From: Chiloscyllium plagiosum
Taxonomy: Eukaryota
DNA length: 64,000 bases
NCBI RefSeq assembly: GCF_004010195.1
Contig: NC_057753.1
Location: 6,727,894 to 6,791,893, forward strand
Direction of reading: 5' to 3'
The notes beneath the pieces were generated by a model. That model was not told the DNA's origin. It made no database searches and saw nothing but the letters and a program-made list of their open reading frames with translations. Every line of letters starts with the position of its first letter. Positions within the stretch are counted from its first letter, which is position 1. Position numbers and translations under genes: made by a program. This document shows, piece after piece, positions 1 to 64,000 of the stretch.

Positions 1-616
1 GGGGGAATGGGGGTAGAGTCATGAGCAGGGGTAGTGTTCCCCTCGGGGTTCTGGGGGGTGGGGATAGTGACAGTGGGGTCTGTGGAGGGTGTGTCAGCAG
101 AATGCAGGTGAGTGGCGCTGGTGGGGGCGGAAGTGGTGGCAGACACGACAGTAGGTGTGGCGGAAGTCACTGAGCGTGTGGCATCGGCGATGATGTGAGA
201 GCCGGAAGTGGCTGTGGGAGTGGCCATGATGGGACCGGAAGTGGCTGTGGGAGTGGCCATGATGGGGACAGAAGTGACATCATCAATCAGCGTGGGCGTG
301 GTACAGAGTGGGTCCTTTGCAATTCTGAGAGAGTATGGCCCTCAGCTGAGGCAGAGCAGACTGTAGAGAGGTTAGGTGCCGGCGCATTGCTGCAAGCGTG
401 GAGCGGAGGATCTTGAACGAGAACTGTTGCTGGTGTTTTTGTATCTGTAGTCTGTACTGTTTGTCCTGTTCGGGTCCGAACTCTGCTGGTTTAAAGGTGG
501 TCCGGAGTGCGTGTGGGATGAGTTGGTTACGGAGACAGGCACTGAGGAAGCAAATGTGGCTGTGATAGCGAGTTTGTTTCAGGACATGGTTGAAGAGCTT
601 CAGGGCTGAGGAAAGT
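1..616 (-). mobile_element. Penelope-like element, N-terminal ORF fragment
   Basis: Minus-strand 289-615 reads SSALKLFNHVLKQTRYHSHICFLSACLRNQLIPHALRTTFKP..., resembling the H-x-x-FL-x-x-C-x4-LIP N-terminal motif of PLE ORFs. Contains a 33-bp tandem duplication at about 202-267. Confidence 0.6.
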
Positions 617-1199
617 CTACAGGGTTCTCATGTGAAAAAAAAGGAGACACGTATCAACTTGGTGAAATTGAGAGCAGAGTGAAATTTGAAAGCTAAAGAG
701 ATAATCATGTTCAGTTCTGGACGAGGGAGAGAAGCAACACTGAAGCTGTCGTGTTCTTGGTGAGGGCCAGTCAAGGACTGAACAATATATGTTCGAAGTA
801 CACAACGAAGAGTTACACATGACTGAGGCAATGCAGTTACCATTTGAACTGAAAACAAAAGTGATAGGGTCTAAAGGTGTGATTCCTTAACATGAGGATA
901 ATCTCGGCCAGACAAGGAAGTTGATGGTGAATTATAGATGGTTCCAGCTCGTTTTTGTAAGAAATGGAGAGTCTTCAGAGCATTCTGATGGAGGATGGAG
1001 ATGCAAAACGATTGCACATCCATGGAAAACAGGAGACAGTTGGAGACCGAATTCTAGAAATTCAGAATCTCATGTGAAATGTCAAACAAATCGTGGATCT
1101 AATTGGATAAACACTAGATGGTGAGAAAAAAATCAGATCGTTAGGAAGAGAAGAGACCTTTGGGGGAGGAGCAAGCAGAAGCAATGGATATATCCGGCT

Positions 1200-1311
1200 A
1201 AACGTGTTTGTAGATTTAGGGAAGTAAGCTGAAACATCACACTATTTTACACTTCAAACGTGTTTGTAGATTTAGGGAAGTAAGCTGAAACATCACACTA
1301 TTTTACACTTC
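1200..1311. repeat. Perfect tandem duplication, 2 x 56 bp
   Basis: aaacgtgtttgtagatttagggaagtaagctgaaacatcacactattttacacttc occurs twice. Confidence 0.95.
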
Positions 1312-1716
1312 GGCAATTAGTAGTCATGTTTCATTGAAATCAAACATTTGTATTTAGCAGTGACCAGTCCGCTTCACTGTCTTATGTAATGCATCTCAAT
1401 ATGTTAGCCATGAGCTTCAAGGGATTAGGGAATATGGTGACTTGAATGCAATTCAGATGCATGTGTTTTTGTTGCCACTGTTTTATCTGTATTTTCGTTA
1501 GGTTTCTGTTCATAATTTATTAGTTCAATTAAATTTAACTTCACTGGATACTATGTGATTTTATTTGCAATGTAACAAGTGAATTTGTTAAAATAATGAT
1601 ATAATATTTATCATTTCTCTTCCAAATAAAAGTGTTGCTGCAATATTAAGTCGTTGTTTGTTTTGTGCTTACGGCATTCGCTGGAAATACAATATGACCA
1701 GATTGCTTGAAATGTG

Positions 1717-1886
1717 GGGTCCAGATCAGAGTGGTGCTGGAAAAACACAGCAGGACATGCAGCATCCGAGGTGCAGGAGAGTCGACGTTTCGGGCAAACG
1801 TCCTTCATAAGCCTGTCATGTTGTGCTTTTCCAGCACCACTCTAATCTCGACTCTGGTTTCGAGATCTGCAGTACTCACTTTTGCC
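1717..1886. mobile_element. Short hairpin element derived from Penelope terminal repeats
   Basis: Inverted arms agagtggtgctggaaaa / ttttccagcaccactct; flanking direct repeat TGCTTGAAAT (1704-1713, 1887-1896). Confidence 0.75.
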
Positions 1887-2029
1887 TGCTTGAAATATGT
1901 AACGTTTGTGAAATAGCCTAGCATATCTGCATTTTGAAGTAGTATCGTATCTAAAGGTTGGGGTAAGAAATAATTGCATATTTAAACATGTTGACATTTG
2001 ACTGAATACTCATTAATATGATGAAATAC

Positions 2030-2400
2030 ATTGTTGACCATTCTGCCTCCCAATCTGCTCATCCATGTCTCTGTTCTGATTGGGCGGCCTGTAGAACATT
2101 TCAATAAAATGACTGCTCCTTTCGTATTTCTGACTTCCACCCATTCTGTCCACAAACCTCCTCGACGACATTCTGCAACAGTGATACTGTCCCTGATTCG
2201 CAATGCAACTTCTATGCCTCTTTTATTTCCACCCCTCTTAGTTTTGAAACATCTAAACCCTGGAACATCCAGCAACTATTCCTGCCCTTCTAATATCCAA
2301 GTTTCCGTAATGGCCACAATATCAGAATTCCAAGTATTGATTCTTGCTCTAAATTCGCCACTGTTATTCCTTATTTTGGTTGAATTAACATAGACACATT
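2030..2400 (-). mobile_element. CR1-type LINE endonuclease fragment
   Basis: DIVAITETW, VPGFRCF and WVEVRNTKGAV motifs in minus ORFs 1982-2275 and 2276-2653. Confidence 0.75.
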
Positions 2401-2509
2401 TTGACACATCACACTGACTGCACCTTTGCCCTATCAACTGTGCCAAATTTAGAGGGTCATGCCTATCAGGACACTGCTTTTTTGGAACACCCACTCTCAC
2501 AAGTATTGT

Positions 2510-2850
2510 TACATATAGATGAAGACAGGCACCACTTTGACAAGGGCAACACATCCAACCACGGACAAGCCAAACAGAGACATGCATGAAAACTCCTGGA
2601 GCATTCCATTCCAACCTGAACTCCATCAACAAATGCATTGACTTCGAGCCCATTTACAACCCTCTGACGAAAATGTCAGGAAATGACATCACCACTCGTA
2701 TTGACGTCACCGAGCCGAGGAAACCTAAACACGAAATAGAAAGCGGGTAAACACCAGTATCTCACCAGAGGCTTATTGATGGTGTTACCGCTTATGGTGA
2801 TGAAAGGTCTGAAAGTGAACCTTCCAGCTCAGCCAGCATCCTTACATCCA
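2510..2850 (+). mobile_element. Penelope-like 3' end (GIY-YIG C-terminus plus terminal repeat)
   Basis: DEDRHHFD...GQAKQRHA...NSINKCIDFEPIY, followed by a repeat also seen at about 47560-47765. Confidence 0.65.
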
Positions 2851-2899
2851 GTGCATCTCCAACAGTTACATCATGACTAATTAGTATCCTAACTCCCAT

Positions 2900-5860
2900 C
2901 TTATTTCCACTTATCTCCATGTGTGATAGAAATAACTCTTTCAGATCATTACGATTTTCCTCTGGAAGGTAACGCAATATTATGTGCTAAGTTTTGAAAG
3001 CTTCATCATTGCCCAATTTATTTTGCGAAATGTCCAATTCAGAGTGCTCTGAACTTGGTTCTTCACTCTTTCTTGTAGCTAGTAACACAGTCCGCTTTAG
3101 CTTTTCATTCTGGTCGAAATAACTTTTAAGCATATTAGCATGCACACTCTATGAAATTTCTTTCTCTCTGGAGACTTGATAAAGTATTCACCTCACGTGA
3201 TTTCCTTTCGACTTGATAAGTTCCAAAAAACATTGCTTTTGAACGTTAACCTATCCCTCTCAATTCAAGCCGAACAACTAATGCAAATAAACGGAAATTA
3301 GTTGATTCATTTGGTGCATCACTGATCGTAAAAAGTACAAACGGGAATTCCTTAACCAACTCAACTGAATAACGTTGCCTGAAAGCCCTCAATATGGTCC
3401 TTAATGTCGAGTGCCACGTTTCTATCGCTGTCTGCCACACTTGATGATATGAATTTGAATTTGAATTGTTTTAATCCGAGGCTATCTGTAACTTCTTTGA
3501 ATTATTTCAATCTGAGGTTTGATCCTTGATCTGTATGTATCTCTGTTGGAAGATTGTAACTTGTGAAAAGTTTGTGTAATCCCTCTAAAATCCTGTTAAC
3601 TGTGATAATTTGACATGGAACAACCTCTGGAAAGCTAGTGGACATATCCATTATTCTTAACAATAATGATTCTTATATTTTTGTTTAAATTAGGGGTTCT
3701 GTTAAACATTCCTTAAATGCATGAATAGTTATTAAAGATGCAGGTTTATTGCACCCTAATATTTTCCAATTACCTGTCTGGCGAAACTCAACTACATCCT
3801 TGTGCAACCCAGGCCAATGAGAATATTTTGATATTTCAGCATGTGCTTTCTCACTCCGAAATCACAGCGTGGTGTTATCTCAACTCGCAGAATCTCCTTT
3901 CTTTACCGCGAAACGTGCCCCCCACCCCCAACTCCGGCGATACAAGTTGATGATCTTCTGCTAATTTCTCATCGGCCTGAATATACGATGGTCTCCGTTT
4001 CCTCTTCCAGACATCACTTTAAACATTTTAGCATTCAGGGATCCGTGCTACTTCTTTTCCTGTGCATAACTTTTGATACAGTTGCTTTAAACCTTCATGT
4101 TTTCTGCTATAACTCAGTTGAAATATCTTAGCTAAAGATGTCTGATGTGAAATCTGCCTGCTCCTGGTTTATGTCAGACATCTGATAAAACATGGTCTCT
4201 GCTAATTCCACTTTCACCTTCTTATCTAAACTCATTGATCTCCCCTGTTTCAACTAGTGACCTTGTGAATGCGTTTTCACACAGTCTTGAAGAATTGCAG
4301 GACACGTTTTCTGCAATAGTTCAGTTGCCTTACTTTCCAGTAGCTTTTCCACCACAGTGGGTAGCATTCCTACCTGTGAAACAGCTATATCATTAGCAAG
4401 AACAAATTGTATTCCCAGAGCTGGCAGTTTGTGCAGTACTCCCACCACGACATTTCCACTCTTCACTGGACACTATATCCTCGATCGACAGAAATAAGCG
4501 CTTCTTTTCTCACTGTTAATTCCTGTTATTTGCACCATTTATGGTAATAGACCGTCAGAGTTACTTATCGCCTCATCTTTCAACATCACTGTTTGAGAGG
4601 ATCTCTTAATATTGCAACTTCTTCATCTGCTACTTTTGGCCTATTCGCAGGTATATATTTTTAAGAAGGCTCAGCCCTTCCTCCTTAACCACCCTCCTTT
4701 TTATCCTTTGGTAAGTTATGCTAATGATCTTCACTGAGGTCTACATTTTTCTTTCTACGTGAGGATCTCTTTTCAACCCAATTTCAATCCGTCACGTATC
4801 GAAATTAATTTCGGAAGCCAAAATTAATTTATGGACCAACTCATAATCTTCAGCAATTTCTGCTATTCTTGACCTTTTAACTTCCAGGTCTTCCACGTGA
4901 TATCTCATTACATTAGAAAATGGGTTTGGAACTCTCTAGAATGATTGTCTCTCTAAGAGATTCATACATTTGCTCTATTTTCAAGTAATTTTGCACCGAT
5001 CAAAATTACTTTGATCCTATCAAACTCAGTATAGGTTTCACCAGGGACCGTTGTGAGGTATCTGCCACAGCTTATTGGCACTTCAAATGGTTTTCTTTAC
5101 CTTCTAATCTGACTCAGGTGTTTCTTGTGATCGTGATGCAAATACATCACTAGCTAAACATACAACTTTTGTTTGTATCAACAAAACCGCATGATCGCTG
5201 GTCACTGCATGTTTGACCACCTTTTCAAATGAAATAAAAAAAGAAGGCTTCTACATCTTTCTCATATAATTTATGGAATGCTTTCATATATTTAAAGAGT
5301 TTCTCACTACGCCCTTAGCTCCAATGGATTGGCTTATCCTTACTCTCTTCCTCAGTAAGCTTACCTTCAGCCTTCATTACCATCCCGTTAACCTGTCTTT
5401 CCTGTCTAAGTTCAATTTCTGATGTTCAAACTGCCTGTCTTTGTTCATTTCTATTCTGATCTGTTCTCTCTCTTACTTCTCTCTTTATCCCACTTATCTC
5501 TCCCTTCTTTTAAGTGTAATTCAAACCATTTAATTTCTTTGCCCGTTCCTTGTCTTTTGCTTCTAACCCCAGCTGTTTCATTTTTGATTGAAGTTTAACC
5601 GTTTCTAAAGATATTGACGGCGTTTCCTAAAACAATAAATGCTGAGCTGTTGCTGTAATTATCTTTCCTTTTCTCACGGAAAGAGGCAGCTCCAACTCTA
5701 GCTTGATTGTTATATCTAGCAGGTTGGCTTTAATTACCTTTTTCAAAAACTCCAAGTCATTTCTTTTCCGCTTTCGGAGCACTCTGAGTGACTGAATGCG
5801 AGAGTTCTATGGCAAGCTCTGTTTCAAACAACTGAATTCAATACTCATAACAAAAGACAC
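2900..5860 (-). mobile_element. Degenerate Gypsy/Ty3 LTR retrotransposon internal region
   Basis: Integrase C-terminal GPY/F-like GTYQVERKSREVN...HANMLKSYF near 3120-3230; gag-like coiled-coil remnant at 5300-5800 similar to 44530-44800; many stops. Confidence 0.6.
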
Positions 5861-6433
5861 TAACGCCTTCCGTTATCTGCCATTGACTACAGCGACACTA
5901 ATCACAAATAAGCTTTCAGATGGTGGATAGCCTTTGGGGGATTCGAAGGTTGAATATTCGTTGCACTATGCTTGGCCTCTAACGTGCTCTGGTAGTATTT
6001 GTACTTGCATGGTTTGTCAGTTCAGGTTCTATACAATGGTAATCCCTGGATTTTCATAGTGGGAAGTTCAGTAACGGTAACACCATTGACGGTCATGAGG
6101 GCTGTCTGGAAGGGTAAGTTTTCCCACTTAAAAAGGGACTTACCTCGGGAGTCGGGACTTCATTATGACAGAGCGGCGAGGAGAGAAGGTGGAGTGAAGC
6201 GAGGGCTGCTGGGAATGTAAGGGCGTAATTTATATTTGGACAGTGGCTGAACCCGAGATACTACACGTGTAGTATCTCGCTCCGGCTCCCTCCTCGAACA
6301 GGAAGGAAAAGACTCAGTGTGGTAAGGCTTTTATTTTTTTCTTTATCTTTCTTTTTCATATAGTTAAGTGCATTGTTTGGGTTTAGTTAGTTCACACCAA
6401 GCTAAGCTTACAATGACAGGGGACTTCAGACCA

Positions 6434-6804
6434 GTGCTTCTTGCTTGATGTGGGAACTTAGGAACGTCTCTGACATTCCTGACTCTTTCACTAATAAGAA
6501 GTGGGTCCAGCTGCAGCTCTTGTTTGACCGCATAATGGCTCTAGAGCTGCGGATGGACTCATTGGTGGAGCATCCGCGATGCTGGGGAGGTCGCGGGTAG
6601 CATGTTTAGTGAATTGGTCCTGTGCCTCTTGCTTGATGTGGAAGCTCAGGGATGTGTCTGACTTTTCTGACCCTTCCACTGACAAGAAGTATGTCCAGCT
6701 GCAGCTCTTGTTTGACCGTATAATGGCTCTGGAGCTGGGGATGGACTCATTGTGGAGCATCCGCGATGCTGGGGAGGTCGTGGGTAGCATGTTTAGTGAA
6801 TTGG
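6434..6804 (+). repeat. Diverged tandem duplication (about 187 bp x 2) in CR1 ORF1
   Basis: cttgcttgatgtgg...cagctgcagctcttgtttgaccg...gcatgtttagtgaattgg occurs twice. Confidence 0.9.
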
Positions 6805-7569
6805 ACACACCACAGGTTAGAGTTGCTGAGGGAGACAGTGAATGGGTGATGAAAAGACAGAAAAAGAGTAAGAAGGCAGTGCAGGTGTCCCCTGCGGTCA
6901 TCTCCTTCCAAAATAGTATACCACACTGGATACTATTGGGGGAGATGGCTCACCAGGGGAGTGTAGAGGTTGCCAGGATCATGGCACCATGGCGACCACT
7001 GCTGTTCAGACAGGCGGGAAAAAGACTCGTAGGGCCATAGTCATAGGGGATTCTATTGTGAGGGCAGCAGATAGGCGGTTCTATTGCCGAAAAGGGGACT
7101 CCCTGATGGTTGCCTCCAAGGTGCTCGGGTCAGGGATGTCTCTGATCGGCTGCAGGGCATTCTAAAAGCGGAGGGTGAACAGCCAGTTGTCTTGGTGTAT
7201 ATAGGCATTCACGATATAAGTAGGAAACGAGATGAGGTCCTGAAAGAAGAACTCAGGCAGCTAGGAGAGAAGTTAAAGAGAAGGACTTCAAAGGGAATGA
7301 TCTCGGGATTTCTACTAGTACCACGTATTAGCCAGCGTAGAAATGCAAAAATAGGCAGGACGAACACGTGGCTTGAGAGATCGTGTAGGAGGGTTGGGTT
7401 TAGTATTGTTGGACATTGCGACCAGTTCTGGGGAAGGTGGGACTATTACAAAATGGACGGTCTACATCTGAACCAGACCGGAACCAATATCCTTGGGGGA
7501 GTTTTTGCTACTGCTGTCGGTGAGGTTTTAAACTAATGTGGCAGGGGGCTGGGAACCAGAAGAGAAAAC

Positions 7570-7750
7570 AAATAGGCAGTGAAGTGGAGACTGGAGACTG
7601 TAAGACGTATGAAGATAGCATTAATAAAGGGAAGAATAGGCAGAGAGCAGTTGAGCGCAAAATAGGCAGCGAGGTGGAGACTGGAGACTGTAAGACGTAT
7701 GAAGATAGCATTAATAAAGTGAAGAATAGGCAGAGAGCAGTTGAGCGCAA
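7570..7750 (+). repeat. Tandem duplication (90 bp x 2) between CR1 ORF1 and ORF2
   Basis: Translates as IGSEVETGDCKTYEDSINK(G/V)KNRQRAVERK twice. Confidence 0.95.
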
Positions 7751-10700
7751 AAAAAACTGGTGCCCTGAAATGCATCTACTTTAATGCAAGGAGTATAGTG
7801 TGTAAGGCAGATGAGCTTAGGGCTAGGATTGGTGCCTGGGAGTATGATGTTATTCCAATCACAGAGACCTGGTTGAAGGAAGGACATGATGATTGGCAAT
7901 TGCATGTTCCAGGATATAGACGCTTCAGACAGGACAGGGAGGGAAGTAAAAGGGAGTGGGGTTGGAGTTGCATTTATAGTCAAGGACGTTATCACAGCTG
8001 TGCTAAAGGAGCACACTATGGAGGTCTTGAGTAGTAAGGCATTATGGGTGGAGCTGAGAAATAAGAAGGGTGCAGTCACACTGTTGGAGCTGTATTACAG
8101 GCCTCCCAACAGTGAGTGTGAGTTAGAAGAACAAATAGGTAAACAGATTATGAATAGATGTAGAGGCAATAGGGTAGGGCCGATGGGAGGTTTTAATTTT
8201 CCCAACATTGACTGCGATACAATTAATGTCAGAGGTCTGGGTGCGGTAGAATTTGTAAGAAGCGTCCAGGAGATTTTGCGAGCGCAGTATGTCATGAGTC
8301 CGACGAGAGAAGGGGCCATATTCGACCTGGTGCTGAGGATCAAGTCAGGATATGTGGTAAAAGTTGCGGTGGGGGCTTTCTTTGGAAACAGTGACCACAA
8401 TTATGTAAGTTTTAGAATACTCATACATAAAGAAGAGAGAGGTCCTCAGGGACGAGTACTAAACTGGGCCAAGGCCAATAGCATCAAAATTAGGCAAGAG
8501 CTCGGAAATGTGAAATGGGCACAACTATTCGGAGGGGAGTCCACATTTGAAATGTGAGAGACTTTCAAGGTAAGGTTAAAGATAGTGCAGGATAGACACA
8601 AAGGATAGGAAGAGCAATATTAGTGAACCGAGGATGAAAGGAGAAATTCTACGACAAGCCAAGAGGAAAAGGGAAGCATACATAAGGTCGAGGCAGCTCA
8701 GAACAGAACGGGCTCTGGAAGAATATCGGAAGTGTGGGACAAGTCTTAAACGAGGAATCAAGCGGGCACAAAGCGTAAATGAAATAGGCTTTAGCGAGCA
8801 GAATTGAGGAAAATCCCAAAACATTTTATTCTTATATAAGAAGCAAGTGGGTAACTAGAGAAAGGATTGGTCCACTAAAGGATAACGAAGGAAGGCTGTG
8901 TGTTGAACCTGAGAGAATGGGTGAGGTTCTGAATGATTACTTTGCATCAGTGTTCACTGAACAGAGGAACATGATGAATGTTGAGATTAGAGATAGAAGA
9001 TTAATTAGCCTGGGCTACGTTGACATAAGTAGGGAAGATGTGTTGGGTAGGCGAGAAGATAATAAGGTGGTCAAATCCCCAAGACCTGATGGAATTTTCT
9101 TCCAGGTTGCTGAGGGAGGCGAGAGAGGAAATAGCTGGGACACTGACAGATATCTTTGTGGCATCCTGAAATACAGGTGAGGCGCCTGAGGACTGGAGGG
9201 TTGCTCATGTTGTCCCTCTGTACAAGAAGGGTAGTGGGGATATTCTGGGTAACTACCGACCAGTGTGCCTGCCGTCGGTGGTAGGAAAGTTGCTGGAGAA
9301 GGCACTGAGGAATAGGATCTATTTATATTTAGAAAATAATGGGCTTATCAGTGATAGGCGGCATAGTTTTGTGCGGGGCAAATCGTGCTTTACTGACTTA
9401 ATAGAGTTCTTCGTGGAAATGACCAAGTTGATAGATGAATGAAGGGCTGTTGATGTCATATACATGCACTTTAGTAAGACGTTTGATAAGCTTCCCCATA
9501 GTAGACTAATGGAGAAAGTGAAGTCACATGGTGTGCAGGGTATTCCAGCTAGATGGGTAAAGAACTGATTGAGCAACGGAAGACAGAGATTAGTAGTTGA
9601 AGGGAGTTTCTCGAAATGGACAAAGGTGACCAGTGGTGTTCCACAGGGGTCCGTGTTGGGGCCATTGTTGTTTGTTATATACATAAATGATCTGGAAGAG
9701 GGCACTGTTGGTATGATCAGCAGGTTTTCAGATGACACAAAGATTGGTGAAGTAGCAGAAAGAATAAGTGACTGTCAGAGAATACAGGAGGATATAGATA
9801 GAGTGGAGAGTTGGGTGGAAATGTGGCAGGTAGATTTCACGCCAGCAAAATGTGATGTGATGCATTTAGACAAGACTAATTCTAGAGCGAATTGTACAAT
9901 GATTGGAAGAGCTTTGGGATTTGTTGATGGGCATAGAGATCTGGGAGTGCATGTCCAGTGTACCCTGATAGTTGCTGCACAATTTTATAGAGTGGGCAAT
10001 AAGGCATATAGTATTTTCGTCTTCATTGGACGGGGTATTGAGTAGAACAGCTGGAAAGTCATGTTATCATTGTACAAGACGTTGGTTCAGCCGCATTTAG
10101 AATACTGTGTACAGTTCTGGGCGCCACATTACCAAAAGGATATGGACGCTTGGATAGGCTGCAGAGAAGGTTTACGAGGGTGTTGCCTGGTATGGAAGGT
10201 GCTAGCAATGAATAAAGGCTGAATAGGTTAGGTTTATTTTCATTAGAAAAAAGAAGGTTGAGGGGGGACCTGATTGATGTTTATATGATCATGTCGGGTA
10301 TAGACAGGGTGGATAGAGACAAGCTTTTTCCCAGGGTGAAGGATTCTATAACGAGAGGTCTCGTTTTCAAGGTGAGAGGCGGAACGTTTAAGGGGGATAC
10401 ACGCGGCAAGTACTTCATAAGAGGGTGGTGGGCGGTTGAAACGCGTTGCCAGCAGAGGTGGCAGAGGCAGGCACGGCAGATTCATTTTAGATGTGTCTGG
10501 ATAAATGCATGAGTAGGTGGGGAGTAGAGGGATACAGATGGTTAGGAATTGATCTACAGATTCAGACAGTACATTTAGATCGGGTCAAGCTTGGAGGGCC
10601 GAAGGGAGTTTTCCTGTGCTGTAAATTTTCGTTGGTCTTTCTTTGATCTTTGTCCAGCATTGAACTTTATTTTTCCTTTTATTTCAGATTATCTTTGTCT

Positions 10701-11409
10701 GGTACTTACGACGCATGCATTCCTGGCACTTTTCGAGTCATAAGAATATTATCGAGGTCTTAATGGATTTGGAGTTGGATTGGGTCAAGATCTGGGAAAT
10801 CACAAATGATGATGAACATTGTGCAATCATGGGTGATTATCGCCACTTCATACCTTGTGATACAGATAAGACTATTGATGAAGCAACTGAAGATCGGCAA
10901 AAAATTAGAAAGCATGAAAAGTTAATGATAACAACAGGAAAAGGCTTGAACATCAAGCAATAATTTCTTTAATTTTCCTACTGCATCCCTTACGTTGTTG
11001 GAAAAAAGCTATAAAATCCATGCTGTTGCATATGAACCATTTTACTCACATCAGATTGATTCCAACACAAGCTCATGTTCCAATAACGTGCCTGACTTAT
11101 TAAAATTACGCATTATCTGATTAAGTGAGCTGAATTAAAGTGCTCATTTAACTAAATAACTTATTGTCTTATACGTTGATGATATCTGAATTCTGCGATA
11201 AAATTCTTCCTGTGCATCATCTGGAATTCATCGATTTTATCCAAGTTTGAATCAAGGTTGTAATGAGATCAGTGCGAGGTGACCTTGGCCGAAATGAAAC
11301 TAGGCGTCAATGACATTTTATTACTGCAAGTCATGTGTGACAGAGCCTCCCGCTGATGATGCCTTCCATTGGGTTACTGTTAACTAAAAGTTGATTTACA
11401 TAAATAATG

Positions 11410-12335
11410 AGATCTGCAGACGTTTGAGAGTCAGAGTGAATAAAGATTGAAGCTGGAAAAAACAAAGCAGGGCAAGAAGCATCAGAAGAGAAGGGAAGTT
11501 GACATGCCCATTTGGAACCTTTCATCAGGACTAGTGGTGAGGAAGGAGGTTACAAAATAAATAGACACAGGGACTTCGGGTAGGGGTAAAGTTAAGTGGG
11601 TTACGGATAGTGGATACAGATAGGAGATAACTGATATCGGTCATAGGAAATGTGGATTGTTTGATGGGAAAGAGGATGGGCAGGTAGGTTCAGAATAAGT
11701 GGTGAGTGGAGAGGGGGGCTGCGCCTGTCATGAGGTGGATGGTGGAGAGATTTGAAATTCTTTGCAAAGGCAATATGCTTGCAAGCTCGTGTGGTGAAAC
11801 ATAACGTGTTCTGCTTCCGGTTTGGATAAACTCGAGAACCATTTCAGGCAAAATTTATGGCCATACGTTCCAATCCACCCCACCTTCCAGTTGGTATCCA
11901 TTTCAATTCCCCATCGCACTTCCTCGACAATATGTCCATTCTGAGCCTCCACCACCATCAACAAAAGACAAATTATAAATGGGAGGAAGAACACCTCACC
12001 TTCCGCCTTTGGAGCTTACAATCATACAGTCTTAACGTTTATTTCACCAGCTTCCAAACCTCTCCACTCATCCCAGACCTAGCCCTCCCTCTCCACTCCA
12101 CCTGCTTAATTTAAATTTGCCTTTACATATTCCTTTGGGGCTATCTGCTTCAGCATTCCCACTGACCAATCGCAGCCACCTCCTACATGCACCCATCTAT
12201 CGCTATCCCATCCACCTTCTCCACAGCCTAATCACATCCTTCTATTTAATTCACCAAACACTTCCCTTGCCCCAGTCCTGAAGAAAGGTTCAGACCTGAA
12301 ACGTCGACGCCCATTATCCTCTAAAGCTACTTGAA
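11410..12335. mobile_element. Penelope-like remnants in inverted arrangement
   Basis: + strand 11857-12114 HLPVGIHFNSPSH...EEEHLTFRLWSLQ (GIY-YIG C-terminus) ending in a hammerhead-like terminal repeat; minus-oriented terminal repeat at 11410-11530. Confidence 0.65.
12278..12305 (+). ncRNA. Minimal hammerhead ribozyme core in a Penelope terminal repeat
   Basis: CTGAAGA-A-AGGT-TCAG-ACCT-GAAACGTC: CUGANGA box, stem II, GAAA box, palindromic ACGT stem III and GUC site. Confidence 0.6.
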
Positions 12336-12344
12336 ATGTTGACT

Positions 12345-12720
12345 GATGAACTGGTAAATGGTTGGGTAGTATTTCCTGAATTACGTATCGAGGACAAACT
12401 GGAATATTTTCAATATTATCAGGAAATGACAGATTTGCAATAATGTTGTCATGATGAGCAGCAAATTCTGGAGTAAACGTTTTCAGTACTATTTCTGAAA
12501 TCTTGTTAGGCCCGATACCATGTACAGCACCCAAACATTTCTTGATACCACGTGGCGTAAATCGAATTGGTTGGAAGTTGGCATCTGTGTTGCTGAAGAC
12601 CACGATAGAATGCCGAGATGCATCAACCTCTCTGCACTTCTGCATGCAAATTGTTGCAAATGTTTCAGCTTTATCGGTGTTATGTGTCAAATGATCTATC
12701 ACACAAATCCAGATGATATT
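12345..12720 (-). mobile_element. CR1/L2-group LINE fragment
   Basis: DKAETFATIC...PIRFTPRGIKKCL...GPNKI...VLKT; homologous to 62760-62990. Confidence 0.6.
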
Positions 12721-13424
12721 TGACAATCAAGCTCTTAAACAGCAAAACTCTGTTTTCAAAAAGGAGCTATCAATATCTATAAACGTTTAATGTTGCAGTT
12801 GTAATGAAGGCTATAAATGAGCAATGCCCGAATCGCAGTCATTGAAATATTCTCAATATTGTGGCAAAGTTTCTTTCTAAAATTAGGAGAAAACTGAAAA
12901 GAAGGAATGAAAGTGGAAATCTCAAGAGCAGTGACAGGGTGCGAAGTATTTTTTTTTTCAAATAATATTAAATTAGGGTGGAGAAATGATAAATATGCAT
13001 GGTGCTTTTTTTTCGAAAAAATTCTGTCGACCTCTTCACAGCAACGTTTGTCACTCTTGATCAATTAGTTGATCAATCTTTTTCGCTTAGCACAACCTGC
13101 CAAATGTTAATTTTATTTTGAATGAAGAAGTTTAACATGTCTCCAACGCGTAAATAAGCAGGTTATGAAGTATCTAAACAATTAGATTATAGCTTTAAGT
13201 CATTTTCATCTCCAGTCGCCATTTTTCACCATTTATATTTAACTTCTGTTGTGAATGCTTTGAACAACACTGTGGGCACAGAAATCAGCATTGCTTATTG
13301 GAAGCGTGCTAGTTGCATTTCTCAATATGAGGGCGTCAGTGATTTTTCCACATTCAATACTGAATGGATAAGCGTAGGAGGGATGTCAATTATTCCTTGA
13401 TGTCCTCTGATGTGAGCAGGGGCA

Positions 13425-13426
<2 letters not shown>

Positions 13427-13460
<34 letters not shown>
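13427..13460. repeat. (GT)17 microsatellite
   Basis: Read directly from the sequence. Confidence 0.98.
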
Positions 13461-13461
<1 letters not shown>

Positions 13462-13504
13462 TGAATGCGCCTTTGACGGACGTTCGAAACACGTAAAAAT
13501 CAAC

Positions 13505-13702
13505 GAGGTTAAAAACAATGACTGCAGATGCTGGAAACCAGATTCTGGGTTAGTGGTGCTGGAAGAGCACAGCAGTTCAGGCAGCATTCAAGGAGCTTCG
13601 AAATCGACGTTGATGAAGGGCTTTTGCCCGAAACGTCGATCTCGAAGCTTCTTGGATGCTGCCTGAACTGCTGTGCTCTTCCAGCACCACTAATCCAGAA
13701 TT
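13505..13702. mobile_element. Penelope-derived hairpin element with a hammerhead core in the loop
   Basis: Near-perfect inverted arms of about 70 bp (13541-13611 and 13632-13702) enclosing TGATGAAGGGCTTTTGCCCGAAACGTC. Confidence 0.8.
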
Positions 13703-13978
13703 CAATAACACGTGGTTACATACTGGCAGAGAAAGAGAGCTAAAACACGAGTTGAAGGACATGAATCGCAGGCATTGTGCCATCCATGTTCATCCGCACA
13801 TTCGTGATAAAAGACTGACACTTGACAGGCATGAAGACAGGTTACTGGTGACACGGATGTGAAGCTCTAAAATGCTGAATATCATAATGCTCAACAGATA
13901 CATTGTGTTTCAAAACGAATAATGTTTATGTGTTGATAAGCAGAATGGAGAAATATAAATAATCAAATACCCATTGTT

Positions 13979-14214
13979 GACCGTTAACCAGGCAGACCTG
14001 TCAATCACTTCAAAATTAAAGGCTATGAAGTGATTACATATTGGGGGAATGGTCCCAAAACTAAATGGAAAGTAAATGCTAGCAATATATTTTAATATTT
14101 CAGACATGATGACGAGCACGAATTTTGTCCTTGACATTGACACGAGATAATAAGTGATACATCCCGAGAACTTCATCTTCTCCTGAGACAGGATGACGTT
14201 CATTGCCAGCTTAG
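13979..14214 (-). pseudogene. GPCR gene A, truncated exon 2 (TM1-TM3 only)
   Basis: Acceptor ctctccattacag|CTAAG, then AKLAMNVILSQEKMKFSGCITYYLVSMSRTK...IYFP...IC...VIDRSAWLTV. Homology stops before the DRF motif; N1.50 and D2.50 are both replaced by K. Confidence 0.82.
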
Positions 14215-14534
14215 CTGTAATGGAGAGATCTCTGGATCCAGAACTGACCTGTAGCAAATGGACAACAGTCTGGTAAGCTAACGCATTATGAAAACTCATC
14301 TCGTGGTTTTGGGAACTGCACTTCGGGACCAGAGCTGAGCGGGAGGGAACGGAGAGCATCCAAGGAAGATAAGTGATTCTGATTCAGAGAGGGAAGCAGA
14401 AAAGTGACGTCACAAGAGAATGGTGAGTTGATTAACCAAAAAAGGGGCCCGGTAAATTTGAATCTGTGTTAAATTGAATCTTGTTAATTTATTGGTTACA
14501 GCAATGTTTTCGTTACATCATGCATAAGCGGTTA

Positions 14535-15015
14535 GAACATAGAACATAGAAGAATACAGCGCAGTGCAGGCCTTTCGGCCCTCGATGTTGCGCCGATCCA
14601 AGCCCACCTAACCTACACTAGCCCACTATCCTCCATATGATTTTCCAATGCCCGCTTAAATGCCCATAATGAGGGAGAGTCCACCACTGCTACTGGCAGG
14701 GCATTTCATGAACTCACGACTCGCTGAGTAAAGAACCTACCTCTAACATCAGTCCTATACCTACCCCCCCTTAATTTAAAGCTATGCCCCCTTGTAATAG
14801 CTGACTCCATACGTGGAAAAGGATTCTCACTGTCGACCCGATCTAAACCCCTAATCATCTTGTACACCTCTATCAAGTCACCCCTAACCTTCTTTTCTCC
14901 AAGGAAAACAACCCCAAGTGCCTCAGCCTTTCCTCATACGATCTTTCTACCATACCAGGCAACATCCTGGTAAACCTCCTCTGCACCCGTTCCAGTGTCT
15001 CCACATCCTTCCTAT
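14535..15015 (-). mobile_element. Younger CR1 LINE 3' end
   Basis: agaacatagaacatagaa tail (reverse complement of (TTCTATG)n) followed by the ORF2 C-terminus on the minus strand. Confidence 0.8.
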
Positions 15016-15597
15016 AAAATTAAATTTAAAAAAATTAACAAGATAAGAATGGAAAGTCAGAAGATATGTTGTTTCTGCACAATGTGAAAGCTGGTGGATC
15101 CCACGGATCACGTTTGTTGTAAACGTTGGTTGCAAGAAGAATTCCAGCTTAGAGTCGATGAGCTGGAGTCTGAGTTTCGAACACTGCGAGATATCCGGGT
15201 GGCATAGAGTTACCTGGATGCTGTGATTCAGGAGACAGTCATATATCGAAGCAAACTAAATCAAATACGGTGACACCATCAGGGACAGGAGGGTGTGTCT
15301 GTGAGAGAGGCAGGTAGAATGATGCAGTAGGCAGAGTTGCAGCAGTCTCAGCCCCTGTACATTTTCGAGAGGTTCAAGAGTTTTGCTTCTTGTGTGGATG
15401 GAAATGGGGACTTCAGGGCGGATGAACAAACTGACAGCAGCACCGTGGTCCAAGAAGCTATTGAACTTGTGGGAGAAGAAATAAATATAGTTGTAATTGT
15501 GGGCATTATAATTAGAGTTACAGACACTGTTCTGTGTGACCACGATCAAGAGTTCCAAATTTTGAGGTGCTGGTTTTGGACTGGGGTTTACGAAGTA

Positions 15598-15768
15598 AAA
15601 TATCATGCAAATCCAGGTTACAGTCCAATAGGTTTATCTGCAAGCACTAGCTTTCCGACTTCTGCTCCTTTGTCAAGTTGTTCACAATCACCTGATGAAG
15701 GAGCAGCGTTCCAAAAGCTACTGCTTCCAATTAAATTTGGACTATAACCTTGTGTTGTGTGATTTCAA
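15598..15768. mobile_element. Second family of Penelope-derived palindromic element
   Basis: Inverted arms aggttacagtccaa / ttggactataacct; internal CTGATGAAGGAGCAGCGTTCCAAAAGCTA (degenerate hammerhead core). Confidence 0.65.
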
Positions 15769-16350
15769 AAGAGTCACAAGGTTGTGTTGCATGACTATTG
15801 CTCGGATTCAGGATATCTCGTCTGAGTATAGAGAAATTTGGAGTGGGTGAGTAGAGGTCCAGTGGTCTTGGTCCACATCGACACCAACGTCGTAGACAAA
15901 ACGATGGCACATGTTCTGCGAAGGGGATATGAACAGCTTGGAGCTAAATTAAAAAGCAGAAACAAAATAATGATAATCGCTGGATTTCTTAGCTGAGCAA
16001 CAAGTTTATTGGCATAGAGACATTAAGATTAAGAAGGTGCTTGATTCACAGATTGGCGGGGAAGAAATATGTTTGAATTCACGTGACATTGGTGCCATGC
16101 TGGTGAAGAAAGGGGCTGTTCCAATGCAACAGTATTCATCTGAACAGTGCCGGGACCAGAATCCTAGAGAATCACATAACTACAGCTGCAGACAGGGCAT
16201 TAAAATACATGAGTGAGGACAGCGGGGTGGGGGGCAGACTGTCCAGATAATTAGAAAAAATAGAAATAAAAGAAGGACACAAGCGAGCAGAACTCATGAG
16301 AAGTTATTAAAATCTTCAACACTGACACAAAAAGTACAGAGTTTATACTA

Positions 16351-16653
16351 AGAATTAGATTAGATAACATTACAGTGTGGAAACAGGCCCTTCGGCCCAA
16401 CAAGTCCACACCGACCCGAAACCCACCCATACATTTGCCCCTTACCCAACACTACGGGCAATTTAGCATGGCCAATTCACCGGACCCTGCACATCTTTGG
16501 ACTGTGGGAGGAAACCGGAGCACCCGGATGTAACCCACGCAGACACGGGGAGAACGTGCAAACTCCACACAGTCAGTCGCCTCAGGCGGGAATTGAACCC
16601 GGGTCTCAGGCACTGTGAGGCAGCAGTGCTAACCACTGTGCCACCGTGCCGCC
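16351..16653 (-). mobile_element. tRNA-derived SINE, HE1/V-SINE-like
   Basis: Reverse complement has A-box GGTGGCACAGTGG, B-box GGGTTCAATTCC, the central GTGTGGAGTTTGCACGTTCTCCCCGTGTCTGCGTGGG domain and a (TCTAA)n tail. Confidence 0.9.
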
Positions 16654-19600
16654 TATAGCTAAGATAAGTGAGTCAAACTTCAAGCATTGGACAAACTGGA
16701 TAAACGGATGGCAACGAAAATAATGACAATGAATATTCGGTTGAAGGTGTTATTTCTGAATGCGTTCAGTCTAAGGAATAACGAAAATGGACATGTGGCG
16801 CATATCAAAATTGGCAGGTATGATGTGGCGGGCATTATGGAGCGATGGCTGCAGGGCCATTAGGATTATGAGCCGAATATTCAAGGGTATACATCTTATC
16901 GAAAAGTTAGGCAGATGGGCAGGAAAGTGGAGTTACCTTATCATTAAAACATGAAATCAAATCAGTAGTTCGAAACGAATTGGGGTCAGATGATGTAGAA
17001 TCGGACTGAGTAGAATTGAGCAAACGCAAAAGTTAAAAATAAAGGAGGGGTGATGTTCAGGTCTCTAAGCATTACTCACGAACTGGAGTACAAGGTACAA
17101 AATGATATAGATAAGATGTGTGTGAAAGGTAAAGTTACAGTAATCATAGGGGATTTCAATATGCAAGTCGAATGGGAACATCAGGTTAGTCATGGATTGC
17201 AAGAAAAGGAATTCGTGTAATATCTATGAGATGGCTATTTGGAGAGGGGGGCCCGGTAGGTGTCAGTCAGTGCTGGATGTTGTGTTGTGCAATCAGGCAT
17301 ACTTGATAAGGGAGATTAAGGTGAGTGAATCTTGAGGAGGTAGTGATCAAAATATGCCTGAATTTACTTTGCAATTTGTGAAGATGAAGATAGAACCAGA
17401 GGTAAAGGAATTGTAGCTGAATAAAGGCAACAACAGAGGTGTGAATGAGGAATTGGGTAGAATTGACTGGAGAAGGTGCCTCGCGTGAACTACAGTGCAA
17501 TAGCAATGGCAGTAGTTTGTGGGAGTAATTCAGGAGTCCGAGCAGTGATTCATTTCCAGGAAAAAAAATGCATGGTGCAGGGAGAGGGAGGCAATCATAG
17601 CTAATGGGAGAAGTCCCGAATAGGTAAACACAAAAGAGAAAGCATATAATATGGGGAAGAACAGAGGGAAACCCGAGGATTGGGAATCTTAATAAAAACA
17701 AGAGTGCAGCAAATAGTAATAGGAGAGACAAGATTTAATATGAGAGCAAGCCAGCTAATACCATAAAGGGCGTCAGGTTGTTTAGATATATAAAGGCCAA
17801 AAGATAAACAACGGTTAAATTTGGATGGCTGGAAAGGGACGCTTGAGTGATAGCAGAACAAAGAAGATTAAAGAAAATTTACAGCCCAGGCACAAGCCCT
17901 TCGGCCCTTCAAGCCTAAGCCAATTCAAATCGAGTCTCTAAATATGTCGCCCAATTCCTAAGTATCTGTATTCCTCTGCTTTCCTCCTACTCATGAATCT
18001 GTCCAGATGCATCTTAAATGAATTTAACCTCTGCTGGCAACGCTTTCCAGGCATGGGGAACAAGGAAATGGCAGAGCAACTGAATAATTACTTTGCATCA
18101 GGCTCTACAACAGCAACACAAGCAATATCCCAAAAATTCAAGACAGGGATGGGGCAGAGCTGAATATGATGTCCATCAACAAGGAGAAGGTGCCAGAAAA
18201 ACTGAATGGCCTGAACGTGGATAAGTCACCTGCACCGGGTGAATTACACCCCAGAGCTCTAACGGAGATAGCTGAAGAGCTACTGCAGGTGTTAGTGGCT
18301 ATTTTTCCGGAATTACTGGAAGCAGGGAGGGTTCCAGAGAACTGAAAAATCGCTAATGTAACACCCCTGTTTAAAAAAGGAATAAAGCAGTAAACAGAAA
18401 CTTACATACTGATTAGCCTAATCTCGGTCTCGCATAAGATCTTAGAAAACATTGTGAATGATGAGATTTTTGAAAACTTGAAAGTTTTTAGTAAAATAGG
18501 GCCACGTCAGCATGGTTTCCTCAAGGGGAGTTCATCGCTGACAAATCTGCTACAATTATTTGTAACAGGTTGGACTAAGGAGAGCCAATGCATTTTATCT
18601 ACCTGGACATCAAGAATTCCTTCCAAAGGATGTCACACTAGCATGGATAGAGGCTTGACTGTCTGGCAAAAAGCAGAGAGTGGGAATGAACGAGTCCTCC
18701 TCAGAATGGCAGCTAGTGACAAATGTTGTTTTTCCACAACGTTCAGTATTGGGACCACAACTTTTCTTGTTTTTCATTAACGATCTCGATGATGGGAGTG
18801 GGGCATGCTGGTTAAGTTTACAGACGATACAAAAACAGGTCGAGGGACTGATTAATGACGTGGGGAGACTGCAAAAGGATTTGGATAGGTTGGGAGAGTC
18901 AGCAAAGAAGTGGCAGATAGAGTACAACGTGCATAAGCGTAAGAAAATGTACTGTTGTAGAAAGAGTAGAGCCATGGACCATTTCCAAAATGGGCATAAA
19001 ATTCAGAATTCTGAAATGCAAAGAGACTTGTGAGTTCTAGTCCACGATTCTGTCAAGGTAAACTTGAAGGTTGAGTCAGTAGTTAAGAAGACAAATGCAA
19101 TGATGATATTGATTTTGAGAGGGCGTGACTATAATAGCAGTGGTGCAGTTGTCAGACTCCAAGAGGCTCTGGTCAGACCAAATCTGAAGGACTGTGAGTA
19201 GATTTGGACGCTATATCTCAAGAATCACATACTGGCCCTGGAGCGTGTTCAGAGAAGGTTCATGAGAATGACCCCCTGGAATGTAAAAATTAAATTATGA
19301 GGAACGTTTAGATTTTTTTCGCGTTTATACTTTGATGTAGTTTACAAGAATAAGGGGTACCTAGTTTAAAAACATAGAATACTGAATGGCCTTGAAACAT
19401 TAGATGCTTGAAAGATATTTCCATTAGTAGGTGAGAATATGACCCGAGCTTATAGCTTAAGAGTAAAGGGAAGGCATTTTAGAACGGCGATGAGGAGAAA
19501 CTTCTTCAGCCAGAGAGTGGTGAATTTATCAAATTAATTGCCACACAAGGGTGCGGAGGCCAGGTCATTGAGTTTATTTGAGTCTGAAACCGATACTTTC

Positions 19601-20774
19601 CTGAGTATCAAAAGGACCAAGGGTATTGGGGAGTAAGTTGGAGAATGGGATTGAGAAACTTGTCAGCCATGATCGAATGACAGAGCAGACCTGATTTTTT
19701 GAATAGCCTCATTTCTGCTCCTCTGTCCTCTGGTCTTTTCTTCAAATAGGTCAAGAGAAACAGGCAGATTAGCCTGCAAAATAATATAAACCTCATAATG
19801 TGGAAGCAGGTCGTTTTGCCCATTGAGTCCACACAGTTACTCAGAAGACCATCCCGTTTAGACACAATCCTCTCCACCTCTAAACCTCAATTTCCCATGG
19901 CTAATCCACCTTGTAGGCACATCTCTGAACACTATGAGCAATCTAGCATAGTCTGTCCTTCATAAATTTCGTAGTTTGGAAGCAGCCTTCTGCAGTAAGA
20001 TAAAGCCTATGCCAACATGCAATGAACGTGGAAAATCCACATAGATAGGTGCCCGAAACAATAACCCTATCCAGGACCCCAGCATTGGGAAGCAGCAGTT
20101 CTAAGGGCTGATCCAACATCCCACCCTAATGGGCATTTGAAGCACAGAGACAATAGTGAAGTTATTTATTCGACTCTGAACAAATTTATTTGTCTGAACG
20201 ACTCTTTTCTCTATTCTCCTGTGACAGGTCCTTGGACTGTGCATCAGCAAATAAATGTGGTCTATTACAAAAGAAATGTGAAGTATCCTAATTACAAATA
20301 CTGGAAGATTTAGAAGTAATCAAAAACAATTTCAAAGCATAAACACAAAGAGGTAAGAAAGAATAACATCCCAGCAACAAATTATGGAAAACATTGAATT
20401 ACTTGAATATCAAAAGAATCAAAAGAAGTGTTTGGGGTTTTCAGAAATACGAATTATGTTTCAGTGATGAGCAAATGCGGCTCTTTCCAACGAATTGCAA
20501 TGAAATTGTTCACTCTGACCAACGTTGCTTGTCAATTTCTTCAATGCGTTGAAACAGAACAAAATGAATTGCAAATTTGACAAAAAGCAATGGTATTGAT
20601 ACTTGGACATTGCTGAATTCTGAAATATTCCCTTACTAATCATCTGGGATATTCTGTGTTAATCTGAATTATTCGTCATAGCATTTATTGAGATATCATT
20701 CGGGTATACAGCTCCTACAATGTAATCCGAGCTTTGTGATGCACAACTCAGGCAAAACAAAAGGCCGATGTGAG

Positions 20775-21090
20775 GGGCGGCATGGTGGCTTAGTGGTTAG
20801 CAATGCTGCTTCTCAGCACCAGGTATCAGCATTCGATTCTAGCCTTGGGAAAATATCTGTGTGGAGTTTATTCATTCTCTCCGTGTCTGCTTCACTGTCC
20901 TCCGTGTGCTCTGGTTTCCTCCCACAATCCGAAGATATGCATGCCAGGTGAATTGGCCATAGTGTTAGATACATTCGTCTGGGGTAGATATAAGGTAAGG
21001 GCTTGGTTCTAGGTGGGTTACTCTTCAGAGGACTGGTGTGGACTTGTTGGGCCAAAGGTCCTGCTTCCATGCTGTAGCGAATCTAAACCA
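20775..21090 (+). mobile_element. HE1/V-SINE-like SINE
   Basis: Same A-box, B-box and central domain; more diverged. Confidence 0.85.
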
Positions 21091-21376
21091 AAAAAAAACC
21101 GATAGTATCGTAATTTATTAAACCAGAAATAAACAATATGTAAACTATTATGACACCAACCTAAAGCAGAGAAAATATGAAACATGTGACCAATCCGAAA
21201 TATTACTGGGTTCAAAGATTAAAAGAACATTCCAAATCAGCAGTTATGTCTTTAAAATTTTCAGTGAGAGTGCGTGCAACACTGGACAACTGGACTGAAG
21301 TGCTAAGAATTAGAAGCTGGGGGTAGACATATCACGCTGGTCAAACACCATTTCAGGTTGATAACTGATCTATTCA

Positions 21377-21558
21377 CAGTCTAGATTAGAGTGGTGCTGG
21401 AAAAACACAGCAGGTCAGGAAGCATCCGAGGAGCAGGAAAATCGACGTTTCGGGCAAACGTCCTGTTCCTCTGATGCTGCCTGACCTGCTGTGCTTTTCC
21501 TGCACCACTCTAATCTAGACTTTGGTTTCCAGCATCTGCAGTCCTTGTTTCTACCTAC
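21377..21558. mobile_element. Penelope-derived hairpin element with target-site duplication
   Basis: Inverted arms agtctagattagagtggtgc / gcaccactctaatctagact; flanks CTGATCTATTCA (21365-21376) and CTGATCTACTCA (21559-21570). Confidence 0.8.
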
Positions 21559-22149
21559 CTGATCTACTCAGCTACATCACGAATAGTAAACGTGGGGCAC
21601 CACAGTTATTAGAGAAAACAAAAATTGAACGCCTGGTCGATTCATAACAACCTTTTATATAAAACCTGTAATACTGAATAATTCGAATTTCCAACTTTGG
21701 AAGGAAATGCTTGATATTCACCTTATACATGCCCCTCAAAATTGATTTTTATTACATCATGTGACCCCTCAGCCTCCGACCACAATAAGAACAACAACCC
21801 AAGTTTGTCCAGTGTCTCCGCAAAGTTAATACACTACAAACTAGTCAACATCCTGCACTCACACCAAAGCCCCCACATTATTCTCATAAGGTTCGAAGAC
21901 CAGAAGTTTGCTTTGCACTCCAAAAATATGCTTACCAATATCTTGCATATTTAAAACCTGCCAACATTTCCACTCAACGTCCTCGAAAAAAAGGGATAAA
22001 CGTATGTCTCATCCCTTCTTTGTTAACTTATGTTGTCGCATGCAGCGAACTACGGATTGCCTGGATTAAACTCGATCTGCTATTTCTCTGCCTAACTTTC
22101 CAATTGATCTATATCCAAACCTATCAAACTGTGTGGCAACTTTGATGGA

Positions 22150-23960
22150 TCTAAGTACATGGACACCAATATCTCTCTGCTCATCTACACTAACGAGAAC
22201 CTTACCATTCGCCAGTACTCTGCATTCTTGTTAATTCTTCCAAACAGTAATCCCACATTGCTCTGCATTAAACTCGAATTGCCACCTATCAGCCCAGCTC
22301 TGCAGGTTATCTAAGTCGCTCTGCAACCTCCAACATCCTTTGGCACTATGTACAACTCTGCCAACCTTAGTGCCATCAGCAAATTTACTAACCCAACCTT
22401 CTACGCCCTACTCCAGGTCGGTTATAAAAATGATAAACAGCAGTGGATCCAAAACAGATCCATGCGTCAGCACAAGTAACTGACCACCAGGATGAATATT
22501 TCACATCAACCTCCACCCTCTGTCTTCATTCAACTAGCCCATTTTTGATCCAAACCGCTAAATCACCCTAAACCCCTTGCCTGCATATTTTGTGCAGTAC
22601 ACTTCGATGGGGAACCTTATCAAACGCATTACTGAAAGCCATATACACCACATCAACGGCTTTACCCTCGTTCCCCTGTTTAGTCGTCTTCACAAAGAAC
22701 TCAATAAGTTTTGTGAGGCACGACATACTCTCCACAAAACCGTGTCGACTCTGCAATCAAAGTATTCCTATCGAGATGATAATAAATTCTATCTCTTATA
22801 AATACTTCCAACACTTTATCCACAACTGATGTAAGGCTCACTGATCTATAATGAACAAGGTTTTCTCTACTCCCCTTTTTGAACAATGGAACAACATTTG
22901 CTATCCTCCAGTCTTCGGGCATTATTCCTTAGACAATGATGACATAAAGATCATAGCCAAAGACTCGATAATCTGCCCTGGCTTCCCAGAGTATCCTCGG
23001 ATAAATCCCATCCAGCACAGGGGATTATCTATTTTCAGAATTTCTAGAATTGCTAACATGTCCTCCTTATGAACCTCAATTCCGTCTAGATTAATAGCCG
23101 GTTTCTCAATATTCGCCTCGACCTTATTGTCATTTTCCAGTGTGAATACTGCTGGAAAATATTCATTTAGCGCTTCCCCATCTCCTCGCACTCCACGCTG
23201 TTTGGCCTAATCTTACTGTAATCATCCTTTTATCGCTTACATACCAAGAGAAAATGTTAGGTTTTTCCTTCTTCCTATCTGCCAACAACTTCTCATATCC
23301 CCTCCTTGCTCGTCTTAGCTCGCTCTGCAGGTCTTTTCTGGTTAGCTTGTAACTCCCAATCGTACTAACTGAGCCTTCACATATTATTATCTGACAAAAG
23401 CCTTCACCTTTCTCCAGACAACGGTTTCAACTTCCTGAGTAAACCACGGGTCAATCGCTTGACAACTTCCTCCCTGTCTGACAGGTGCATACTTATCAAG
23501 GGCACACAGTAGCTGTCCCTTCAATAAGGTCCACATTTTTATTGTGCCCTACCCCGGCAGTTTCCTTCACCATCCTTTGCATCCCAAACCTTGTCTAATC
23601 ACATCGTAATTGCCTTTCACCCAGCCGTAGCTCTTGTCCTCCGATGTGTATCGATCCCTTTCCATCACTAAAGGAAGCATAACTGAGTTGCGGTCACTAT
23701 TTCCAAAGAGCTCACCTAACTCCAAATCTAATGCCTGACCGAGTTCATTACCCAGTACCAAATCGTATTTTTCCTCGCTCCTTGTTGGACTGTCGATACA
23801 TTGTGTCCGAAAGCCCGCCTGCGCACATTGGACAAAAACTGACCAAGCTAACGTATTTGAACTGTACTATTTCAAGTCAATATTTGGGAAGTTGAAGTCA
23901 CCCATAATAACTACACTGACACTCTCGCTCATATCAAGAATCCTCTTTGCTGTCCTTTCC
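22150..23960 (-). mobile_element. CR1-type LINE ORF2 fragment (APE to RT)
   Basis: PEDWRIANVVPLFKKG, YRSVSLTSVV and VDVVYMAFSNAFDKVPH motifs. Confidence 0.88.
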
Positions 23961-25174
23961 CCTTTTCCAATTTATGTATTATGTAATTACATGCATTTCC
24001 TAATACATGTAAAATTATTTAGGGTTTTTTTTTATCTTCCTTGCCAACGACATTTCATTGCACCTTCCAGCCATCTTAACGTTTTTTTTAAATTTCATTT
24101 CTGTTATGCTCTTCACGGAAATTGTTTTGTTGGTGTATGCTGAAGCTTTCAAATATTTCTTTTTATCTAAACTTACAACTCTCATCATTCGAAGTTTCTG
24201 AATTTGTCGTCTTTAAATTTCATCCTCACAGGAACGTGTTGTTCCTGAAGTTTGGTCAACTAGCTTTTGAAAAGCTTCCAAATGGCAGATATGGATTTAC
24301 ATACAAACAGCTGCCGCCAGTAAGATCAAAGACAAATTACTCAGAATCATACAATAACTGTCGACGGCAATACGGTAACAGATCTACAATTATGCCTTGA
24401 AATCGATGCAAAAATGATCGATCCACATCGGCATGGGAATTAGGTATATTTATAATCAAGACAAATGTTGTCAGAAAAAAATAAATCCCATGATCAGGGA
24501 CACAATTGTTCGATGAGGCATTATTAGTAACAATACTCACATCATGTTCCAACATAACGTTTAAACGCATGTGAGTATTGCCAAAGCTGCAATGAAACTA
24601 TGGTGATATCATCATGACTTTCAATAACTGGACTCACAATTATACGATCAATAATGCAATGGAATTTTAGGTGCATTAACATAATACCATTCCGCTCACA
24701 CCGACAGTGTTAATACTGCAATAGAACTGTTTTCAGATCATACGGTGACAGTAAACGTGGCAAAAATATAATTATAGGAATTAAGTGGTCACCAACACTA
24801 GAAGATAGTTTTGCATTCAAGGGAATATCATATAAGCATTAAGAAGAATCTGTGAATAAAATCTTACATTAACTGCAAGGAAGGATATCGCCAATGCAAT
24901 TATATATCGTTGTGAAAATGAACGAAACAATGCAGTTAACCAATGATTGACATAGCTGGCACCGACTAACTAAATTGAGTGAAGCAAGGCAAACACAACA
25001 AGTCTGGCAGCATCTATGGAGCGAAAACAAAGTTAACTTTTCAAGTCTACTGACTCTGCTTCTGTTCAGGGTTTGTTTTATTTGTACTGAAGCTGACTAG
25101 CTGGCTGAATTTCTAAAGCAATTTATAACTTCTTTTCCAGACTTCAATTAACCACAGTTAAAGATCGAAAATAA

Positions 25175-25436
25175 TTACTTACAGAGTGGAAGCAGGCCCT
25201 TCGGCCCAACAAGTCCACACCGACCCTACGAAAGGCAACCCGCCCTTAACCCAATGCTATGGGTAAATTAGCATAGTCAATTCACCTAACTTTCACATTT
25301 TTGGGCTGGCAGAGTAAATCCACACAGACACGAGGAAAATGTGTAAACGCCACACAGCAAGTCGCCTAAGGTGGGAATTGAACCTGGGTCTCTAGCACGG
25401 CGAGGTCGCAGCACTAACCACAGGGCCACCGTGCTG
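25175..25436 (-). mobile_element. HE1/V-SINE-like SINE abutting the gene A exon-1 donor
   Basis: Homologous to 16351-16653; its 5' end starts about 5 nt after the GT donor. Confidence 0.85.
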
Positions 25437-25441
25437 CTTAC

Positions 25442-25514
25442 CAACGGTGACTCTAATCACTGCAAGGACAGGATAGTAAATGGCAAACACCAGACCTATT
25501 TCTATTCCATGCAT
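25442..25514 (-). pseudogene. GPCR gene A, exon 1 (MHGIEIGLVFAIYYPVLAVIRVTV)
   Basis: Clear paralog of gene B exon 1 (GLVFAIYYP); 73 nt with phase-1 donor G|GTAAG. Conserved GVP is altered to RVT. Confidence 0.8.
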
Positions 25515-25805
25515 TTCTAAGTTAAGTTCTGGACATGTCCGTTACTGCATTGAAAACCTGTTGAATTTTCAAACATCAACGTGGTAATTAAACTGAATTT
25601 TATTTATGTTGACCAAGCTACTGTAACGAAAGTAATAACTGCAACTGCTGCTCGGTTGGTACTCATGTTTTGATTGAATGGATGTTTACATTCCATGGAA
25701 TCGGAAATGCATCTATAATAATATACATAGTACAATGTTATTTGTATTTCTAAATTAAAACCAATAACTGTTTCAAAATTGGATCAATGCAAAGTAAATT
25801 GTATT

Positions 25806-25822
25806 GGCCACTGACTGCGCTG
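25806..25822 (-). promoter_or_regulatory. Conserved upstream motif of gene A (minus strand CAGCGCAGTCAGTGGCC)
   Basis: Matches 37787-37803; 13-bp core ACTGACTGCGCTG is identical. Confidence 0.5.
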
Positions 25823-28201
25823 AAAAATGCACTTTCTTTGGAACAGCCAAGGAAGACATCAGTCACAATCATTTTCAAGCAATTCATCACTGAACAGTAG
25901 GAATATGTTTCCAAATTTCTGTGAGAATTACCTTCTGCTGCCTAACCCTATGGTAGGGTCATCTTGGTTAGGTTATCTTCATTGTGCAAAGTCACAATTT
26001 TTCCATTCTTGTTAACTTGTTTAAGTCGGTACCAATACATCAGTCAAAACAGGCGAATGATCATCTTCTGGGAACTTGAGCAGTTGAGCACAATTATGTT
26101 CAGTGTGAGTATGTCCTGTTCGGTGCAAATCTGTCTATTGCAATGTAGTTTCAAAGTATTCTGAGGTTAGTGTGCACTGTTTTCAATATAGATGATGCAT
26201 TTGAGCATGATCCCATCTGGTCTTGGATGTGTCGTCAACAGCACGCTAAGGCTAACGGTTATTATATTCAATGTTAGCTAATTATTTCAGCGAATAGCCG
26301 TATAGACACAATTAGCCTTGTCAAGGAGTTAAACAATGGTGCCCAGCATGTCAGCCATGAAAATAAGTGACCAGACTAAGGAACAATACAGTTCATTGAG
26401 CAGTTGTTGGGAATTGCCTTGTGAAGGAAGTGTTATATGTCCATGATTCCTATAAACGTTTCTGGTTACTCTTATTTTCAGTCGACGCTGACAAATTTTT
26501 AACTGAGCCAATACTTTAATTTTTCACCATTGAGTCCACATATTCTCTTCTTGACAAGATTTCCATCATACCTGTCAATAGTAACGCACAGGACCAGTGG
26601 CCTTAGCTGATTGTCGAAAGCCTCGTGGCATTATTGTCCAACGTTTAATCCAGAGACCTTGGAGGTGTTCTGTATATGCGGCTTAGACTCCTGGCATGGT
26701 GGGTGGTGGAATTTGAATTTAACAAATAACAGCGGTTAGGAGTCTGGTGATGACTATTAAACCATTGTGGATTGATACAAAAACCGTGTTTTGTTCACTA
26801 ATGCACTTTCAGGACAGAGGTTTTTGTCCTCACCTCGTGAGACCTGCATATACTTCCAGACACCAAACAAAGTATTTGAAACTTATTTACCTTTTGCGCA
26901 ATTAGAGATGGGTATTAAATGGCGAGTCATGCCCACATCCGTTCAATGAATACACAACAACACATAAAAATCCTGAGAACGGAGGGGATGTTTGGTTACA
27001 ATTATTCAACATGGTGGTCCAGCAGGCGCACCATGCAGCCCTCGCTGTCTGTTGTACCGTTACTTGATAACACATTCAGAGTCACAGAGTGAAAATAATC
27101 ACATACGTATGAACAGATAATGATGGGTTCGCGGCGAAGTGGAAACAGACTGGAATAATCTGGTCTAGAAAATTTGGTGAGGAGAACTTAGTAAACTTCA
27201 GTCAGTGTTATGTAATACACAATGAAAAACTTTGTGTGACCTGCGAGGGTTTGACCAATGAAATATTTATTATTCACAATGGAAGGAAAGCATTGTGAGA
27301 AGCCAGTGTGGAGAGGAGTCTCAGTGATCAGAGTGGTAAAATATTCGCTCAGCAGAAAGAACTGGTTGACCAAGAGTACCTCTCTCGTGCTAATTTTCGC
27401 GTTCCATTCACATCTTTTTCTGCCTTTCACAGCCCTCAAATCTCTGTGATTATATTTCTCCTACCTTCCAAACAATCAGAGAACTTCCATTATGGCCGCT
27501 TCTAATCTCCCTTTCCATCTCTGTGGTTGCATTTCAAACTGTGATCGTTTTCACTTTTCCCAGTTTTTTATGTTAGGTAATAGAGATTAAAAGTGAACTC
27601 TGGTTGGACTAACTGCTCACTCGTGCCTTCTCAACTCAAAATAAGCACAGTCGGTGGACTGTGTATCCTCTTATTATTACAAAAAATGAGCAGGATGGAA
27701 ATATGGTCTGCACATGATAACAGTTAATCTTTTTCTATTCTATTTCAGTGCATATCGCTGTCAATCTAATAGCTAGCCTATAATTAATTGTTTTCTTTTG
27801 TGGCCTAAAGTCTTGTATCATCTTTTCAGTTGTTATGTAGATGCCATCAGTGAAAAATCTCTTCAAATTTTCCAGCAGGAATTTGAAAATCAAGACGTTG
27901 CTCCCGTGTAGACTTACTCTATTTAGCCGGATATGGATTTCCTGGCTATCTGAGCATTTTAAGACAATCCCAATGTTGTCGGCATTTTTGTAACCCTGAT
28001 ATTCATTTTTTTTAATCGAATAATTATCTCATATCATCTTAATCCCTTTAATTGAACTTACCTTTGCTTCATGTCTACAAACACACGCAAACACAACACA
28101 CATCTATTCAAAATATGAAACACACACTCTCTGTCTTTCTCTCTCTCTCTCATAAGTACGAGCACTAACAAACAACTACTAATTTATACATACGAGCATA
28201 C

Positions 28202-28970
28202 TGTTATAAAGCAAAGTTTGAGATCCTTCTGAGAAATGAAACTGAAAGACCCAAAGAGGAGGGCCTCACTGTATATTCTACTGAAAGGCGTGTACGCAAG
28301 GGTGTAACTGATATTCAACTTCTCGTGGTTAAGGTGAAAAAATCCCTGACACTCACTTCACAATTTACAAGTGACAGTTTATTTATCTGACTCTTAACAG
28401 TGAATAACTTAGCTAAACTATTAACAAACCAAATTTCCCCTACTAACTACTCCTGAATACCGCAAGATTATAATGGTATGCTGCTTCAATAAATGCGATT
28501 CTCACTCATATATTAGAGCAGTACAATTTAGTCTATCGAAATTACAGTCAAGTTACGTGTCTCCAGAATTTTCTATGTCTGCACTGCGTGCACTACCATT
28601 GGAAATGTTCTCTCTGTAGACGCTTCTGTCACGACTTTAGATGGTGTGTCATGGTTACATCATAGATAAATGGTACTTTCTCTTAGAGCTGATAAGGGTT
28701 ATCGCTTAGCAGATGGCAGTTGTTTCTATTCCAATTCTGCAAATGCCCTCATCTTTTGCACGTTTCATGACACATCAATATTTTTACAATCGGATTGGTG
28801 CAAGATGTATAAACCATCATATTTAAATATATTCGTTTTTTGTTTAGTAGGAAACAAGCCCGATTTAAATTGATAGCTAAATTTAAGTAGATTGCTGCTT
28901 GGTCTTTCGATACAAAACGCTGCAATTCGGGTTTACTCAGTTCCTGCAAACTTGAAAGCAGCTCACAACA
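28202..28970. mobile_element. Probable solo LTR
   Basis: TGTT...AACA termini interrupting a degenerate CA-rich tract; no clear target-site duplication. Confidence 0.45.
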
Positions 28971-31728
28971 CCTGGACACTCACAAACACGTTTCGAAAGT
29001 GAAACACAACACCAGCACAATTGCCAATTAAAAACACAAAGCGCATGCATCTCGCACCCAGAAGTCCATTTACGAACAGAGAGATAAACGCACATAATCG
29101 TTCAAATACAAAAACAAGCATAATTAAGTAATCTCCAAAATTGCTCACATTTGAAAGAAATGTTCATGTATATCAGTCATTTTAGTTCACAGTATTTATT
29201 GAAAGACAATCGCGATTTCTGTGGCAGGAGCAAATTGCTGTCTGGATGATTGTTTTGCTTATTACCCCCAATTTCCTCTCAAGATAATAAATAGTCTTGT
29301 TCCTATGCATTAATGCCTGTCCTCGGCCTGAGCAATATATCAAAGGCGTTCAGTGCAAACTGAAAGAACAGCACTTCAGTCCTCATCAGGCATCTTTCAA
29401 ACATCAGGACTTAGCACTGTGTTAACAGACTCAAATCCCCTTTATACTGTGTGTACCATTGTCATTACAATAACCTCATCTGCCCCATAACCACACATCA
29501 TGTTTTTACCTTGATGGCCATTCTGTCAGAAAACTGCTGTCATTTTCCCTGTTTGATACCTATCGTTTACATGGATTTTAGATCTCAACGTCTTCACGAT
29601 TAAAAGGCACACTCCTTTTGTCAATTGCACTAAACACACCCATTGACTGTTTCCCGGTTCATCATTCTCTGTCAACAGCATGAAAAAGATGAAATTTAAG
29701 CCTTTTTCGATATTGATAAAGATTCATATCTAACTCAAAAACTAAATTCTTTCACACACTTGTCAACAGAAGAAAGCAACTGTGTTAAAAGTATCGAATG
29801 GATAAAACAGAAGAATGGCCTCGTTATGGCATGGACTCCTCAGTACTTCTGTTTGTGTTGGGTTTCTTTGCTGCTGGTTTTATGATCTCCTGTGCCTGTA
29901 AGTAACGCACATGTAAGCATTATGTAAGCAGGAGCAGCAGAATAATCCCATAGACATGTGAGGCATATATAGTGTGGCGTTCCCCTGCAGCACTATCAAG
30001 GGATAGGCATGGAAAAAGAATGATTTGAACTATTGTCAAATTTCGTGCAGGTACAAGTTTGTACAGCGATGTGTTTGTATGGATGAGACAAAAAGTGAAA
30101 GCCATTTTGCACATGGTGAAACGCATCATGGTGAGAGTCATTGTGTCTCTTCTGATGGATGGCGTAACACAAGTCTTGCCAAAAATAGAACAGATCTGTT
30201 TTCGCAATAACTTTTTATCCACGTACATGTCATGGACCTTCAACAGGCTGATGTACTTAAAGCATGCTAGCAAATAAAAATGTCCGTTTCCTTTTTGGAT
30301 CAACCTGTTGGTCAGTGGGCATGACAATGATTTGAACCTATCCCCAGTAGCAAAATTGAAATGAGTCACAACTTAAACAACTCCATGATACGGGGAGGGA
30401 ACTCTGTGTGACGGAATATGCTGATAGCCATGCCAGTGCTGCCTAAGTTTGGTTTTTGCAGCAATGTGGAAACGAGAAAATGTAGTGTAATCTGCAATAT
30501 TTTATTAATAGCAAAAACGTAAAAATGGGGACCAGAAATTCAGAAGTTGACTGCACGATGAGGTATTTGTGCAGGAATAACTGTTGTTATGTTAAAATGC
30601 TCGTCAGTATTACTCATATAGAGAGGAGTACTGAGAAGGCTCCGAAGGGTACCATAATGACAGATAGCCTTGTAATGATTTGACTGGCTCCATTGATCCT
30701 TCAGATGAAGTGATCAGTTTAGTTGCAAATGTAAAGCATTTGAGATTGTCTAGCCAGGATATATAGGAAATACCAAAGGGTGTGCGAAACTGCCTGTTTT
30801 CCCATAAGCCGAACTCATTGCAAGTATAAAGGTGAAGAAATTGTGTGATTTGCCTAACAAGCTATATCTTTGCTGCTCTGCATGGCATCAGACTGGCAAC
30901 ATTTAGCAAAGCCATTTCAAAATTCCAACGCCTGCCTAGGTGGACTGGGCACCAGCATGAGCACCAGACTGCATGGCAATCTCACTGGAGATACTGTTGC
31001 AACATTCTGAGACTACTGATCATTTACTATGCGGTGACCATATGCACGACAAAAGACGTGAACTTGTGGGAGTTATTGCAATAGCTAACAAAACAAAACT
31101 TGCTCTGATCTTTACAGAAAAAGACTAACGGAAATTTATGAGTTGTCACGTGATGCCAGGTGAAGCATAGGACGAGGGAAATGATCTGAGGAAGTGTGCG
31201 ATAGATTGCCATCCCCAAAGTGTGAATTATCGTTCTTCCACATTTCTTTTCTCTTATTTTGAAATTATCATCATTACGAATATTATTATTGAAGTTCTCA
31301 TTTCAATGTTGGTACTATCGTCATTGTCATCGTTATTACTTAAATTCTTGTGTGCAGCAATATTTAGCACAATTCTTCCAGTACTTGCCTTTGTCTTCAG
31401 TTTCAGGCATTATCGTATAGGTTCTACCTCTGCAGCCATCACAACTGTAATAGCGACTGATTACAGCACAATCATGACGATTATTGTTCCTCTTCGTCTC
31501 GTTGTTAATTCTAATATTGTTAGTAAAATAAGAACATTACTAATGTTAATGCTAATTGTCGAGGTAATGTGCATAACAGCGATTTTAAAATTTCTGGCAC
31601 ATAACGTACTGATTCCACTTCTATACTGAACGCAACTAATCTGAAAAAATAAATAATGATGCAAATGCGCAGACTGTAAGGGAGAACATTGTAGCAGAAT
31701 TAGGTGTTAACAGGATACTTTATAGAAC

Positions 31729-31734
31729 TTTATT
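31729..31734 (-). terminator. Candidate polyadenylation signal (AATAAA) of gene B
   Basis: TTTATT on the + strand, about 115 nt downstream of the gene B stop codon. Confidence 0.35.
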
Positions 31735-31849
31735 ATTCAGTAATTTTCCGTTCCATTTTCATTATTTAATGGACACTTTGCAAAATTTGTAAAACTGATA
31801 GTGCCGAAGAAACCGGCTTTCATGTCGTATGCACAAGTCAAAGCAAAGC

Positions 31850-32775
31850 TCACGCTGACCTCTTTCCTAAAGTTACAAGTTTATTCAGTATGTTAAATGG
31901 ATACTTTGTCCCTTTCATTAACTCATGTCTGAATTTGTTCTGGGTTCCCACATAGATGAACGGATTGATGCAAGAACTCAATAACTGAAGCATATATCCA
32001 CCTTGCTGTAGAACAAACGTGGAACTTCTGAAATTAGAGACTGAGGAATAAGGGACATTCGAAATTCGGACATAGATGACCGATATAAACAATAATAATG
32101 AAAACAGGATGAAGCTGGCCGAGATGAGGAAGAGCAAAACAATGGACTTTCTCCGCTTCTCCATCTCTGGGTCAGTCTGTACCTCCGAATTACTTTTTGT
32201 GTGGAGTCTCCTCCTGGCTCTATTCGCCACTAGAATGTGCCTCACCGTCAGTACGTTGAGTAAAAGAATCAGAATGAAAGGGAGAAAAAGAGTTAAAATG
32301 GACCAAATCCAATCATATACAGCCCATACAGTTAAGGTGTAATATGTTGGTGTATTTGCACAGAACCAAGGGACATTGTTGATTATGTACAATGGCTCAT
32401 AGGAAAAATAATTGAAGATATTTTTTATGCAAGCGAGAATGAACACGGTTCCTATAATCCAACTCGCGGTATTCTCCTTGCAATATTTTATTTTCAGGTT
32501 CTGGCAAGAAATGGCCACAAATCGATCAACGGTGAATGCGACTGTTAACCAGATAGAACAATCAATAACTGCAAAGCATATAACAGAGCGTACACTGCAG
32601 ATTGGAGTGATGGACAGGAAACTGGTTGGAAAATAAATGCCAGCTATCCGATTCAATCCGACTACAGCCAACATGACACTGAGGTCTGTCACCGCCATAG
32701 ACACCAGGTAATATGTGATACATCCAGAGAGACCACATCGTTTTCGGCACAATATCACAATCACTGCCAGGTTAG
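31850..32775 (-). CDS. GPCR gene B, coding exon 2; class A 7TM receptor, GPR139/GPR142-like; spliced product 331 aa
   Basis: Pyrimidine-rich acceptor cctctttattcctccctgtattaag|CTAAC. Open frame with MAVTD (TM2), C3.25, WLTVAFTVDRFVAI (TM3, DRF), ECL2 Cys, FLPF (TM5), NPFIY (TM7) and KFR helix 8. Family assignment is from motif recall, not a search. Confidence 0.92.
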
Positions 32776-33534
32776 CTTAATACAGGGAGGAATAAAGAGG
32801 TGAATAGTCAGTAATACTCATTCTGTGTATCGAAACAAAAAGAAACAAAATTACATTCTTGATATGTGATGTTAAGATTGTTTTTTTTTCTCACACTATA
32901 GCTATCTTTTACTGATGTTAACATAATTATACTGGTGAAAAAACAACAGGTCGATTTATTTCAGATATGTGTTGATGAGAACCAATCAATTTCACGAAGT
33001 ACCAAACCAAAGAAACATGAAATTGATAAAAAGAAGTAATAACGAAGAAAATACCACATCAGCAAACGAAGATACAAAAATGAAGACGACGAAGAACTGA
33101 TTAGTCACGAATGAGCATGATAATAATATGTAGCGCATGACCATAAAACGTTTCCCTGCAGGAATTATTGCTAAAATGTTCACTGATAGAAATATTGACA
33201 GTCATGTTGCTCAAAGATAATCTCAAAGTGAAAGCAACAGGAGAACAATTAGAACTTTTCTAATTTTCAGGGTCCCAATGGCGAATCTGAACTGTCTGCC
33301 CCAAATAACTGGAATATTTGGTGTATACCAGGTCTATTGAGACTGGGAGTCGAACATGTCTCGTTCACTGAAAGACCCGTGACATTGAGCACCTTTTCAA
33401 TGTTGCATTCACCTGTCGGGATAAATCATAAACTTAATCATGCTGTGGAAGTTTGAAATTAAGGCCATGTGCATGAAATACGACAGATACCACCCACAAT
33501 CAACAGTCAATTAACGTATTATGAAAATAACCTA

Positions 33535-36350
33535 GAATATAGAACACTACAAAGAGTTATCTTTATCAATATTTTTGTCGGACATGATGCCATTTTAAAT
33601 AAATTATATCCGTCTGTGCATACTCTATATCTCTTTTCTTGATTCCTGTTTGTGCATCTGCCGAAAACCTTTTAAATATGCGGCGTTTCTCTTCGAGCAC
33701 CGGCCCTGGCAACACATTCCAGGAACATATCATACTCTGTATAAAAATAGGCTTTACCCAAAATTATTCTCCTTTTCACGTTTAACCCACGCCCCTGTAG
33801 TAACTGCAACTTCATCCCGGGAATGAAAAGACTCCAATCATCCCCCATATCCAAGATAATCAAAACGTATATACTTCTCAGCTGCCGATTCTGCAGCAAA
33901 AAATCCAAGTGTGTCCCTCTTCCCTTTATATCTAATACACTTTAATCTTGGCGGAACCTGCCTGGCTTACTCCTGCACCAATAATAAACAAAAAGCTTGA
34001 TGCCATCCAGTGCAAAGCAGCTGGCTTGATTAGCAACCACAGTCACAAATATTCAGGGCCTCCATCACAGAGAATCAATAGTAACATTGCATAATTTCTG
34101 TAAGATGCACCTAAAGAATGCTCCGAAGATAAAGATAAGCAAATCTTCGAGAAGGGCACGGGCTGCAGATTCATGGATACTTCATCATCTGGAAATTCAC
34201 CGACAAGCCATACACTATGCTGAAATGGACATATATTGCCGCTACTTCTCTGTCACGGAGTCAAAATCCTGGAATATGCTCTCTCGTGGTACTGAGGGGC
34301 AACAGTATTGATGGTTTAAGAAAGAACCTCATCATCACCTCCTGAAGCGGACCGAGGCAGGGTGAATAAATGCTGGTTGAACAGCGAAACCCATATGCCA
34401 CTAACGAATGCAATAACAACTCGTTTGAAACATTTCCATGTATTATACAAGATTCCATAACCGTGGCGACCAAAACAGCATCAATACTCTAAATATGACC
34501 TCATAGAAATTTCGTACTGTTGCAACCTGAGTTGTTATCATTCATGCTCAATTCCCCGACACGGTAAGTGAAGAATGCTCTATGCATTCTGTCCTAACTT
34601 ATTTACTCCAAAAAGACATCGATGGGACTCCAAGCACACTCTGTATATTAATGCTCTTCAGAACCTGCCATAACCTGCATATTTTAATCTTGTATTTTAC
34701 CTCCCAAATATACTATGTTGCATGTCTGGATTTAATTCCATTTGCCAATGTTTCTAATTGATCCAGGTCATGCTGTATCCTTTGCTAACTTTCCTCACGA
34801 TCTGAAACTCCACCAATTTCTGTTACGGCTGCAATTTGATTCCTTGTGTAATAAGACTAATTACTGACCTTGTTTTAGAAAATAAATCACGCTTCCCGAA
34901 CTATGGACTAATCTCTACGACCAGCTAATTAACCCTCTGTTGGTCCAATTCAACATTAATTCTGGAACAGCATGGTGGATATTGACAAATGCTTTATTAC
35001 AGTAGATGTAGGCAACATCCATGACACGACCCTCATCAATCATCTTCTTCACCACCTCAAAAAAAACGTAATGGATTTTTTCAGAGAAAGCTTGCCCCTC
35101 AAATAGCAATGCTGACTATATCGAAAAAGGCGATTATTCCTCTAAAACAGAGTAAATCTTGTTTCTAGGAATATTTTTCCGAACATTTCCTCCTACATAT
35201 GCAAAGCTCGCCATCATATAATTTCTAGGATTATCGCAATGGTTATCTTTAAACGGAATCACAGCATTGTCTATTCTTCAATCTTTTTGTGACTGTGCTA
35301 AACACCACACAACGATTTCAGTTAAAATCCGACACTGCACACAGTTATCTTCTCTTTTGCTTCCTTTAGCATCCTGAGTCAAATCCCATCATGCCCAGAA
35401 AATGTGTGGACTTTTTGCTTCTCTTTCAAGGTGCCTATACTTCCGCCATTAAATATCAGTATTCCCCAGAATGTCACATAACCCTCCCTTAATTTATCAT
35501 GATTTATATCACTCTCTGTAGTAAAGGTCACTGCGAAGTACTCAGTAGGTGCCTCACCCACTTCCTCTTTTGTCACTGAGTGGATTATCTTTTCTCTCCT
35601 GACGCTCCAGCTCCAGGCATATGTACAAAATGACTTGGGGTACTCCGTAACCTTACTTGCCAAAGACCTGTTAAAGGCACCTTCTCGGCCTTTAAATTTC
35701 CAATTTAAAACTCTGTACTGCTTCCTGCAAATTTATCAGGGAACTCTTCTTTCCTGAAACTCGCATATGCTTACATTTCTTTTTCTTTTTGTTTACCTTT
35801 TCAGCATCACATTTTAATCGAAGTTTCCCAAGTTTTACCAACCTTATGTATTCGCCTCACAGGAAAATGCTGTTTCTGCGCTCTAATGAAGTGGCCGTTA
35901 ATAAATTTTAACATATCAGACGGGTACTTTCACCACAACAGCCGCCCAAATCTACTTTCTCAGGACGTTGTCTAACAATGTTCTAATTATTTTTCTCCCA
36001 ATTTAGCACGTTCACCTACTATCATTCTTATCTTTTTTTTCCATAACCAGTTGAAAATTCACGGGATTATAATCACTTGTTGCAACATGCTCCCATACTG
36101 AAACCTCTATTACCTTGCAAGACCAATTTCCCAATGTGTTGTATTGTCCCTTAAACTGTTGGACTAACGACGTACTGCTTCATTTAAATTTCCTGGAAGC
36201 AAATTCATCCCGGTCTAAGTTTTCTGGCAGTAAGGAGTCCTGGTCAATATTTGGGAAATGCTGACACCCAATACACCAATCCTGTAAGATTTACTTCTTC
36301 CCCGATACCATACAAATTCGTCCCTTCATTTGCCACGAGCAAACAGCTGT
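33535..36350 (-). mobile_element. Degenerate CR1-type LINE fragments in the gene B intron
   Basis: KMIDEGRVMDVAYIYCNKAF and PKSFCTYAWS...EYFAVTFT remnants; a + strand LINE 3' piece is nested at about 33960-34420. Confidence 0.7.
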
Positions 36351-37433
36351 CCATATTTTAACCCTTTCAGGCTGACGGAACTTCCTTATTCTTATTTTGT
36401 CCTGTACATGTGCTTTCATTGGATGATAACTCCAAGATAACTTAGTCTTAGTGTATTGGAACAGTTTATTTCATCAGCAGTGTCACTGTAACCATTTTTA
36501 TATCCCTCTCTTTCTGGTATAGAATTCGTAAATGATGACAATAGAACAATCAGATTCACTGGCGGCCGTTCTGAATAAAACAAAACCTGCCACTCAGCAA
36601 GCTATTAAATCAGAAAATTTAATGGCAACTAATTGAGAGCAAGTGATATGTTTTTACAATCAACTGGAGACTGCGAGCAGTTCCCTGGGTGTTTGTGGTA
36701 TATACTACAGATGCTGCCAAAGGTGATTCATTTAAATCATAATAACTATGCTTCAAAGCATATATTTACTCAATTTAATCGGTACTTATCAATGATTCAA
36801 TTCTTCCAGTGAATGAATCGATTATCGGAATGATTCAGTCGCTGTCAAAGGCCACATTTCCAAACTTAAATAACAACTTGCTGCGATAATTCAGGAACTG
36901 AAACAGTGGCAGGAAAATAAGAAAAATGCATCTGTAATGCGATATTATGAAAGCACCATGCAGTGGAGCATTTTTTTTTTAACAATTGAACTGCATGTAC
37001 ACTGCTCTTCCTTATATTATGGCGAATAACGACATTGCCAAGAACACCGTGGAATTGCAATTGCACAGTGGTAATGACGTGTGATTTAAATTGTGTCAAA
37101 GCTTATAACGTATACACGTGTTATGAAGGAATAAATCACAGCAAAGATGAAATGTCAAGATATAGTGAATAAAAATCAACATTATTTATTCAAACATTAT
37201 TTCTAGCCGAGCAATAAATTATGATAAATGAACAATTAATATTGTAAAACGAAAAGAAACTCTATAGTTAGACAATTTAAAGCAGTGAACAGAAAAGGAC
37301 ATTTGTAATGGCAAACATGCATTCTGCTAAATAACGCAAAGAGCAATTGTAATGTGCGTACAACTGAGGAAAATGGAGATTTTTGCAAAGATCTATCGAT
37401 TCTTGCATCTATTAACTGACTTTCATACTCTAC

Positions 37434-37503
37434 CTGGAACTCCAATTAGTGCAAGGATAGGGTAGTAAATGGCGAACACTAGACCACTTAGTACTTCATG
37501 CAT
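37434..37503 (-). CDS. GPCR gene B, coding exon 1 (MHEVLSGLVFAIYYPILALIGVP; N-terminus and first half of TM1)
   Basis: Reverse complement reads ATG CAT GAA ... GGA GTT CCA G|GTAGAG: 70 nt with a phase-1 GT donor, matching the phase-1 acceptor at 32775 to give ...IGVP-ANLAVIVIL. Too short for the ORF track. Confidence 0.88.
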
Positions 37504-37786
37504 TTCTATGAACTGCTCCGAGAAAGCTATGCACTTCTGTGGAAAAATTGCTTTATTTATACTCCGGGGATAACAAATAATTTTACATTAATTGCGTTGT
37601 TGTGACAAACATGTCATTTCAACCTTAGTTTAATTCGTGTTTATACTTTGACAGGTCTTAAATGCTTTTCATCGAATATAACAAGATTGAAAATTCTAAA
37701 TTTAAATGTATTCATGGAAATAAATATGTATCTGAGTTCCACTTATTCGTAAATGAGTTAAAGACCGAGATTTTGGCATCGTGTCA

Positions 37787-37803
37787 GGCAACTGACTGCG
37801 CTG
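37787..37803 (-). promoter_or_regulatory. Conserved upstream motif of gene B (minus strand CAGCGCAGTCAGTTGCC)
   Basis: 16/17 identical to 25806-25822, at a matching distance (about 285-305 bp) upstream of the ATG. Confidence 0.5.
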
Positions 37804-38739
37804 CGAAACTCAAATACACTCCGTGGAACTACAGGTAGCTTCTCTCTGAACATTAGTCAGTCCGTGTGGTCATTAGTAAGGCAGGCAAAATTCCAAGCTT
37901 TCACTGCACAATAGTGGTATGAGAACTTCTGACATATTCAGTAAGGCCAGATGCAAATAAGTGCCATTAAATTTAGTGCACACAGGCCTAATTCTTCGTG
38001 GTAACGTTATAGGAAGACTTGCTCACATCTGTGTCATTATCTTCGAAGCTAGAAAAGCATTTTCCCGAGTATTTTGTCATTAAATTCGATGTAAGCGTAT
38101 CCAGCTAAGGCTTTTTGTACTCAGTGCCAACCTATTCACCCAATGTGACTTCAGGTGAAGCTTCAGTACAAACAAAATCATCATAATTACATTGTATAAC
38201 TCTAAATTCAAATTAGCACACATATGATTAGAATGATTCAATTCCTTACAGTAAGTTCTCAAACATCCCAAACGATGTGGACTTCAGCATGACTAAAACC
38301 AGTTTGGCCTCGCACAGTTCAGAATGATTGTTTTCAAGCTCATTAATTCCCGCTGCAGTTCAAGACATTTGTCTTAAATGTATGACAGTGAAAGTCAGTA
38401 CACGATACTAATAGTTGAAAATCCTGTTTGAATATTTCCGATCAGTTGGACAATCGTTGGCTTATTGCATATCGAACCTGAGGTGAAGCATTGCAGTTTT
38501 GGTTTATCAGTAATTAACAAGTGCAGTTGAATTTTAAATGGCAACATGCGGGCGAGAGTGTACCATTTTGTTTAATTCTGAAAATAAATCTTTCACAAAA
38601 GTGTTGTGTAAGACAGTGGAGGTTCTAATCTATAAACGTTGCTGCACACGAAAATTGTATTTCATCTGAGTGGAATGATTTCTTCCATTGAGATGATAAT
38701 TTCCTCAACAATGAATTTTTAATTAGGCATAATTCATCT

Positions 38740-39018
38740 AGATTAAATTAGATTAGATTAGATTACTTACAGTGTGGAAACAGGCCCTTCGGCCCAACAG
38801 GTCCACACCGCCCGCCGAAGCACAACCCATCCATACATTTACCCCTTACCTAACACTACGGGCAATTTAGCATGGCCAATTCACCTGACCTGCACATCTT
38901 TGGACAGTGGGAGGAATCCGGAGCACCCGGAGGAAACCCACACAGACACAGGGAGAACGTGCAAACTCCACACAGTCAGTCGCCTGAGGCGGGAATTGAA
39001 CCCAGGTCTCTGGCGCTG
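38740..39018 (-). mobile_element. HE1/V-SINE-like SINE, 5'-truncated
   Basis: (GATTA)n tail and high similarity to 16351-16653. Confidence 0.9.
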
Positions 39019-41999
39019 TCAGTTTGTTTTTGTTCTTTAATTGCTGCAAAAGCTTGGAGCGATTTCATTTTAATCGAACTTCTTTTCACGTTTCGTACTC
39101 CTATAATCCTGCTTTTACATTTAATGCATAATGGATTACCGCAACAAGTCTACTGGAATTGATTACTTTGATGCTGTGCTGAAACGTATTTAATACATAG
39201 TGTATTTTTGTTCTTCAGTTTGAAAACAAGTACAAATTATGACTAGAAAGAAATCAGTGAATTATTGAACAATATTCATGTCAATTAATAATTTGTTGAT
39301 TGCAATTATCAATGGGATGCTGAATAAAGACAATTTGCTCTTTGTTATTGACACCAGGGTCACCTCCATGCTCTTGCTATTCTGTGATCAGCGAAGGCCT
39401 TCGTTTTATCTCCTTTCAACACCACGTTAATAAAATTGCGATAAGACAATACGTTTGCTTCTTCCCTCAACTCCACGTCCTTAACTAATCATTTCTCCCC
39501 TACACACATATTCCTTCAAGCACATCTAAACTGTCTCTCCACCTGGACACCTCCTGATGTCCTTTTGTCTGCAACCAATCTGTTCATCGACGTGTCAATG
39601 GTCATCTCAATTTCTCTTTCCCATTCTCCTTCCAACTTGTTTCCAACAGAACTATCTGAACTCCGTAATTGCATAATCAACCATTATATGGTAATCAAGT
39701 CTGTGTGCAAGTGTGGTGCTGTTGTTTTCTGGCATACTGACATTGATGTTATGGGGACTAAATGCCAGATGTTAAATATCTCGTATGAAAGTAACCCTGC
39801 TTTCATAGGTGTAGTCTGCCCTCTGCTTTCTTTCAAAGATGTTTTGAGGCATAGACTACGAGTTCTCTCTCTAAGCCATAAAATTACACAGCCTGAGGTT
39901 GTTTTGTTTTAAATTGGAACAGCAGAAACAGTATGAATGGGTGGAGGCATACTCCCACGGACCCAGCGTTTCAGTTTTAAGTTCAGTGGTTTGTTTACGG
40001 GTTGAAATGGACCACGGAAACTATCTCCCTCTCATCCAGAGTTATCTATCGGCTTCCTGAATCACACGTGAGATAATCAATTTTACTCAATATGCCTTTG
40101 AGAAGGTAATGCTTATGTAAAGTTACGACACTGAACTCTTGCTGATTAGTAGTTGAACAATCTATTATTATGTATAGTTTTACAATAGAGGTTGGGTTAA
40201 ACAATTATTCTTTCTTTTGTCTTCATTTCAACTGTAGACTTGGAATAATATCTGTTTTGCTTAAAGCCCAGGAGAATAGCAAAATGATTTATCTACAACA
40301 CATCACATCCCATTCACCTTTAAAGGAGATAAATGTTGAGGTTTATGCTTTCTTCTTGAGTTTGACGTGGTTTGGCTTGATGCTTCATATTTCTCCTAAC
40401 TCCCCAGGCCTTTAATCTTTCCAGGTAGTTTGTCGACAACGGTCACTTATTTCAACTGATGTTTTCAATACACCCACATCTCTTTCCGAGCCGCCAAACA
40501 CTAGCTCTCCAACACTGCACAGTCAGCTACTTTTCCTTCCAAAAATCCACAAACAGGACTACTCAGGCAACCCCACTATCTCTGCCTGTTCCTGACCGTA
40601 GATCTTGTCTTTCTCCATCTTGGCTCTTGTCCACACTCTTCCCACTTACACTGCAATTCTTCTCAAGCTTTATCTCAGTTTTAGAATTTCCAGTTGACAG
40701 ACACCATTCACCTCCTGTTTCCCATGGATGTGAAATCGATATGCATGCATATCGCCCATCAAGATACTGTAAGACCTCTTCAACTCCTCCTGGGGAAACA
40801 AAATGCCTGAACTGTCCGCATTTATGACCATCCTCTTCTGCTTTGCAGACATTGTTCTCACTTTCAACAAATTCTCATTTAACTCAGGTCAAAGCAGCAG
40901 TAATGAGTGAGAGGAAGGGGTATAAAGAAGTCTTTGTGAGTTGCATGGAGCGTTCAACCTTCCAGTTTTACTCAGTCTCCCAATGGCAATTCTTTCATAG
41001 AAAGAACTATTAACAACATCAATAGTCATTTCCTCACGTGTTTACATCTGGATAATTTTCATTATTTCCTCCAATATCTCCCCTGCTCTCATCGTCCCCT
41101 GATCCAACTCTGATATCAAATGCACCACGTTAATTTTCACATGTTCAGTGATGACAGTCAATTCTATCTCACAGTCATCCCTTTGCGTTGTTTTACAGCA
41201 AACAAGTTATCCAACTGCTTTGTTCGCATCTGGGAAGCACCATTGGAAATTTAATTTCCCACGACTAACTTTATCATTCTCCCTTGGATCCGTTTCAGAC
41301 TCAACTAAACTCATCAGAGCCTTGCTCTCATTTCTGACAGAAGATTGCTTTCCGATTACACATTCACAAAATAGCAGAAAGTTCAATCATGAATGTATTC
41401 TTTATCTCCACTTCACTCTAGTTCATCTGCTATGACGCTCTGGTGCATGTCATGTTTCCGTCGACAACAATCCAACACGTTACAGGGCTTGCTCGCACGT
41501 AGAATCGTGTGAACATTTACAACTCTGCTGTTCGCATTGTGAATCATGTCTCCTTCACTCATTATTTATTTTTCCCTTGACAATGACTGGCACCTGACAA
41601 AAAAAACCTCACTTTTAAAATTAACATTCTTGTTAATAAGTCCTTTGTTGACCCTACTTCCATCACTTCCACTGACATCACTTTCGAATGATCAAAGCTG
41701 CTTTTAGTACGGCCTCTTTAGATTCGCAGGTTTCAAGTTAAACACAAGTGGTTTCCATGACTTAGTGTGAAACTCTGAAATTATATTCTTAAACAACTCC
41801 ATCTTGCTCTCTTGATGAAAGGAGCTTGTCAAAAATGACCCCATCAACCTAGCACCTTTCAAAGGCGCTCTCTCTGACTTGGTGATGAGTTTTGTTTTCA
41901 CAATCCTACTCTGAATCACCATTCGACATTTCTGTACGTGAAACATGTTGGTCAAGTACAGCTGTGACTCTCGTGATACCACCAAATTGTGAGAATGCT

Positions 42000-44460
42000 A
42001 TGCATTAATATATGTGCTTTATCCTGCTTTATTCCAGAGAGAGATTGGATGACAGGAGCCGAGCAGTCTATGAGATTTGGGTGTTCGTTTTCTTAAAGTA
42101 TAAACAGCGCAAGCAGTCTGCATGCGTATGGTTAACAACAGAATCAAGGGTTAAGTTTTTAGTTTGTAGCGGTTGTTGCTGGGTTCTCAGTAGTTTTGGA
42201 AGGCAGTAAATCTCTCCCAGCAGCTACACTCTTTCTCTCTGTGTTTTCCCCTGGAAGTTGCTTTCCCCTCCTGAGCTGCTGGAGTCACATGTGGGAAAAT
42301 TCTGTTTTCTGAGTTTGCCTTTTGCAGAGAAGGTTTTTATGGAATATTGTAGTATTGGAACAGTTACAGTTTAGTCAAATACTAATCTATCAAACTGTTG
42401 CGATTTCCAATCGATCTAGGTTATTCGAAATTCTTCTTTCCTTCGTCGCATTGCAAGAAATGCCATCGGAATCAATGGAAATACCAAACGAAGCATTTTG
42501 AATTAGAGGCAAAAGAAGACCTTCGATGAGCCAGAGCAGAAGAAAAATAGACAGCGAGACAGACTGAACTCTAAATTTTGGCAATTCGAGAGGAAAGTCG
42601 ACTTAAAAGGGCATGGGTGATTCCAGTTGGATTTAGTGATGTGAATTGTGATGAGGACCACTCTTCTTTACCAAAGGAGGTTGAAGGTCTGTTTAAATAT
42701 GTTCAAACGTTGCCGAGGTTTGACGAGGATTATATAGAAGCATGTTTCATTTCTCTTGAGGAAGTGGCAAAACAAATGAAATGGCTAATGGCAATGTCAG
42801 TACGATTGATTCAAACAAAGTTGACGAGCAGAGGCAATGCGTTGCTTTCATTATCAGTCGACGCACTTAGGGCAGAGAATGAGTTGGAAAATGTCATTGC
42901 AAGTTCATATGGACTCGTGCCAGAAGCAGACAGGCATCATTTCAGGAATCAAAGGAATATACTAGTCATTGTTCATTGAGTAAAAAACAAAATAATTTTA
43001 ATAGTTTGATAAGTGCCTTCAAAATAGATCAAATATATGGTTGCTCTTAGAGAGACGATAGTTTTGACAGTGTTCAAATCTTCACAACTTAACGTATTGA
43101 GAAGTCATCTTGTAGACTGATACCTGCAAGATAAGCACTGTACACGGTAGATGATAATAAATTGATTCACAAACACAACTTTGGCTTCCGACGTAAATTT
43201 CAATTGGAGTCATAAAAAGAAATCCTCAGTTGGTACATGAACAGTAGATCTCATTGGACATAGTAAATGCGGCTTGCCAGAGTCTAAAAAAGACACACAT
43301 GAAGGGCAAAGTGAAGCTGAAAAGCCACTGGACAGTCAGGAAGCAGGTATTGCAGGAAGTAATGGTTCCTGACTATATGGTAACGAATTCACAAAGCTAC
43401 AGGTTGAAGCAGTAGTAGAAAAGAATAATGATACAGCGATTGAATTTCAGTTTTTGAAACAATATTAGATTGAAGGATTGAGAACAAAACAAGAACAGGT
43501 ACAGGACAAATTTGATATTATTTTAGTTCCAGAGAAATTGCCTTAATTATTCCAGACAGATGAAAACTGAATCAGTTCTATCGAGAACACTACACAGATG
43601 AATGTGAGTGCATCAAAGTGCGCTACGATCGTAAAAAATGACGTCTTTATGAGGACGAAGTGACCATTGTATTCCATCGGAGATAAGAAATGGGCACACG
43701 TTCATCAAGTTGCATTACTGGGGGTAAACGAAATGAGATGTTGAGGGAAGGATGTGCAATATGGGAGTAAGAAAAGGTTAAACAAAACATAAAAACATTT
43801 TAATTGGACTAGAATGCAAAAGGTTATACTGAATTTTACTGGAAATTTTGGGTAATTGGAAAATCTCAGGCAGTGATAAATCCAACAGCCTCACATTTCA
43901 GAAACCACTTACAAGTGACCGAATTGATTGTTTAGTATTCATACTGAAAAGAAAACAGAAGTGCAAATCAGTATTTGTTCATCAGACAAGATGTGAAACT
44001 AAATTTTCAGAGGCCGTTTAATTACACAATATCGATATTTATGGTTCTGGAAAAAAAAACAGAAGTCAGGCAGCATCTGAGGGGCAAGACAGTCCAAGTT
44101 ATAGGCTGGACGCTTCATCGGGACAGCATAGTGAGGCCTGAAACGTGTGTTACATTGCATTTCAGATGCTGCCTGGCCTGCTGTGGTTTTCGCAGTGCCA
44201 CACTTCATCGACTCTGACTCTCTAGAACTTGCAGTACTCACATAACTGCATAATACAGTATCATGTATGAAAGAATCGTAGTAGAGTGACTCAGTTTTCT
44301 TTCTTTTTTTATGTAATGCGAACAAAATTAAACCAAGGGTCGAATTTTGCATTACAATTTTTGTCAGGAAGTTATAGAAAGCAGGGGAATAAAGCAATAC
44401 AAGTCCAACGAGGACCATCGGGAATTTCAGGGTGAATGACCACCAGATACCCCACAACTT
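42000..44460 (+). mobile_element. Degenerate Gypsy LTR retrotransposon (LTR remnant, gag, integrase fragments)
   Basis: ORF 42578-42979 LPRFDEDYIEACFISLEEVAKQMKW...LIQTKL...YGLVPEADRHHFRN is gag-like; interrupted by a hairpin element at about 44045-44245. Confidence 0.7.
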
Positions 44461-44469
44461 AACAAAGAG

Positions 44470-45420
44470 CTGTTATGGTTTCCTACAATACCCCATAAAC
44501 CTCAATGTTTCGTTTCTTTCTTGCTTTCTTTTCCTTTTGCTTCTAACCCAATCTGCTACAATTTCAATTGATGTTTAGCCATGTCCAATGATTCTGATGG
44601 AGTTTCCAGCAAATGTAAATGCAGAGCTATTGCTCGACTAACTGCATCTTCTCTAGGAGACATAGGCAACTTCAACTCCAGCTCGTTTACCAATTACAGC
44701 AGCTTTTCCTTGTCAACTCTTTGCAAAAGCCCAAACTTCACTTCTTCCACCCTCATTAAACTCGAAGTGACTGAAACAGTCATTGCTACGCCAAGTGCTC
44801 TTAAAGCAAACTAATTCAACACCCGAAGCAATAGACACTAACCCGTACCATTAGCTTCCTTTGAATCCAACAAACGTATTCCTAAACTGGAATGATATTA
44901 TCAATCCCATCCGAGCTCCCATTCTTTTATGTTCCAGGTCATATGCCCCAAAACATTTTAAGATGGTAGCCCAAATCCTACGGTTGCATGTTGTTTCCAC
45001 ACAGATGTCTCCCAGAATGATGCAGCTGTTCAAACCAATGGGCTTCAAATAAAACAGAATGTATTTAGCCATCACCACAGGAAACAAAAACAAAATAAAA
45101 CAAATTTTGAGTTGAAAACCCGATTGACGCAATACCCCAGCATTTAATGAAGAGTTGTTCTGATTTCTAGCTATAGCCCATAAACACACCCCTTGGCAGA
45201 AAGACAAATTCATACACAGGTTCTTACAGGAGAGAGGGGAGCAGCCCAGGATCATTGGCTGAAGCATGGAACCTCCTATTTTCCAATAGCTTCCCTGGGC
45301 CTCCTGTTAAAACTAAAGCAAACCAGGGGAAAAAAAGAACCTGAACTGGGAAAACTGACCTCTCTGTTTTCACTTTAAAAGTTCTCCATAAAAAAGACCT
45401 AAAAACCATTTTCTATGATT
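44470..45420 (-). mobile_element. Gypsy 5' end: LTR, tRNA-Pro-like PBS and gag start
   Basis: PBS-like TGGGAGCTCGGATGGGAT (44921-44904), 14/18 match to the tRNA-Pro PBS, next to an AACA LTR end; gag N-terminus KEKLL*LVNELELKLP...AIALHLHL. Confidence 0.6.
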
Positions 45421-45429
45421 ATTGCCTTA

Positions 45430-46040
45430 TTGTAGAGTTAAAGCAACATTTGTTGAAGGTAGGGACAAGTTTATCGAGGCAGATGAGGGTATTTCTGGAG
45501 AGGGACTGGATGGGTCGGATGGAAAAGAAGAAGTGCAGAGCGTGGAGTCCATCCTAGTTTGGTATAGACGCGTATAGGGACTGCACACCCATAATGAAAA
45601 TAATGCGCTGAAGGCTGGGGAACTGGGGGCCCTGATAGGCGGTCGTAATGGCATGAAACGGAAGTCACTTTGGACAGGAGACTCCCAGTACTTTCTGGAG
45701 ACTCCGCGGGAGTAATGGCGGTGGGATTTGGAGTCAGTCAGAAATGGGGCATGAATTTTGAACAGCGAGTGCGTTCTCTGACTGGAGGCGAGAGGAGCAG
45801 GGTTTTGCAGACTTGTGATTTTTATTACTGGATATGAAACTGATTTCTTTTTGTTGAGCTGGTGGATTCTCCGTTGGATTTAGGAGAGTAGCAGTCCTCC
45901 ACACTCAAGGGAAAGGGAAGCTGTAAGCTGGAGCAGGGATGAGGAGGCAGAATGGATGTGCGTCTGCATTGCTGAGAGGGTGGAAGAGAGAATCCGGACA
46001 GAAAGTTTTTGGTGGAGGCATTGGAGTTATTACAATAATA
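45430..46040 (-). mobile_element. Penelope-like RT fragment
   Basis: Hand translation MGVQSLYASIPN*DGLHALHFF...NTLICLDKLVPTFNKCCFN resembles the PLE RT DVxSLYTSIP motif. Confidence 0.7.
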
Positions 46041-47489
46041 GAACATCAAAGGTGGTTCCAAATTTGGAGCATTTAAAATGTACCTGTAGGCCTTGAGGTG
46101 TGAGATAATTGTGAAGACAGCAGCTATGCAACGATACTTGGCTGTAGTAACACAATCACAGAATAGCTTCCGATGTTTCTGTTGTGCCCGTGCCCAGCGT
46201 CAGAAATTTACAAAGTGTCCCTCAGATGATAGCACCAATTCCGTAAAAGGGCTTTGGAGTAAACATATCTATTTTTGGTAACTAATATCTCATTGCTTTG
46301 TTAGTCTCGCTTTCCTTTTTCTTAAAATGTAGTTGAAATCGACCTAACTTTTATCATTTGACATTAGCAGTCTCGTTCATCGTTCTTTTCAACCTCTTAC
46401 CCCATCTGCCTCAGGAAAGATGGACGTTTTGCTGCTCCCGTTAGTTTAAAGCTGGATAAATGGGTATAGACTTTTATTTTTGCTCTAATGATGTTGAGTG
46501 CCTGTAAATGTCAACAGTTCCCTGTCCCCCATGTGCCGTCCCTCACGCCCTGAGGTGTTTGAATCCTGTTCTATCGCTCTGTTCTCGGGTATAGTGATCA
46601 AATCAGTTGTAAATGTTTGAAAAGTACATTTGCCACACGTACAGTTCTCTCGCACATCAAGTCTTTAACCCGAAGACAATGTATCATTAAATATATTCTG
46701 GTGAGACACAAAGAAGGGCAAAGACCAGCAGTTGGAAATTAAACATAATTTTCGATACAACGTCTAGTCAGGTTGGCGCTCGAATCCTGGTTACAATTTC
46801 AGGGAGAGTTGACTTTCTCTAACCGTTTGTTCAATAACAACTTTGATATAAAAGATCCATGAATAACTCTGAGGAAATAAGTAGTAGTTTCAGTTCAACA
46901 GTTCACTGACCAACAAAGGAAACCTCGCAGCATTCACCGTGCCCAGTTAACAGATGGAAGGATCAAGGAAATTATCAAAGAACTATCGAGCGGGGAACAA
47001 ACCAAATTGAATTAAAATGCCCAAGTGTTAAGGCTACAATGCCTGCTAGTAGTTACTCCAGACTAACTCCCACTCCAAGTTAGTCATTATCCTGACTTGG
47101 AAATGTATCCCAATTCCATCAAGGTCGCGGGGTCACAAACTCGTATTCACTTGCTTACGGTCCTCCTTTTGTCTCGACGTGACAAATACAGGAGCAGTTC
47201 TTGGGGGTAGTTCGCCAGCACTTTCTCCAGGGCAATTGAGAATGCAGGTTAGTGCAATCAGCGACATCCACGTACTGTGAAACAATGGAAAATTACGGAC
47301 ACAATTTCAATTGTTGTTATGTCTTCTTTAAAACGAGACGATCTTCCCAAGAACACTGAGGCTCATCTGCATGAGGTTCCATTCACTGACTGGCAGTTCA
47401 GCCCTCTCGGGCTCACAACTCCATTGGGTGCACAACGCAGTAAGGTTAAAGAATCCTGAGACTCAGCAGCAGATTACTGAGAGCTGAGA

Positions 47490-47765
47490 ATAGAGCCAAT
47501 GTCTTCCAATATCCACTTTTTTATTACAGAGTGGGCAGGACAATAGTGTACCACAGGAAATGGCATCACCACAGGAAATGACATCATCAATACAAGGAAA
47601 ACTAAACACATAAGTAGAAAGCGGGCCATGTTACCAGCGCTTCATCCGGAGGCTCACTGATGATGTTACCTAGTATGGTGATGATACGTCAGAAAACGAA
47701 CCTTCCAGTTCAGCGAGCAAACCTACATCCAGAACCTCGACCTGAGCTACAAATCTTCTCAAAAA
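47490..47765 (+). mobile_element. Penelope terminal repeat with a degenerate hammerhead core
   Basis: CTGATGA-T-GTTACC-TAGTAT-GGTGAT-GATACGTC at 47657-47690; homologous to 2670-2850. Confidence 0.65.
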
Positions 47766-50700
47766 CTCTCTACCACTTAATATCGCATGAGAAAATTGTT
47801 TCCTTCAAGTAACTATTGGCAAGATAAAATGTTCGATTACTGCAATATCTTTGTTTTTCTAAATGTTGTCTCCACCCCACCCTGGGCATGTCTACCCCCG
47901 AAGGATGTTTTTCACAATCCTTATGATTTTTCGACCCACATTATTGATCATAATTTGAGATTCAGAAACTGTACCTGCTCCATCATTAATGCTATTTTCC
48001 ACTTCTGTAACGTCAGCCTATGTCGCCCCTGCACCATCGATCTGCTGTTCAGTCCCTCTTCCAGGTCTCCGAACGTGACAATTTCAACTTCTTCTTGACT
48101 GCCGTCTCAAATCCTATTGTGTGTGGACTTCAGATCATCAAAAACCCGGTAGTTGTTGCTCTCACTCACACAAAGTATTTACCTGTCAGTACTGACCTTG
48201 CTGGCCGACATTGACTTTCTACTTGGAACAGTGTTAAGGGGCGATGGCACCGCAAAGGCTTCGTCTCTGAGCTCATAATCCAAATGTTCCAGCATCGAAA
48301 TGCGTTCAATTCGCTTTTCAGAAACTGGCACAGTTTCAATTTTATTCATTCAATCTGCAGGTAGAAACTGGTGCATGGTTTTGAGTTAAAAGCCTTTGTA
48401 CTGTCGTTCCAACGGGAGAGAAATTAATCTCAGACACGGTTCAACGCAGAAATTATGAGAGGCACAATCCACCAGATTCCAAACTGTGTGTGGAGATAGC
48501 AATCAAATTCAAAACCAATCATGACCATTTGGCCTGTTGGGTTCTTGCTAGCCTGCAAGGAAAATAATCAGTCTTCCCACTTATGTCCGTGTGTTTTAGT
48601 TTGCAAATTCTATGTTGTAGATTTTCATCATTCTTTCTCCAAGACTGATGCATGAAACACACCATTCACTTCAATCCCAGTTGTTGAGACTGCCTGGCAG
48701 TCAACCGACTGGAGATATTTTGAATGTTCTGACACTGGTTAGTCCACCAGCGCCTCCGAATTGAGAATGACAGCCCACCTGCTTTTCACGAACCTTTATG
48801 ATGACAATGTATCTATCCAATAGCCCAATGGGTGGAATGAAGAGAAGTCTGGAAGACTTGAATTTAGAATAGGTTGCTAGTCTCCAGATGATTTGTCGAT
48901 GGAACACAATACCCATTTGACTAAGAAAAACAGTTTCTACAGCATTGCGTTATTATTGCGATAAAATCAAACTTTGCTACAGCGGAGAATGGAATCATAG
49001 CCAATCACATCCATGAGGCTTCCTGGCAAACCGGCTTTACAAGTTCTGCAATCCTGCGTTCTTCTTATTGCAATATACGTAAATGCCTCCTCTGCAACTT
49101 ACCTGAGTCCTTGGGGATTTCCAACCTCAACACCAAATTCAGACTAAATACCAGAAGAAGTAAGGAAGCTGCATAACCTTGATCAGCAGAACAGGCTGAA
49201 GAAAGGGAATTGATCAGGCAACTACTGTTACAAAAAAAAAACAAAAGTAAGTTTTGGAGCTTAACGTGATTTCGCCAAGAACACATATGCAGCACATTCT
49301 GTTCAAAATTCATATCTGCACCCACTGAATATGGAAAGTAGTTCGGGTGTGAAATGTGTTGCTTAAGGATGCTTGAGGAATCAGATAGTTTTTATTCAGA
49401 AATTAAGGACATACAGGGTAAAGGCAGAAATATGAAACAGGATGATATGATCAATTATAGAGGCATAACACTTGACGGGATGAATGGTCTCCTTATTGGC
49501 TGAAAGAGTCTGTGATTATTTTAAGTCAAAATCTGTGTAGCATTTTGTCATTGATCTCCAGATAAATTGCATGTCAACATTAACTATTTTCTATGATTAT
49601 GACCTGGTCGAGGAAGTGCAAGTCTCAATAGTGCTGCACATAGCAATAATTCTTTGTGGTGCAGGGATTCTCTTATCTACGGAACAGGACATGAATGTGC
49701 AGGTGTGGAGCTGGTTTTGATAGAACATGTCAGTCTGTAATGGCAATAAGCAGGCATCGGTTTCTGCGCAGCAAGAAGGTGCTGGCTGAGACCGGAAGAA
49801 AAGACTGATAAATTGAGGAAGTGCAGATTCGTGGAAAATTCTGTGTCAGCAAAAATCCGAAATAAGAACTTTCCAGTCTCTCCTTCCCATTAAAGAGAAT
49901 GACGGCGCAAGGCTTGATCCGAGAGCTCGGCCTCGGTGCGTGTCGCCATGTCTATTGTGTGCAGTGGTCAGCAGGACACGAGTGAGAAAATCATTTTTTT
50001 CAAGAGGGAAATGCTTTAAAAGTGTGAAAGGAGCTTATTGTTCAGAATGGAGATAACTTGTTCAACAAGCTCTATTACATATTCACACCAAATGTTTTAT
50101 TGATGAGGCAGAAGGAAAAATAAAGAAGCAAATTCTGTTCCCTGGTTTCCGCCATGTCATGCACATCATGCCGATGTCTAAATTCTTTGGTCTCAGGAAA
50201 GTCACATGACGACACAGAACTGCATCTCGTAACTTTGAGCAGGTACCATTCTCGAATCGAGACAGTATCGACCAAAACGAGGTGTAATGTTGAGAAGGAA
50301 ATGTGTTAAATTATCCTGGGCCAGACGAAGTAAACATCGTAATTTTTTTGTCTTTTCATCTGGACAATTAATGAGGGATTTTTTAAAACGCCTTTTGCAG
50401 TGGATTTGAAGAGGATCATTTATGTGCAGCAAACTGAAAACAAGATAAATATCTGTTGCTTATGAGTTGCTGTCCTGCGGCCTAAATAATGAAATTTCTA
50501 AACATTTCACAGCATACTCCTAGAAGCTATGCAGACAGGAAACTCAAACTAAACTTAACACAATCTCTACGTTCATCTGGTTCTGGATATTAACCACCTT
50601 TCCGAAGAAGCCATTGAGTTCCAAGACATTGCTACTTGCAACACATCTGTTATTCAGCATCATCTCTGTTCAAATATCAAACGTGTGTCCGATAAACTTT

Positions 50701-51199
50701 TTATTTTTCTCGAAGTCATAATGCAGACAGCTTTGCATGTACCTGCCTTGTTGAAAGTTATCATAAAACAACAGCGTGACGGAATTGTTATGGTGCTGAA
50801 GGCATCATTCAGCCCACTGCACTCGTTCTAAGTATTTTTCTCCTGTTAATTTTCTGTGTTTATACTGTAGCTCTGCACTCTCTTTCTTTAAGTTACTGAT
50901 TGATTTTTTTCCATTGATTTACTTATTGTCACGTGTACCGAAGTATAGTGAAAAACTACTTCTGAGCAGTACAGCAAGATGATAGTAAGCAAGGATGTAC
51001 AGATCAAAAAGACTCAGAACAGAGGCATACAGCTTACATTGCTTATTGAGGTAAGAGAGCCCATGATCTGTCTACCAATGGCATAGACGAACGTGTTCCT
51101 GAACCTGCTAGTTTGTGCGTTCAGGCTTCTGTATATTCTGCCTGATGGAAGAGCTTGTGGGTGATCATTACGGGGTTTGCAATGGGGTTTTGATGATGT

Positions 51200-51860
51200 T
51201 GGAAATAATTCAATTGAACAATTCTGATAAATGTAGAGAATGATCCTTCCGTGTGTGACTAAAAATCACCAGATCATCAATGTGCACCACACAATTCGGT
51301 AATCCAGGAATGACAGTGTTGGTTGCTGTCCCAAATGTGGCTGGTACATTTTTTCATAGCAAATGTCATGATTTTAAATTGATACAGTCCATTCAGCATT
51401 ACGAAATTGTCTTCACTCTTTCGGAAAAAAAGAACTGCCAGTTTCGACTAAGCAAGTCCAACTTAGAAATATGAGTTGTTTGTCCCACGGCTTCAATACA
51501 TTTTTCCAAACAAGGAATCAGATATGAATCAGACCTCATAATTGCTTCGACTTTGCGATAGACGGCTGTTGGTGAGCTCCAATCACTGCAATACAGTTCG
51601 ATTATGTTGCCTTGTAACATGCGTTCGATCTCCATTTGGAACCGTGCCAACTTTAAAAGTTAAGCCTGAAATATGTTGTTTAACAGGAACAGCATCTCCT
51701 ATATCTACATCATGCATAATTTGGTTAACACTTTCCTGATTATTTCCAAATGTCTCCCCATGCGATAGCAATATCTCATTCAGGTCATTTTGATTATCCT
51801 TTCGAAGTTAACTGAATAATTTATCCCAATACTTGACAACTTTCTCATTGTGCAATTTAA
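51200..51860 (-). mobile_element. Gypsy RT fragment
   Basis: HDVDIGDAVPVKQH; SDWSSP; DSYLIPCLEKCIEAVGQTTHISKLDLL. Confidence 0.75.
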
Positions 51861-52149
51861 TTTCGAACATAGAAGATAGACAATGCAGCGCAGAACAGGC
51901 CCTTCGGCCCTCGATGTTGCGCCGACCTGTGAACAATTCTCTGCTAGAAAAGCTACTGAACTGGGAGAACTTGGCACTTCACTTCCATTGCATGTAAGTG
52001 TTAAAAAAAAACTAAAAGCCATTCTCTGGCATTGTTGCCGTGGACAGGTTCTGCTGGTCAAAAGCAAAGTGGCTTCACCCAGTCAACTCAGATTCTCTGC
52101 TTCTTACTACTCCTTTTGGAAAAAAAAAACTTCTGAAAGAGCAGCATCG

Positions 52150-52745
52150 CCACAGTCATCAATGAACTTGTAGATAGAGTTTGTTTTAAATTTGGCAGCA
52201 CAGTCGTGGGTGCACACGGCGTACAGTAAGGGGTTGAGGATGCATCTTTGGCGGACCCCAAGATGGAGTCTTATAGAGGAGTAAGTGGAGAGACCTATCT
52301 TCACTAATTGTGGTCTGCAGGTCAGAAAGCTGAGGATCCAGTTGCAGTGGGTGGAGTCGAGACCGGTTATTGTAGTTTTGAGATACCAGGAGGGGATAAT
52401 GATGTTGAAGGCAGAGTTGTAATTTATTATAAGGAGTCTGATGTAGGAGTTGGTACCGTCCATGTGTTCTGGGGATTAGTGCAGGTTTAGGAGTATGGAA
52501 TCCGCTGTGTACCTGTTGTGTACATCGGTGAATTGTAGGGGTTCAAGGCAGGCTACGACACTGAAGTTGATGTGGGTTACGTCCAGCGTCCTGAAGCACT
52601 TCAAATGAATACTGAAGTCAGAGCCACTGGGTGGTCGTTCATTAAGATACACTGCATGTGCTTTCTCAGATAAGAGGGTAATGGAGGTCTGCTTGAAGCA
52701 AGTGGAGACTTCGGCTTGTATGATGGAGAGGTTTCAGATATGGAT
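52150..52745 (-). mobile_element. Rex1/Babar-type LINE RT fragment
   Basis: YIRLLIINYNSAFNIIIP...CNWILSFLTCRPQLVKIG...ILNPLLYAVCTHDC...KFIDD. Confidence 0.75.
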
Positions 52746-53959
52746 AAATTTGTTCACCTTGATCAAAACCCGCTTCAGTCTCCTTTTATCGAAGAGGAAC
52801 AAACTCAGGTTCTCCAACCCAGCCTTCCAATTGATTATCACTATCCCTCTAACTCGTCTATCAAATTCACTCCATTCCCTCTCTGAGACTCTGTCATCTA
52901 TCACGATGTGTGGTGATTTCTGGATTGGACAGACACAGATGTCAATTGCGCAGTAACATCACCTGCTCCCTGAGGATTTCCTCACCGGTGAGGTTTTTTT
53001 TCTCTGACTTCATTGTTTCTGAAACGCTTTAAATCGCAGGCCCCAGCTGGAGGATTTAAAGTTGAAAACTGAATGTGTCTCAAAGATATACTTAAGTATT
53101 CATCTGCAAGTTTAAGCTTCTCCTTACAATTTCCATCATCTTATTCCCTGACACTGAGGCTAGTGTAGTGCTTTTATTCTGGATCAGAATCCGGATACAT
53201 CCATTGTTCTGTTTCGTTTCTGCCTGATCACCTCAATGGCATTGTCTCCTTTCCCCATCTCATAATGAGTTGATGTCGGTTCTGTTTAGTACTTAATTGG
53301 TACTTCTCTTGACTGCTCGAACTGAGGTTTCCATGCCTTGATCATATTCTGCTGACTGACAAGCTTCTGGAACAAGTAATTTTGGAGGATGCACTATACA
53401 TACACGCTTTGATGTGAAAACATTGCCGTTTAGACATCACTAATCAGACTCCAGATCACTGTTAATCTTCATTTGCCTGCAGAAGTAATATTTGACCTTC
53501 CTGAACTGCTGCAGTCCTTGTCCTGCAGGAGCTCCCACAATGCAGTTACGCGTAAAGGCTGCAATCATTCACTCAGAGGTGGTGAAGGAAACAAAAACGT
53601 CCAAAACAACAACATCCACTTTAATTTCAGTTGTGCTTTATTGGAAGAGATATATCCAGCGCATTTAATAGTAATGAAATAAAAATAATTCGATACTGAC
53701 AGCCAGAAGGTGGTGTCTGGGCAGGTGACCAAATAATCGACCCAATCAATAGATGTTAAGGAGTACACTGAAACCACAAAGTGAGGTTGAGAGCAGCAAG
53801 AGCGAGGGAAGAAATTAATAGCTAATTTTGGATGCACAGCCAGCAAAGTTTGTTCAGTTAAAAATCAGTGATAGGCATGCACCCATAAACCGAGGGGCAT
53901 AGATATCATGCACTGCTCGAGGATATAACAGAGGTGGTAAGGATTTTGAGGGTGGAAGA

Positions 53960-54490
53960 ACTTTCAGAGATAGGGAGGATTGTGAAGTTGGAGGAGATCG
54001 CTGAGAGGATTGTGAGGCTGCAAGAGGTTACAGGCATAGGGAGTGGTGTGAGTCAGGAGGACCTTACACATATAGGAAGGGTTTTGAGGTAAATGGACAT
54101 AATGTTTGTGTGGCTGGAAGAACTTACACAAATAGGGAAGATTTTGATTCTGGGGGATGTTACAGAGATAAGGAGGGCTGTGAGCCTGGGAGAACTCAAA
54201 GAGATAGGGAGGGTGTGAGGCTGGAACACATTCCAGGGATAGAGAGAGGTGTGAGGCTGGAAGTGCATAGTGTCAGAGGGAATGTTGTGTGTCTAGAATA
54301 AATTACGGAGATGGGGAGCGTCGTGAGCCTGGAAGAGATTACAGAGATCGAGAGGTTTGTAATGCTGGAGGACGTTACAGATATTGGGCGGATTTGAGGC
54401 TGGTGGAGTTTATAGACAAAGAGCGAGATTTGCGAGGCTGCAGGAGGTTTCGACTGATTGAGAGGAGCAAGCCCTTGAGGGATTTGAGAA
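53960..54490. repeat. Degenerate purine-rich minisatellite (unit about 33-35 bp, GTGAGGCTGGAGGAGGTTACAGAGATAGGGAGG-like)
   Basis: Recurrent gtgaggctgg / ttacagagata motifs; probably derived from an L2-like 3' end. Confidence 0.6.
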
Positions 54491-55139
54491 CACGTTTGGA
54501 AATTGTGAAATTTTCATGCTCTAACACTATAAAATGTCTCATGGTAAGTGAGCATGAGGATGGTGGATGCACAAAATTGATGGGGGTAAACAAATGAGCT
54601 GTAGTTTCGAATCGGAAGGTTGCATGAAAGTTGAATGTTGGAAGACAGTCAAGAGTGTGTTCAGATAGTTTAAGTCGAGAGGAAACAACGAAATTCATTA
54701 CATGTCCTAGCTCTCTCTCCTTTTGTGTTTCTCTCGTATTGAGTACAGGGTATTGTATCAGCCTACAATAAGGATTCGCTCCCGGGAGGGACGAGCATTT
54801 AATTTTTTTTTGATAATCCAGCATTTCCATGTCATTTCCTTTCTGAGTACTGCCCCTCAAGATAATAAATGCAATCACTACGTTTTGCCGTGTTTTTATG
54901 TGTTAATTTTCACTTCCTTTTAATGTATTAAATCGGCTGCACAGCGCATTAAATAGAGAGGACCTTCAGACAGGAAACTGAAAGTAAAATTCGAATCTCT
55001 ATCTGAGAGAGTTGCTTCTTTTATCGTACCCCACGATAATTGGAGTTTGAATATGGAAGTGGAGTTACTGTACACGTCATGCGTGTCGACTAGGCTTCAG
55101 CCAGTCAACCACGCTCTCAGAACATAAATGCTGTCAGAA

Positions 55140-55575
55140 TGGGTAAATATGAGGACTGCAGCAAAAGTTCAGATGTTTTTTCTGACTGAAACTCCATCAA
55201 TGCAGTCACAATAAGGAGAGGCCGTTCACAGGCTCCGAGTGTGGTAAACGATTCAGTCAGTCATCAGACTTTCTGAAACACAATGAGTTCATACAAGGCT
55301 GCTCCTTGTGTGGAAAGTAATTTAAAGAATCTTGCATGCTGGCCACACCGGGAGAGACTATTTGAGTGTTTTAAGTGTTCTGGTGAATTGATGGTCTAAC
55401 AAGGTAAACACTCTGATGAGAAGTTATTCAATGTGAGTATGAGTTCAGGGAAGTGTCTGGTCTTTAAAAATACTAGCCAATTCACACTGGGGAGAGCATT
55501 TTTTAACTGCTCTGAATGTGGGAGCAAATCAATGGTTACAACTGTGCTTCTGAGACGCCAGCGAACACTTGAGTA
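55140..55575 (+). pseudogene. Decayed C2H2 (Kruppel-type) zinc-finger array
   Basis: Hand translation gives LKLHQCSHNKERPFTGSECGKRFSQSSDFLKH...CSLCGK* and later HTGES...CSECG, i.e. degenerate HTGERPF linkers with stops and frameshifts. Confidence 0.75.
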
Positions 55576-57499
55576 ACTACAGTGGTGACACTTCACCGTG
55601 AATTTGAGCCCGGAATGAACTGATAACATTGGTGCTTGTTTCTGTTGATGTAATTAAACTCCACCCTAGTTATAGGTGTTAATACTCTGAATAGATGTTA
55701 CGTGATTGCGTTCTGTGTTCATCTCTATGTGTTAACTTGTTTTCCGTTTCTCAAATGGCAGAAAGAAAGGGAAACATTTTAATAATGTGAAACGTTGGCC
55801 ATTTAATTTTGCATCTTTATTTTAATGTGTTGCAGAAAAAAATACATCAGTGTGAACAGATACAAGAGGAGATGTTATCTCATTCTAATTCAATCTGACA
55901 ACAGTTCATATTGATGCAGTTCATTCAGCCTTACAAAGGTTCCAAGATGCTTCCCAAGGCATCAGATGCTCCAGCATGACACCGAACACGTGTATTAGGG
56001 AAGGCAGGGAAAAGCTTAGGCAAAGAGTTTGGGTGCGTGAAAATTTCCTAAAGGAGGAAACTGTCGACATCATCTTCCAAGTCAAAGCATTTTGTGTCAC
56101 TGACTGAAGGAGTTGCTTACAAATATCATTTTATCAGAGAAACTTGCATATCGTGGAAATGACGAAGAAAACGTGAATGTGAATGTGAACAAGCCAAGTA
56201 TGAAAGTTTAGAGTCAATTTCAGGTGCTGTATTCACCAGGATTTCCTGTTTTTCTTTTCTTTTACCCGCCATAACCTCGGTATGATTCCTGGTTCCAGTC
56301 AATGAATATTGTACAATTCTAATCTGAAAATCGTTACACATAACAACTGATTCAAACAGACGGTGTAACGCCATTTTCTTTTTTTTTTGTAAATAGACTG
56401 CAAACATCGATACCAAGATTGGGCAATTTAGACAGCTAGATTCTATCTGGCGCGTGAATTCTTAGAGTCCATTCAGCACAGTTTTTAGATGCCAGTAAGC
56501 AACAGGGCAAGATTGTCTCTTGAAGCTTATGTACAATAAGACAGGATGAAATCGTTACCTCGTTATAAATAATCCTTAAAATACGTGATAATAGCTAATG
56601 TTGTAATATCAAAGAAAGATTATTTAAAAATATATGAACACCAAGTTTACTGCAGTGTAGCTTGATAAAGATTATTTTAGAAACATGTAGAGAAGAAATG
56701 ATTCAACATTTCCATTGAATTTCATCATTTCCAGTGAAGATCAATTCTATTGGAAATGCCTATTTGAAAAGGCAGGTTTACTATTTGTGGCGAAGAAAGG
56801 ATTGTAACGGTGGCATAATATTGGAAGAAAATACGTATAAAGTTACACAAATTTATGACAGCGCAGTTGATGAGGAAACAAAATGTAGAAATAAACAATG
56901 TATAACAGGAATAAATCAGAATATAAGGGAAAAGTTCGTATTGTTAAAGAAAATGAAGTCGCCCTTACATTGAGTTCAAATGAAAATAACAGCAATAAGA
57001 AGCCTTTGCTATGTGACTGGGAATTAATATTGGACAACTTTTCAAGTTTGTGTTGACGTTGAACATTTAATCTGGACCTAACTTTCTATTAAAATAGTCG
57101 TGCAATATTACAAGGACACTAGAAGAGCGGAGAAAACGAAAGAACTGAGAGATGAAGTCGAAATAATTATATTAACTCGAGATCGAACAATAAGAAAATA
57201 AACCAGACAAAAATGTGACAAATGTCACGCATATTATAGCTTTTATCCGGGGAGTTTAAACGAAAATACTGTAGTTGAGGATAAATATATTTGTGCTGAA
57301 TTAGCGTATAATCACCCGATTATTTTGTTTGGATAGAAAGTAAACTTATACTGATTATTTTAACAACTGTTTAAAGGGAACTCAGGTTTCTTGCAAATCA
57401 ATCCAAATTGATCAACCTACTGATGAAGAACATAATTTTACTTTTTAAAAAATCCGAATCACAATTTTTGCTGAGGTTGGACATGAGGTTTATCTCCTC

Positions 57500-57660
57500 T
57501 ATTGCTCTCAGCAAAAGTAAAGGGCTAATCATTGATTTCAGAAAGAAAGGAGGACAACACGCCCCAATCTCTATCAACGAAACTGAGGTTGAGAGGGCAG
57601 AGAGCATTAGATTCCTCCAAGTGGTGATAGCCAACACCTGTCCGGGACTGCCCATGTAAA
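57500..57660 (+). mobile_element. Rex1/Babar LINE 3' fragment
   Basis: SKSKGLIIDFRKKGGQHAPISINETEVERAESIRFL. Confidence 0.65.
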
Positions 57661-59834
57661 TGCATTAGACTGATGGATGAACTCTCTAACGTCAATAGTG
57701 CTGACCTTGCTAACGTTGCTGTTGCCTCGTACACGCCCTGTGGCAATGTAACTTGCATGTCTCTTTCTAAGCATTTTCTGATCTGTATATCCTTGCTTAC
57801 TATGATCTGCCTCGTAAACAATTATTTTCATTGTACTTCGTTACGTGTGGCAATAAATCAATCACACCAAATCAATGTGAAGACGATGTTTTAGGTTTCT
57901 GCTGGTAATTGGCTGACTATTCAGGAATTAGCTTCTGCATTAATTATCTGGAGAGTATTTCAGGGCAACTCAAAGTTGGAGGAAGCCTGCAAATCTCTTT
58001 CTCAGTCTATTCGGTAATTAATTCGGAACTGGATAATACCTCCATGAGTCAGTAGTGTAACAATTTGGGAAAGCCAATAAATTTGAATCCACTAACCAAA
58101 GGCTTGATTTGAACTGCAGTGCAATCCTATTAAAAGCACCGTTTAAAAGATTATCCGAATCTACAGCTGTGAGCAATTGAGTTCATCAATAAAAAATTAA
58201 TTCATGTACAATTTCGTACCAAGTCACATGACAGCTAAATAATTGTGCCTGGACACACTGAGCCCTCCTTCTACTTCCTCGTCAATCTGTTTTAATGTTC
58301 AATGTAACATTTATTGTTTTTTTGTGTGAGGGTTGTAGGGTTGTTGATCGATTAATTTGAACTGCCAAAAAAAACAGGTTGGATGGTGACCAAAGAAGAG
58401 GTTTGATGCACTGTGCTGATTCCCTGGCCAGATATTTGCATTGCAGGAATAAGACGAAGGACCAGCAACATTCTAGTAAAGTGTGTGTATATTATTATAC
58501 TTGGAGCAATAAAAGTGTTTGAAGATTTAGAGTCTGCTAATCCAAGGATGAACCGATAGTAGTAATAGCCCTCCGTAGATAATTAACCTCGCCATTCGTG
58601 AGACTGCTAACGTAGTAATGACCACTGAATATGATGTCATGATTGACGGTTGCAGGATCAATGTCGAGGACCTCTCGGAAGACGCCTTAATGAAAAATAG
58701 TGGTGCGTGTTTGCTTTTGAAAAGAGATTACAATACAAATATAACAGCTTTCAGAACAAGAGCACTAACAAAAATTGATAAAGGATATGAGCGAGAAGCC
58801 TTTGGCTATACTTACCCCACTTATAGAGGACGAGGCACTGGAGATGAGAGGCACAGGGAGACGGCAGACAATAGCTAATGGTGAAAAGTGTTTGACGACC
58901 CCAATCACCAATGCATTAATATCTCCACTTTGCAGAATAAAGCATGTGCTCATGTGTGCACTGCAGAGATAGAGATTAAAAGTGTGAATAGTTCACAAGG
59001 AAACGTTATTTCCTCATAGCTATTTTGTCTAGTTTCTGGATGATGGGTGGGAATATCCAAATTCCCAGTTTTACAATACTCGTCCATCTCTAGAGCATGA
59101 TCAACATGTGAATAAATTCAATTCACAGAAATCTCCATTATTTTCACCAGCACATATAACTTGATATGGGCAAATGGTACCATGTTGTTATAATAGGATC
59201 ACAATCTGGAGAGGTCTCAGCAGAAAACAACTCGAAAGTCTCGCGAAACTGGTGGTATTTAGCTTTTCTTACTCTGAACAATATAGGAATGGTAGGTGAT
59301 GTTCAGTTTCAAGCTGAAGCGCCCACAAAGGCTGCAAATACCGATGCAGCAGCGGGGTGAGCGAATGCCTGGCCGCTTCAAGGGGCAATGTGCTTGCAAT
59401 TGTGGCCTTTTCATGGGCTCATCTAAGTTCTGTGTGCAACCAGGAGTTAGGGAATTGTAATAAGGGATGAGCGAGGAATGGTGCTATTGGCAACAATGCT
59501 CACAGTGGATGGATGAATGAACCAATGGGAACGACAAAAGAACAAATCAACAAACTCCCGCCTGCATGATTCAGCAACTTTTGGTCGTACATCTATACCG
59601 ATCTGCAACGTGCTTTGAGCTGATGAAACTGAACCAGTCTGAGTTAGCATGACCAAAACTATTTGGCAACTCATTGAGATTATTTCGTGAACTGAACTTT
59701 GCAAAAAAAATGCGTTCCTTATGATTTATATATTCATATGCTAGGTATAGCTTTAAAATACAGAACCCTTTATAGGAGGTCACTTGTATTAAGCAAACAG
59801 AAATGAATGCATTTTATACAGGATTACCATGTGT

Positions 59835-60745
59835 TCAATGTTTAAGTAACAGAATTAGAAGACTTAATGGATATTTTACCACGTTCTTTAAGTCAGTTCT
59901 GAATTTACTCTGGGTCCCAGCATAAATAAATGGATTGATGCAGGAACTCAACAGCTGAAGCATAAATCCGGTTTCCTCAAGAGCAAATGTTGATTGAGTG
60001 AAATTAGAACCTGAGAAATAAGTAAGCTTCGTGACTCTTACATAGAGGATTGTTATAAAAAACAATGAATATAAGAGGATGAAACTTGCTGAGATGGCAA
60101 AGAGTAACAGAATGGACTTTTTCCGTTTCTCAATCTCTGGGTCTATCTGAGTCTGTCTACTTCCTTGGGCTTGAAACCGCCTGCGGGCTCTATTAGCTGC
60201 TACAATGTGGCTGATAGTGAAAGCATTGAGCAATAAAATCAGAATGAACGGCAGAAAAGGGTTTAGAATGCAACGTATCCAGTCATAAGCAGCCCATGCA
60301 TGTGACTTGTAAAATATTAATTTTACACTGCAAAGCCAGTCTACATTACTGATCGTGTAACCAGGTTCATACACAAAATACAAGAAAGCATTTTTCACAC
60401 AGAAGAATGCTGACACAATTCCTATTACCCAAACTGCTGTCTTCTCGGTGCAATATTTCATTTTCAGCTTCTGGCAACTAATGGCAACAAATCGATCGAA
60501 GGTGAAAGCGACTGTTAACCAGGCAGAACTGTCTATAGTTGCAAAACTTAAAACATACCGGAAACTGCACACTTGTGTGATAGATAAGAAAGTGACTGGG
60601 AAATAAATCCCGGCAATTCTGTTGAATATCACAGACGTGACTATGACCAGGAAATCCATCACTGCCATGGACACCAGGTAGCAGGTGATGCATCCGGATA
60701 GACCGCATCTTCTTCGAGAAAGGATCAGAATCACTGTCAGGTTAG
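59835..60745 (-). CDS. GPCR gene C, coding exon 2 (paralog of gene B); exon 1 presumably beyond 64000
   Basis: Acceptor ctttctctcgctctctactgcag|CTAAC at the same phase and position as gene B. Open frame ANLTVILILSRRRCGLSGCIT...WLTVAFTFDRFVAI...NPFIY...KFR. Aligns to gene B without gaps, about 185/300 identical by hand. Confidence 0.92.
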
Positions 60746-61319
60746 CTGCAGTAGAGAGCGAGAGAAAGTGTGAGAGACAGAGAACAAATGGTAGAATGCA
60801 TATGATAGATAGCACAATCCTTTAAATGGTTATTTGATTCCTGATAGCATTTTCCATTTTAAAAGAGTGTGCAAAACAGTAGTTAGCAGAGATCTGCTGA
60901 GTATAACAATGTCTGTACAGAAAATGATCATTTGCATTTTCAAATCTATAACTTGGAGTACTGGCATTTTAATGGAGTTCATTTCCATTAGTCCAAGCTC
61001 AGAACATGAAAAATTCTAACGCACTAACTAAACCAGATAGAATTAACAAAAAAAAAACAATGTTATCACAGAAGAGAATAATTGTGAAATAGGTAAATAG
61101 CAAACACAGTAAGAATTATTATCGAAATTAATACATTTCGAGAGAAGGAGGGGAGGGAATGGGTGGGGATGCGTTTGCCCATACGTATTAAAGCTAGGCT
61201 ACTTATTCAGAAACTGAGCAAATGTTCTAGGGACCCAGGGTGGAATGCTGCCATGACAGGTGGTGGAAATTTGCTTTTTCAAATCAGTGGCATCGAGCAG
61301 AAAAGAGAACGGCAGACAC

Positions 61320-64000
61320 ATCCGTGACGATCTGCAAAGTCCTCCTTAGGAACATCTGACAGCTAATTACAAAATTGGGAATGTGGTTTCACAAACTAGT
61401 TATTGAATAGTCTAAGATTACTACTTTACAATGACCGAGGATATCTCATAACTCACAGTGAGGACCTACAAAGCAGATGTCATGGCACTGACATATACTG
61501 TCAGAAGTGATTAGTCCCGGGAGTCTTCCCATTGACTCCGGACTTCAGGAAATCTCGTGGCGTCAGGATAAACGTGGACATAGAAACCTCCTGCTGATTA
61601 CTGTGTGTGGAACTACTTGATAGATGAATTATTATTCTTCTATGTTGTGGGTGGCACAGTGGGTGGGCGGCACGATGGCACAGTGGTTAGCACTGCTGCC
61701 TCACAGCGCCAGAGACCCGGGTTCAATTCCCGCCTCAGGCAACTGACTGTGTGGAGTTTTCACATTCTCCCCATGTCTGCGTGGGTTTCCACCGGTTGCT
61801 CCGGTTTCCTCCCACAGTCCAAAAACGTGCAGGTTAGGTGAATTGGCCATGCTAAATTCCCCGTAGCGTGAGTTGAAGGGGTAAATATAGCGGAATGGGT
61901 CTGGGTGGGTTGCGCTTTGGCAGGTCGGTGTGGACTTGTTGCGCCGAAGGGCCTGTTCACACTGTTAGTAATCTGATCTAATCTAAAAAAAAATAAAATA
62001 AAGCGCTGAGCATTGCAACGGCACACAATATACTTTGGGTGGGGCATTTTAATGTCCAACAAAAAGAGTGTCTCGAGTACTGCAGACTGAGTTGCTCAGG
62101 TCGGAAAGAATTTAACTACTAGACTGGATTCTCAGCAAATGATGACGGAGCCAGCAAGAATGAAAAAAAAACATGCTTGACCTCATTCTTACAAATCTGC
62201 CCGCTCCAAATGCATCGCTACCTTACAGTATCGTAAGAGTCACTAGCGCACAGTCCTTGTGGAGATGAAGACGCGCCTCAACTTTGAGAATAATCTCTCT
62301 TGACTTATGTTGCATGATCATTCTGCTAAAATGGGCAGACTTCGAACATATCTGCCAACCTAAGTCTGGGCATCAATGAAGTGCAGTGGTCCATCGATAA
62401 CAACAGAACTTCACTCAGCACAAACATGGTCCTGCATACCCCCCATTCAACTATACATAGAGGCGGTCAACCGTGGTAATGGAGAATGCAGGACAGCGGG
62501 CATGGTGCAGCACGAAGCATAACAAAAAACTGAAATGTCGATCTGGGAAAGCGACCAAATAACACTACTCTCATATCAGACTTTATAAGCAGCAAGTGGT
62601 AAACAGAGGTAAACGATCCCACAACCAACAGATCAGATCGAAGATCTGCAGTTCTCCCACATTCATTCATGAATGGCGGTGGATGATTAACCAACTGACT
62701 GGAAGAGGAGGGTACACAAATCTTTTCATCCTCAATGATGGAAGAGAGCAGCACATCAGTGAAAAGGATGTGGCTGAAGCTTTCACACCAAACATAGCTC
62801 ATAATTTCGAAGTGGATGAGCCTTTTCTACATTCTCCAGTGTTCCATAACATCACAGATACGAGTATCCAGGTAATTAGATTCAGTCCACGTGAACCGGT
62901 TGAAGATACAGATGGTTGCAAAGGCAACAGTCCCTGATAACAATCCAGCTGTAGTAGTTGCCGGTTTGTGCTCCAGAACTTGCCACTCCCACAACCAAAC
63001 TCTTCCAGTCCAGTTAAAATAGGGGCATCTGCCTGATATTTTGGAAAGCTACCCAGCTGTGTCCTATGCATAAAAAAATCATGACAATTTCATTCTAGCC
63101 ATTAATCGCCCATAACTGCAGCCTCTCAATCATCAGTAAAGTGATGGAAGTTATTATCAACAATGTCACCAAGCAACAACTGGATCAGAAATAATTTGGT
63201 GGATGATATCGAGTTTCGTTTCCACCGAGACTACTTAGCTCGTGACCTCATTGTAGTCTTGGTTCAACAATGGGAAGACAGCTGAAATCCAGAGGTGAGG
63301 TGAGAGTGACAGCCCTTGATATCAAGCCTGCATTCGACCGAGTGTGATATCAAGGAGCCTCATCAATATGGGAACCACTCAGTACCAGAGGGAAACCACT
63401 CCACTGTTTGCAGCCATACTTGGCATGCAGTAAAGATGGTTGAGGTTGTTGGAGGTGAGTCATCTCAACTCCAAGACATCTCTGCAGGAGTTCCTCATGT
63501 CACTGTCCTTGGCCCAACTATTCACAGATGTTTTATCAATGACCTTCGCTGCAGCATAAGGTCAGAAGTGGGAATGTTCGCTTATGTTTGAAAACGTATT
63601 CATCGTCGTTCACGACTCCTCTAAGTAGTGCACGTTCAAATGCAACAGAATCTGGACAACACCCAGGCTTGGGCTGACAACTGGCAAATAAGATTCACGC
63701 TGCACAAATGCTAGGCTGTGACCATCACGAGTAAGATACACTCGAACCACTACCCCATCAAATTTAATGGTCCTACCATCAGTGAATTCCTCATCATCAA
63801 TACCCTGAAGAATAACATTGATCAAAAGCTCACCTAGACTCGGGATATAAATGCAGTGGCAACAACAGTATGTCAGAATCAAGGAATACTGCAGCAAATA
63901 ACTCAGCTTCTGACTCCCCATGCTTTTCCACCAGCTGCAAAGCATAAGTTAGGAGTGTGATTGAGCATTCCCTCCTTTCCTTGATGCGTGTGTCTCCAAC
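61320..64000 (+). mobile_element. Degenerate CR1/L2-group LINE ORF2 in the gene C intron
   Basis: ALDIKPAFDRV and GVPHVTVLGPTIHRCFINDL RT motifs; runs off the window end. Confidence 0.78.
61647..61985 (+). mobile_element. HE1/V-SINE-like SINE nested in the LINE
   Basis: GGCACAGTGGTTAGCACTGCTGCC A-box, GGGTTCAATTCC B-box, central domain and TCTAA tail. Confidence 0.92.

Follow-up and report, generated by a model that had tools for sequence, protein, structure and literature searches.

Tandem clusters, pseudogenes and a short N-terminus, together with a variable pocket and a conserved signalling face, are common to the OR, TAAR, V1R(ORA), V2R, T1R and T2R families and to the shark and ray receptors considered here; the latter differ from all of these families in that their coding region is split by an intron and in that 7tm_1 is the only Pfam family which the two open copies described below match at E<=0.01. 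ORs usually carry an N-terminal glycosylation sequon, which was found in 0 of 86 models of the expanded shark/ray family, and we know of no dedicated Pfam model for TAARs. In the catshark the known chemoreceptors number only 65 (PMC6368271), while in Aplysia clustered, pseudogene-bearing rhodopsin-like families are expressed in chemosensory organs (PMC2700072), a parallel that bears on the shark family by analogy only. The human receptor GPR139 is activated by L-Trp and L-Phe, and seven residues of its Trp/Phe pocket (E108, F109, I112, H187, W241, R244 and N271) are available for comparison (PMC6367278).

Shark and ray models annotated in RefSeq and UniRef as 'probable G-protein coupled receptor 139' belong to the same family as the receptors described below, other members of which have received the automatic names 'GPR15-like', 'capa receptor-like', 'sex peptide receptor-like' and 'TRH receptor-like'. 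No published account of this GPCR family was found in the literature searched; the 2019 white-shark genome paper (Marra et al.) reportedly may mention extra copies. For the terms searched, PMC10620051, PMC10787021, PMC12208981 and PMC8455134 do not mention the family in their main text, and neither the searched part of the supplements of PMC8455134 nor the supplements of PMC13188829 (8 files) contained a match to it.

Organization of the Locus

The window, that is, the whole stretch of 64,000 nt of Chiloscyllium plagiosum DNA that was analysed, contains three class A GPCR copies, all on the minus strand and all where the first-pass annotation had placed them:

59835..60745, minus strand: copy A, exon 2, from mid-TM1 to the stop codon, open frame
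37504..37900, minus strand: copy B, putative proximal promoter
37434..37503, minus strand: copy B, first coding exon of 70 nt (23 codons from the ATG plus one base), GT donor
32776..37433, minus strand: copy B, phase-1 intron inside TM1, 4,658 nt, GT..AG ends
31850..32775, minus strand: copy B, exon 2, class A GPCR, open frame
25442..25514, minus strand: copy C, exon 1 of 73 nt, exceeding that of copy B by one codon
13979..14214, minus strand: copy C, exon 2 remnant from TM1 to early TM3, pseudogene

The spliced product of copy B comprises 331 aa without an internal stop, and its exon 1 agrees with the N-termini of the relatives in the databases; the shark and ray models are 60-69% identical to copy B, have a similarly short N-terminus and are typically 325-326 aa long. 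No exon 1 of copy A was found at 60746-64000, the whole window showing only two exon 1s (those of B and C), and that of copy A probably lies beyond position 64000; because it is outside the window, 'intact' refers for this copy to exon 2 only and its architecture is seen from the acceptor side only. Exon 1 of copy C is 81% identical to that of copy B over 70 nt; the homology of its exon 2 extends for 79 codons (46-51% identity) and ends before the DRY-type motif, the 3' remainder being found nowhere in the window, and the two pieces, paired across 11.2 kb, presumably represent one gene.

The architecture that had been attributed to all three copies stands as far as the acceptor is concerned, exon 2 being preceded in each case by an AG acceptor and starting in phase 1 just ahead of N1.50 in TM1; the short exon 1 is seen only for B and C. 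The remaining claims about the locus proved accurate: two exon-2 frames, those of A and B, are open and align without gaps at 61-62% identity (about 62% had been given), and one copy, C, is cut off in TM3. An assembly duplication of A and B was rejected on their dS of 0.9, and copy B is moreover present, with few differences, in contigs of run X2.

Pfam 7tm_1 matches copies A and B with E-values of 7e-21 and 8e-20, respectively, no further Pfam family being matched by either at E<=0.01; Rfam gave no match. Both copies possess N1.50, D2.50, the D/E-R-Y motif, P5.50, NPxxY and the C3.25-ECL2 cysteine pair, and these class A residues are shared by 116-120 of the 120 relatives, position 3.51 being occupied by F. 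The predicted model of copy B, consisting of the helices after TM1 and the ECL2 hairpin (mean pLDDT 69), returned class A receptors in a fold search. The CWxP motif of TM6, a common but not universal class A trait, is mostly lost: of the 120 relatives, 105 have Y and 8 have W at position 6.48, 94 have L and 10 have P at position 6.50, and the corresponding pairs are Y/L in copy A and S/L in copy B.

Size and Distribution of the Family

A family search returned 747 proteins at E<=1e-10 among 3601 candidates. Shark names are carried by 119 of the 120 best matches, and 74 of these 120 come from the horn shark, 54 of them on a single 59.5-Mb record; in the best 120 of the 747, one subfamily counts 74 or more members in the horn shark. 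Members occur in skates and rays too, and both sharks and batoids retain many of the subfamilies. In a run bearing the same species label as the window, 685 contigs map to the copy A exon at 80% identity or more, most of them below 95%. The proposal of a lineage-expanded repertoire is borne out by these numbers, the family being far from confined to two or three copies, and a birth-and-death pattern is likewise supported; clustered paralogues accompanied by pseudogenes, as in chemoreceptor repertoires, are what is observed.

Relationship to GPR139 and to Other Vertebrate Orphans

Among solved structures, human GPR139 (PDB 7vug, 9m42) is the top match to the family profile, at 53.4 bits (E 2e-13), with TRHR at 52 bits; copy B as a single sequence matched no GPR139 structure at E<=0.001, and the fold search did not single GPR139 out (rank 24). 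Of GPR139 and GPR142, the former was the one compared directly. The class A fold is common to GPR139 and the shark family, and five of the seven tested pocket residues differ: F109 and I112 are conserved in copies A and B, the others being replaced (in A/B, E108 by S/C, H187 by R/W, W241 by Y/S, R244 by F/L and N271 by F/Y). The designation GPR139/142-like thus survives only in the sense of a distant resemblance, scarcely better scored than that to TRHR, and the suggestion that the receptors sense amino acids by homology to GPR139 is unsupported, because most of the residues of that pocket are replaced. Mammalian GPR139 and GPR142 had been described as single-copy receptors, and a single-copy orthologue is not what was found, with three copies in the window and at least 74 in the horn shark; a 1:1 orthology to GPR139, GPR15, TRHR or the P0222 clade (see below) was rejected, and from their sequences the window genes are distant relatives, not orthologues, of GPR139/142. 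The 'GPR139' label on shark and ray models is misleading, and the family appears to be a separate lineage.

The tree took in the shark/ray expansion and non-mammalian orphans, canonical GPR139 and GPR142 lying outside its scope. In it the sister of the expansion is an amphibian/sturgeon orphan also named 'probable GPR139' (Pleurodeles XP_069092602.1, P0216 clade; support 98/94), which is about 32-33% identical to the shark family and apparently single-copy, amphibians having about one 90% cluster per species. Both ICL2 cysteines are common to most members of the two groups; in contrast to the window's subfamily, where they are mostly lost, the orphan keeps W6.48 and P6.50, and its nearly invariant pocket is GPR139-like (F3.33, W6.48, K6.51 and N7.39). 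On this phylogenetic evidence the nearest bony-vertebrate relative of the expansion is the amphibian/sturgeon orphan, as distinct from GPR139/142. The P0222 clade (which includes coelacanth XP_005988539.1), non-mammalian GPR139/142-like orphans that belong to the wider group of the expansion and score 141-167 bits against the shark subfamily, has shark members of its own, 60-66% identical to the coelacanth protein, and is separate from the expansion in the tree, neither nested nor sister; a grouping of the two without the amphibian clade, picked post hoc from the tree, gave an AU p of 0.026 against it. This clade may correspond to GPR210A/B (Rinne et al. 2019, PMC6504862), described in a paper that nowhere mentions sharks. 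A single gene in the jawed-vertebrate ancestor may have given rise to the shark/ray expansion, shaped by tandem duplication and loss, while amphibians and sturgeon would apparently have kept its descendant as one copy; the amphibian gene would offer a tractable route to the ancestral ligand.

Variation of the Predicted Pocket and Selection

Across the 74 horn-shark paralogues the mean entropy is 1.17 bits at the predicted pocket, 0.61 at other TM positions and 0.20 at the G-protein face; the pocket excess was reached in 0 of 10,000 permutations, and the pocket varies beyond adjacent outward-facing TM positions (p 0.002). All these pocket statistics treat columns and paralogues as independent, kinship being ignored. 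In two single-copy controls the pattern is reversed, with 0.08 at the pocket vs 0.51 for 20 amphibian sequences and 0.67 vs 1.04 for 120 other sequences. The excess is modest in the whale shark (p 0.04, 14 sequences) and not significant in the zebra shark (p 0.20, 8 sequences); in the 46 non-horn-shark sequences the pocket is no more variable than other outward-facing TM positions (p 0.47). Copies A and B are identical at 17 of 33 pocket positions vs 17 of 18 positions of the G-protein face (Fisher p 0.002), the comparison of pocket with other TM positions being not significant (p 0.11).

Copies A and B are under purifying selection, with a dN/dS of 0.29 overall at a dS of about 0.9, 0.65 in ECL2+3 and 0.15 at pocket codons, where dS is near-saturated; no dN/dS above 1 was found. 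The remnant of copy C gives 0.40 against A and B, compared with 0.24 between A and B over the same 78 codons.

Possible Functions

The predicted pocket pattern fits a ligand-diversified repertoire and, since the pocket differs between copies, an overlooked set of chemical sensors appears likely; we see about an even chance that the two-exon class A GPCRs of this large shark/ray family, of which the window holds two intact-looking genes and one pseudogene, act as such sensors. It is predicted that the copies differ in the small molecule or peptide they bind, and all of them may signal through a G protein which, from the predicted face, is likely shared. The wider proposal, which we hold tentatively and at somewhat less than an even chance, is that of an unrecognised vertebrate chemoreceptor family whose genes would number hundreds to thousands in each genome, independently recruited from a GPR139-like receptor of the neuropeptide type and exceeding the known smell and taste receptors of sharks and rays combined. 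Should the family prove sensory, the 74 or more members that one subfamily has in a single species, with their diversified pocket, would overturn the count of about 65 shark chemoreceptor genes (PMC6368271), and vertebrate chemoreceptors would gain yet another independent origin.

Transcript reads come from two single-cell polyA runs of unstated tissue, X5 and X6, of which about 2% and 6% of reads, respectively, were examined: copy B received 2 reads (X5) and 0 (X6) at 90% identity or more, copy A 19 (X5, on both strands, some entering the intron) and 0 (X6) at 80% or more, and in this sample neither copy received any at 95% or more. Run X7, whose RNA status is a guess, yielded 5 paralogue-like contigs, possibly DNA. 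GPCRs are absent from the top-50 list of catshark 'brain & olfactory epithelium' (PMC11979771), which is weak counter-evidence to a sensory role because known olfactory receptors are also missing from that list.

Upstream of copies B and C, the O/E consensus (PMC8213819) at no more than 1 mismatch occurs in 0 of 2 promoters over 1.5 kb, no homeodomain-O/E composite lies near either start, and homeodomain hexamers are at about background level. A loose O/E-like site 67 nt before the copy B ATG was rejected, because it has 2 mismatches to the published consensus and sites at that level occur across the window at about 4.7 per 500 nt. This absence of an olfactory promoter signature at B and C speaks for an immune-surveillance repertoire of leukocytes or barrier epithelia, sensing microbial or damage peptides and metabolites as formyl-peptide or Mas-related receptors do; such families would leave an identical sequence signature, the size of the clusters, the turnover and the pocket variability suiting them just as well, and MAS1 and its relatives are reported missing in cartilaginous fish (PMC8455134). 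We nevertheless regard it as unlikely, given that the nearest structural kin of the family are GPR139 and neuropeptide-type receptors, not chemoattractant receptors, and that no immune gene was seen among the scanned ORFs of the window. If immune, the family would be an equally unrecognised innate receptor system; a direct test of either role is feasible with existing tissue RNA.

More doubtful still is a repertoire for internal metabolites, peptides or reproductive signals (in gut, brain, gonad or sperm) that elaborates a GPR139-like role and possibly still binds aromatic amino acids: the Trp/Phe-activated human receptor (PMC6367278) is indeed the top solved-structure match, the F109 equivalent remains aromatic and the amphibian sister gene retains a GPR139-like pocket, but the five replacements in copies A and B listed above run against it, and a few internal ligands would hardly account for hundreds of pocket variants. 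A mostly neutral inflation of copy number in a duplication-prone, repeat-rich segment, with largely redundant copies and a relaxed outer face, would suit the one dead copy in three, the repeats and a dN/dS never above 1, but is quite improbable in view of the purifying selection on A and B, the concentration of horn-shark variation in the pocket and the retention of many subfamilies across sharks and batoids.

Fragments of LINEs and SINEs fill the window. Copy B has a TATA-like site 58 nt upstream of its ATG and AATAAA 115 nt past its stop codon; a 17-nt block about 300 nt upstream of it, common to the region upstream of copy C, matches a SINE over 15 nt. At copy C, a SINE copy begins directly past the donor of exon 1.

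Receptor gene copies

A six-frame scan of the window yields two long minus-strand frames (31853-32776 and 59838-60821), those of the class A GPCR copies B and A respectively, and a third, shorter related minus-strand frame (13913-14383), that of the truncated pseudogene C. Both long frames match Pfam 7tm_1 (E 7e-21 and 8e-20), and tblastn inside the window aligns A with B at 62% identity over 297 residues with zero gaps; the three related copies of the first-pass annotation, two of them with a long open, gap-free exon 2 about 62% identical, are thus reproduced. The homology of C covers 79 residues (46-51% identity) and stops at 13979, no other piece of the family turning up by tblastn over the whole window. 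Exon 1 was sought across the window as an ATG-to-donor mini-exon, and two were detected:

37503-37434, minus strand, exon 1 of B, 70 nt
25514-25442, minus strand, putative exon 1 of C, 73 nt

The search found no exon 1 for A in the window. The common architecture that had been proposed holds with one reservation: a phase-1 AG acceptor precedes exon 2, just ahead of N1.50, in all three copies, but exon 1 lies in the window for two of them only. The spliced product of B, joined in phase 1, has 331 aa and no internal stops. Between A and B dN/dS is 0.29 (dS 0.92), rising to 0.65 in ECL2 and ECL3 and nowhere exceeding 1; that of C is 0.40.

Size and distribution of the family

With exon 2 of B as query, 747 proteins out of 3601 candidates match at E<=1e-10; among the best 120 of these, taken as the subfamily, 119 are shark-named and one is unnamed (identity 60-69%), the horn shark contributing 74, of which 54 share one 59.5-Mb record, and the whale shark 14, in keeping with the lineage-expanded repertoire suggested earlier. 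When representatives clustered at 50% identity were searched with the family profile, 131 passed E<=1e-30; among the 29 looked up of 150 listed, strong matches are sharks, skates and rays, weak ones are amphibian, coelacanth, teleost, lamprey, amphioxus and invertebrate, and none is a chimaera, which does not establish absence. In X3, a sequencing run carrying the species label of the window, 685 contigs fall on the exon of A at >=80% identity, 628 of them below 95%; the summed depth at the TM3 motif, which is not a copy number, is ~215,000 vs ~20-28 on unique stretches, and points to at least 250 family copies if each is counted at most 31 times, as we assume. In the single-cell run X5, five RNA reads at window position 60467 carry a paralogue TM3 segment followed by unrelated GC-rich sequence, perhaps a broken family copy fused to a repeat. 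In the sampled portions (about 2% and 6%) of the single-cell polyA runs X5 and X6, whose tissue is not given, no read matches A or B at >=95% identity.

The receptor repertoire is real, large and apparently uncharacterised; no description of it was found in the full-text literature, where most subscription papers are out of reach. Several 'GPR139' copies were reportedly noted in the white shark by Marra et al. in 2019, with a sensory role raised; the expansion would then have been described in part, though its size, origin and pocket pattern would still be new. For the catshark, 65 chemoreceptor genes have been counted, all belonging to six established families (PMC6368271), and tissue expression lists bearing on the expression question appear in the supplement of PMC11979771.

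Relatives and relation to GPR139

In a tree of 67 sequences, which contains neither canonical GPR139 nor canonical GPR142, A and B nest inside an elasmobranch-only group; an amphibian/sturgeon orphan clade (P0216) joins the expansion at 98/94, the coelacanth orphan clade (P0222) standing separate. Support for all 44 elasmobranch sequences as one clade is weak (83/41), 42 of them reaching 99/94. Grouping the expansion with the coelacanth clade to the exclusion of the amphibian one was rejected by the AU test (p 0.026), the grouping having been picked after the tree was seen. The salamander P0216 query gives 25 matches (20 amphibian, one sturgeon and four elasmobranch, these at 32-33%); this orphan is apparently single-copy, its predicted pocket hardly varies and position 2.50 is N instead of D, and it is a good candidate for tracing the ancestral ligand. 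The P0222 group is represented roughly once per species across fishes, amphibians and reptiles and includes separate shark members at 60-66% identity to the coelacanth protein; among the best 120 of its 145 matches no bird or mammal is named. Two of its models bear the name of TMEM183A isoforms, which may point to an adjacent gene. Close to GPR139/142, Rinne et al. 2019 (PMC6504862) distinguish the non-mammalian subtypes GPR210A/B; sharks go unmentioned in the available part of that paper.

The label GPR139/142-like denotes a distant relation: human GPR139 is the best solved-structure match of the family profile, but at only 53 bits, with TRHR at 52 and the two bony-vertebrate groups closer. 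B alone reaches only GPR15 among solved structures; its predicted structure shows a class A helix bundle at moderate confidence (pLDDT 69), whose fold comparison does not single out GPR139, and the atlas look-alikes are FMRFamide/Srw-type receptors. The subfamily retains D2.50, DRF, P5.50, NPxxY and the C3.25-ECL2 pair, W6.48 and P6.50 being mostly lost; the amphibian sister clade, by contrast, keeps F3.33, W6.48, K6.51 and N7.39 of the GPR139-like pocket. Among the GPR139 site residues (E108, F109, I112, H187, W241, R244 and N271, as given in the available part of PMC6367278), profile alignment and residue tallies find F109 and I112 kept in A and B and the other five replaced; amino-acid sensing, which the first-pass annotation had offered as one possibility, therefore cannot be transferred to them by homology. 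Intracellular-loop cysteines at residues 14, 91 and 99 of B exon 2 are fixed in 120, 110 and 120 of the best 120, possibly as a lipidation or metal site.

Diversification of the pocket and proposed function

Compared were 33 pocket and 18 G-protein-face positions, generic lists independent of the B model, which we take from general GPCR numbering. Over 74 horn-shark paralogues the pocket has an entropy of 1.17 bits, against 0.61 for the remaining TM positions and 0.20 for the G-protein face (p 9e-6; pocket vs other outward-facing positions, p 0.002), in sets picked by similarity to B with phylogenetically non-independent members. The pocket excess has p 0.04 in the whale shark and p 0.20 in the zebra shark, and among 46 non-horn-shark sequences there is none over other outward-facing positions (p 0.47); in two single-copy sets the order is reversed, pocket entropy being the lower value (0.08 vs 0.51; 0.67 vs 1.04). 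A and B share 17/33 pocket vs 17/18 G-protein-face residues (p 0.002), the pocket not differing clearly from other TM positions (90/134; p 0.11).

A single jawed-vertebrate ancestral gene likely stayed one copy in amphibians and would have been tandemly duplicated in elasmobranchs. An intact gene would encode a receptor of ~325-331 aa with a very short, unglycosylated N-terminus (N-terminal sequons in 0/86 models); its ligand site would lie between TM3, 5, 6 and 7, the region in which the copies diverge, and the nearly invariant intracellular face suggests that the signal may pass to one shared G protein, GPR139 itself coupling to Gq (PMC6367278). External chemosensing is the leading reading for such a repertoire, at even odds; immune surveillance is rather unlikely, internal or reproductive signalling less likely again, and near-neutral copy inflation improbable.

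Promoters and repeats

With the O/E consensus printed in the available part of PMC8213819, no site with <=1 mismatch occurs in the 1.5 kb upstream of B or C (0/2, a small sample in which C is a pseudogene). A self-made loose homeodomain-plus-O/E pattern, used in place of the exact matrix of PMC5608512, matches three times in the window, never upstream of a start; according to that paper, the composite is absent from the majority of mouse OR promoters. A 17-nt block ~300 nt before the ATG is common to B (37787-37803) and C (25806-25822), where it follows a pyrimidine-rich tract that terminates in CAG; 15 of its nucleotides also match the SINE, and it may represent a promoter element, a splice acceptor or what is left of a SINE.

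The remainder of the window carries LINE and SINE debris, and a Pfam scan of 19 among the other long frames found above cut-off only a reverse transcriptase and an esterase fragment. One copy of the SINE-like repeat, whose five copies are 70-90% alike, starts directly past the donor of exon 1 of C.

6500-10700, plus strand, degraded LINE, presumably CR1-like, with an ORF1 piece bearing esterase Lipase_GDSL_2 (E 3e-8) and a reverse transcriptase piece, RVT_1 (E 1e-10)
16354-16653, 20775-21098, 25174-25449, 38748-39022 and 61655-61993, SINE-like repeat of ~300 nt
1719-1876, 13510-13702 and 21375-21553, matching itself in reverse, MITE-like palindromic repeat of ~160 nt
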